A program made the translations under genes and the position numbers. A DNA stretch of 24,750 bases from a virus (lineage: Duplodnaviria; Heunggongvirae; Uroviricota; Caudoviricetes). Position 1 is the stretch's first letter. The number at the start of each line of letters is the position of its first letter. Where the stretch lies: the IMG/VR virus record IMGVR_UViG_3300033069_002010; one strand, written 5' to 3'. Positions 1 to 24,750 of this stretch are shown here, piece after piece. The notes under the pieces were generated by a model that saw nothing but the letters and a program-made list of their open reading frames with translations, ran no database searches and had not been told where the DNA came from.

Positions 1-1029
1 ATGATAAAAGAGGAACAAGTTTTAGTGAAAATTAATCTTCGCAACATCTCACACTATCTGAACTTAGGATATTCTATTGATAATTTCAACATGAAGGAGG
101 GTAGGGAAATAATGGTTAAAGTCACCGATATCCCCAAGAAATCACATTTCAGGATAACCGCAATATGTGAGATATGTAAGAGCGAAAATAGCATAAAGTT
201 GTCTAAGTATTATGTGAATCTCGAAAGAAACAACAAAGGATACTATTCGTGCTTCAACTGTAAGAACATCGAAAAGGAAAAAACCTGTCTGAAAAAATTC
301 GGAGTAAAATCATTCTCACAGACGGACGAATTCAAAAATATAGACAGATCAGATTGGAATTATGAGGAGAGATTCGAGAAAGCTAAAAAGACTAGTCTTG
401 AAAGATATGGAGTCGAGCACTATTTCGAATTGGATTCGATGAAGGAGTTGAATAGAAAATGGATGTCATCAAGGGATTTTAAGGAAAAGTCAAGAAACAC
501 GATGTTGGAAAAATACGGTGTAGACAGTTACTCGAAAACAGAAGATTTCAAAAACACTATGGTTGGAAACAAAGATAAAATTGTCGCAAAGATTAAAAAG
601 ACTTTCATGGAAAAATATGGGGTTGAATGGACATCCAATCTGGAATGGGTTATGGAAAAAGTGAAATCGACAAGAGTCAAGAACGGGTATGATATCCCAG
701 ATGAACAACTGTCCGATTTCGATAAGTACAGGAAAAAGGTCAGAAACCTAACCAATAAATCAATAAAAAAACTGTACGAGGATTGGGATGGCACAGATTA
801 CTATGACAGTGAATACATAAAGGGAAATTTCTGCTACTCATCAACACACAGACTTTATCCTACCGTGGACCATAAAATATCAGTCCATTTCGGATTCATA
901 AACAACATTCCTTACGAGGAAATAGGTTCCATGGAAAATCTGTGTATAACAAAACGATGTATAAATTCATCAAAAAGACAGCTTATAGAAGAAGAATTCG
1001 TCAAGATGATCGACCCTCAAACCCCCTGA
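1..1029 (+). CDS. Putative free-standing HNH homing endonuclease with N-terminal Zn ribbon and four internal YGV repeats
   Basis: 342-aa ORF. CEIC...CFNC zinc ribbon; four (K/R)xTxxx(K/R)(Y/F)GV repeats; C-terminal TVDHKIS...ENLCITKRCINSSK matches the beta-beta-alpha-Me HNH/HNN pattern. Its 3' end overlaps the primase 3' end by 29 bp. Confidence 0.75.
   Translation: MIKEEQVLVKINLRNISHYLNLGYSIDNFNMKEGREIMVKVTDIPKKSHFRITAICEICKSENSIKLSKYYVNLERNNKGYYSCFNCKNIEKEKTCLKKFGVKSFSQTDEFKNIDRSDWNYEERFEKAKKTSLERYGVEHYFELDSMKELNRKWMSSRDFKEKSRNTMLEKYGVDSYSKTEDFKNTMVGNKDKIVAKIKKTFMEKYGVEWTSNLEWVMEKVKSTRVKNGYDIPDEQLSDFDKYRKKVRNLTNKSIKKLYEDWDGTDYYDSEYIKGNFCYSSTHRLYPTVDHKISVHFGFINNIPYEEIGSMENLCITKRCINSSKRQLIEEEFVKMIDPQTP
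277..660 (+). repeat. Four degenerate ~36-aa protein repeats inside the HNH gene
   Basis: EKTCLKKFGV (T95), KKTSLERYGV (T131), RNTMLEKYGV (T167), KKTFMEKYGV (T201); spacing 36, 36 and 34 aa. Confidence 0.8.
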
Positions 1030-2182
1030 CCTTCTTGACGTATTTCTTCTTTTCCTTTTTCGGGATCCACCTGAGGTCCATTATGTCTTTGCTGAAGAAA
1101 TCCTCGAGTTTCAGGGATTTGTATGGGTTTGGTGACAGTTCGGCCAATTTGTTCAGGTCTTTCACCTTGGATATTCTGTACATCAGTCCGTAGGGGTCGG
1201 TTGGGTTTTTTCTGTCGACTATGTCCTGGAAAAGTTTTTTCCACAGAAAGACCGGGTAGTTTTCTTTTATCTTGAGCTCTGACTTGTCGAATCCTGCCTG
1301 ATCGTTGTCGTAGAAGTATTGGAGTTCGAGGTTGTTGGATTCTAGGAATTTCATGTCGGTCTCGACTCCGACCACACCGATGGAATTGGGGTAGAAAAGG
1401 GAGTCTAGATATCCTTCAAATACGGTTATTGTTGATCCGAAATCGACGTTGAGGATGTTGAAATAGTAGCTCAGTTTGTTGTAGATCACCAGTTGGTTTA
1501 TGTCGATGTCGGTTATTTCCTCGACTGAGTGGATCCATTTGTAGAGTGTCTCGAAATTGTAGATTTTGAAAAGTCTTTTTCTTCCTTCTTTCAGGTTTCT
1601 TATTTGGATTCCGAGGACCTTGTCACCTCTTCGGTTGAGAAGGCATATTATGGGTTCGTACCGGTCGGAATTGTACCAATATCTGGCTTCCCAGATATTT
1701 TGGTGGAGGTTTGGTGAGATTCCGCGTCCAGTGAGGTATTTGAAAACCAGGCTTCCTGGTTGTATCGGCTTGAAATCAGTTATTATTTGTTCCCCGCTGT
1801 TGAATATTCTCTGGAGATCCTTCATATCCAGAAGACGGTCAAACTGAGCGTCCATGAGATCATCCTCGGCGTCCCGATATGACATGGTCTCGTTGAGGTG
1901 GTTGATGAGTTCCAGTTTTTTCTCGGGGTCCATCCTTTGGTCGAAATCCTTGGCGAATCGGTCAAGGTTGGTTTTCTTTCCGCAGTTGAAGCAGACATAG
2001 ATAAGTTTGTTCCACCATATGTTTCCCCTTTTTTTGGACTCGCTTTTTCCGTCTCCGCAGTAAGGACAGCAGAAATTTAACCTATCGTGGAATTCTAATA
2101 TTCTTCTTCTATTTTGGGAAGTGAATTCGGTATTCAGGATGTTCTGAACGATATTTTTGAAATAGACCTTATCCATTTTCAT
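1001..2182 (-). CDS. gp61: DNA primase, T4 gp61-like
   Basis: 393 aa. N-terminal Zn finger NFCCPYCGD...YVCFNCG; TOPRIM motifs TVFEGYLDSLF and FYDNDQAG; C-terminal KVKDLNKL. The start could be ATG 2182 or 2176. Confidence 0.9.
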   Translation of the reverse strand: MKMDKVYFKNIVQNILNTEFTSQNRRRILEFHDRLNFCCPYCGDGKSESKKRGNIWWNKLIYVCFNCGKKTNLDRFAKDFDQRMDPEKKLELINHLNETMSYRDAEDDLMDAQFDRLLDMKDLQRIFNSGEQIITDFKPIQPGSLVFKYLTGRGISPNLHQNIWEARYWYNSDRYEPIICLLNRRGDKVLGIQIRNLKEGRKRLFKIYNFETLYKWIHSVEEITDIDINQLVIYNKLSYYFNILNVDFGSTITVFEGYLDSLFYPNSIGVVGVETDMKFLESNNLELQYFYDNDQAGFDKSELKIKENYPVFLWKKLFQDIVDRKNPTDPYGLMYRISKVKDLNKLAELSPNPYKSLKLEDFFSKDIMDLRWIPKKEKKKYVKKVRGFEGRSS

Positions 2183-2213
2183 GATATTTTTTTATTGGGA
2201 TAAGTTTTTTCTG

Positions 2214-2221
2214 TATATTTG
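2214..2221 (+). promoter_or_regulatory. Bacteroidota-type -7 promoter element (TAnnTTTG)
   Basis: TATATTTG in the divergent intergenic gap, 4 nt before ATG 2226. The same 8-mer precedes the other plus-strand operon at 23093. Confidence 0.5.
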
Positions 2222-2225
2222 AGTT

Positions 2226-2507
2226 ATGGAAAAACAATTCGGAAAGCTTACGAGGGTCAGAACAGTATCGGACCGGAAGAACCCGTATTTCGACGACGGT
2301 AGGGTGTTTGTGGGATATTTCACCGAATCTCCCCAAATCGGTAGGGGGTTCACTTTTTGGCAAAAGAACGACATTCCGATTTACACCACCGTGGTTGTCG
2401 AGATTATCGACAATTTTACCTTCAGGACCGAAAATACCATTTACCATCTGATTACAGTAGAAGAAGAAAGAGATCTTAAAATAAAAAACATAATCGAGAA
2501 TGAATAA
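2226..2507 (+). CDS. Hypothetical protein, 93 aa, beta-rich, with C-terminal RDLKIKNII motif
   Basis: ATG start, phage-like composition, 8-bp overlap with the next ORF. Confidence 0.75.
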   Translation: MEKQFGKLTRVRTVSDRKNPYFDDGRVFVGYFTESPQIGRGFTFWQKNDIPIYTTVVVEIIDNFTFRTENTIYHLITVEEERDLKIKNIIENE

Positions 2508-2994
2508 CAAGGAAAAACATATGGAACTGCTAGAATTGATATTCCACTACGTCAATTCGACTGAGGAAAAAATATCCTCATCTAAGTCAAGCTTCAGATA
2601 CGAGAAATTAGATAAATCGAATGAGAAAAAGGAAGTGAGATACCAGGATTTGAAAGCGTATAGGTTCGAAATAGTCAAACCCGAAATGAAAATAAAATTC
2701 GATATTTCCATTTTTCGGAAGGAAGGGTTTTTCTCGGACAACCACATCATCGAGATACTACCAAGGGAGAACCGGGATTGGGGATCGAGACATGATGTTA
2801 TCATCATAGACACCCACATTTCGGGATTTCCGAAAAAGATTCTCAGAAAGATATTCGACACTCTTGAGAAAAAGGAGTCTGAATTCTTTCTGAAACAGAA
2901 AGAATCCCAATTGGGAGGATATATCGAGGAAATCCAAAAAGGAATAGATAAGTCGTATTCAAGGGACAACAAGATAGAAAATCTCCTGAAATAA
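2500..2994 (+). CDS. Hypothetical protein, 164 aa, with C-terminal RDNKIENLL motif
   Basis: Coupled to the upstream ORF (ATGAATAA overlap); stop is followed directly by a terminator hairpin. Confidence 0.8.
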   Translation: MNNKEKHMELLELIFHYVNSTEEKISSSKSSFRYEKLDKSNEKKEVRYQDLKAYRFEIVKPEMKIKFDISIFRKEGFFSDNHIIEILPRENRDWGSRHDVIIIDTHISGFPKKILRKIFDTLEKKESEFFLKQKESQLGGYIEEIQKGIDKSYSRDNKIENLLK

Positions 2995-3027
2995 AAAAGA
3001 GAGGAACAAATCCTCTCTCTTTTTTTT
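2993..3027. terminator. Bidirectional intrinsic terminator
   Basis: Stem AGAGAGGA (2998-3005), loop ACAAA, stem TCCTCTCT (3011-3018); T8 tract at 3020-3027 and A-tract at 2993-2997; lies between convergent genes. Confidence 0.8.
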
Positions 3028-3430
3028 ATTTCATTTTTCCAAGTGTCTTAGCCAACTGAAGCTGTCTGTATTTCGACAAATCCCTTTTGCCCAATCCCTG
3101 GACTCCTGGGGTTTCTGGATCCTTGTCCTTTTTCCTAAGAGATGAGAGTTCACCTTCTATGTCGGAGGAGCTGATTTTCTCGCCTTTTTTCTTGTGCATT
3201 TTCCTTCTGAGGGAACCTGGTCTTTTGATGGCGTCGGAAATCCACTTTTTTTCGTGAACCTCTTCCTCATGGGAGGTTTCGTCCTCCATCATGCACATGC
3301 TTGTGAGTTCTTCGGAGGACATGCTTTCGAGTTCCTCGCGGCCCCATCCGCAGTCGCAGAGTTTGCCGATCATTTCCTCGCGTCCCATATCGACGGAACC
3401 GTAGGATTCGAATGTTTTCAGGTGTTTCAT
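3026..3430 (-). CDS. Putative internal head protein: CTS-like N-terminus, acidic segment, basic KKWI..AIK.PG.LR domain
   Basis: 134 aa; starts MKHLKTFESY; acidic first half; basic second half KKWISDAIKRPGSLRRKMHKKKGEKI...LAKTLGKMK. Last gene of a tightly spaced three-gene minus-strand unit (1-nt and 3-nt gaps). Confidence 0.6.
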   Translation of the reverse strand: MKHLKTFESYGSVDMGREEMIGKLCDCGWGREELESMSSEELTSMCMMEDETSHEEEVHEKKWISDAIKRPGSLRRKMHKKKGEKISSSDIEGELSSLRKKDKDPETPGVQGLGKRDLSKYRQLQLAKTLGKMK

Positions 3431-3433
3431 AGT

Positions 3434-4534
3434 CTATTTCTTATTTTTTCTCTTGTAGGCAAACTCCTTATACAAATCCTTTGCCAATCCAGTTCGGTTT
3501 TTAGCCATATTGTGATAGTCATCCTTGGGAAGATCCCTGGTGCTGGGATTTCTCCACTGCGCGTCCGAAGTCCATTTGCTGAACGGGACTATTGATGATT
3601 CGAGTCCAGGAGCCTGGTGCGACGATTCGTGCATCTCCCCTCCCCGGAACTTGGTTCTTTTTCCTCCCTTGAGTTTGGGATCGGTTGTCTTGAACACCGA
3701 CAGTTTCATCTGGTGGTCGTCCTCATATTCGAGGGCAGATTTTTCCTTGAAGAACTTCTGTATGTGTTCGACATTCTTGGGATCGTCGTCGGAGAATCCG
3801 ACCGAAACGCTCTTGACTCCGAGCTTCTTCCCGAAACGGTTGCATTTCTCGATGAACCTGTCAAGCGCCTGTTGTTTTGCCATTTCCGGATTGGCCGCGG
3901 TCGACTGTCCGAATTCCCTTGCGAAAGAGTCGGAGCTGACTCCGTAATAGTCACAGTTGTCAAGATAGTCCTTAATAAGTTCGGTTTCCGAAAGCTTTCC
4001 CTTGGGAATCCTTTCAAGTTCCTCAGACTCATACGGGGAGAACAGGTAAGCGTGTTTCAGGCAGTTGGAATACATCAGGAACTGCTGGTCTTCGGTCAGG
4101 ACCTGGTCCACTATGTACTTGACGGCGGATTTGATGGACTCGGGCTCGTGTCCCCTTGCCGTCACGATTGCGAAAAGAGCCCCTTCGGTCAGGCATTTTA
4201 TGAAAGCGTCCCATGAAGGCCCGAATCTTCCCTGGCTGACAGCATCCATCGTGTCCTCAAGGAATGCCCTATCCCCCCTGGAACCGTAGTCCCGGAATTC
4301 GGAAAAGGCGAAAACCGGATCGTTGTTTCTCAGACGGTAGTTCTCCTTGTCGTTTCTGACAGTGGCGAATTCGGCGGTCGAGACGTCGATCGGGGACCAT
4401 CCGTCACCGACTTTCCGGTCCATGTGGATCACGGTCGGCATGTGGAGTAAATTGTCATCCCAGTCGAATGCGTAATAATGGAGCTTGAAATCCCGTTTTG
4501 CCTCGTTGAAGCTTGAGTATCTTCTTATTTTCAT
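3434..4534 (-). CDS. HAD-superfamily phosphohydrolase with CTS-like N-terminus
   Basis: 366 aa. Motif I YAFDWDDNL (DxD), motif II AIVTARGH, motif IV GFSDDDPKN. Starts MKIRRYSSFNE. Confidence 0.75.
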   Translation of the reverse strand: MKIRRYSSFNEAKRDFKLHYYAFDWDDNLLHMPTVIHMDRKVGDGWSPIDVSTAEFATVRNDKENYRLRNNDPVFAFSEFRDYGSRGDRAFLEDTMDAVSQGRFGPSWDAFIKCLTEGALFAIVTARGHEPESIKSAVKYIVDQVLTEDQQFLMYSNCLKHAYLFSPYESEELERIPKGKLSETELIKDYLDNCDYYGVSSDSFAREFGQSTAANPEMAKQQALDRFIEKCNRFGKKLGVKSVSVGFSDDDPKNVEHIQKFFKEKSALEYEDDHQMKLSVFKTTDPKLKGGKRTKFRGGEMHESSHQAPGLESSIVPFSKWTSDAQWRNPSTRDLPKDDYHNMAKNRTGLAKDLYKEFAYKRKNKK

Positions 4535-4535
4535 T

Positions 4536-4898
4536 TTAGTGTTTGCGGTACTTCATTTTCTTTGTGTTGAAAAATGCAGAGAACGATTCAAGGGCGCCTT
4601 CTTCCTCTCCCATTTCCTCTTCTTCCATTTCCTCTCCGGATTCTTCCTCACCCATTTCCTCTTCGGCTTCCTCTCCCTCATCTCCGAGGTCTGATTCTTC
4701 CTCTCCGAAAGCGGACATTTCCTCATCTCCCATTTCCTCCATATCTTCACGATCTTCGGTTCCAGGTTGGTCCTCGCCGCCTTCGAGCTCGAATTCCTCG
4801 ATTACTTCCCCGTCTTTTAAAGCCTGAACCATAACTTTACCTTCTTCGGATTCGGATATTGTTATTTCGTATCCATGCATTTCAATAGTTGTTTTCAT
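4536..4898 (-). CDS. Highly acidic low-complexity protein (possible prohead core protein or nucleic-acid mimic)
   Basis: 120 aa; short folded-looking N-terminus, EEMGEEE-type repeats, C-terminal LESFSAFFN followed by a basic tail; preceded by TAATATATA. Confidence 0.7.
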   Translation of the reverse strand: MKTTIEMHGYEITISESEEGKVMVQALKDGEVIEEFELEGGEDQPGTEDREDMEEMGDEEMSAFGEEESDLGDEGEEAEEEMGEEESGEEMEEEEMGEEEGALESFSAFFNTKKMKYRKH

Positions 4899-4917
4899 AC
4901 AAATATTTATTTTTTTT

Positions 4918-4926
4918 TATATATTA
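4918..4926 (-). promoter_or_regulatory. Putative phage late-type promoter TAATATATA
   Basis: 19 nt upstream of ATG 4898; the identical 9-mer occurs at 4955, 12623 and 18185. Confidence 0.6.
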
Positions 4927-4954
4927 AAAATCGAATTCCGTTTTTGACATATCC

Positions 4955-4963
4955 TATATATTA
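4955..4963 (-). promoter_or_regulatory. Second TAATATATA copy in the same intergenic gap
   Basis: Exact 9-mer 37 nt from the first copy; the near-palindromic core could alternatively serve clpP on the + strand. Confidence 0.45.
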
Positions 4964-5007
4964 AACTTTTCAGGCGAAAAGGACTAAAATCAAAAAACCA
5001 AAAACAA

Positions 5008-5667
5008 ATGTCAAACGACTTTCTCAAATACGCGACCAAACACCATCGCATTTCATCAACCTATATCGATTCCTACAAAAGGAAAAACTCGACCCATCTG
5101 ATTCTGGACGACTCAGGAGAGGGAATAATGGTCGACATATTCTCAAAACTGATCGACAGCCGGATAATATTCCTTTCCAATGAGATGGAATCCGACATCT
5201 GCAACATAATCAAGGCCCAACTCCTTTATCTGGAACAGATGGATTCCGAAAGGGACATCAAAATCTACATCGACTGTCCAGGAGGATCGGTCTATTCGGG
5301 ATTGGGCCTTCTCGACACCATGGAATACGTCAGTCCCGACATTATGACCATCAACACGGGTTTGGCTGCATCGATGGCTGCCGTTCTTCTGGCATGCGGA
5401 ACCAAGGGAAAGAGAAAATCCCTGAAGAGGGCGAGAACCATGATACACCAGCCCCTTTCGGCCAGTTACGGATACTCACAGGCATCGGATATGGAAATCG
5501 AGGCCAAGGAGGTGAACTCACTGAAAAGGGAACTTTATGAGATACTGTCGGAAAGGACCGGACAGAAATTCGAAAGGATAGAAAAGGATTCGGACAGGGA
5601 CTATTGGATGAACTCAGAGGAGACCCTTAAATACGGACTGATCGACGAGATTGTCAGAAAAAAATAA
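5008..5667 (+). CDS. clpP: ATP-dependent Clp protease proteolytic subunit, phage-encoded, Bacteroidota-type N-terminus
   Basis: 219 aa. RIIFL, IYIDCPGGSV, GLAASMAA (catalytic Ser), MIHQP (His), QASDME (Asp), DRDYWM, YGLIDEI. N-terminal DFLKYATKH resembles the DFRKYATKH extension of Bacteroides ClpP. Confidence 0.95.
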   Translation: MSNDFLKYATKHHRISSTYIDSYKRKNSTHLILDDSGEGIMVDIFSKLIDSRIIFLSNEMESDICNIIKAQLLYLEQMDSERDIKIYIDCPGGSVYSGLGLLDTMEYVSPDIMTINTGLAASMAAVLLACGTKGKRKSLKRARTMIHQPLSASYGYSQASDMEIEAKEVNSLKRELYEILSERTGQKFERIEKDSDRDYWMNSEETLKYGLIDEIVRKK

Positions 5668-5690
5668 ATCCACCTTACGGTGGATTTTTT
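5666..5690. terminator. Bidirectional intrinsic terminator
   Basis: Stem AAATCCACC (5666-5674), loop TTAC (GTAA, a GNRA loop, on the - strand), stem GGTGGATTT (5679-5687) plus T-tract; lies between the convergent clpP and 5689..6345 stops. Confidence 0.85.
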
Positions 5691-6345
5691 ATTTACCCTC
5701 ATCGGGTTTCTTTTTGGGTTTGGGTTCCTGTTTTGGTCGGTCCGCAGGCTTTTTGACATCCTGTTTCTTGGGAGCCGTCTTTTTAGGCTGTTCGGGTTTC
5801 TTGGTTTCCGGTTTCTTGACATCTTTCTTGACATCCGAATTATGGGACTTGTTCGGTTTGGGTTTCCTTGATTTAGACTTTATGTCCTTGACAGTCTCAA
5901 CCTTCAGGGGAGTAGGACTCAAATCCTTAATCAGTTCGGCATCGGTGATGATTGTCCTGCCATCGGCGATGTATTCCGTCTTGGCGGATTCCTTGTCTTT
6001 GGACATTCTCTCTTCCAAATCATTAAATATCGATTCGGAGATCGCTTTTCCAATCTCAACCGTCGTTTCGTCAATCGTGGATTTCAGCTCCAGAAGTTTG
6101 GAAGTCAGATCGGGATAGTTCTTCGAATTTTCCAGAAGATAGTCGATGTAATGCGTGAAACTCGACATTTCTGTTTTTTTATCGACATCAGTCTCAACGG
6201 TTTCAACGGTTTCGGCTGTCGGAAGGTCTCCTGTCGGACCGACTGGAGAAAACAACTCCATTTCAGGTTCGGTTTTTTTGCTTTCCTTTTTGGAAAGTCC
6301 GGTTTTTTCCAGGACAAAAGTCCATATTTTTTTCAAAAAATCCAT
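5689..6345 (-). CDS. Hypothetical protein with amphipathic N-terminal helix and Lys/Pro-rich histone-H1-like tail
   Basis: 218 aa; MDFLKKIWTFVL start; short ETVETVET repeat; last ~65 aa dominated by K/P (KKPETKKPEQPKK...); preceded by ATATATA and followed by a terminator. Confidence 0.75.
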   Translation of the reverse strand: MDFLKKIWTFVLEKTGLSKKESKKTEPEMELFSPVGPTGDLPTAETVETVETDVDKKTEMSSFTHYIDYLLENSKNYPDLTSKLLELKSTIDETTVEIGKAISESIFNDLEERMSKDKESAKTEYIADGRTIITDAELIKDLSPTPLKVETVKDIKSKSRKPKPNKSHNSDVKKDVKKPETKKPEQPKKTAPKKQDVKKPADRPKQEPKPKKKPDEGK

Positions 6346-6358
6346 ATTTCAATTTTTT

Positions 6359-6370
6359 TATATATATATC
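6359..6370 (-). promoter_or_regulatory. Putative late-type promoter GATATATATATA
   Basis: 13 nt upstream of ATG 6345. Confidence 0.5.
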
Positions 6371-6420
6371 AAAGTATTTGGTTCCCCTCCACCAAAAACA
6401 TAAAAGGTAGGACATGTTTT

Positions 6421-6430
6421 CATATATATA
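6421..6430 (+). promoter_or_regulatory. Putative late-type promoter CATATATATA
   Basis: 5 nt upstream of ATG 6436; would drive the Zn-finger ORF, the endonuclease and possibly uvsW. Confidence 0.45.
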
Positions 6431-6435
6431 GGTAT

Positions 6436-6582
6436 ATGAAATGTCAATATAGAAACTGTCAAAATGATTTCAGTGGAAGAAATAATAAGAAATATTGCTG
6501 CATAAAATGTAAAAGAAATGAAGCTAAATATAGAAAAAGAAATAAGATAAAATGCCTAAGAAATTGGAGTGGGAGGAAATAA
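6436..6582 (+). CDS. Small basic Cys-rich (putative Zn-finger) protein, 48 aa
   Basis: 3' part of track ORF 6151..6582, starting at ATG 6436: MKCQYRNC...KKYCCIKC followed by a basic helix; directly after an ATATATA motif; overlaps the next ORF by 31 nt. Confidence 0.55.
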   Translation: MKCQYRNCQNDFSGRNNKKYCCIKCKRNEAKYRKRNKIKCLRNWSGRK

Positions 6583-7448
6583 TAAAAAGATCATCCGATA
6601 TCCATAGTAATAAATATGAATATAGGTTTCAGATCCATAAAAACGGTAGAGATAAAATTTCAATCACATGTCCGACACATGGTGATTTTAATCAATCAAT
6701 AGAAGCGCATTTGAATGGGAGAGGTTGTCCCTCTTGCGCGGGCAATACAAAATATACGAAAGAAAGTCTTAAAATAAAGTTATTTTCAATCTACTCAGAC
6801 AAATATGAATATGATTTAGATGGATTTAAAAACAACGAAAGTATAATAAGGATCAAATGCGACTTACATGGTTGGTTTAAAATGAAGGTGGCTAACCACC
6901 TTCATGGTCAAAAATGTAAAAAATGTTCACATATGGTCTATTCAAATGATGATTTCAAAGAAATTTGTGATAGACTTCATAATGGATATTATGACTATAG
7001 TTTAGTTGATTACAGAAGCTATAAGTCAGTTATTAAAATAATATGCCCTAAACACGGAATTTTTGAGCAAAACGCAAGGACTCACTTTAGAGGACACGGA
7101 TGTCCTCTTTGTAAAGTATCAAAGGCGGAATTGAAAATTTTATCCTTTTTTAAAAGCAGAAATATTGATATTGAAAGACAGAAAAAATTCGACGGTTGTT
7201 TTAACAAGTACAAACTCCCATTCGATTTCTATCTAACTAATCAAAATATTTGCATCGAATATGATGGATATCAACACTTTCATCCAGTTGATTTTTTTGG
7301 TGGGGAAAAAAATCTCATCATACAAAAAAAGAGAGATACTATCAAAGATAGATTCTGTGATGAAAACAATATAAGACTATTTAGAATAAAATATGATGAG
7401 GACATCGATAAAAAATTAGAATCAATATTGAATGAAATTCAAATATGA
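6552..7448 (+). CDS. Putative free-standing homing endonuclease: three Zn-binding repeats plus Vsr/DUF559-like PD-(D/E)XK nuclease
   Basis: 298 aa. Three CxxHG..F......H..G..CxxC repeats (DUF723-like); C-terminal LPFDFYL...ICIEYDGYQHF...KDRFC..NNIRLFRIKY. Markedly AT-rich; overlaps the uvsW start by 17 bp. Confidence 0.8.
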   Translation: MPKKLEWEEIIKRSSDIHSNKYEYRFQIHKNGRDKISITCPTHGDFNQSIEAHLNGRGCPSCAGNTKYTKESLKIKLFSIYSDKYEYDLDGFKNNESIIRIKCDLHGWFKMKVANHLHGQKCKKCSHMVYSNDDFKEICDRLHNGYYDYSLVDYRSYKSVIKIICPKHGIFEQNARTHFRGHGCPLCKVSKAELKILSFFKSRNIDIERQKKFDGCFNKYKLPFDFYLTNQNICIEYDGYQHFHPVDFFGGEKNLIIQKKRDTIKDRFCDENNIRLFRIKYDEDIDKKLESILNEIQI

Positions 7449-9072
7449 CCCAGCTAGTGAAAAATTATTGGTATCAGAGGCATCTAGAATAGAATACCAT
7501 CAGATGAAAATATGGCTGACCAGAAAAATAAAAGGATGGAGGTTTTTACCAGCGGTGAAAATGGGAATATGGAATGGAGATGTATCTCATTTCGACAACG
7601 GGAAGGTGAATTTGGGCCTTTGGAAGGAATGCTGGAAGGCATGCAAGGAGATAGGTGTTCCCTTCAACATGGAAAACAAGGAAGACTTTCCGCTCAACAG
7701 GGAGGTGACCTTGGAATCGGTGACCGAATTCTGCAGGGACTTCTTCAGGCAGTATAAGATAAGGGACAAAAAAACGGGACAGTGGATTCCCTTCATGCCC
7801 TATGATTATCAGATCGAGACCGCCTTCAAAATCCTCAAAAACCGGTATTGCATGGCCGAGGTGGCCACATCGGGAGGAAAATCCCTGGTCATTTCGATAG
7901 TCATGTTCTACACCCTTAAAAACATCAATCCCGACGCGAAGTTCCTGATAATAGTTCCTTCGATAACACTGGTGACCCAGTTCTACGAAAACATCCTCGA
8001 ATACAACTACGGAACCAACTATCTCGAAAAATACGGGGACAAGATCGAATTCAGGAACCATCTTATAGACTCGATACTCGAAGAGGATCCCGACTACAAT
8101 CCCTGCCACATCAAGATGGAGGAAATTATGTCAGACAAGCCAAGAAAATGGACAGGACCATCCCAACCCAACGTGTTTGTCGGATGCTACCAGTCCCTTG
8201 AGAAATATCCGAAGGAATTCTTCCAGCAGTTCCATACTGTGGCATGTGACGAGGCTCACGGGGCCAAGGCCACCACACTTACCTCCATCCTGAAAAGGAC
8301 ATTCGGACACGCCTATAACCGGTTTGGGGTTTCAGGAACCTTTCCCACCGACGAGACACTTGAAATACTTACAATTCAGTCGGTTTTGGGACCAAAGGTG
8401 ACACAGATCGAGGCATCGACCCTTGTCAAGTCCGGAACGATAACACCGATGGAGGTTAAGGCGGTGATACTGAACCACGCGTCGGCGGGGATGAACGAAC
8501 AGCTTCAGCACATCAAAAAAAGCGGAGGAGGAGCCAACGCATACAGACTTGAGAACGAATACATACAACAGTCCAAAAAAAGACTTGAATTCCTAAAGAA
8601 GCTCGTGTCCAAATGTCAGGAAAACACACTCCTTCTGTTCAACACACTGGAATTCGGAACCAAAATTTTCGAGGAGCTGAAATCCGAAATAACCGACAAG
8701 GACTTTTACTACATCGCTGGTGAGATAAACAACAAGAACCGTGAGATAATCAAAAAGGAGATGGAAAAGACCGACGGAAGGGTCAAGGTCCTTGTGGCCT
8801 CATATGGAACTCTGAGCACGGGAGTGTCAATCAATGCCATATTCAACGTGATATTCGCAGATTCGGCCGGAAAATCCGAACAGAAAGTCATACAGTCGAT
8901 CGGAAGGGCTCTCAGAAAACACGACAAGAAAAAAGTGGCCACGATTTTCGACCTGGTCGACGTGTTTGACCCCAAGGAAATGAACAACATACTATACCGA
9001 CACTTTCAGGAAAGGGAAAAATTCTACAAGAACAGGAACTATCCCTATAAGGTTATAAAAATCAATCTATAG
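7432..9072 (+). CDS. uvsW: SF2 DNA/RNA helicase, T4 UvsW-like
   Basis: 546 aa. PYDYQ Q-motif, Walker A EVATSGGKS, IIVPSITLVTQ, DEAH, motif III GVSGT, motif V STGVSI, motif VI QSIGRALR; T4-like end YKVIKINL. Confidence 0.9.
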   Translation: MKFKYDPASEKLLVSEASRIEYHQMKIWLTRKIKGWRFLPAVKMGIWNGDVSHFDNGKVNLGLWKECWKACKEIGVPFNMENKEDFPLNREVTLESVTEFCRDFFRQYKIRDKKTGQWIPFMPYDYQIETAFKILKNRYCMAEVATSGGKSLVISIVMFYTLKNINPDAKFLIIVPSITLVTQFYENILEYNYGTNYLEKYGDKIEFRNHLIDSILEEDPDYNPCHIKMEEIMSDKPRKWTGPSQPNVFVGCYQSLEKYPKEFFQQFHTVACDEAHGAKATTLTSILKRTFGHAYNRFGVSGTFPTDETLEILTIQSVLGPKVTQIEASTLVKSGTITPMEVKAVILNHASAGMNEQLQHIKKSGGGANAYRLENEYIQQSKKRLEFLKKLVSKCQENTLLLFNTLEFGTKIFEELKSEITDKDFYYIAGEINNKNREIIKKEMEKTDGRVKVLVASYGTLSTGVSINAIFNVIFADSAGKSEQKVIQSIGRALRKHDKKKVATIFDLVDVFDPKEMNNILYRHFQEREKFYKNRNYPYKVIKINL

Positions 9073-10653
9073 GTCCCTCTCCAACATCAAGGTGTAGTGG
9101 AACTTGTTTCCATATCTTTTCTGGTGTTCCCTGCAGATTCTAAAAAAACTGTTCAATTCCGCTTCCGAGGAAAACACTTGACATCCTTCACTCCAATTAT
9201 TCACGGAACTTCCACCCGGGTATCCACGATGTATCAGCATTCCGACCCAAGCGGTGCCGCTTCCGGTGTATTTGATTATGTCACCCGGAGAATTGTCCCT
9301 GTAGAATTTCTGGGGACCGGTTGTCTTCATCGCAGGCTCCCCACAGTGTTCCCCGATCGTATAGATATTGAGGTATTGGGCTTCCATCAGGATGCCCATC
9401 CCGTTGTTCGGAGGGGTTCCTCTTCCCAACATGATGCTGGACTGCTTGACATTCGGGCTTTTTCCCGTGGGATCGCGTCTGAGTTTGCCATCCACAACCT
9501 GAGCCGAATAGAATCCAGGCATTGTGGTAATCTTATATTTCGAGGATCTCCAAGAACCCGCGTTGTCCCTGTATATCACATACAAATCGTCCTTGAAGGC
9601 GTTGGAGTACTTCATCCCCTCGTATTGTCTTCTTATTCCGACAATATTCACCTCAAACGGTTTTGTATTGATTACATATCCTTTCCTTTTCATGAGATCC
9701 AATATCTTGTTGACGTCGATATTTGTAGATGGTGTTACGTCAGGAGGGGGAACATTTCCCTCAAGCGGATTTAAAACGTTTCCGGACTCGTCGACATACG
9801 GGGTAAGCTGCCCGTCTGGCGTATCCGAAGAATTCCCGTCCTTGGACTGGAAATCGACACTTTCCGAAGTGATGGTCTGATTAGGACCGACCGTGGATTT
9901 CCAACTGTCTCCCAATTGTCCGTCGGCGGGTCTTTCCTGTTTCTGCACGAATTCGTTGTCGACCAGATTGACATGGTGAGATAGGAATTTCACATCCCTC
10001 AAAGCCTTATACCTGTTCAAAAGTTCAAGAAGAGCTGGACTCACCTGAACGGGAGCCCCCGCATTTCCTATGAAGGGACTTAGGGAATAACGATCCTGTC
10101 CGCTTGCCGGACCAAGAAGGTTATCGACAAACTCGTCAAACCAATCCATGAAGTGATCCCCGAGTATAGCCTTTTGGTTTGCTGTAGGAGTCCCTATGTT
10201 GACGTGGCTGAAGTTGTCCTTCAGGTTCAGATTTATGTCGTTTTTGGTTATGTTTATGTTATTGAGCTTGTAATCGATTTTAAGACCCTCACCGTCATTG
10301 GAATAGATTTGAGTCTTGTGGTCGAACATAAGGGCTCTCATTGAGGTGTAATCCTTTCCTGACAGTTCCGAAAGCTTTCTCTCCAAATTGATGTTGTAAT
10401 GCTCGGCGAATATGTATTCGGGCTTGTAAGGGTTTCCCTCGTCAAAAACCACCGAAACCACCTTGCCGACTTCGGGAAGGATAAACTGGTTCCCGTTCAG
10501 ATCCTTCCATGGGGTCGCCCAAGGCAGATCCTCTTTTGGGATGCTGTCAAATATGTTCAGGACCCTTACTCGACATCTTCCAAGCTTTTTCGGATCCTCG
10601 TTGTCCTCAACCGTCCCTATGAATATTTTCGATTTCAGTTCTTCTCTTGTCAT
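9067..10653 (-). CDS. gp5: Baseplate central spike protein (gp5-like OB fold) fused to a YkuD/L,D-transpeptidase-like domain
   Basis: 528 aa. N-terminal IGTVEDNEDPKKLGRCRVRV...LPWA...PEVGKVVSVVFDEGNPYKPEY is the gp5/VgrG OB signature. C-terminal NIVGIR...TTMPG...IH475...S-E-G-C491 has the 16-residue His-Cys spacing of YkuD enzymes. Confidence 0.8.
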   Translation of the reverse strand: MTREELKSKIFIGTVEDNEDPKKLGRCRVRVLNIFDSIPKEDLPWATPWKDLNGNQFILPEVGKVVSVVFDEGNPYKPEYIFAEHYNINLERKLSELSGKDYTSMRALMFDHKTQIYSNDGEGLKIDYKLNNINITKNDINLNLKDNFSHVNIGTPTANQKAILGDHFMDWFDEFVDNLLGPASGQDRYSLSPFIGNAGAPVQVSPALLELLNRYKALRDVKFLSHHVNLVDNEFVQKQERPADGQLGDSWKSTVGPNQTITSESVDFQSKDGNSSDTPDGQLTPYVDESGNVLNPLEGNVPPPDVTPSTNIDVNKILDLMKRKGYVINTKPFEVNIVGIRRQYEGMKYSNAFKDDLYVIYRDNAGSWRSSKYKITTMPGFYSAQVVDGKLRRDPTGKSPNVKQSSIMLGRGTPPNNGMGILMEAQYLNIYTIGEHCGEPAMKTTGPQKFYRDNSPGDIIKYTGSGTAWVGMLIHRGYPGGSSVNNWSEGCQVFSSEAELNSFFRICREHQKRYGNKFHYTLMLERDL

Positions 10654-10655
10654 AA

Positions 10656-12602
10656 TCAGAATCTCAATTGTCCGGTGTTTTTGTTTATTATATCCTCAAG
10701 AGACTTGGCACCTGGAATCGGCTGCTGCTTGATCCGATCAACCCTGCTCGTCACGCTGTTGGTCGTCAACCTGTCGAGTGAAGGAACCCTGACCGGAGTC
10801 GAATTTCTTATGTTCTGAAGGGTCTTGTCAAGAAGCAGCGCCTGCGCCGAAACCTGTCCCGAAACCTGACTGTTTACTATGGCCCCGTTAACCTTGGCCT
10901 GTATCTGATCGAAGCCGACACTGACTCCTATAGCGCCTCGGATGTTGTCAAACACCGATGTCGACTGTCCCGTGGTGGTCGGATTGCTGAGCTTGTTTTG
11001 GTTTTTCAGGCCGTCTATTCCCTCATTGGTTCCGGTAAAACCTCCGTTGTTTCCAGGCTGCTGATATGTCCCGTAGCTTTGTGAATTTACTGTCGGTGTC
11101 AGGTTTGATATCGTGTTGTATCTTGTAACCAAGCTGTTGTTGGTGCCGTTTGAAGGAATCCGATCGAGATTCTTCTGGGAATTGTCCACTATGGTGACAT
11201 CCTCATCGGGATTCGTGTACTTTTCGAACCTGAGGGTGGAATACTTGTAGTTGATTTTCACATCAAGATTATCCACCGATTTAGGAGCGGACAGATCGAG
11301 AGCATCCCCGTGAGGCATCTTGTCGAAAAAGAACTGGCATTCATATGCGGTATAGACATATCTGGAAATTATGTCTGGATAGATATCCAAACTCCTATCT
11401 GGATTGGACATGACCCGATTGAATTTTCTCATTTCGGTAATGGTGATGTCCATGTCGAAGCGGAGAAGGTTTTCGGGTATTATCTGCTTTCCGTTTATTC
11501 TCGACCATGAAAGCGACTTGTATAGGGATGAAAGATACCCTATGTTCTGTGAGACATCCTCGTAAAAACCAAGAGTAAGAAAATCAGATCCGTAATTAAC
11601 AAACGATTTTGACTTCTCACTTGTGTTCTGCTCATTGAGATTATCGAGACCCGAGAGATTTTTAAGATAATATGTCTTGACTCCCGAATTGGCCATCAGC
11701 TCGTTGGTATCCGAGTTTACAAGGAAATTCGGGGATTCCGAATTCTGGGGCGAATCCGATTTGAGAAACCTGTAAAGTTGATTTCGGAACTTGTCCAAAA
11801 TTCCCGCTCTGGATCCGACCTCCGTATTGCCGAGTCCGCTCATAAGACTTATGAAACCGTCTATCTCCCCGTTGAAAATCGGGGACGGTGCGTATTTTAG
11901 GGTTATGTCGTAAACCAGATATGTCGGATCCTCATTATCATCGGTGGTCCTGACGAAGGTCCCCATGTAAATGTCCTTCAGACTTTCAGGGTTCTTGATT
12001 TCACTCAGGTTTGGAAGCCTGTCATAAACAGGATTTCCCAACTCGTCAATATAATAGTCGAGAAGATGTGTGAACATTTTGGATGAAAGATCCTTGAATG
12101 ACTCATATGTCCTGTATCGGAACTTCTTTCTGTCGTATTGGGAATCGTCCTTGCCTGAGGTGACATCTATCTGTCTCTCAACTCCATAGGGCTGGGTGGA
12201 TGTCAGGGTCAGATTGTTGAAATCAACCAATCCCCTCCCGTTGGTAACCGAAAGCTTTCCCTGGGAATTTATCAGGGCACCGTTCCTTATCATACTATAT
12301 CCGTATTCCACCGGATAACCGCTCGGACCGACACTGGTCGGATTTCTGTAATAGTCCACCGGTGGTGTGAATCCCTTTGGATAGTTTTTACCATCACCGT
12401 CCTTGGAATTGGAGCTTCCTGCCTGATTTCCCCTCGGCTTCAAAATTGAATTCAAATTCAAATTCATGTTCGCCGTGACTTTTGTGAAAACAGACTTGAA
12501 GCTTCCGCTTACCTGCGAAAGGTTTAAATTGAGATTGCCGCCGGAATCAAGAGTTACCAAACCCTGCAAACCTTTGGGCATTTGTGAGAAAGGTCCGAAC
12601 AT
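10656..12602 (-). CDS. Putative virion structural protein (baseplate/tail-tube junction-like)
   Basis: 648 aa, beta-rich and S/N/T-rich; located between the hub and spike genes; has its own TAATATATA. The specific family is not recognised with certainty. Confidence 0.55.
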   Translation of the reverse strand: MFGPFSQMPKGLQGLVTLDSGGNLNLNLSQVSGSFKSVFTKVTANMNLNLNSILKPRGNQAGSSNSKDGDGKNYPKGFTPPVDYYRNPTSVGPSGYPVEYGYSMIRNGALINSQGKLSVTNGRGLVDFNNLTLTSTQPYGVERQIDVTSGKDDSQYDRKKFRYRTYESFKDLSSKMFTHLLDYYIDELGNPVYDRLPNLSEIKNPESLKDIYMGTFVRTTDDNEDPTYLVYDITLKYAPSPIFNGEIDGFISLMSGLGNTEVGSRAGILDKFRNQLYRFLKSDSPQNSESPNFLVNSDTNELMANSGVKTYYLKNLSGLDNLNEQNTSEKSKSFVNYGSDFLTLGFYEDVSQNIGYLSSLYKSLSWSRINGKQIIPENLLRFDMDITITEMRKFNRVMSNPDRSLDIYPDIISRYVYTAYECQFFFDKMPHGDALDLSAPKSVDNLDVKINYKYSTLRFEKYTNPDEDVTIVDNSQKNLDRIPSNGTNNSLVTRYNTISNLTPTVNSQSYGTYQQPGNNGGFTGTNEGIDGLKNQNKLSNPTTTGQSTSVFDNIRGAIGVSVGFDQIQAKVNGAIVNSQVSGQVSAQALLLDKTLQNIRNSTPVRVPSLDRLTTNSVTSRVDRIKQQPIPGAKSLEDIINKNTGQLRF

Positions 12603-12622
12603 CGATTAAGATCAGTTTATTG

Positions 12623-12631
12623 TATATATTA
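12623..12631 (-). promoter_or_regulatory. Putative late-type promoter TAATATATA
   Basis: 20 nt upstream of ATG 12602 in a 41-nt intergenic gap. Confidence 0.6.
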
Positions 12632-12643
12632 ATAAATTGGTTC

Positions 12644-15643
12644 TTATATCAGATAAGATTTGCTTTCCGACTTTCTTTTCCTAAGACCGTCGACATACTG
12701 TATCTGGTTGAAATTTCTTGCCCACAGGGGCTTAAGTTCGAACAGTCTCACCGATCTCGGATCAAGATTCCCTCCCCAATAAAGACCAACCGAAATGCCG
12801 ATTCTGCCTACCTGGTCATAAAGCGGGGAGGCGGTCTGGAGAATCCCATCCACATAAACCCCAACATCGAAGGACATTCCGAAATTGTAGACGGAATATC
12901 CGGCCTGTTCCGTAGTTTTTCCCTCGGAATAGAGAAGGATCTGTTCATCATAGGTAACAAGTCCCTTGGTGACTTTTACGGTTATACCAGAAGCGGCGGA
13001 TTTACTCACCAACTGTCTCGCCAACGACTGAACCTCAGGTATAAGATTGGATATGAACTGTTCGCTTTGATTGTCGGCAGGCGGGGTGTTGTCAACGGCG
13101 AAATTCACCGGGACGGTGGTAACCCCTGAATCGGCAGGAGGACTCGGATCAGGATTTTCAGTGATAGTATCGTTGGATGTCTGTTGTCCCGGTTCGGATT
13201 TTGGAGTCTGTTCGGCCTCCTGCTGAAATTCCTCGGGAGACAGTTCGAGTTCCCTTTTGATCAGTCGAATCACTTGGGTGAATTTCCTGCCGTCAAAAAC
13301 AAACTTGATGTCGATCACAAGCCATTCTCCCGTGAGTCGGTTGTTGATGTGCGGAGCAGATGGTGTGGAAGCCTGATTTGATATGAACACGAATATCTTC
13401 TGAAACTTGTAGATATTGTAATTGGGATTACCCATCTCAACCTCTATACATACCTTCTGAAGTTCCGAAATGTTTCGGTTGTTCTGAATAGACGAATATT
13501 GGTAGTTCGAATGCATATTGTCGGTATCCATCTTACCGGCATAGATTATCTGGGTATTCTCGTTGAAAAAAGATTCGTCCTGTGGAGCTCCCTTCAGAAT
13601 TATGCTCTTGTCACCCTTGCTGGTTATCGAGTCGATGTCGAATATCAGAAAATCCTTTGACAGCTCGTCGTAGAATTTGACCTTGCTCAAGTATCCCTCC
13701 TGGATCGATATTTTCGTCGAATTGTTGATTACCCTGTAGTTGGAGAAGTAGATGTTGGAGTTATTCATCGAAAAATCGTTTGTCAAATAGAGTTTCGAAA
13801 CCTTTTCCTTATCGTCTATCTTTGATATCTCCTCAACTCCCGTATTAGCCACTCCCAATTCCTCCTTGATGTTCCTACCCAATTCCTTTTCGATATCCAC
13901 GAAATTGATATTGTAATAATAGTCGATGTAATAAAGCAAAAAAGTCTGGTCGGACAAATATGACGAGTCTATCACAGTGTTCATGAAATCCAAATTCCTC
14001 TGTCCCGTATTTATCCACGTCATCGAATCATTGGTGTCATCAACGTTGGTGTTTAGACCCATTCCGACTTCCTTACAGAAATCCTCAAACACCTTAAAGC
14101 TGGTCATGTTCGGATATGACTTGAATCTCTTGGTGTAAAGCTGGTTGACGTCTATGATCCCATCCAAAGAAAGATTAGGCCCATCGAATGAAAACTTTAC
14201 TATCTTGAATTGGAGAAGGATCGGCTTAAGCTGATCGGATCTCGGATTCAGAAATACCTCAATCTTAGAATCGTCAAGCGGAAAAGACTTGTCCCTCATA
14301 AGGTTGAGGGTATCCCTGAAAACAAGTTTGAGGGTTGGGAGATTGTTGCTTATGTAAAGTTGGAAAAACTGTATGTCATTAACCTCAATCTGATATGCGT
14401 TGTACCATACGAACGGAAAATTTCCCAGACTCTGGGCGATTTCGGCCTGGACATCCTTCTGTGGAGGGATGTTCATTCTAATCGGATCGGCCTTTATCTT
14501 GGCCGGAATAACATTGGTAAGGGTGGTTATCTTTCCCTGCGTGTTCTTGTTGTTGCCTCCCTTATCCTGTGTCGGATCCTCTCCGGTGCGCTGGGAACGG
14601 CTCTCATCCTGTGTCGAATCGTCCGGATACGAGTTGGATGTCGGATTTGCCGATACTACCTCACCCACATCGTTTGACTCTATCAGCGATAGTTGCTGCA
14701 TCACCCTGGCGTAGAACTGATCGGCGTATTTCTGACCACCGGAAATCCGACGACCCATGTTTATTATGTCCTTTCTCAGATTGGCGTCTGATTGGTTGGA
14801 ATCTATCAAACTGTATCTTCCGTTTTTGGACGAATGTATCCAAACAGCATAGTTGGCGATTATAAAATCGGTATTCCTGAAAAGATCATCCCATTGCTGA
14901 TTTGTGGAAATCGTACATATCGCATCCACGTCGGATCCGTAGGCGGCCCAAGCCGATTTCACGGATGCGATGGTCGGATTGTTTCCCGAATAGCCCAATA
15001 TGTATCGGACAATATCCTTATATCCTTCCCTTGATGTGGTCTGTATGAATCCCCTTCCTCGAAACTTGACGAAATCCGCCTCATATATGAACGTGTTGGT
15101 CCTACCGAGCCTGTCGATTTCCGAATCGACGTTTCCCGAAAAACCGGTTGGAAATGTCGTACCCTTCCACACATTATTGGTCGTGTCCTTCAAAACGCTT
15201 CCAAAAGGTTTTGTGATATGTGCATTCTTGAACTTGGAATCACGGAAAAGGTCATAGGCCGATTTGTTGGCGACACCGTCGGACGGATCGTTGTAGGATC
15301 TTTTCACTCCTGGTATCTTGTCGAATGCGTATGATATACCCGGATGTCCCTTCGATCCCATCCCCTCCGAAACGGGAGAAAAAGATCCGCCTGTCTCGTT
15401 TATGATGATAGAATTCAGGCAAAGGAATTCAATCAGGTTGAAAGTGTCCTTGTTAAGAAGCAATTTGGCCCTGCTCCAAACACTATACCAGTTTGAAGGA
15501 CTCTCAATTCTTTTTCCTCCCCAATTTTCCCTGCCGGCGATTTTCCGGTTGAACCAATCGGGGAAATCCTTGGCTCCGAATTTCTTGAAAAATTCGTTTA
15601 TCTCATTCGAGTTGCTGAATGTGTTGTTTCTGTAGTTTGGCAT
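12644..15643 (-). CDS. Baseplate hub-like (gp27-type) protein with N-terminal GH19 lysozyme-like domain and C-terminal degenerate M15 peptidase domain
   Basis: 999 aa. GH19: NE83TGG...SE93, KFRGRGFIQTT, GRRISGG. The central ~400 aa ends RLTGEWLVIDIKF...IRLIKREL, a hub-like C-terminus (inferred from pattern and position after gp53). C-terminal LIPEV..LAR.L......GITVKVTKG...EQ..LY..G...S.YNFG.SFD...VG..G...GL.WGG resembles CwlK/Ply500-type M15. Confidence 0.7.
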   Translation of the reverse strand: MPNYRNNTFSNSNEINEFFKKFGAKDFPDWFNRKIAGRENWGGKRIESPSNWYSVWSRAKLLLNKDTFNLIEFLCLNSIIINETGGSFSPVSEGMGSKGHPGISYAFDKIPGVKRSYNDPSDGVANKSAYDLFRDSKFKNAHITKPFGSVLKDTTNNVWKGTTFPTGFSGNVDSEIDRLGRTNTFIYEADFVKFRGRGFIQTTSREGYKDIVRYILGYSGNNPTIASVKSAWAAYGSDVDAICTISTNQQWDDLFRNTDFIIANYAVWIHSSKNGRYSLIDSNQSDANLRKDIINMGRRISGGQKYADQFYARVMQQLSLIESNDVGEVVSANPTSNSYPDDSTQDESRSQRTGEDPTQDKGGNNKNTQGKITTLTNVIPAKIKADPIRMNIPPQKDVQAEIAQSLGNFPFVWYNAYQIEVNDIQFFQLYISNNLPTLKLVFRDTLNLMRDKSFPLDDSKIEVFLNPRSDQLKPILLQFKIVKFSFDGPNLSLDGIIDVNQLYTKRFKSYPNMTSFKVFEDFCKEVGMGLNTNVDDTNDSMTWINTGQRNLDFMNTVIDSSYLSDQTFLLYYIDYYYNINFVDIEKELGRNIKEELGVANTGVEEISKIDDKEKVSKLYLTNDFSMNNSNIYFSNYRVINNSTKISIQEGYLSKVKFYDELSKDFLIFDIDSITSKGDKSIILKGAPQDESFFNENTQIIYAGKMDTDNMHSNYQYSSIQNNRNISELQKVCIEVEMGNPNYNIYKFQKIFVFISNQASTPSAPHINNRLTGEWLVIDIKFVFDGRKFTQVIRLIKRELELSPEEFQQEAEQTPKSEPGQQTSNDTITENPDPSPPADSGVTTVPVNFAVDNTPPADNQSEQFISNLIPEVQSLARQLVSKSAASGITVKVTKGLVTYDEQILLYSEGKTTEQAGYSVYNFGMSFDVGVYVDGILQTASPLYDQVGRIGISVGLYWGGNLDPRSVRLFELKPLWARNFNQIQYVDGLRKRKSESKSYLI

Positions 15644-16104
15644 TATCCTCCGATTACGATTTGGTTATCTACTATCTGAACGGCCGGCTGAGGGGATTCC
15701 TGATAGGTTGGCGGTATCGAGTTGTTTTCCTCGACATATTTTTTCCTACCATCATCCTTCCTGGTTGTCTTGTTGACATTAAGAAGAGCCTTTCTAGCCT
15801 CCTTGTTGTCGATGACCTTAACCCTGTAGTTTTCTATCGCCTCATAATCCACATATGATATACTGTCATTTTCCTTAATGTTGAGTGGATTGTCGATACT
15901 GTTCAGATCAAGAAGGAAATCACAGTTGTCCGTGTTTCCATATATGTCCTTACAGATGAGATCTATCCTCATCTCATGCTCCGGCGGGACCACGTAGGTT
16001 GACATCGGAAATCCGGCACTCATCTTGAACGTCGGATCGAAAAAATTGTAGAGTCCATTTTGATTATCATCAGTTTTCAGCTTGTCAAGGTCGTACACTT
16101 TCAT
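15643..16104 (-). CDS. gp53: Baseplate wedge subunit, gp53-like (LysM-like)
   Basis: 153 aa; YVV..EHEMRIDLICKDIYGNTD..D.LL.LN.IDNPLNIKEND pattern; stop overlaps the next start (TAATG). Confidence 0.75.
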   Translation of the reverse strand: MKVYDLDKLKTDDNQNGLYNFFDPTFKMSAGFPMSTYVVPPEHEMRIDLICKDIYGNTDNCDFLLDLNSIDNPLNIKENDSISYVDYEAIENYRVKVIDNKEARKALLNVNKTTRKDDGRKKYVEENNSIPPTYQESPQPAVQIVDNQIVIGG

Positions 16105-16113
16105 TTTTCTATC

Positions 16114-18162
16114 TTATATTTTTGTGAGTCCCTTCGACTGTAGGGCCAATTCAAATTCGGAATTCGCTTGCTGCTTGACATAGTCGACAAGAACCTGGTA
16201 GTTGCTCTCACCGGTTTGTTTGTCTCCCCCGTCCGAGGTATCCCATCTTCCGACATATGTGTTCGGCTGTACCGCGCTTGAAACTGACCAGTTTATGGAG
16301 ACATTTTGCTGGCTGTACTTTCCGCTGTTCAGAATCTGTCCTCCCAACCAACTGCCGCTCACATAACCAGGAACGGGCGATTCGGCAGCCGGCTGAATTC
16401 CGACGGTCGGTGCCGGAGGTGGTGTCGGAGGCGGTATACTAACCGTTGTGTTTGGAATGGTAGATACGGAAGATTTAGAAGGATGAACCTCACTTGTGTT
16501 TCCAATCGACGGATTTGTGACAGGATCACCGATTACCGGAGTAGAAGTGGGATCGTTATAGGAATACCAATCGTTTCCGGGCCCGTTTATTGAGTAGAAA
16601 GGATCATTGACTAGCGGATTGTAGGTGTATACGGCTTCCGCGTTTTGCAGTGTTGTCCTGTTTACGACCACACTCTGGCTCTGTCCGTTCTGGTTGAGGA
16701 TCGTGGTTGAGACGGTTCCGGATTTGATTGAAAAGGTTGCCGAAATTGATTTCTCAACAAATGACTCCTTAATCCTGGCATATGATCTTCCCCTACCGGT
16801 ATTGAACCTTTGGAATATTTCCTGTGCTCCCAACGGCCTTGCGTTCGTAAGACTGAACGAAAATTTGATTGACGACGGTAGATCGTTAAATGTAAGGGTT
16901 TTACCCAACTCAACCTTGACCGTTTCACAAAGCATGTCACCCGAACAGAAAATCGGTTTTTTCGGATTGCCGATAGTCACATGCCACGGGGCGGAAGGAC
17001 TTCCGCTGAGAGCGTTCAGAACCCCGAGAAGCTTCACCTTGTACTTGCTGACGACATGACCGACGGTCGAGGCGAAAGCCTTTTGGATTTGATCGATAAT
17101 CTGGTTGGTATTGGGAAACTGATCGTTTCTTGGTGGGTTTATCAGAGCATTTATAATCTTTGCTCCTATATCTGATATGGCCTCCACCAAGGCGGAAACG
17201 AATTGGATTATGGATGCGGCTATTGCCCTCAAATCCCCACTGATGAGGTTTTTGATGAACTCACTCCCGCTGTTCTGAAACTTGGTGTTGAACTGGAACA
17301 CCGACTCGGAGGTTCCGAAGGTGAGAGCGTTCTGTATGATATCAAGGTAAACCAAGGAAGGATCCAACCCGTTTATGAATTTCTGCTCATACTCGACGTT
17401 CATGGTGACCGTGATGGTGCATTTCAACCCGGATCCGGCCGTATTCTTGGATACGAGGGATCTCTGTTTGGCCTGTCTGATCAGATTTGGGTTTCCCAAA
17501 GGTGAGTTTCCGATTCCGAAGTCATCCTGAAGACCGAGTTTTTTCAGTATCTCATACTGAATTCCCTCCATGAAACCTGGCATCGGAAGCATATCCATTC
17601 CACCCGCCGCGAAATTGCCAAGCTGGCTTCCCCCAATCAGATCCTTGACGTCACCACCAAGTTCATTGAGTATGCTGGTGAAGCTCGCTTCTGCGTCTGT
17701 CCAGCTCTCACCCCAATCTGCTGATAACCATTCCTGATCCTCGGGAACCCAGGATACCAAAGTCGCCATCGGAACATCCTTCACCGTCGAGAGATCGCTG
17801 TGGACCCCACTCTGAAATCTTCTGGCGACTATAAGTCTGTTGTTGGGGAAGACCCCAACGTTTTTGAGGTAGGCAAAATCTGCGAATGTCAGTTTCATCG
17901 ACGGTATACCACTTGTATACTCGACTATGGAAGCAATACTCACGTCATTGGTGTCATCATTGTGGATAGACTGAGCGTTTGTCCCGATTTTGGGTATCGC
18001 GTCCTTAATCTCAGGATTAGAATTGTTGACCCCAGGGAATGGAATGAACTGATTAGAATTTCCGTCGTTTCCGACTCCGAAAATCGATTTTATACGAAGG
18101 GAATTGATTACCTGATACTGGGAAAGTCTCTGGCTAGGTCCTAAGTTTAACGGGGATGGCAT
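16114..18162 (-). CDS. Putative baseplate/tail-tube initiator (gp48/gp54-like) with Pro-rich linker and extra C-terminal domain
   Basis: 682 aa; first gene of the baseplate run. The region WHVTIGNPKKPIF..GDM.CE.V.VE.G..L.FNDLP..I...F.L..ARP looks like a tube-fold C-terminus; PPPTPPPAP linker. The family call is inference from pattern and synteny. Confidence 0.5.
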   Translation of the reverse strand: MPSPLNLGPSQRLSQYQVINSLRIKSIFGVGNDGNSNQFIPFPGVNNSNPEIKDAIPKIGTNAQSIHNDDTNDVSIASIVEYTSGIPSMKLTFADFAYLKNVGVFPNNRLIVARRFQSGVHSDLSTVKDVPMATLVSWVPEDQEWLSADWGESWTDAEASFTSILNELGGDVKDLIGGSQLGNFAAGGMDMLPMPGFMEGIQYEILKKLGLQDDFGIGNSPLGNPNLIRQAKQRSLVSKNTAGSGLKCTITVTMNVEYEQKFINGLDPSLVYLDIIQNALTFGTSESVFQFNTKFQNSGSEFIKNLISGDLRAIAASIIQFVSALVEAISDIGAKIINALINPPRNDQFPNTNQIIDQIQKAFASTVGHVVSKYKVKLLGVLNALSGSPSAPWHVTIGNPKKPIFCSGDMLCETVKVELGKTLTFNDLPSSIKFSFSLTNARPLGAQEIFQRFNTGRGRSYARIKESFVEKSISATFSIKSGTVSTTILNQNGQSQSVVVNRTTLQNAEAVYTYNPLVNDPFYSINGPGNDWYSYNDPTSTPVIGDPVTNPSIGNTSEVHPSKSSVSTIPNTTVSIPPPTPPPAPTVGIQPAAESPVPGYVSGSWLGGQILNSGKYSQQNVSINWSVSSAVQPNTYVGRWDTSDGGDKQTGESNYQVLVDYVKQQANSEFELALQSKGLTKI

Positions 18163-18184
18163 ATCTAAGATATAAAATTTGATT

Positions 18185-18193
18185 TATATATTA
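18185..18193 (-). promoter_or_regulatory. Putative late-type promoter TAATATATA heading the baseplate operon
   Basis: 22 nt upstream of ATG 18162. Confidence 0.6.
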
Positions 18194-18231
18194 AATATTT
18201 GGTAATCTCTAATAGGTGTTTTCGTCAAAAA

Positions 18232-18624
18232 TCAATAGTCTCTAATAATCTGACTGTTGGAAAATTTAGAAAGATTGCCGAGGACATCGTCCAATACGTC
18301 GGGGTCCTTTCGGAATTCGTTGTAAAAAATGAGAACGTTGAAATTATTCTGCTCTCCGAGGATTTTTCTTATGTTGATGAGCTTCTCTATGGAAAATTCG
18401 CTTTCGAAATCGGGGATGTAATATATATCCTTGTTTTTCTCGATTGCCTGTTGAATCTTCTGGAAGATTATTATCTTCAGATAGGTCTTTTCCTTATCAA
18501 AGGAAATTTCCTCCTCCTCCATTATTTTTTTTATATCTATGATATACTTGTTCCTAATCCTGTTGACCTTTATATACTTGTCCAGTTTTTTCCTTGTCTT
18601 CACATAGACACAAAAGAAATCCAT
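18232..18624 (-). CDS. Hypothetical protein, 130 aa, alpha/beta; possibly a degenerate P-loop kinase-like fold
   Basis: ATG 18624 preferred over GTG 18627. Alternating strand/helix pattern (YIIDIKKI...QAIEKNKDIYYIPD) recalls small nucleotide kinases, but there is no Walker A. Confidence 0.65.
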   Translation of the reverse strand: MDFFCVYVKTRKKLDKYIKVNRIRNKYIIDIKKIMEEEEISFDKEKTYLKIIIFQKIQQAIEKNKDIYYIPDFESEFSIEKLINIRKILGEQNNFNVLIFYNEFRKDPDVLDDVLGNLSKFSNSQIIRDY

Positions 18625-18651
18625 CACTTCTTAAATATTGTTTTTCTACAC

Positions 18652-18659
18652 TATTTATA
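18652..18659 (-). promoter_or_regulatory. T4 late promoter consensus TATAAATA
   Basis: Exact T4 gp55-dependent consensus, 27 nt upstream of ATG 18624, in an intergenic gap. Confidence 0.55.
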
Positions 18660-18677
18660 AAATTAACCCTCTTTCCC

Positions 18678-20492
18678 TCACTCGAATTTTCCTATAATCT
18701 GGTTCTGTTTTATGGTCAACGAAAATCCACTCCCGTTCTCGGATTTTTTCGGCTCGAATTTCGAGTCAAACCCTGCCTTTATGAACTGGTCTTTTGAAAC
18801 AGCCTTTATCTTACCATCAGACGTCTTCAGAAAATAGTCAAAACTCTCGTTGGCGACGTCACCCGCCAATTCGACACCGGATTTGTATTCGACCTCCTTC
18901 CCCGATTTAATATCATCTATCTTGGACTTGAGAATGGTGATAAAGTCATCGGCGAACATTTTCATGACATCGGTGTAGTTCTCGGTTCCGAAATTCTTGG
19001 ACAGAAGATCCCTCCTTGAGGAGAAATAGTTCAACCCCTGTATGTTGGTTATCGAAGGGTGTCCCCCGGAATTGACGGTTATGATGTCATACATCGAAAT
19101 CGTAATCAGTCCCATCATCTGCTTTTCCCTATCGGACCATTTCTCATAAGGCTTGTCCATACACTCCTTCAGGATTCCGATCACGACGGCGGTCTTTGCC
19201 GAAGTCTCGTCATCTAGATTAAGGAACTCCGTGGTGAAATCACCCGACTTTCTGTTCGGCATCCACTTTATGGTCTTGGAATAGAATGCCTTCAAATCGG
19301 CGTAGTTGAATCCGATCGGCTGATAATCTTCCCCGTAATGGGTTCTCTTTTTCGAAATCTCGTCCTCGCTTATCCTTTTGATGTCGGATATCGGAACGTT
19401 GAATTCCTTCAATATGTCCACATACTTGCCCAACATTTCCTTGGTTATGGCCCCAAGATCGATCTTCGACAGGACCTTTTCCTTGAAGGGATTGCAGGAA
19501 ACCTGAATCAGGCCCATAGGGAAAATGGTGCAGACAAAATCGGCTGCGGGATTGTTCTTGAACACAACATACCGGTCGTAAGAACCCGGCTCGAAAACAG
19601 ATCCTATGCCGTATTGCTTTATTATCTTATATGTCTCGTCGAATTCGACATCCTTGCTTCCCACCCTCGACTTAACGTATTTTTCAAGATTGGATTTAAG
19701 AACATCGAGAGTCGCCAATTTTTTAGGGACATTATGCTTTCTTAGAGACTTGTCATATTCGAGGGATATAGCCGTATCCATGTAATGTTTTATGTTCATG
19801 AACATCGATATCAGAGAAGGTGAAGAATCCAAAGTCAGACACTCCAAGAAATTCTTGTTGATGTGCTTTCTCTTCCCGTCAAGACTGGTTCCGCTGATTC
19901 TCTTGTTTTTGAACACGAGAAGAAGCCTGTTGACCACAAATCCCATCATGAAACGGTTTTTCTCACCCGATAGTTTCGGATCCACCGAAAAAACCACATT
20001 CTGAATGTCATCGGGGGTTATCCCGTATTTTAGGAAGTCGGCCGAATCGACGGTCTTGATAAGATCTATGTCCGATTTCATGAAAACGTCTGAAGGGGAT
20101 ATCTCACCCGATATTATCTCGACGTTTGACCTTGAAGGCTTTGCGTAAGCCGCTCCCGAAGGTTCTCCCGTCTGACTGGTGTGGTGATCGGTGGCTATGG
20201 TGAACATGGTCTTGAAATGGGCGAAATCGACAAGAACGGCCATAGAATCGGGTCTTTTCTGTCTTATGGCGTATTCCATCCCACCGTATTGGGTGATGTG
20301 ACAATCAACCATTTTCATTCCGTATCTTTCCAGATAGGATTTCATTGCCAACGCCGAGGTAACACCATCCAGATCTTGGTGAAACCAGATCTCGAAATTG
20401 TTTCCGTGCTCGGCCTTGTGTGAGGCTATCAGTTTGGAGATGTTCCTGAGACCCACTTCCTCATTCAAAAAAGAATTGTATTTCTTTATCAT
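18678..20492 (-). CDS. DHH/DHHA1-family phosphoesterase with CTS-like N-terminus
   Basis: 604 aa from ATG 20492 (the track uses TTG 20498). FHQDLDGVTSA, VLVDFAH, TDHH, SRSN, VDSAD and a C-terminal SGGH. Starts MIKKYNSFLNEE. Confidence 0.85.
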   Translation of the reverse strand: MIKKYNSFLNEEVGLRNISKLIASHKAEHGNNFEIWFHQDLDGVTSALAMKSYLERYGMKMVDCHITQYGGMEYAIRQKRPDSMAVLVDFAHFKTMFTIATDHHTSQTGEPSGAAYAKPSRSNVEIISGEISPSDVFMKSDIDLIKTVDSADFLKYGITPDDIQNVVFSVDPKLSGEKNRFMMGFVVNRLLLVFKNKRISGTSLDGKRKHINKNFLECLTLDSSPSLISMFMNIKHYMDTAISLEYDKSLRKHNVPKKLATLDVLKSNLEKYVKSRVGSKDVEFDETYKIIKQYGIGSVFEPGSYDRYVVFKNNPAADFVCTIFPMGLIQVSCNPFKEKVLSKIDLGAITKEMLGKYVDILKEFNVPISDIKRISEDEISKKRTHYGEDYQPIGFNYADLKAFYSKTIKWMPNRKSGDFTTEFLNLDDETSAKTAVVIGILKECMDKPYEKWSDREKQMMGLITISMYDIITVNSGGHPSITNIQGLNYFSSRRDLLSKNFGTENYTDVMKMFADDFITILKSKIDDIKSGKEVEYKSGVELAGDVANESFDYFLKTSDGKIKAVSKDQFIKAGFDSKFEPKKSENGSGFSLTIKQNQIIGKFE

Positions 20493-20507
20493 GTTCAAAA
20501 AATTATT

Positions 20508-21050
20508 TTATTCCTCGTCAAGGTCAATTTCATTATCGTCATCCTCGTCATCGAAGATATCATCATCAATATGGTCTTCCTCGTCATGTTCAAGTTCACC
20601 TTCATCGTCAAATTCATCCTCGAATTCCTCATCATCATAATCATCATCCTCATCATCGGATTCGAGTTCGCCGCTCTTCATGGCGTCAATCGTGTCCTGG
20701 GTGACATTGTAATCAACCCAACTCTGTATCTGCTCACCCAGATCAAATCCCAAATCCGAAAGATCGTCGAATATGACTTTCATATCGGTGAAATTCGATG
20801 TGGAAAGATATGACTGAAGATTCGGTATAGATTCCCTCATATGCTCAAGGAACATCTGGTAGTCAACCGATATCTTTTCCTCATCACCATCGGGGGTCTC
20901 CACCCAAACGTTGAAATGGTCCACGTCTCCGTGACTGTGCTTCCTGAAATACTCGGTCTCATCCTCGGGACTTCCGAAATCCCATCTGACAACCTTAAAT
21001 TGGGGACTTTCAAATCCCAGATAATCGTTGAATTCTAAAATATGTCTCAT
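20508..21050 (-). CDS. Hypothetical protein with CTS-like start and long Asp/Glu tail ending in Glu-Glu
   Basis: 180 aa; MRHILEFNDY start; last ~50 aa mostly D/E; ends EIDLDEE; 7-nt gap to the amidoligase gene. Confidence 0.8.
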   Translation of the reverse strand: MRHILEFNDYLGFESPQFKVVRWDFGSPEDETEYFRKHSHGDVDHFNVWVETPDGDEEKISVDYQMFLEHMRESIPNLQSYLSTSNFTDMKVIFDDLSDLGFDLGEQIQSWVDYNVTQDTIDAMKSGELESDDEDDDYDDEEFEDEFDDEGELEHDEEDHIDDDIFDDEDDDNEIDLDEE

Positions 21051-21057
21051 ATTTGTC

Positions 21058-22443
21058 TTATTTTTTAAATCCTTTTATGACGCCCAAATCCTTTTTCCCA
21101 TCCCTTTCCTCTTCAAAACTTGTATCGAAGAAGCTGTCTGTTTCCGAAACCACGTTGGTCTCCGAACTTATGTTTGCGTAAGGCCCGAGCTTTCCACCCC
21201 TGAACACCCCACCAATCATATCCCCGTTTAGATAACCGTTCATGAAGAAGCAGTTTGTCATTTGAGTGGCCTCAACATTGCAGCTGAGAATCTTCGAATC
21301 ATTGATGTCACATCCGTGTATCTTGGATTTTATTATCTGGGAATTGGAGACCTGACAATTGACCAGTCCGCAATTCTCGAATATGCCGTCAGACATCACA
21401 CAATTGATGAAGTCAAAATCCTTGATGTTGTGTGTCGATTTTACGTTTGCGTCAATAACCTCTATTTTCTGGGTAGCTGTCACATAGTTTATTATGCAAT
21501 CCTTCAGGGAATCGGTTGAATCTATCAGGACATGCAGCTTGGGGAAAATCTTATCATAGTATGCGTTGACAACGTCATAATTGTAATATTGGTCTATCTG
21601 AAGGGATATTGTCGGGAAATCAACAATAAAGTTGTCGTATTTTGAGAAATTCTTGAAGTTGCTGATGTTGAGATCAAGGTATTTCTCCAACTCGTCAATA
21701 TCCTGGTCGTTGAAACCGGTGTCTATGGAATTGTGGACATCTATGACAAACCTGTCCATGAAATACAATATCTGTCCTATGTTTTTCTCATAGTCCTTAC
21801 CACCGATGTATCGGAACTCCAGTCTCTGCGAATCTTTCGGATTGTTGACATGTAGGAAATTGACCCCGTAGTACTTGTCATCAGGCATCCTTATGTTGTT
21901 TTTGACCACGTCGATCGGAATGTTGTTGAAATCGTATTCCTTGTATGGGATTACCTTTTTGACGGTCTTGGCGTAAACGTTGTTCTTTCTCGAAGGATAA
22001 ACCCTGTAAATCTCTTCCTCATCAAGATTGAGAATAAGCTTGAGCATATTCAGGTCGTTAAGGTCCTTGTCGGCATCACCCAAAAAGGATATGTTGAAAT
22101 GGATTGACGCTTTTTCGGTGGTATATCCGTATTGCTGTATGAATTTCAGGATTTTTATCAGATAAAACTTGGCCTCATAATATGACATCGGCCCTGTAAC
22201 CAATTCCACCATGTTCGAACCTCCAGAAAGATCGGGTTCTATCTTGAAGTTCTGGGAATCTGGCTTGAAATCGGAGTGATATTTCTTGAAACCCCAAACC
22301 TTTACGGGAGCAAGATAAAGATTGAGCATTTCCAATGTCTTGTAATAGGACATTTCCCTCATGAAAAACTCAAATTCAAAGCCCACTTGTGACTTTTTCA
22401 AAATATCATTGCTGTTGATGAACGTTTCCGAATATTTCTTCAT
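21058..22443 (-). CDS. Putative amidoligase (COOH-NH2 ligase, Amidoligase_2-like) with C-terminal pentapeptide-repeat beta-helix
   Basis: 461 aa. GFEFE, KIEPDLS, ELVTGPM, SIHFNIS, KYYGVNF, LEFRYIGG; then about 13 five-residue repeats (FENCG LVNCQ VSNSQ IIKSK IHGCD INDSK ILSCN...). Confidence 0.75.
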   Translation of the reverse strand: MKKYSETFINSNDILKKSQVGFEFEFFMREMSYYKTLEMLNLYLAPVKVWGFKKYHSDFKPDSQNFKIEPDLSGGSNMVELVTGPMSYYEAKFYLIKILKFIQQYGYTTEKASIHFNISFLGDADKDLNDLNMLKLILNLDEEEIYRVYPSRKNNVYAKTVKKVIPYKEYDFNNIPIDVVKNNIRMPDDKYYGVNFLHVNNPKDSQRLEFRYIGGKDYEKNIGQILYFMDRFVIDVHNSIDTGFNDQDIDELEKYLDLNISNFKNFSKYDNFIVDFPTISLQIDQYYNYDVVNAYYDKIFPKLHVLIDSTDSLKDCIINYVTATQKIEVIDANVKSTHNIKDFDFINCVMSDGIFENCGLVNCQVSNSQIIKSKIHGCDINDSKILSCNVEATQMTNCFFMNGYLNGDMIGGVFRGGKLGPYANISSETNVVSETDSFFDTSFEEERDGKKDLGVIKGFKK

Positions 22444-22449
22444 ATTGAC

Positions 22450-22457
22450 TATATATA
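22450..22457 (-). promoter_or_regulatory. Putative late-type promoter TATATATA heading the amidoligase-acidic-DHH unit
   Basis: 6 nt upstream of ATG 22443 in a 25-nt gap. Confidence 0.5.
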
Positions 22458-22468
22458 AAAAATGAAGA

Positions 22469-23047
22469 TCACAATTTGTTATTCAGACCGATTGTTTCTC
22501 CTTTAAGGGAAGAAATATCGACAACAGCACCATAACCTATGAAATTGTCGTAAAATTTCGGATAATCCTTTCCCCAATATACGAAACAACAGGCCATCGG
22601 AGCTCCTGTTCCCGTATCCTCACCATTCTCAAGGAATTTAAGTCTTGTGTCATAGAGGAAACAAACCCCAGTGGCCTTTCCGAAAACACCTTGTTTCCAA
22701 TGGCCTGTGTTGGTGGCGACGGGTATGAGGGCTATTATCTCGGACCCGTATTTCTGGTTCGAAATCATCGCCTTCACCAACCAGTTCTTTATTGTGGTTC
22801 CCCGTGACTTATCCGAACCGTATGGTGGATTGATGTAGATTGTGGGATAGTCCCACTCCTCGGACAGTCCGTCGGTGGGAAGCATGAACTCGGTATCGGC
22901 CCCGACCACCGAATATTGGTTTGAACATGGATCGAGGGATATGGTCCCCCCGAAAAACCTCCTGACCAGATCGGCGTATTTTCTTGGAGTTCCCCATGAT
23001 TGGCTCTTGTTCATAGTCCTGACTTCGGACATCTTATATTCGCTCAT
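22469..23047 (-). CDS. Phage-type DNA N6-adenine methyltransferase (PF05869-like)
   Basis: 192 aa; WGTP, LDPCS, DGLSEEW, catalytic INPPY, IALIPVATNT..W, LKF motifs; no cognate restriction endonuclease nearby. Confidence 0.85.
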   Translation of the reverse strand: MSEYKMSEVRTMNKSQSWGTPRKYADLVRRFFGGTISLDPCSNQYSVVGADTEFMLPTDGLSEEWDYPTIYINPPYGSDKSRGTTIKNWLVKAMISNQKYGSEIIALIPVATNTGHWKQGVFGKATGVCFLYDTRLKFLENGEDTGTGAPMACCFVYWGKDYPKFYDNFIGYGAVVDISSLKGETIGLNNKL

Positions 23048-23051
23048 ACCC

Positions 23052-23059
23052 TATATATC
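23052..23059 (-). promoter_or_regulatory. Putative late-type promoter GATATATA
   Basis: 4 nt upstream of ATG 23047. Confidence 0.4.
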
Positions 23060-23092
23060 GGGGATATTTTTTTTCATTCGGCATTATTTTGA

Positions 23093-23115
23093 TATATTTG
23101 AATTTGGAATATATA
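23093..23115 (+). promoter_or_regulatory. Bacteroidota-type -7 element TATATTTG (23093-23100) followed by AATATATA (23108-23115)
   Basis: Both motifs lie in the divergent gap, 21 nt and 6 nt before ATG 23122. Confidence 0.5.
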
Positions 23116-23121
23116 CCACCA

Positions 23122-24027
23122 ATGAAACTTACATCAGAAATCATATCGGAAAACCTCGACAGGCTGGAAAAATCCAAAAAAGACTTCCCGATTCTCATAC
23201 AATATGAGAACTGCAACGACTTTTACATGAGAATGAGCATCAGACAGGAAGCAAGCCAGTTCAACCTCACCTATTACATAGACTTTATAGACTTCATAAA
23301 AAATTCCGAAAAAAGGGGTCAGCCAGTATTTTACAGGAAAAAAATATCTGTAAAAGAATTTCAGGATACTCTTACCAAGTACGCCTTTGACGAAGACGCA
23401 AGAAAATCCTTTTCGTCAAAGTCAAAAAAATCCTTCCAACATCTTATAAATTCGGACAAGTGGGAGGTGTTTGCCGGACAGCAGGAAACATACAAAAAAA
23501 GAAAGAGAAGATACAACAACAATTTCGAAAATTCGGAGGCCATCATAGCCAATTTCATAATCCAAAACGAAATCGATGTGGACCTGCCGTTCTGGACCCG
23601 GATCTCAAAATGGTATACCGTTCTTCTCCCAGAATCCGAAAATTCCCTCCAAAATGAGATAAGACAAACCAAAGAACTGATAGACCATGTTATGGAAACC
23701 ATGAAATCATCCGAAATTGACTTCAGGAAACTAAACTACACCTATCTGACAAACCAACTCCAGGAAGAGATAAAGAAACAGATGCTCAGAATAGAACTCG
23801 GAGAAAAAATAAGATGTGTCGATCCGTCAAATCTTGAAAAGATAACCCATTCAGCAATATATGACGTTATTGACAAACGGCTGAGCAACGTCACATCCGG
23901 AGGCGGAAACGTCCTGTCCGTCTACATAACAAACGATGATGGAAGCAATATGTGGTATCCATACAGACACTTCGAAACGGTCACCAACATGAGGGATTCA
24001 TTCATCGACAAACTGCTAAACTCATAA
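23122..24027 (+). CDS. Hypothetical protein, 301 aa, with C-terminal small beta-barrel-like domain ending RDSFIDKLL
   Basis: Start revised to ATG 23122 because the track start at 23089 overlaps the promoter motifs. The C-terminal ~75 aa resemble the next ORF. Confidence 0.75.
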   Translation: MKLTSEIISENLDRLEKSKKDFPILIQYENCNDFYMRMSIRQEASQFNLTYYIDFIDFIKNSEKRGQPVFYRKKISVKEFQDTLTKYAFDEDARKSFSSKSKKSFQHLINSDKWEVFAGQQETYKKRKRRYNNNFENSEAIIANFIIQNEIDVDLPFWTRISKWYTVLLPESENSLQNEIRQTKELIDHVMETMKSSEIDFRKLNYTYLTNQLQEEIKKQMLRIELGEKIRCVDPSNLEKITHSAIYDVIDKRLSNVTSGGGNVLSVYITNDDGSNMWYPYRHFETVTNMRDSFIDKLLNS

Positions 24028-24029
24028 CA

Positions 24030-24269
24030 ATGTTGGTGAGATTCACACCAAGAGAAACTCTTACGTCAATTGAAAAATGGCATGTGGCCATCAGATTGAC
24101 CCCTGGAAAAATATATCGGGTTGTATACATGGAATATAAGCTACCAGGTATATCTGATGAATACTATATCATCGAGGATGACACAGGCATCACCCTGCCT
24201 TATCCTAAGGTACATTTTATCCCCATATCCGAAGAGAGGGATTCAAAAATAGATAAGATTTTGGATTAG
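24030..24269 (+). CDS. Small beta-barrel (SH3-like) phage protein, 79 aa, ending RDSKIDKIL
   Basis: ATG 24030 lies 2 nt after the upstream stop; LTPGKIYRV...YYIIEDDTG...YPKVHF pattern. Confidence 0.75.
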   Translation: MLVRFTPRETLTSIEKWHVAIRLTPGKIYRVVYMEYKLPGISDEYYIIEDDTGITLPYPKVHFIPISEERDSKIDKILD

Positions 24270-24274
24270 ACAAT

Positions 24275-24724
24275 TTAATTTATCTCAAGCATCTTCAAAA
24301 GTCCGTTTTCCACAAACTGATAGTCGACCGATATGATGCGGTCGCTTTCCATGTCTGGTTTCATGGATCTTGCGGAACTGATTCCTATGTTCTTGTTTAA
24401 GATGATTGTTATCGAGTCATAATTTCCGAAATAGATAATAGGATCCAATTCGGTCGTGTTCAGATAGACGTTTATCCCACCCATCCTTCCGACATTCCTA
24501 AACAGAAAGTCTGACTTACATTCAATTTCCTCGAAGAGGTCGTTCTTTTTGAAGATCTCGAAAATGAAATCAGGAACAATCATCCAACTGCACCCTGAGG
24601 AACATTCCAATATTTTTGAACAAAGTCCGGATTCGGTGACTCTGTTGAATATCTTCCTGAAGAAACCCTGGTTGAAAAAGTCGATTTTTTCCCTTATGAT
24701 GTTTTTTGAATTTCTCAACTCCAT
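24275..24724 (-). CDS. Hypothetical protein, 149 aa, resembling a fragment of a gp23-type major capsid protein
   Basis: SWMIVPDFIFEIF...NVGRMGGINVYLN......IIYFG parallels T4 gp23 NFIIASRNVV...FAGVLGGKYRVYIDQY....YFTVG. The ORF itself is well supported; the family call is weak. Confidence 0.6.
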   Translation of the reverse strand: MELRNSKNIIREKIDFFNQGFFRKIFNRVTESGLCSKILECSSGCSWMIVPDFIFEIFKKNDLFEEIECKSDFLFRNVGRMGGINVYLNTTELDPIIYFGNYDSITIILNKNIGISSARSMKPDMESDRIISVDYQFVENGLLKMLEIN

Positions 24725-24750
24725 TATGAAAGCCTGATTGAAACCGTAAG

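Follow-up and report, generated by a model that had tools for sequence, protein, structure and literature searches.

The window, by which we mean the whole stretch of 24,750 nucleotides of phage DNA that was analysed, contains two operons of interest, and all features described here lie on the plus strand. In the first operon, p1 (2226-2507, 93 aa) has a small β-barrel body (residues ~3-80) followed by a C-terminal tag and ends ...EEERDLKIKNIIENE; its tag core, RDLKIKNII (2469-2495), is followed by ENE and the stop codon. The start of p2 (2500-2994, 164 aa) overlaps the p1 stop. This protein has an α/β body of its own before the tag and ends ...YSRDNKIENLLK, with the core RDNKIENLL (2962-2988), K and the stop. 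A terminator-like hairpin with a T-run (2998-3028; 8-pair stem, T8), which is a consensus match only, appears to close the p1-p2 operon. In the second operon, p3 (23122-24027, 301 aa) ends ...NMRDSFIDKLLNS, and its core, RDSFIDKLL (23992-24018), lies within a helix of residues 287-300 and is followed by NS and the stop. The p4 gene (24030-24269, 79 aa) starts 2 nt past the p3 stop, and its product ends ...EERDSKIDKILD, with the core RDSKIDKIL (24237-24263), D and the stop. Both p3 and p4 begin with ATG; since homologues of p3 align from residue 1, its start is the ATG at 23122 and not the TTG at 23089. The element TATATTTG, a putative Bacteroidota-type -7 box (TAnnTTTG), was read at 2214-2221, 4 nt upstream of the p1 start, and a second copy, also a putative promoter box, at 23093-23100 upstream of p3. 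Translation placed the Arg residues of the four cores at 2469, 2962, 23992 and 24237, and none of the minus-strand ORFs of the window carries the motif. The four ends, the box before both operons and the restriction to the plus strand are exactly as the first-pass annotation had described them.

C-termini are strongly enriched in the motif. On the 92,898-bp contig, 10-14 of ~120 proteins end in it, where 0.1-0.4 would be expected. The pattern R[DE]..[IL]..[ILVM][ILVM] gave 11 matches on the contig, 10 of which were within 10 residues of the C-terminus against 0.11 expected, while internal positions gave 1 match against 1.7 expected. The maximum in 2000 shuffles of the contig proteins was 2 C-terminal matches, and shuffling confined to the 20 C-terminal residues of the proteins gave an expectation of 0.15. 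A wide form of the motif was likewise enriched in five related huge-phage records of 106-465 kb (observed/expected 34/1.08, 15/0.50, 21/0.28, 5/0.21 and 3/0.12). A position matrix was cross-validated by training on two genomes and testing on the other four, and in reverse. At ≥12 bits, with the match ending at the last 0-4 residues, it detected 36 of 641 and 44 of 753 proteins where the internal rate predicts 0.26 and 0.21, a 140-210-fold enrichment. Altogether, C-termini are enriched 30- to 200-fold and internal positions match at the chance rate in the six genomes, whose GC contents range from 25% to 40%. All six were reached via the p3 family and represent one clade, not independent samples. 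About 119 of 1,394 ORFs of this clade set, called by an ATG-only greedy script that may misplace starts but not C-termini, carry the motif and fall into 68 sequence families. About one in twelve proteins is tagged in this huge freshwater phage and its five relatives.

With ~14-17 residues, the motif forms a short amphipathic helix at the C-terminus. Its consensus is h(-4)-x-E-h-R-[DEN]-x-K-[IL]-[DE]-x-[IL]-[LI], and in most cases a single further residue comes before the stop; the short form is R-D-x-K-I-D-x-I-L plus about one residue. Between 0 and 4 residues trail the motif, the last residue of the protein differs between carriers and is polar in most of them (K, E, D, S, N, G), and a minority form ends L-[GSD]-I-COOH. 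About a third of the carriers have E at -2 after I/L at -4. Synonymous codons vary freely within the motif (Arg AGA/AGG/CGA/CGT, Ile ATA/ATT/ATC, Leu TTA/CTA/CTT/TTG/CTC), indicating that conservation lies in the peptide and not in the DNA. In orthologues the pattern is kept while the x positions drift, with a tag identity of 54% versus a body identity of 53%. Homologues of carriers are nearly all carriers themselves or near variants.

The bodies preceding the tag are partly related. p3 consists of a helical N-domain (residues 1-221), an SH3-like barrel (229-286) and the terminal helix (287-300), and its family comprises 87 representative clusters. In the AF2 model (pLDDT 93) the strands occupy residues 229-286. 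VIA-align superposed this barrel on Lyn SH3 with Z 7.3 and an rmsd of 1.9 Å over 55 residues, and on ~50 more SH3/Tudor/KOW chains with Z 5.8-7; SH3 domains as a group gave Z 6-7.3 and ~2 Å over 50-60 residues. These Z values, being below 8, denote a common fold and no proof of ancestry. Foldseek matched the barrel with PetP, the MSL3 chromo-barrel and CPH. p4 has no parts other than an SH3-like barrel and the terminal helix; it was detected by the SH3 HMM with E 4.5e-13 after removal of the tag, and a relative at 86% identity retains the tag. Its assignment to Pfam DUF6501 was rejected (19.1 bits against a cut-off of 23.8). According to the models, p4 and residues 229-286 of p3 have the SH3-like small β-barrel fold (five-stranded, partly open, ~60 residues). 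As judged from HMM comparison with the tag removed (E 1e-13 to 1e-17; 1.6e-16 and 1e-12 when a domain common to the window proteins was looked for), the p3 C-domain and p4 are homologous and represent one SH3-like domain. Y247, F284 and R291 of p3 are invariant among 55 sequences. The wide motif is retained in 51 of the 87 p3-family representatives, and most others have R...L..L variants, including R-x-x-x-L-x-x-L-G-I-COOH.

The ESM Atlas model of p1 has a pTM of 0.70, and its structural neighbours span residues 3-80 only. hhalign gave a weak match to the SH3-plus-helix family over the last 36 residues only (probability 29%), so that p1 is possibly a relative of the SH3-like family over this segment. 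An orthologue in one relative (G1, 107 aa) retains R-E-I-N-I-E-T-I-L. Pfam DUF6957 was rejected for p1, as the match scored 17.8 bits against a cut-off of 27 and covered only the last 38 positions of the profile; PF22275 gave a single sub-threshold match in the genome. p2 matched no Pfam or PHROG family, and its ESM Atlas model (pTM 0.72) reached a best TM of 0.41, i.e. no fold match; its last 14 residues are identical in relatives at 76-77% identity. hhalign found no alignment of p2 with the SH3 family (probability 1.7%), and pairwise BLAST of the bodies of the window proteins gave nothing under E 0.06. The four window proteins are therefore not all copies of one domain.

The carriers at large are mostly small (median 92 aa), and 19 of 20 tested had no Pfam family. 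The SH3-like family contributes 26-30 carriers, and with the tag removed the non-SH3 bodies are no closer to the SH3 profile than 374 untagged controls. In an LRR-like solenoid carrier (AF2 pLDDT 95) the tag lies in the terminal helix 130-149, whereas in an Api92-like carrier with a ferredoxin domain (PF18406) it lies beyond the domain end. The proposal that the tag sits on unrelated bodies thus holds for p2, the LRR-like family and most other carriers, but not for the p3 C-domain and p4. In the same way, the idea of a portable label agrees with the spread over 68 families, while in the roughly one-quarter of carriers that are SH3-like the tag is a part of the domain and not an appendage. The predicted amphipathic helix was found in two confidently modelled, unrelated folds, the SH3-like and the LRR-like, and the pLDDT of the tag in AF2 models is 78-91, higher than a free tail would usually give.

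The clade uses a second label, the N-terminal M-K-[HY]-L-K-x-F-E. Only 1 protein has both the N-tag and the C-tag, where 6.8 are expected, and the two labels share only 3 co-directional blocks, where 21.3 +/- 3.2 are expected (a value that low came up in 0 of 2000 shuffles), while same-strand C-tag/C-tag neighbours number 31 against 7.4 expected. In an LRR paralogue family of G3, members have either the N-tag with the end ...GYTYI or no N-tag and the C-tag. The two tags mark two non-overlapping classes in separate co-directional gene blocks. The tie to host-promoter operons suggested by the window is not general, as TAnnTTTG occurs within 80 nt upstream of 15% of tagged and 15% of untagged small genes.

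Taken together, the motif looks like an undescribed address label. We estimate the chances to be about even that it is a class label read in trans: the tag would mark one separately transcribed class of mostly small proteins for a single conserved reader, which would bind the helix by its R / I / I-L / L face. The existence of the reader and binding in trans are our inference. In the expanded SH3-like family the helix is at the same time the last one of the domain itself, and the motif probably originated there or finds its easiest display there.

Alternatively, the motif may serve small domains as a capping or terminal helix, inherited within the SH3-like family and acquired independently or copied elsewhere, with nothing reading it; its spread would then be explained by a stable helix end in AT-rich genomes. 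In each of the 30 members of the SH3-like family, the distance from the last strand to the motif is constant (F-x6-R) and the motif is the terminal helix of the domain, and Y29, F63 and R70 (p4 numbering), i.e. the motif Arg and two barrel aromatics, are invariant. This fits an intramolecular, structural role. The confident modelling of the helix, its prolongation of the C-cap helix of the solenoid in the LRR family and the last hairpin plus helix that p1 may have in common with the SH3 family point the same way. However, nothing would oblige a structural helix to have identical polar residues (R, D/E/N, K, D/E) in 60 or more unrelated bodies or to end 0-4 residues from the stop, and the pattern is not enriched internally even though helices are everywhere. 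The exclusion of the N-tag, the segregation into transcription blocks and the either/or use of the tags in one LRR family would also be left unexplained. We therefore consider a purely structural role doubtful.

It is improbable that the helix is a second signal for virion assembly, docking on the capsid, scaffold or another assembly surface so that carriers are packaged or recruited. The peptide is short, C-terminal and carried by diverse cargo, and mutual exclusion of N-tag and C-tag is also expected from two alternative loading signals. T4-type prohead proteases cleave at L/I-x-E, which the E at -2 in about a third of the carriers resembles; this I-x-E feature is, however, missing from p2 and p3. 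The carriers lie in blocks apart from the N-tagged, presumed late, genes, often opposite to structural genes, and the tag has no sequence likeness to encapsulin cargo-loading peptides. Separately, identity with the T4-type capsid targeting sequence (CTS) was rejected, because the motif is C-terminal and its carriers lack the N-tag of the clade (the single overlap noted above). Membrane targeting by an amphipathic helix of the MinD/FtsA type, which is net basic with a broad hydrophobic face, was also rejected: the motif has two acidic and two basic residues and only three or four hydrophobic positions, and no carrier has a long hydrophobic stretch.

Pairing or bundling of carriers through the tag, for example between both products of a two-gene operon, has a small probability. 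Hydrophobic residues are spaced much as in heptads (-4, 0, +4, +7/+8), R occupying a core position, and carriers are clustered and often translationally coupled. Nevertheless, the helix has only two to four turns, and 30-50 carriers per genome with one helix would pair promiscuously. Docking on a sliding clamp or another replication hub in the manner of a PIP box is very unlikely. The PIP box has the form Q-x-x-[ILM]-x-x-[FY]-[FY], with QL[SD]LF as the bacterial form, and T4/RB69 gp43, gp33 and gp55 have C-terminal tails that bind the clamp, several unrelated T4 proteins thereby using one hub. The arrangement [DENQ]-x-x-[IL]-x-x-h-h at the very end of the carriers has the spacing of the PIP box, and p3 lies among replication and DNA-modification genes. 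Spacing alone agrees, however: D/E/N stands at position 1 (with Q in 7 of 78) and I/L at positions 7-8 (with F in 5-7 of 78), the aromatic pair is missing, and a PIP box as such was rejected. Moreover, the carriers are small ORFans without DNA-enzyme domains, and the family-B DNA polymerase of the clade has a different, T4/RB69-like tail (...SVVMDIFGGNGF). The clamp profiles PF00712 and PF09116 gave no match in the 98%-complete G1, a search that a divergent clamp could escape. Finally, a nucleic-acid signal at gene 3' ends (terminator, regulatory site or A-rich leader) that happens to translate alike is hardly credible despite the A/T-rich motif codons and the next gene close behind many carriers, since synonymous positions are free (the window copies have CTC CTG, ATA ATC, CTG CTA and ATT TTG), the motif is maintained across 25-40% GC, and it is also present in carriers that end an operon or precede a convergent gene.

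For a class label read in trans, the most likely concrete reader would be the Clp machinery of the clade itself, which accounts for somewhat less than half of the weight that we give to such a label. On this reading, ClpP and a ClpA/C-like unfoldase with an IGF/VGF loop, besides which ClpS is encoded, would recognize the tag as a degron or as a signal for hand-over, by which the lifetime of the class would be limited; a degron would be plausible. As the first-pass annotation had noted, the phage encodes a true ClpP (5008-5667; PF00574, 228.9 bits, full length), which would belong to the candidate machine for reading or processing the tag and is context for the tag, not a part of it. Orthologues are present in G1-G4, and ClpP is conserved across G0-G4. 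A class-I Clp ATPase (ClpA/C-like) with the ClpP-docking GIGF/GVGF loop is encoded in G1, G3 and G4, and ClpS in G1 and G2. Since Clp genes occur throughout the clade, they offer no presence/absence contrast. The N-domain that serves adaptors and ClpS is missing from the intact phage unfoldase (G3, 700 aa). In jumbo phages, ClpP, ClpX, ClpA and ClpS have been recorded, with no known substrates (Iyer et al. 2021, PMC7824862). The tag itself was rejected as a C-motif 1 or C-motif 2 degron of ClpX/ClpA, because its last residue is variable and polar, 0-4 residues trail it and it is predicted to be helical. Such C-degrons, ssrA-like (C-motif 1, LAA-like) or MuA-like (C-motif 2, basic, RRKKAI-like), lack structure, and they require two or three non-polar residues at the very end together with a free carboxylate.

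Among known systems, the degrons and hand-over peptides of AAA+ proteases (the ssrA tag for ClpXP/ClpAP, the MuA C-terminus, the XB of SspB) are likewise portable C-terminal peptides on unrelated proteins and bring these to one machine, and ClpP, ClpS and a ClpA/C-like unfoldase are all encoded in the clade; Clp degrons are, however, unstructured with a non-polar end, whereas the present tag is a predicted helix with R, D/E, K and a variable, polar end. The SH3-like and chromo-barrel proteins with a C-terminal helix (MSL3, PetP, Sso7d-type) have the same architecture as the p3 C-domain and p4, and viral clusters of 78-79 aa in the ESM Atlas match p3 residues 223-300 with TM 0.68-0.76. This likeness covers about one-quarter of the carriers and is a resemblance of fold, not of function, with no Pfam family at threshold. 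PIP boxes and the T4/RB69 clamp tails have in common with the tag the extreme C-terminal position and the 1-4-7-8 spacing, but the tag lacks the Q and the aromatic pair and its carriers are not DNA enzymes. Encapsulin cargo-loading peptides, which dock on the HK97-fold shell, are also short C-terminal tags on diverse cargo that are read by one HK97-fold partner; they differ from the tag in sequence, and the carriers here are not co-transcribed with structural genes. The T4 internal-protein CTS and the N-tag of the clade are, like the present motif, short terminal peptides that define a class of many unrelated phage proteins (about one in ten). They are N-terminal, and the CTS is cleaved at L/I-x-E in T4, whereas the motif described here is C-terminal, helical and carried by a different class of genes.

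The four window proteins that end in a helical motif of approximately R-D-x-K-I-D-x-I-L (C-tag) lie in two two-gene operons. The translations agree with the first-pass annotation: p1 (2226-2507, +, 93 aa, ...RDLKIKNII-ENE), p2 (2500-2994, +, 164 aa, ...RDNKIENLL-K), p3 (23122-24027, +, 301 aa, ...RDSFIDKLL-NS), and p4 (24030-24269, +, 79 aa, ...RDSKIDKIL-D). The p1 stop is overlapped by the p2 start, the p1-p2 operon is closed by a terminator-like hairpin, and the word TATATTTG, read in the window, precedes both operons. The ATG at 23122 was assigned as the p3 start because homologues align from residue 1. The window belongs to one IMG/VR record of 92,898 bp (own contig) with an estimated completeness of 13%. 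Megablast found no match to the window in the phage collection, and IMG/VR scans with p3 or p2 as single queries returned no relatives. An IMG/VR scan with a 13-sequence subset alignment of p3 reached five related huge-phage records of 106-465 kb (G1-G5), one of them 98% complete, and all were read whole. The p3 family comprises 87 representative clusters of 22-58% identity and keeps the tail in almost all; p4 and p2 had near-identical relatives only. The DNA sequencing runs holding the phage were freshwater and aquatic metagenomes, with no RNA run among those listed. Among p1-p4 and 30 further proteins ending in the C-tag (carriers), Pfam and PHROGs searches assigned a family above threshold to a single carrier (PF18406).

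When all ORFs of the own contig were scanned with R[DE]..[IL]..[ILVM][ILVM], a form of the test that the first-pass annotation had proposed, 10 of the 11 matches were C-terminal, against 0.11 expected by chance (maximum 2 in 2000 shuffles) or 0.15 when only tails were shuffled. The one internal match compares with 1.7 expected. A slightly wider pattern marked 14 of 120 proteins in the same contig. The wide motif was observed 34 times in G1 (1.08 expected), 15 in G2 (0.50), 21 in G3 (0.28), 5 in G4 (0.21), and 3 in G5 (0.12); C-terminal enrichment was present in every record, and internal matches were at chance level. A position matrix was cross-validated between two genomes and the other four in both directions, and it detected 36 of 641 and 44 of 753 proteins (0.26 and 0.21 expected). 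These data confirm the C-tag and generalise it beyond the window.

The tag consensus was F(-7)..[IL](-4).E.h-R-[DEN]-x-K-[IL]-[DE]-x-[IL]-[LI], followed most often by exactly one residue, and carriers were small, with a median of 92 aa compared with 185 aa over the whole protein set. Some carriers, a minority, end instead in L-[GSD]-I-COOH, a form that recurs in three unrelated families; no lineage switch between the main and L-G-I-COOH forms was seen, and both co-occur within one genome. Among orthologues the tag was not more conserved than the body (identity 54% vs 53%). A profile of 80 tags searched against all PDB sequences gave a best E value of 0.76. The C-terminus of uL30 (NREDQINNLL) and the end of the PCNA inhibitor TIP were rejected as incidental, non-significant PDB look-alikes. 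No description of the motif was found in the literature searched in full text.

The tagged bodies had been described as unrelated, which holds for p2 and most other carriers but not for p4 and the C-terminal domain of p3, which belong to one SH3-like family of small beta-barrels ending in the tag helix. An HMM built from the p3 C-domain without its tag recruited p4 plus 22 further small proteins from three genomes; across six genomes its recruits numbered 30. All recruited members have the helix at a fixed distance, F-x6-R, and Y, F, and R are invariant throughout the family. The AF2 model of p3 (pLDDT 93) consists of a helical N-domain, an SH3-like barrel (229-286), and a terminal helix (287-300) whose pLDDT of 78 declines to 60 at its final position. 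The barrel resembles SH3, Tudor, KOW, and chromo-barrel domains (Z 6-7), and searches with the whole p3 model (Foldseek against PDB and AFDB, VIA-align, Atlas) returned matches to the SH3-like part only. The family makes up a quarter of all carriers, and there the motif belongs to the domain. The N-domain of p3 (residues 1-220, window 23122-23780) is conserved, and Pfam gives a weak similarity between residues 174-257 and the helicase-binding domain of DnaG (E 0.002). The p3-family gene is always near Dam/D12 methyltransferase, Hc1-like, and AAA genes.

Altogether, 119 carriers represent 68 sequence families. Stripped of the tag, no body among the 64 outside the SH3-like family fitted the SH3 profile more closely than 374 untagged controls did. 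p1 forms a beta-barrel of 80 residues. Its structural neighbours end before the tag, and its alignment with the SH3-like family covered the last 36 residues only, at 29% probability. p2 has an alpha/beta body of its own, which gave no match. In one carrier the tag lies past the end of an Api92-like ferredoxin domain, and six carriers are LRR-like solenoids (modelled, pLDDT 95) in which the tag occupies the C-terminal half of a terminal helix of 20 residues.

One family collected by a relaxed regex was removed, because it is a C-terminal piece of family-B DNA polymerase with a T4-like tail, ...MDIFGGNGF, that differs from the C-tag. Just beyond the window, own contig 91579-92562 (+; L057:15579-16559 in sub-stretch coordinates) encodes a 327-aa C-terminal (thumb) part of such a polymerase, ending in ...KRLSVVMDIFGGNGF, a tail that resembles the clamp-binding ones of T4/RB69. 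Upstream of this part, an ORF of 41-43 aa is conserved in G1, G3, and G4. In G3 it is fused to the 641-aa form, so the polymerase gene, too, may be split. Elsewhere in the own contig, the gene of a 625-aa SPFH/Band-7 protein (33586-35463, +; L054:14586-16463) lies immediately upstream of a gene for a C-tagged protein of 181 aa (35533-36078).

The same clade has a second, N-terminal label (N-tag, M-K/R-H/Y-L-K-x-F-E), which we re-derived by regex in 78 proteins. Both tags occurred on the same protein once, against 6.8 expected, and the two classes occupy different co-directional gene blocks: 3 blocks held both tags, against 21.3 +/- 3.2 expected (0 of 2000 shuffles). Same-strand neighbours were both C-tagged in 31 cases (7.4 expected) and both N-tagged in 21 (3.7 expected). 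Within the G1 array at 428-442 kb, the C-tag is on some twenty minus-strand genes and the N-tag on the plus-strand genes interspersed among them. Members of one LRR paralogue family of G3 have either the N-tag and the end ...GYTYI, or the C-tag with the first dozen residues absent. This either/or choice on one LRR body points most strongly to a modular label, as opposed to a by-product of the fold. A purely structural helix, which would explain the SH3-like family, where the motif is part of the domain, is unlikely. G3, a 183-kb record, contains a large LRR-like paralogue family of about 25 members with the repeat LTSLxGCPxxVGGxFxCxxN (3423-5842, 19961-20524, and about 18 more loci, e.g. 58357-60736, 65284-67609, 71616-72964, and 87358-89095), with three C-terminal fates, namely the C-tag, a module ending in ...GYTYI, or fusion to longer proteins.

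A link of the C-tag to TAnnTTTG promoters is not general, since these stood upstream of 15% of tagged and 15% of untagged small genes. The interpretation in the first-pass annotation is partly supported: the C-terminal position and the many unrelated bodies stand, whereas p4 and the p3 C-domain share one SH3-like family and the promoter link is not general.

We give an even chance to the reading of the C-tag as a class label recognised in trans by a putative reader. One candidate is the phage Clp machinery. The ClpP noted earlier in the window is genuine (229 bits) and is conserved in the own contig and G1-G4; G3 has two paralogues (16311-17015, +, and 155678-156346, +; E 1.5e-43 and 1.6e-108 to the window ClpP). 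A class-I, ClpA/C-like ATPase with the ClpP-docking IGF/VGF loop is intact in G3 (137112-139214, +; 700 aa, D1+D2, without N-domain) and intein-split in G1 and G4. The C-terminal genes (G1 120909-122081, -, L023:6909-8081; G4 19879-21114, -) begin with an intein C-half, ...GLLSHN|T, and continue inside the D2 AAA module (AAA_2 profile from position 16); the N-terminal half-gene was not located in G1 or G4. ClpS (PF02617, 59-63 bits) is encoded in G1 (261559-261756, +) and G2 (188432-188638, -). ClpS normally docks on the unfoldase N-domain, and given a phage unfoldase without it, phage ClpS could pair with host ClpA.

Beside the split ATPase gene, just upstream and amid C-tagged small genes, G1 encodes a GreA/GreB-type transcript-cleavage factor (123857-124327, -; L023:9857-10327; both Pfam domains, 76-82 bits). 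In the window, an HNH homing-endonuclease-like gene (6552-7448, +; phrog_559, E 1e-65) overlaps the start of a DNA helicase gene (7432-9072, +) by 17 nt in an AT-rich stretch (GC 0.33-0.38 vs ~0.45 around).

ClpP, Clp-ATPase, and ClpS genes are widespread in jumbo phages, where their role is currently not known and no substrates are known (PMC7824862); with all three in this clade, a class-wide degron is therefore attractive. Hand-over to Clp takes the smaller part of the probability given to the trans-read label. A fuller scheme, a two-label code sorting the proteome and a virus-encoded degron system with its own protease, is rather doubtful. The N-terminal tag would direct late proteins into the head, and the C-terminal helix would hand about 30-50 separately transcribed small accessory proteins per genome to the phage machine of ClpP, ClpA/C-like unfoldase (intein-split in some members), and ClpS. 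In this way, the phage would control when an entire class of its own products is cleared.

That the C-tag is a second signal, for assembly or loading, is quite improbable. Still less probable is self-association. A two-copy complex prediction of p4 with the SH3-family alignment (score 0.01) speaks neither for nor against it. Clamp docking is comparably improbable, being weakened by the different tail of the polymerase and by the lack of detectable clamp genes; family searches for readers detected no beta clamp or gp45 clamp in the 98%-complete G1 and no MecA, and TPR_12 gave a sub-threshold match only, in G3. A nucleic-acid signal is the least probable, since synonymous codon sites vary and selection therefore acts on the peptide.

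Huge phages carry hundreds of small genes without recognisable function, and the label is common to 6-9%. Being exclusive of the second label and tied to transcription units, the C-tag allows these ORFans to be classed by sequence alone, and it gives experiments a single peptide for fusion, deletion, or baiting. Should the phage Clp protease be the reader, the carriers would be the first substrate class, and the tag the first degron, for the jumbo-phage Clp genes. Another hub as reader would expose a central node of the infection programme in a clade of 0.2-0.7-Mb freshwater phages. Against Clp as reader stand the phage unfoldase without N-domain and the comparison with known Clp degrons, which the C-tag does not resemble: it is helical, its last residue is polar and variable, and its distance from the end varies.

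What the first reader, a model, noticed from the sequence alone, without database searches (positions are those of the whole stretch)
3026..22443. Candidate capsid-loaded enzyme payload: T4 CTS-like N-termini on unrelated late proteins
The T4 internal-protein capsid targeting sequence is MKTYQEFIAE, removed by prohead protease gp21 after Glu (established). Similar starts here: MIKKYNSFLNE (DHH, 20492), MKIRRYSSFNE (HAD, 4534), MKHLKTFESY (3430), MRHILEFNDY (21050) and, more weakly, MKKYSETFINS (amidoligase, 22443). They fall into two tightly coupled three-gene units (4898-3026 and 22443-18678), each headed by an ATATATA motif. Further candidate cleavage sites sit at domain junctions (VHE/KKWI, MHE/SS, ANE/SF). 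Inference: the phage packs a HAD phosphatase, a DHH phosphodiesterase and perhaps a ligase into the head and injects them, so nucleotide-processing or counter-defence activity is present before any phage gene is expressed.
Basis: partly seen in the sequence, partly recalled or inferred. Interest (0 to 1): 0.85.

Follow-up and report, generated by a model that had tools for sequence, protein, structure and literature searches.

The report
Capsid-targeting-like tags on huge-phage enzymes
Several unrelated proteins in this fragment of a very large (Mahaphage-type) bacteriophage begin with a short peptide that matches the tag phage T4 uses to load proteins into its head; relatives carry the T4-type head machinery and repeat the same motif about ten times in their head scaffold, so the enzymes are probably packed into the capsid, though nothing has been measured.

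Summary
All five quoted N-termini, both tightly coupled three-gene units and their upstream TATATA motifs are in the sequence. The tag is genome-wide: about 15 of 116 ORFs here and about 43 of 521 in a 465-kb, 98%-complete relative. It is 7- to 160-fold enriched at N-termini and is selected at peptide level, since synonymous codons vary.

New support for the T4 reading:
- The only relatives are Mahaphage-type huge phages. They carry a T4-type head module: a gp20 portal, a gp23 capsid protein with a T4-like propeptide start, and a gp21-like protease with conserved His and Ser motifs.
- That protease is fused to a scaffold region holding 7-14 tandem 14-residue repeats, Y-S-E-Y-[IL]-A-E. This is almost the T4 tag core, Y-Q-E-F-I-A-E.
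- Tagged genes sit almost only behind the phage promoter class that also drives all recognisable virion genes (39 of 43, against 1 of 104 behind host-type promoters).
- The HAD protein models as a T4 Pnkp-like 3'-phosphatase with a disordered tag. A near-invariant Glu sits at the proposed MHE/SS site.

Packaging, cleavage and injection remain inferred. The amidoligase tag and two of the three internal sites are weak. A phage ClpXP degron is the main rival. This scan has reported the same tag before, in this genome and in about 96 others.

The parts
22450..22459 (-). Phage-type promoter-like motif TTTATATATA heading unit 2 (amidoligase, acidic protein, DHH)
   Evidence: The 8-mer AATATATA is about 19- to 25-fold enriched in the 60 nt upstream of ORFs in both genomes.
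21058..22443 (-). 461-aa amidoligase-like protein with a C-terminal pentapeptide-repeat region. Its N-terminus MKKYSETFINS is only a weak tag.
   Evidence: Pfam Pentapeptide_4 E 8e-6, below cut-off. ESM Atlas nearest clusters are named amidoligase, score 0.97, with PF12224 on 14-90% of members. The N-terminus is conserved in relatives as MKKYSEKFIHE or MKTYSEKFLND.
20508..21050 (-). 180-aa protein with tag variant MRHILEFNDY (codons 21021-21050) and an extremely acidic C-terminal half
   Evidence: The tag is conserved in L007 as MRHILEFNEY. No family match.
18678..20492 (-). 604-aa DHH/DHHA1-type phosphoesterase. The T4-like tag MIKKYNSFLNEE is at codons 20457-20492. The candidate C-terminal site ANE/SF is at 18834-18860.
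   Evidence: Pfam DHH E 3e-5, 24.7 bits against a 28.1 cut-off. Many of the 2,701 homologues carry PF01368 or are named DHH phosphoesterase. The motifs HQDLDG, DHH and GGH are present. The family N-terminus is MIKKYxxF(x0-4)[IL]NEE.G, and 110 of 120 homologues show an aromatic pair plus Glu. E549 is the majority residue in about 80-89% of homologues.
4918..4963 (-). Two TTTAATATATA promoter-like motifs heading unit 1, in the 110-bp divergent region shared with ClpP
4536..4898 (-). 120-aa highly acidic protein, untagged, first gene of unit 1. Its start MKTTIEMHGYEITI is conserved in relatives.
   Evidence: No family match. A role as a prohead-core-like acidic protein is speculation.
3434..4534 (-). 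366-aa HAD-superfamily phosphatase resembling the T4 Pnkp 3'-phosphatase domain. The tag is at codons 4499-4534. The conserved Glu303/Ser304 (MHE/SS) lies within 3611-3643. A C-terminal 63-residue basic module follows.
   Evidence: HAD motifs FDWDDN, TARG and SDDD are invariant. AlphaFold2 model pLDDT 83.6, with residues 1-12 and 305-317 disordered. VIA-align top matches are T4 Pnkp phosphatase, Z 9.3 and 9.2, and Pnkp1, Z 9.1; nearly all of the top 50 rows are HAD-fold or HAD-like phosphatases. 2,148 homologues, with N-terminal consensus MIKKFNDFIKES. E303 is present in 112 of 120 within a length-variable linker.
3026..3430 (-). 134-aa protein: canonical tag MKHLKTFESY (3401-3430), a small acidic Cys-containing middle part, the candidate site VHE/KKWI (3233-3268), and a basic C-terminal domain weakly like the fusellovirus DNA-binding VP2 family
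   Evidence: Pfam PF25632 E 3e-4, below cut-off, covering the full profile; phrog_15706 E 1e-5. Alignment with three relatives: the tag is conserved, and the middle part is absent in one.
5008..5667 (+). ClpP protease subunit, divergently transcribed from unit 1. Relevant to the rival degron explanation.
   Evidence: Pfam CLP_protease E 5e-68. The motifs GLAASM, MIHQP and DRD are read directly. Synteny with unit 1 is conserved in L009, L010 and L011. A ClpX-like AAA_2 gene exists in the relative.
9067..18162 (-). Co-oriented baseplate/tail module immediately downstream of unit 2: five untagged proteins including a gp5-type OB-fold hub
   Evidence: Pfam Phage_base_V E 4e-8. The same TAATATATA motif lies upstream of 18162 and 12602.

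Best explanation
The short N-terminal peptides on the DHH phosphoesterase, the HAD (Pnkp-like) phosphatase, the 134-aa basic protein and the 180-aa acidic protein are this lineage's version of the T4 capsid targeting sequence.

Proposed mechanism:
1. The tagged genes are transcribed from the phage-specific TAATATATA promoters, together with the virion genes.
2. The amphipathic tag has basic residues, then aromatic-x-x-aromatic-[IL]-x-Glu. It imitates the 14-residue repeat unit of the head scaffold, which is fused to the gp21-type prohead protease. This carries the protein into the scaffolding core of the prohead.
3. The protease cuts after the Glu ([LI]-x-E, as in T4). This frees the mature enzyme inside the head, and in the HAD protein probably also removes a C-terminal module at Glu303.
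4. The proteins then leave with the DNA at infection.

Shown: the motif, its enrichment, its peptide-level selection, its conservation in thousands of homologues, the T4-type head genes, and the scaffold repeats in relatives.

Inferred: binding to the scaffold, cleavage, packaging and ejection.

The amidoligase is a doubtful member.
For: Motif and enrichment:
- The tags are real and enriched 7- to 160-fold at N-termini in three genomes.
- Leu and Ser codons vary freely under the tag, so selection acts on the peptide.
- In the HAD and DHH families the tag pattern is kept across 120 listed homologues each at 46-83% identity. A length-variable linker follows it, and it lies outside the modelled fold (pLDDT below 50 for residues 1-12).

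Match to the T4 determinants:
- In T4, residues 4 and 7 govern targeting and residues 8 and 10 govern processing; gp21 cuts after L/I-X-E (PMC9026906).
- The DHH tag KYNSFLNE and the HAD consensus KFNDFIKE have the same spacing as T4 YQEFIAE.
- The T4 sequence was verified in the T4 genome: two exact copies.

T4-type head machinery in relatives:
- Relative G001 has Portal_T4 (E 7e-59), Gp23 (E 6e-27) and a protease matching phrog_207 (E 1e-29) and Peptidase_S77 weakly.
- BLASTP against T4 gp21 gives E 3e-4. hhalign gives E 5e-5 over 109 columns, including GEFDHP against GELNHP and VSSRAAG against VSSRGLG.
- The protease N-terminus L-I-x-E is invariant, like T4's LIE-9.
- The capsid protein starts with KW.P.LE, as the gp23 propeptide does.
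- All four other GenBank relatives have the protease.

Scaffold repeats:
- The protease carries 7-14 (median 11) repeats Y-[STAG]-E-Y-[ILV]-A-E spaced 14 residues apart in 120 homologues.
- Of the 62 matches to the T4-derived regex in the whole G001 proteome, 14 are N-terminal and 10 are in this one protein.
- The same regex hits FGSFLTE at residues 59-65 of T4 gp23, the position I recall, from my own knowledge rather than a paper read here, as the gp21 maturation cleavage site (Glu65/Ala66).
- Scoring by the scaffold consensus alone gives 13 N-termini against 2.4 expected.

Expression class and sites:
- 39 of 43 tagged genes lie in TAATATATA operons, against 1 of 104 in host-type TAnnTTTG operons (Fisher p = 5e-5). 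All recognisable head, sheath and baseplate genes, though not the terminase ORF, use the former class.
- HAD Glu303 is present in 112 of 120 homologues, followed by small residues, at the end of the last strand and before a disordered stretch.
Against: - There are no proteomic, structural or genetic data for any of these uncultured phages.
- The window's own record (CheckV 13% complete) lacks the head module, so the machinery is inferred from relatives.
- The canonical tag MK[YH]LKxFES has a one-residue-shorter spacing than T4's, and this copy of the HAD tag (F-N-E) lacks the I/L.
- The amidoligase start has no terminal acidic residue.
- The tags also sit on a CCA-adding enzyme and other enzymes that would work perfectly well in the cytoplasm.
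- The HAD and DHH proteins are slowly evolving core genes, unlike the hypervariable T4 internal proteins.
- The TAATATATA class holds about 55% of genes, including a clamp loader, so it is not strictly late.
- The phage lineage encodes its own ClpP, next to unit 1, and a ClpX-like ATPase, which gives a ready alternative reader of N-terminal tags.
- In LR756500 the scaffold repeats have degenerated while the tags stay sharp, so no co-variation is seen.
Confidence: 0.62

Rival explanations
1. The tag is an N-terminal degron, or adaptor-binding signal, read by the phage's own ClpXP protease. It would give a set of accessory enzymes a timed lifetime during infection; nothing would be packaged.
For: A bona fide ClpP (Pfam E 5e-68, catalytic motifs present) lies 110 bp from unit 1. 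This synteny is kept in three relatives. The 465-kb relative also encodes a ClpX-like AAA_2 protein, E 3e-60. From my own knowledge (Flynn et al. 2003, not checked here), ClpX reads short N-terminal motifs of the Met-basic-hydrophobic kind.
Against: It does not explain why the motif reproduces the four T4 CTS determinants. It also does not explain why the same motif is repeated about ten times in the prohead protease/scaffold protein. Degrading about 10% of the phage's own late proteins, including highly conserved enzymes, has no obvious purpose. The ClpP adjacency is a single conserved neighbourhood, while tagged genes are scattered over the whole genome.
Confidence: 0.1
2. The tag is a docking helix or propeptide for some other late assembly or localisation step, such as tail, baseplate or a replication/assembly compartment. 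Alternatively it is only a substrate signal for the prohead protease that activates zymogens. In neither case are the proteins carried in the head or injected.
For: Unit 2 lies directly upstream of, and co-oriented with, the baseplate module under the same promoter type. Tagged genes are interspersed among sheath and other virion genes in the relative. The tag is an amphipathic helix-like peptide outside the fold, a generic interaction element.
Against: None of the recognisable tail, baseplate, sheath, portal or capsid proteins carries the tag. The closest match to the motif anywhere in the proteome is the head scaffold, not a tail protein. The gp21-family proteases act inside proheads in T4 and phiKZ-like phages (PMC9026906), so cleavage there would itself imply entry into the head.
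Confidence: 0.15
3. There is no shared function. The similar starts would reflect AT-rich codon preference or translation-initiation constraints in a Shine-Dalgarno-poor Bacteroidota host, or simple paralogy.
For: The residues involved (K, Y, L, I, F, N, E) are mostly encoded by AT-rich codons. Lys at position 2 is common in bacteria. Three canonical tags in this record are nearly identical at DNA level.
Against: In this record the tags use GC-containing codons (CAC CTG ... TTC GAA TCC). In the relative, synonymous codons vary, including both serine codon families. The order of residues is fixed, not just the composition. The tag sits on unrelated folds: HAD, DHH, a nucleotidyltransferase and small basic proteins. 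It is almost absent from host-promoter genes of the same genomes.
Confidence: 0.03

Closest known systems
Capsid targeting sequence (CTS) of phage T4 internal proteins IPI, IPII and IPIII (and the propeptides of Alt); Mullaney and Black 1996, reviewed in PMC9026906 and PMC3012670
   Same: A roughly 10-residue peptide at the extreme N-terminus of otherwise unrelated proteins. The pattern is Met-basic, aromatic, +3 aromatic, +4 Ile/Leu, +6 Glu. It ends in the L/I-x-E motif of a gp21-type protease. The phage lineage has gp20-, gp21- and gp23-type head genes. The tagged set includes a small basic DNA-binding-like protein.
   Different: About 8-10% of the proteome is tagged, instead of 3-4 proteins. 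Cargo includes large, slowly evolving enzymes (604-aa DHH, 366-aa HAD, a CCA-adding enzyme). There are two tag registers, and the commoner one, MK[YH]LKxFES, is one residue shorter than T4's. The scaffold is fused to the protease and built of tandem repeats of the tag-like motif. Nothing has been tested experimentally.
Processed head and inner-body/ejection proteins of phiKZ-like giant phages (phiKZ gp175, 201phi2-1, SPN3US gp245; PMC9026906, PMC5694885, PMC10052503)
   Same: Giant heads with dozens of internal proteins. These are cut after Glu by a diverged gp21 homologue, and enzymes are delivered with the DNA.
   Different: Those phages use S/A-x-E sites and long propeptides, without a common short N-terminal tag. 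Their protease is not fused to a repeat scaffold. Here the protease is recognisably closer to T4 gp21.
T4 polynucleotide kinase/3'-phosphatase (Pnkp) phosphatase domain and bacterial Pnkp1 RNA-repair enzymes
   Same: Best structural matches of the HAD model (Z 9.1-9.3, about 131 aligned residues), with DxDx(T/N)-type acyl-phosphatase motifs.
   Different: No kinase domain, only 12-14% identity, large insertions and an extra C-terminal basic module. The substrate is unknown.

Membership tests
T4-type capsid targeting sequence | Short peptide at the extreme N-terminus shared by otherwise unrelated proteins of one phage | tested here: met
   Carriers include HAD, DHH, a nucleotidyltransferase and small proteins of no known family.
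T4-type capsid targeting sequence | Determinants as mapped in T4 IPIII: aromatic at 4 and 7 (targeting), I/L at 8 and Glu at 10 (processing) | tested here: inconclusive
   Met with a one-residue shift by the DHH tag and by the HAD family consensus. This copy of the HAD tag lacks the I/L. The canonical MKHLKTFES register is one residue shorter. The amidoligase start lacks the Glu.
T4-type capsid targeting sequence | Phage encodes a gp21-family prohead protease together with a T4-type portal and capsid protein | tested here: met
   Met in relatives only. The window's own 93-kb record lacks the head region.
T4-type capsid targeting sequence | The tag binds the scaffolding core and is removed by the protease; the mature protein is present in virions and ejected | not testable with these tools
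   Only indirect evidence: the scaffold repeats carry the same motif. No cultured relative exists; the only database relatives are metagenomic huge phages.
T4-type capsid targeting sequence | Expression together with head genes | tested here: inconclusive
   Tagged genes share the TAATATATA promoter class with all recognisable virion genes and avoid host-type promoters. That class covers about 55% of genes and its timing is unknown.
HAD superfamily phosphatase (window 3434-4534) | Motifs I-IV (DxDx[TV/N], T/S, K, DD) on a Rossmann-like core | tested here: met
   Invariant D24, D26, D27, N28, T125, D249-D251. Nearly all of the top 50 VIA-align rows are HAD-fold or HAD-like phosphatases, best Z 9.3. 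There was no Pfam match at E 0.01, and Foldseek against PDB gave nothing significant.
DHH/DHHA1 phosphoesterase (window 18678-20492) | DHH motifs I-IV and the DHHA1 GGGH-type motif | tested here: met
   HQDLDG, DHH and GGH were read in the sequence. Pfam DHH scored 24.7 bits, just under the 28.1 cut-off. PF01368 is recorded on many family members.
Amidoligase_2 (window 21058-22443) | Match to PF12224, with the GxExE start of the fold | tested here: inconclusive
   No Pfam match at E 0.01. The language-model neighbours are clusters named amidoligase, with PF12224 on 14-90% of members. VGFEFEF is present at residues 20-26.
ClpX N-terminal recognition signal (degron) | ClpXP available, and an N-terminal motif of the known classes | tested here: inconclusive
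   ClpP is in the window and a ClpX-like gene is in the relative. Likeness of the tag to the published N-motifs was not tested, only recalled.

The most novel reading that the evidence does not exclude
Mahaphage-type huge phages load roughly a tenth of their proteome into the capsid by giving each cargo an N-terminal copy of the scaffold's own repeat unit. The cargo would include a nucleic-acid end-repair and nucleotide-signal kit: a Pnkp-like 3'-phosphatase, a DHH phosphodiesterase and a CCA-adding enzyme. The ten-residue T4 CTS would then be a relic of this scaffold-mimicry mechanism. These phages would inject a ready-made tRNA/RNA repair and counter-defence set before any gene is expressed.
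Probability: 0.45. Interest if true: 0.85.

Novelty: new variant of a known kind. Interest (0 to 1): 0.66.

Why it matters
If the tags work as in T4, the largest known phages carry dozens of pre-made enzymes in the head. That would change how their early infection, host takeover and counter-defence should be modelled. It would also give a sequence-only way to predict the injected proteome of uncultured phages.

The near-identity of the scaffold repeat (YSEYIAE) and the T4 tag core (YQEFIAE) suggests how the T4 tag works: by scaffold mimicry combined with a protease site. This can be tested in T4 itself.

The tag could also serve as a portable packaging signal for engineering. I found no paper in the searched library that links the CTS to huge phages. 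This scan, however, has already flagged the same phenomenon many times, so this window adds detail rather than a first sighting.

Tried and rejected
Searches that found nothing useful:
- Megablast of the whole window against GenBank phages: no match.
- Pfam and PHROGs on the ten other tagged proteins of this record: no family at E 0.001 (one weak, below-cut-off Pfam match).
- Six-frame search of the 465-kb relative for Peptidase_S77 and HK97-type Phage_capsid: nothing. The protease and the gp23-type capsid protein appeared only when the proteins were scanned directly.
- phmmer of the protease, and a profile of its N-terminal domain, against PDB sequences: no match.
- HMM of the HAD family against PDB sequences: only one chance-level row.
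- Foldseek of the HAD model against PDB: nothing at E 0.001. The exhaustive VIA-align search was needed.

Analyses that did not help:
- A rigid PSSM built from the relative's canonical tags recognises only 4 N-termini in this record and misses the HAD and DHH tags. The tags therefore fall into at least two registers.
- Complex prediction of the protease/scaffold protein with the first 60 residues of a tagged protein gave no verdict. It counts neither for nor against binding.
- Co-variation between scaffold repeats and tags was looked for in LR756500. The repeats are degenerate there but the tags stay T4-like, so the test was uninformative.

Rejected readings:
- A DNA-level element or recombination linker.
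- An AT-richness artefact.

Full report
**What the window is**

The 24.75-kb window is the reverse complement of 66,497-91,246 of a single 92,898-bp virus contig (GC 40%), which CheckV rates 13% complete. It has no nucleotide match among GenBank phages. By protein, its only relatives there are the 462- to 735-kb metagenomic huge phages LR745206 and LR756500-LR756504, so this is a fragment of a Mahaphage-type genome.

A 464,605-bp, 98%-complete IMG/VR relative (G001) shares 67 of 116 predicted proteins and is syntenic around the window. I fetched it whole and used it as a reference.

Upstream regions show two motif classes:
- TTAATATATA, about 19- to 25-fold enriched upstream of ORFs.
- The Bacteroidota -7 element TAnnTTTG.

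Shine-Dalgarno sequences are absent. Together these features point to a Bacteroidota host.

**Checking the observation**

All five N-termini are as quoted. Unit 1 (4898-3026) encodes a 120-aa acidic protein, a 366-aa protein and a 134-aa protein. Unit 2 (22443-18678) encodes a 461-aa, a 180-aa and a 604-aa protein. Intergenic spacers are 1, 3, 7 and 15 nt.

Unit 1 is preceded by two TTTAATATATA motifs and unit 2 by TTTATATATA. The only other minus-strand copies of this motif in the window precede the two baseplate operons (18193-18185 and 12631-12623) and the 218-aa gene at 5689-6345.

The tag is not special to the window. About 15 of 116 ORFs of this record and about 43 of 521 of G001 carry it. 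Counts against expectation from internal frequency:

| Pattern | This record | G001 | LR756500 |
|---|---|---|---|
| Canonical M-[KR]-[YH]-L-K-x-F-E-S | 5 vs 0.03 | 23 vs 0.14 | 1 vs 0.23 |
| T4-derived [YFW]xx[FY][ILVF]xE | 2 vs 0.29 | 14 vs 1.2 | 21 vs 1.2 |

In G001, Leu is encoded by five different codons under the tag and Ser by both codon families. Conservation is therefore at the peptide level.

**What the proteins are**

- **366-aa protein (HAD).** It has no Pfam hit, but all four HAD motifs are invariant in the family. The AlphaFold2 model (pLDDT 83.6) has a confident core at residues 17-303. Residues 1-12 and 305-317 are disordered, and a C-terminal helix follows. The exhaustive structure search returns almost only HAD-fold or HAD-like phosphatases. 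The top rows are the T4 Pnkp 3'-phosphatase domain (Z 9.3 and 9.2) and the Pnkp1 RNA-repair enzyme (Z 9.1). Foldseek alone found nothing significant.
- **604-aa protein (DHH).** It has the DHH and GGH motifs and a near-threshold Pfam DHH hit. Many of its 2,701 homologues carry PF01368.
- **461-aa protein (amidoligase-like).** It is amidoligase-like only by language-model neighbours, and it has a pentapeptide-repeat tail.
- **134-aa protein.** It ends in a basic domain weakly like the fusellovirus VP2 DNA-binding family.

**How far the tags are conserved**

Among 120 HAD homologues the N-terminus reads M-I-K-K-F-x-x-[FY]-I-x-E-S. A 2- to 10-residue variable linker follows, and then the first strand LELHYYAFDWDD. 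Among 120 DHH homologues it reads M-I-K-K-Y-x-x-[FY]-(0-4 residues)-[IL]-N-E-E-x-G. An aromatic pair followed by Glu is present in 95 and 110 of 120, respectively. Two unrelated enzyme families thus share the same 12 residues, kept over wide divergence and lying outside the fold.

**Comparison with T4**

The T4 genome holds two exact copies of MKTYQEFIAE. According to PMC9026906:
- Only these ten residues are needed for packaging.
- Residues 4 and 7 carry targeting.
- Residues 8 and 10 carry processing.
- gp21 cuts after L/I-X-E.

The DHH tag (K-Y-N-S-F-L-N-E) and the HAD consensus (K-F-N-D-F-I-K-E) reproduce Y-Q-E-F-I-A-E in all four positions. The tag of LR756500 (M-K-Y-I-K-E-Y-E-E-F-L-N-E) is the T4 sequence with a three-residue insert. 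The canonical tag here (M-K-H-L-K-T-F-E-S) is a shorter register that still ends in [L/x]-F-E.

**The machinery**

This fragment lacks head genes. G001 has, in T4 order:
- A Portal_T4 protein (E 7e-59).
- A 690-aa protease (phrog_207 E 1e-29; weak Peptidase_S77).
- A Gp23-family capsid protein (E 6e-27).

Against T4 gp21, BLASTP gives E 3e-4. hhalign gives E 5e-5 over 109 columns, and the alignment covers GEFDHP/GELNHP and VSSRAAG/VSSRGLG. From my own knowledge, these are the catalytic His and Ser motifs. The protease N-terminus L-I-x-E is invariant, like T4's LIE-9. The capsid protein begins KWSPVLE, compared with KWKPLLE in gp23. Several of the 3,581 protease homologues carry PF03420 in precomputed annotation. 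All four other GenBank relatives have the gene.

**The scaffold repeat (new here as far as I can tell)**

Residues 286-425 of the G001 protease are ten tandem 14-residue units, Y-S-E-Y-[IL]-A-E-[NH]-L-D-x-x-I-x. In 120 homologues there are 7-14 such units (median 11) at a spacing of exactly 14. The commonest units are YSEYIAE (466 times) and YSEYLAE (436 times). That is five of seven residues identical to the T4 tag core YQEFIAE, plus a Y/F exchange.

Of the 62 matches to the T4-derived regex in the whole G001 proteome (145,721 residues), 14 are N-terminal and 10 are in this one protein. The other 38 are scattered and equal the background rate.

As a positive control, the same regex hits T4 gp23 at FGSFLTE, residues 59-65. 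From my own knowledge this is the gp21 maturation site, Glu65/Ala66.

Scoring N-termini only by BLOSUM similarity to the scaffold consensus, which is independent of the tags, gives 13 proteins at score 18 or more against 2.4 expected in G001. The DHH protein of this window is among the top two of its record.

The simplest reading is that the tag imitates the scaffold's repeat unit. That unit would be both a building block of the core and a protease site.

**Expression class**

Assigning each gene the nearest promoter motif of its operon in G001:
- 39 of 43 tagged genes fall in TAATATATA operons.
- 1 of 104 genes in host-type operons is tagged (Fisher p = 5e-5).

This record shows the same trend: 9 tagged against 50 untagged in phage-type operons, and 0 of 24 in host-type operons. 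All recognisable portal, protease, capsid, sheath, giant structural and baseplate genes use the TAATATATA class; the terminase ORF itself could not be assigned to either class. But this class holds about 55% of genes, including a clamp loader, so 'late' is not established. No structural protein carries the tag.

**Internal sites**

- **MHE/SS in the HAD protein.** Glu303 is present in 112 of 120 homologues inside a length-variable linker, followed by [SAT][STA]. It sits at the end of the last strand, before a disordered stretch. This fits a processing site that would release a conserved 63-residue basic C-terminal module. T4 Alt is likewise trimmed at both ends.
- **VHE/KKWI.** It rests on four sequences.
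- **ANE/SF.** Glu is the majority residue in about 80-89% of homologues, and many homologues simply end near there.
- x-x-E is too common a pattern to carry weight on its own.

**Rivals**

- **ClpXP degron.** The lineage encodes ClpP, 110 bp from unit 1 with conserved synteny, and a ClpX-like ATPase. An N-terminal degron is therefore a serious alternative. It does not explain the T4 spacing or the scaffold repeats.
- **Docking signal for another late structure.** This cannot be excluded.
- **Compositional or DNA-level explanations.** These are contradicted by the codon data.

Against the packaging idea:
- The cargo includes conserved enzymes such as a CCA-adding enzyme. It is tagged in G001 and, from the Met at residue 27 of the ORF, in this record too.
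- The amidoligase start is a poor match.
- A complex prediction gave no verdict.

**Standing**

This scan has already reported the same tag in another window of this genome and in about 96 other genomes. Those notes are AI readings, and I tested the core claims independently. I found no paper linking the CTS to huge phages. The verdict is a real, non-random feature: a new and much expanded variant of the T4 capsid-targeting system. The circumstantial case is good and there is no direct evidence.

Noticed in passing
G001 (L025:865-2937, minus strand), residues 286-425; also L044-L047: The gp21-like prohead protease of Mahaphage-type phages is fused to 7-14 tandem 14-residue repeats, YSEY[IL]AE[NH]LDxxIx, followed by a very acidic stretch. 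In LR756500 the repeats are degenerate. Two further small ORFs with scaffold-like repeats exist at LR745206 460483-460638 and LR756501 620141-620263.
   Followed up: partly
window 5008-5667 (+); G001 121230-121709: The phage lineage encodes both a full ClpP with catalytic motifs and a ClpX-like AAA_2 ATPase, that is, possibly its own ClpXP protease.
   Followed up: partly
G000 genome 23800-25008 (+); G001 58901-60070 (-): A CCA-adding enzyme (Pfam PolyA_pol, E 5e-31) carries the tag: MRILNFKNFLVES in G001, and MKVLVNYEKFLEN from an internal Met in this record. With the Pnkp-like HAD phosphatase this suggests an RNA-end repair theme.
   Followed up: partly
window 1-1029 (+) and 6552-7448 (+): Two AT-rich genes (GC 33-35%, against 44-48% for their neighbours) with zinc-ribbon and DUF7487-type repeats look like homing-endonuclease insertions. 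The second overlaps the start of the UvsW-like helicase gene (7432-9072).
   Followed up: no
window 9067-10653 (-): The gp5-type OB-fold hub protein ends with H-R-G...S-E-G-C-Q-V. By eye this resembles the His/Cys motif of YkuD-type L,D-transpeptidase-fold domains. Pfam did not report it.
   Followed up: no
window 4536-4898 (-) and 20508-21050 (-): Each tag unit contains an extremely acidic protein, with poly-Glu/Asp tails. This is reminiscent of the acidic T4 prohead-core proteins gp67 and gp68, or of DNA mimics. No family match.
   Followed up: no
whole G000 and G001: There are two clearly separate promoter-like classes: phage-specific TTAATATATA 14-35 nt upstream of start codons (about 55% of genes, including all recognisable virion genes other than the terminase) and host-type TAnnTTTG (about 20%).
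   Followed up: partly
G001 189430-189792 (+): A 120-aa protein starts MRFQKFYEFIAE. Its last six tag residues are identical to T4's YxEFIAE core.
   Followed up: no
window 5689-6345 (-): A 218-aa protein with an amphipathic N-terminus and a long Lys/Pro/Glu-rich basic tail sits between the helicase and ClpP, behind a TATATATA motif. Its function is unknown.
   Followed up: no

Follow-up and report, generated by a model that had tools for sequence, protein, structure and literature searches.

The nearest described relatives of the protein studied here are stand-alone DHH/DHHA1 enzymes, such as PggH of V. cholerae (7D62), the PAP phosphatase of M. thermolithotrophicus (8A8K), TM1595, NrnA, DhhP/Pde2 and Rv2837c/CdnP. 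NrN, with which the initial annotation had compared the protein as a degrader of SAM-AMP, is a 250-aa CRISPR-encoded enzyme of the same family; the SAM-lyase family is the second known type of SAM-AMP-destroying enzyme. A role of phage DHH phosphodiesterases in countering signals made of nucleotides has been predicted (PMC7824862), and in one case such a phage enzyme blocked 3'3'-cGAMP signalling (bioRxiv 10.64898/2026.07.21.739742). Mimivirus R106 and Ph-DHH-3B, from the same preprint, are likewise virus-encoded DHH/DHHA1 proteins, a group in which degradation of cyclic signals was predicted and has been observed for a few. Phage DHH enzymes as anti-signalling factors are already proposed in the literature. 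The novelty suggested by the initial annotation does not extend to the general idea, which has been published as a prediction and has received its first assays; the comparative evidence for delivery given below is new.

Two systems of protein delivery by phages are also relevant. The T4 internal proteins IPI, IPII and IPIII and the T4 protein Alt are targeted by a capsid targeting sequence (CTS), processed by gp21 and injected. The internal proteins are diverse anti-defence proteins with the CTS as their sole common element (PMC3012670). Within the T4 CTS, targeting depends on positions 4 and 7 and processing on positions 8 and 10, with gp21 cleaving behind L/I-x-E (PMC9026906). In the polyvalent proteins of phages and conjugative elements, fusion to a murein hydrolase is a mark of injection (Iyer et al. 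2017, PMC5512222); the full text of that paper contains no mention of 'DHH'.

The window, the whole 24,750-nt stretch of DNA that was analyzed, comes from a source fragment that is a 13%-complete piece of a ~700-kb phage. A gene encoding a 604-aa DHH/DHHA1 phosphodiesterase was located on its minus strand at 18678–20492, with an ATG start and the stop codon at 18678–18680. An in-frame TTG lies two codons 5' of the ATG, and the Met was used as the start by all homologues. The data supported a Mahaphage-type huge phage as the carrier of the gene. Bacteroidetes were the predicted hosts of the nearest complete relatives of the phage, in agreement with the earlier proposal of a probable Bacteroidota phage. 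When 50,697 phage records were searched by tblastn, two uncultured huge phages were the sole matches to the DHH protein. The gene is broadly conserved, its homologues numbering more than 2,700; it was single-copy in four near-complete genomes of 317–642 kb and encoded the only DHH enzyme found there. It is thus a conserved single-copy gene and not a variable accessory one. The family is insular, comprising 267 clusters among 1.84 billion, all from phage contigs, and no cellular members of the clade were detectable.

Conservation was assessed in an alignment of 61 homologous sequences that were 24–75% identical to the query. Motif I (H38-Q-D40-L-D42-G43, 20364–20381, minus strand), which holds metal ligands, had invariant D42 and G43, with H38 and D40 conserved in at least 90% of the sequences. 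Motif II (D89, 20226–20228), motif III (D102-H103-H104, 20181–20189) and motif IV (D149 within DSADF, 20046–20048), all on the minus strand, were invariant. The DHHA1 signature S475-G476-G477-H478 (19059–19070, minus strand) had an invariant GGH and S475 in at least 90% of the sequences. The DHH motifs and the DHHA1-like GGH reported by the initial annotation were thereby confirmed.

The sequence is divergent from curated families. Pfam DHH (PF01368) scored 24.7 bits, below the gathering cut-off of 28.1, Pfam DHHA1 (PF02272) had no match anywhere in the genome, and a PHROG search with the DHH protein returned no family. An exact-sequence search of contig records with the protein found no entry. 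No significant match came from a search of PDB sequence profiles with the 61 aligned sequences; among DHH proteins, PggH ranked highest, at an E-value of 1.3. RecJ was the sole NCBIfam match (TIGR00644), scoring 21.4 bits over motifs I–III only, where the cut-off is 396.9. Since Pfam DHH stayed below threshold and DHHA1 and PHROG were unmatched, the fold assignment rests on the AlphaFold model and the structure matches, and membership of the DHH superfamily is based on motifs and predicted fold, not on curated HMMs.

The AlphaFold model of the protein had a pLDDT of 92.6 and a pTM of 0.87, and Foldseek matched it at probability 1.0 to DhhP, TM1595, GdpP, RecJ and PggH. The best structural matches, with Z of 11–17, were to stand-alone DHH/DHHA1 enzymes, with which the model shares the two-lobed fold, the four DHH motifs and GGH. 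PggH aligned with a VIA Z of 16.8 (rmsd 4.7, 272 residues), PAP phosphatase with 16.1 (rmsd 4.0, 283 residues), TM1595 with ~13 (rmsd 4.0, 260 residues), NrnA with ~12 (rmsd 4.7, 269 residues), RecJ with ~11 (rmsd 4.2–4.3, ~300–310 residues) and NrN with 10 (rmsd 4.4, 234 residues). The comparison with NrN held for the common DHH-family fold and for Bacteroidetes as the phylum predicted to host the nearest complete phage relatives; NrN was not the closest structural relative, and PggH was closer. Together, the modelled fold and the motifs supported an intact, very divergent DHH/DHHA1 enzyme of the small-substrate structural class.

The window protein is about twice the size of the stand-alone enzymes and differs from them by an insertion of ~200 residues, a C-terminal domain of 75 aa and a tag at the N terminus; its family is confined to phage contigs, with a sub-threshold Pfam DHH match. 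The compact NrnA/PggH-type architecture of ~300–340 aa without extra domains was not found. The long insertions noted initially were real, as the 272 residues that aligned to the 294-residue PggH chain were spread over residues 32–525. The spacing between motifs II and IV (D89 and D149) matched that of TM1595 (D80 and D154 in a chain of ~320–333 aa), which places the ~200 residues beyond minimal DHH/DHHA1 enzymes between motif IV and GGH, in residues 150–474 (19071–20045, minus strand), with insertion boundaries that are predicted. R307, Q330, N334, K372 and E376 within this stretch were invariant in the family and are candidate substrate-binding residues. The model aligned with the DHHA1 lobes of solved enzymes up to residue 525–529. 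The remaining C-terminal domain (residues 530–604, 18681–18905, minus strand) was small and beta-rich. It was conserved in the megaphage subgroup and not family-wide; relatives carried unrelated effector modules at this position.

The N-terminal residues 1–11, MIKKYNSFLNE (20460–20492, minus strand), formed a CTS-like tag with a candidate L-x-E cleavage site at its end. Compared with MKTYQEFIAE of T4 IPII/IPIII (T4 record), Y5, F8, L9 and E11 corresponded to Y4, F7, I8 and E10 with identical spacing, so that the CTS-like start pointed out by the initial annotation is real. The Y..F-[IL]-x-E spacing within the N-terminal 10–11 residues is the same as in the T4 internal proteins and Alt. As in T4, the tag was common to unrelated proteins of one genome. 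A tag-like start was present in 16 of the 117 ORFs of the source genome, compared with 1.1% of internal windows; at about one ORF in eight, it was far commoner than in T4. As putative cargo, a 600-aa enzyme differs from the small basic internal proteins, and Alt is the nearer parallel. In the AlphaFold model the tag was disordered (pLDDT 44). It was present in 104 of 117 close homologues, compared with 11 of 92 distant representatives, and distant homologues started with M-(0–5 residues)-E-S-G-I/L-R-N. Cleavage after Glu11 would leave an N terminus where the distant homologues begin. Solely from T4, we infer that the tag may function as a capsid targeting sequence.

A gp21-type protease was found in three other huge-phage genomes with the DHH gene and in none of the 14 control genomes. 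Such (S77) proteases were present in G001, G002, G003 and LR756502, all with the same DHH gene. In the three megaphage genomes the protease HMM scored ~23 bits, below the Pfam cut-off, and alignment of the G001, G002 and G003 proteases with T4 gp21 showed conserved His and Ser motifs. The 13%-complete source fragment contained no match to a gp21-type protease.

In relatives, the C-terminal modules varied on cores that were 50–84% identical. The tail modules were M23, PG_binding_1 with or without GH19, OmpA, DUF3293/SAM-lyase, SET, GNAT and an ECF sigma factor. Three tail fusions were seen as single ORFs on DNA, the SET fusion formed a 67-member Atlas cluster, and six proteins (P0135, P0139, P0140, P0146, P0155 and P0197) carried at least two disparate effector domains per polypeptide. 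P0195, in which FtsH is attached to a DHH N-terminus, was taken as a probable chimera and left out of the fusion count. The joining of a DHH core to murein-hydrolase, PG-binding, SAM-lyase-like, GNAT, SET or sigma-factor domains resembles the polyvalent proteins, for which such combinations in one chain have been described as the hallmark of injected multi-effector proteins (PMC5512222). In contrast to these, the window protein itself had no second recognizable effector domain and consisted of the DHH core and the 75-aa domain. The fusion of some family members to a DUF3293/SAM-lyase-family domain offers a further parallel to NrN, whereas the window protein has no SAM-lyase domain. The viral DHH phosphodiesterases proposed or tested as anti-signalling enzymes have ~300 aa, resemble NrnA and CdnP and often have close relatives among cellular proteins; the window clade is much larger, and its tag and tail features point to delivery.

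The DHH gene lay within a single co-directional array that reached baseplate-hub genes. Upstream, 15 nt from its start, was a 180-aa ORF (20508–21050, minus strand) with the tag-like start MRHILEFNDY; related loci had variable small ORFs at this place. In 23 related loci the DHH gene was linked to the gene of an Amidoligase_2-like protein, which in the window has 461 aa and a pentapeptide-repeat region (21058–22443, minus strand). Fourteen loci contained a lysozyme gene, which in most of them was immediately upstream of the DHH gene. In some relatives the DHH gene adjoined lysozyme and NUDIX genes, as in T4 ipII/ipIII. In the distant subgroup, the neighbours belonged to nucleotide or auxiliary metabolism, for example NUDIX, APS kinase, thymidylate synthase and NrdD/G. 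A PAPS/PAP link was suggested by the fold match to PAP phosphatase and by the APS kinase near DHH in that subgroup; it was rejected for this phage because APS kinase was absent from the three megaphage genomes and the fragment. The window also encoded a primase and a UvsW-like helicase, and a full-length ClpP gene (229 bits) was located 13 kb from the DHH gene. The 682-aa neighbour at 16114–18162 is a tail-sheath candidate whose model reached a pLDDT of only 45. The Bacteroidota -7 promoter motif TAnnTTTG occurred 15 times in the window (15.5 expected), without enrichment, and was absent upstream of the DHH gene on the gene's strand. Scans for sigma-70 promoters and terminators were at chance level.

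The reading we prefer, with a probability of about 0.38, is that of a catalytically competent, phage-specific DHH/DHHA1 phosphodiesterase acting as an effector-type cargo protein. The core would be a metal-dependent phosphoesterase of two lobes that retains every catalytic residue and is predicted from the model to be nearest in fold to enzymes that hydrolyze very short substrates such as pGpG, pApA, pAp, nanoRNA and cyclic dinucleotides. By analogy with T4, the 11-residue peptide of the megaphage lineage would load the enzyme into the prohead and would be removed after Glu11 by a gp21-type prohead protease, giving a mature start like that of the untagged homologues. The enzyme would then go into the host along with the DNA, and would there destroy a host nucleotide; the most plausible candidates are signals of defense or physiology made of linear or cyclic di- or oligonucleotides. 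The removable tag and the swappable effector tails of relatives suggest delivery into the host with the DNA, as judged from the T4 and polyvalent systems. The effector and murein-hydrolase tails, the SAM-lyase-like fusion and the gp21-type protease of relatives would fit a delivered host-takeover or counter-defense protein, and the lysozyme gene beside the DHH gene in related loci was counted in favour of the cargo reading. A bolder form of the cargo reading, in which the DHH core is the enzymatic head of polymorphic capsid-delivered effectors that are CTS-loaded and injected in Mahaphage-type megaphages and erase Bacteroidota immune signals (SAM-AMP, cyclic oligoadenylates, CBASS dinucleotides) from the first seconds of infection, is doubtful. 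The initial proposal of an injected eraser was thus upheld in part: the intact DHH enzyme, the separable CTS-like peptide and the predicted Bacteroidetes phages among the relatives speak for it, and the conserved gene and a fold nearer to enzymes other than NrN speak against it.

Several findings were counted against the cargo reading: a tag far more frequent than in T4, a gp21-type protease that was not found in the fragment and scored below the Pfam cut-off in the megaphage genomes, and a window protein that has only the 75-aa domain in place of an effector tail. The single-copy state, the sole DHH enzyme in four large genomes, the wide conservation and the metabolic neighbours of the distant group also weigh against it and fit a housekeeping role. 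The protein would then be a cytoplasmic nanoRNase or pAp phosphatase that turns fragments of host and phage RNA, or pAp, into mononucleotides and feeds the replication of a very large genome, with a peptide unrelated to packaging. PggH, PAP phosphatase, TM1595 and NrnA as the nearest solved structures agree with such a role, which we consider possible though rather unlikely: salvage does not account for the hypervariability of the effector and murein-hydrolase tails that share one core, for the separable tag or for the ~200 extra residues, and the missing APS kinase also argues against it. RecJ, archaeal RecJ/GAN and Cdc45 chains aligned over 300–325 residues with Z of 9–11, and together with the sole NCBIfam match and the primase and helicase in the window they would agree with a RecJ/GAN/Cdc45-like ssDNA exonuclease or replisome factor in recombination-dependent replication. 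However, Z was 5–6 units higher for the small-substrate enzymes, the equivalog score was far below its cut-off, hhalign of the family with E. coli RecJ aligned only 13 residues around the DHH motif, no RecJ OB domain was detected by Pfam or NCBIfam in the window protein, and conservation of the C-terminal domain does not extend to the whole family, which leaves this role improbable.

It is also conceivable, though unlikely, that the protein is an unpackaged counter-defense or host-takeover phosphodiesterase expressed early, whose peptide serves, for example, in recognition by a ClpP-type protease, localization or translation control. The nearby ClpP gene and the unusual frequency of the tag are in line with this, as are the anti-signalling nucleases Acb1 and Apyc1, which are expressed and not injected (cited in PMC12255297). 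The gene nevertheless has no host-type TAnnTTTG upstream on its strand and belongs to the array running to the baseplate-hub genes. The murein-hydrolase and PG-binding fusions of relatives are a better fit to delivery through the wall, and the tag matches the functional positions of the T4 CTS in a lineage whose related phages have a gp21-type protease.

To our knowledge, Acb1, Apyc1, the viral ring nucleases and the candidate SAM-AMP lyase AcrIIIB4 are all made after infection starts. A capsid-delivered eraser, if true, would be the first example of an anti-signalling enzyme packaged in the virion, and from the capsid it would act ahead of the first host signal. If the protein is an ordinary nanoRNase, the finding shrinks to a divergent housekeeping gene. 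The DHH family provides a handle on two questions of the largest phages, namely the role of the common N-terminal tag and the cargo of large heads. The sigma-factor, SET, GNAT, SAM-lyase-like and wall-hydrolase fusions on the same core form a natural catalogue of candidate host-takeover modules.

At the coordinates given by the initial annotation (18678-20492), a single minus-strand ORF encodes the 604-aa DHH protein. Its start lies 15 nt from the stop of the upstream gene, and all homologues used this Met, none starting at the TTG two codons upstream. Judged by curated HMMs, the sequence barely qualifies as DHH/DHHA1: Pfam DHH gave 24.7 bits over residues 35-124, below the cut-off of 28.1, and neither the DHHA1 HMM nor any PHROG family matched the protein. 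In an alignment of 61 homologues with 24-75% identity to it, D42, G43, D89, D102-H103-H104, D149 and G476-G477-H478 were invariant and H38, D40 and S475 were kept in at least 90%, so the DHH motifs and DHHA1 GGH first read from the sequence were confirmed. An AlphaFold2 model built on this alignment (pLDDT 92.6, pTM 0.87) retrieved DhhP, TM1595, GdpP, RecJ and PggH in Foldseek, all at probability 1.0. In VIA-align the top match was PggH (Z 16.8, rmsd 4.7, 272 aligned), with a DHH-type PAP phosphatase next (Z 16.1, rmsd 4.0, 283 aligned), ahead of TM1595 (Z about 13), B. fragilis NrnA (12), Rv2837c (11.8), RecJ and archaeal RecJ/Cdc45 (10-11.6) and NrN (10). By its motifs and modelled fold, the protein clearly belongs to the DHH/DHHA1 enzymes. 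The most secure reading, with a probability of about 0.8, is an active metal-dependent phosphoesterase on short nucleotide substrates.

At 604 aa it has roughly double the length of the stand-alone DHH/DHHA1 phosphodiesterases that it resembles (PggH, PAP phosphatase, TM1595, NrnA and Rv2837c). Since the spacing between motifs II and IV (D89, D149) matches that of TM1595 (D80, D154, from PDB titles), about 200 extra residues fall between motif IV and the GGH, in agreement with the long insertions noticed earlier. A beta-rich domain of 75 residues lies C-terminal to the DHH/DHHA1 core.

The window comes from a 92,898-bp IMG/VR viral record with a CheckV completeness of 13%, which implies a full genome of about 700 kb. 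A word-indexed search found more than 2,700 homologues among the best 8,000 candidates scored, on contigs as long as 591 kb. When 1.84 billion cluster representatives were searched exhaustively, only 267 clusters came back at E ≤0.001, indicating an insular family that does not extend to NrnA or RecJ of cells, and the ESM Atlas structural neighbours belonging to this family were 100% viral. Among 50,697 phage records, only two uncultured genomes of 634,780 bp and 642,428 bp matched; Bacteroidetes hosts were predicted for two of the largest Mahaphage-clade genomes (PMC7162821). The gene was single-copy in four large genomes (317, 436, 597 and 642 kb), none of which gave a second match to the DHH HMM. 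In the 436-kb genome (G002:C1:348636-350621, locus L022), the DHH match was split into two segments inside one 742-aa open frame, separated by about 98 unmatched residues and overlapping slightly on the profile, a pattern that may have arisen by insertion of an element or by local duplication.

The N-terminal tag, MIKKYNSFLNE, was largely disordered in the model (residues 1-10, pLDDT 44). A start of the form M-[IL]-[KR]-K-Y-x-x-F...[LIV]-x-E-E-x-G was present in 104 of 117 close homologues and in only 11 of 92 distant representatives. Most of the latter begin M-(0-5 residues)-E-S-G-[IL]-R-N, coinciding with the position that cleavage after Glu11 would leave in the window protein, so the peptide is a separable, lineage-specific addition. 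The corresponding starts in the T4 record are MKTYQEFIAE for IPII and IPIII and MKTFKEFTST for IPI. Positions 4 and 7 of the T4 capsid targeting sequence (CTS) serve targeting and positions 8 and 10 processing, and gp21 cleaves after L/I-x-E (PMC9026906). Y5, F8, L9 and E11 of the window protein stand at identical spacing, so the CTS match proposed before held at four functional positions. In this genome, 16 of 117 ORFs had tag-like starts compared with 1.1% of internal 11-residue windows, an approximate enrichment because the pattern was set after the data were seen. In the distant subgroup (L026-L079), unrelated neighbours of the DHH gene carried a second leader, M-x-[KR]-I-I-[IL]-[ST]-E-x-Q-[LF]. 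It was carried by a lysozyme, by a 404-aa protein with weak resemblance to phiKZ_IP and by a 586-aa protein (examples on the plus strand at L030:6382-7596, L075:7341-7928 and L057:511-2271), and a short form, MKKLIKESG, was present on the DHH protein itself. This leader may be the distant lineage's equivalent of the megaphage tag.

Peptidase_S77 matched once in each of four other DHH-bearing genomes and in 0 of 14 control genomes. The domain (minus-strand loci L089:1291-1980, L090:1225-1914 and L088:1369-2085) formed the N-terminal 200 residues of ORFs of about 700 aa in 436-597 kb phages and a stand-alone 238-aa protein in the 317-kb phage. When the first 200 residues of the two long ORFs (genomes G001 and G002) and the 238-aa protein (G003) were aligned with T4 gp21, NRNxRxY, the E..HP histidine and the SSRG serine were conserved, indicating that a Glu-specific, T4-type head maturation system exists in the clade. 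No gp21-type protease was found in the 92,898-bp fragment, 13% complete. The plus-strand ORF at 5008-5667, despite its PHROG label 'head maturation protease', is a full-length cellular-type ClpP (PF00574, 229 bits) and was rejected as gp21-type; proteins bearing the tag could be its targets for processing or degradation.

In relatives, unrelated C-terminal modules occupied the place of the 75-aa tail: Peptidase_M23 (P0139, 84 bits), PG_binding_1 (P0153, P0149), PG_binding_1 with GH19 (P0135), OmpA-like (P0095), DUF3293/S-AdoMet-lyase family (P0197, P0186, P0202), SET (P0146, a 67-member Atlas cluster), GNAT (P0155) and a complete ECF sigma factor (P0140). At least 16 tail types were counted, one 75-aa tail being common to the megaphage subgroup. 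Cores were 50-84% identical among relatives with unrelated tails, the GH19 and M23 forms sharing 84%. Three of the fusions were confirmed on contigs as single table-11 ORFs. Murein-hydrolase, SAM-lyase-like, protein-modifier and sigma-factor modules joined to a single conserved enzyme match the signature published for injected 'polyvalent' proteins (PMC5512222). The other class of enzymes known to degrade SAM-AMP consists of relatives of SAM lyase (PMC12255297).

The DHH gene lies within a long co-directional minus-strand array, preceded by genes for a Dam-type methylase, a 461-aa Amidoligase_2-like protein (21058-22443, minus strand, Atlas feature score 0.97) and a 180-aa tagged ORF, and followed by 130-, 682-, 153-, 999- and 648-aa ORFs and a gp5-like baseplate hub (9067-10653, minus strand, OB domain PF04717). 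No host-type TAnnTTTG motif was found upstream of the gene on its strand. The 461-aa gene remained a close neighbour of DHH in 23 loci of related megaphages, and the 130/682/153-aa block was nearby in about 20 of the 23, in either orientation. The 461-aa protein begins tag-like (MKKYSETF) and has a pentapeptide-repeat segment, over which NCBIfam gave a weak match to the Hailong effector HalA. The 999-aa protein (12644-15643, minus strand) has an endolysin-like segment at residues 864-959 (phrog_2649); four and six genes downstream of DHH, it and the hub form a probable cell-puncturing module. The plus strand carries a DUF7487 homing-endonuclease-like ORF at the window start (1-1029) and a UvsW-like DEAD/ResIII helicase (7432-9072) with an adjoining HNH homing endonuclease (6552-7448, phrog_559, E 1e-65).

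The distant subgroup (about 40% identity, cores of 430-500 aa) had neighbours unlike those of megaphage loci: APS kinase, a cytidylyltransferase-like protein, DNA methylase, DUF5856, DUF192, NUDIX and cobalamin adenosyltransferase. The 404-aa neighbour gave a weak, sub-threshold match to the phiKZ internal-head protein, and in most of the 14 loci carrying a Phage_lysozyme gene, this gene immediately preceded DHH. This layout of lysozyme, cargo and NUDIX genes is reminiscent of the T4 order nudE-e-ipIII-ipII, in which ipII and ipIII lie beside lysozyme e and the NUDIX gene nudE (L092, T4 65,416-67,490). One distant locus (L082:7166-11179) reads lysozyme, DHH fusion, DUF192 and then NUDIX. The layout may represent a conserved 'internal protein locus'.

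Packaging is plausible, at slightly under even odds: the tag would load the enzyme into the capsid, trimming after Glu11 would follow, and the enzyme would then reach the host along with the DNA. An immune second messenger as the substrate is speculative and, overall, rather unlikely. The main rival, a housekeeping nanoRNase or pAp phosphatase, agrees with the structural neighbours, single-copy status and wide conservation, but accounts for neither the tag nor the effector tails. A counter-defence enzyme expressed without packaging is a weaker alternative. So is a RecJ-like exonuclease; membership in RecJ was rejected at 21 bits against an equivalog cut-off of 397, and hhalign with E. coli RecJ aligned just 13 residues.

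For jumbo phages, DHH phosphodiesterases have been predicted to act against nucleotide signalling (PMC7824862), and a 2026 preprint surveyed viral DHH enzymes and assayed them on cGAMP (10.64898/2026.07.21.739742), so the general anti-signalling idea for phage DHH is not new. What appears new is an enlarged phage-only clade with a CTS-like tag, polymorphic effector tails and a recurrent link to wall hydrolases. The ECF sigma fusion, in which regions 2 and 4 follow the DHH core (L085:6001-7923, plus strand), was present on four independent contigs and, if delivered, would be a sigma factor carried in by the virion.
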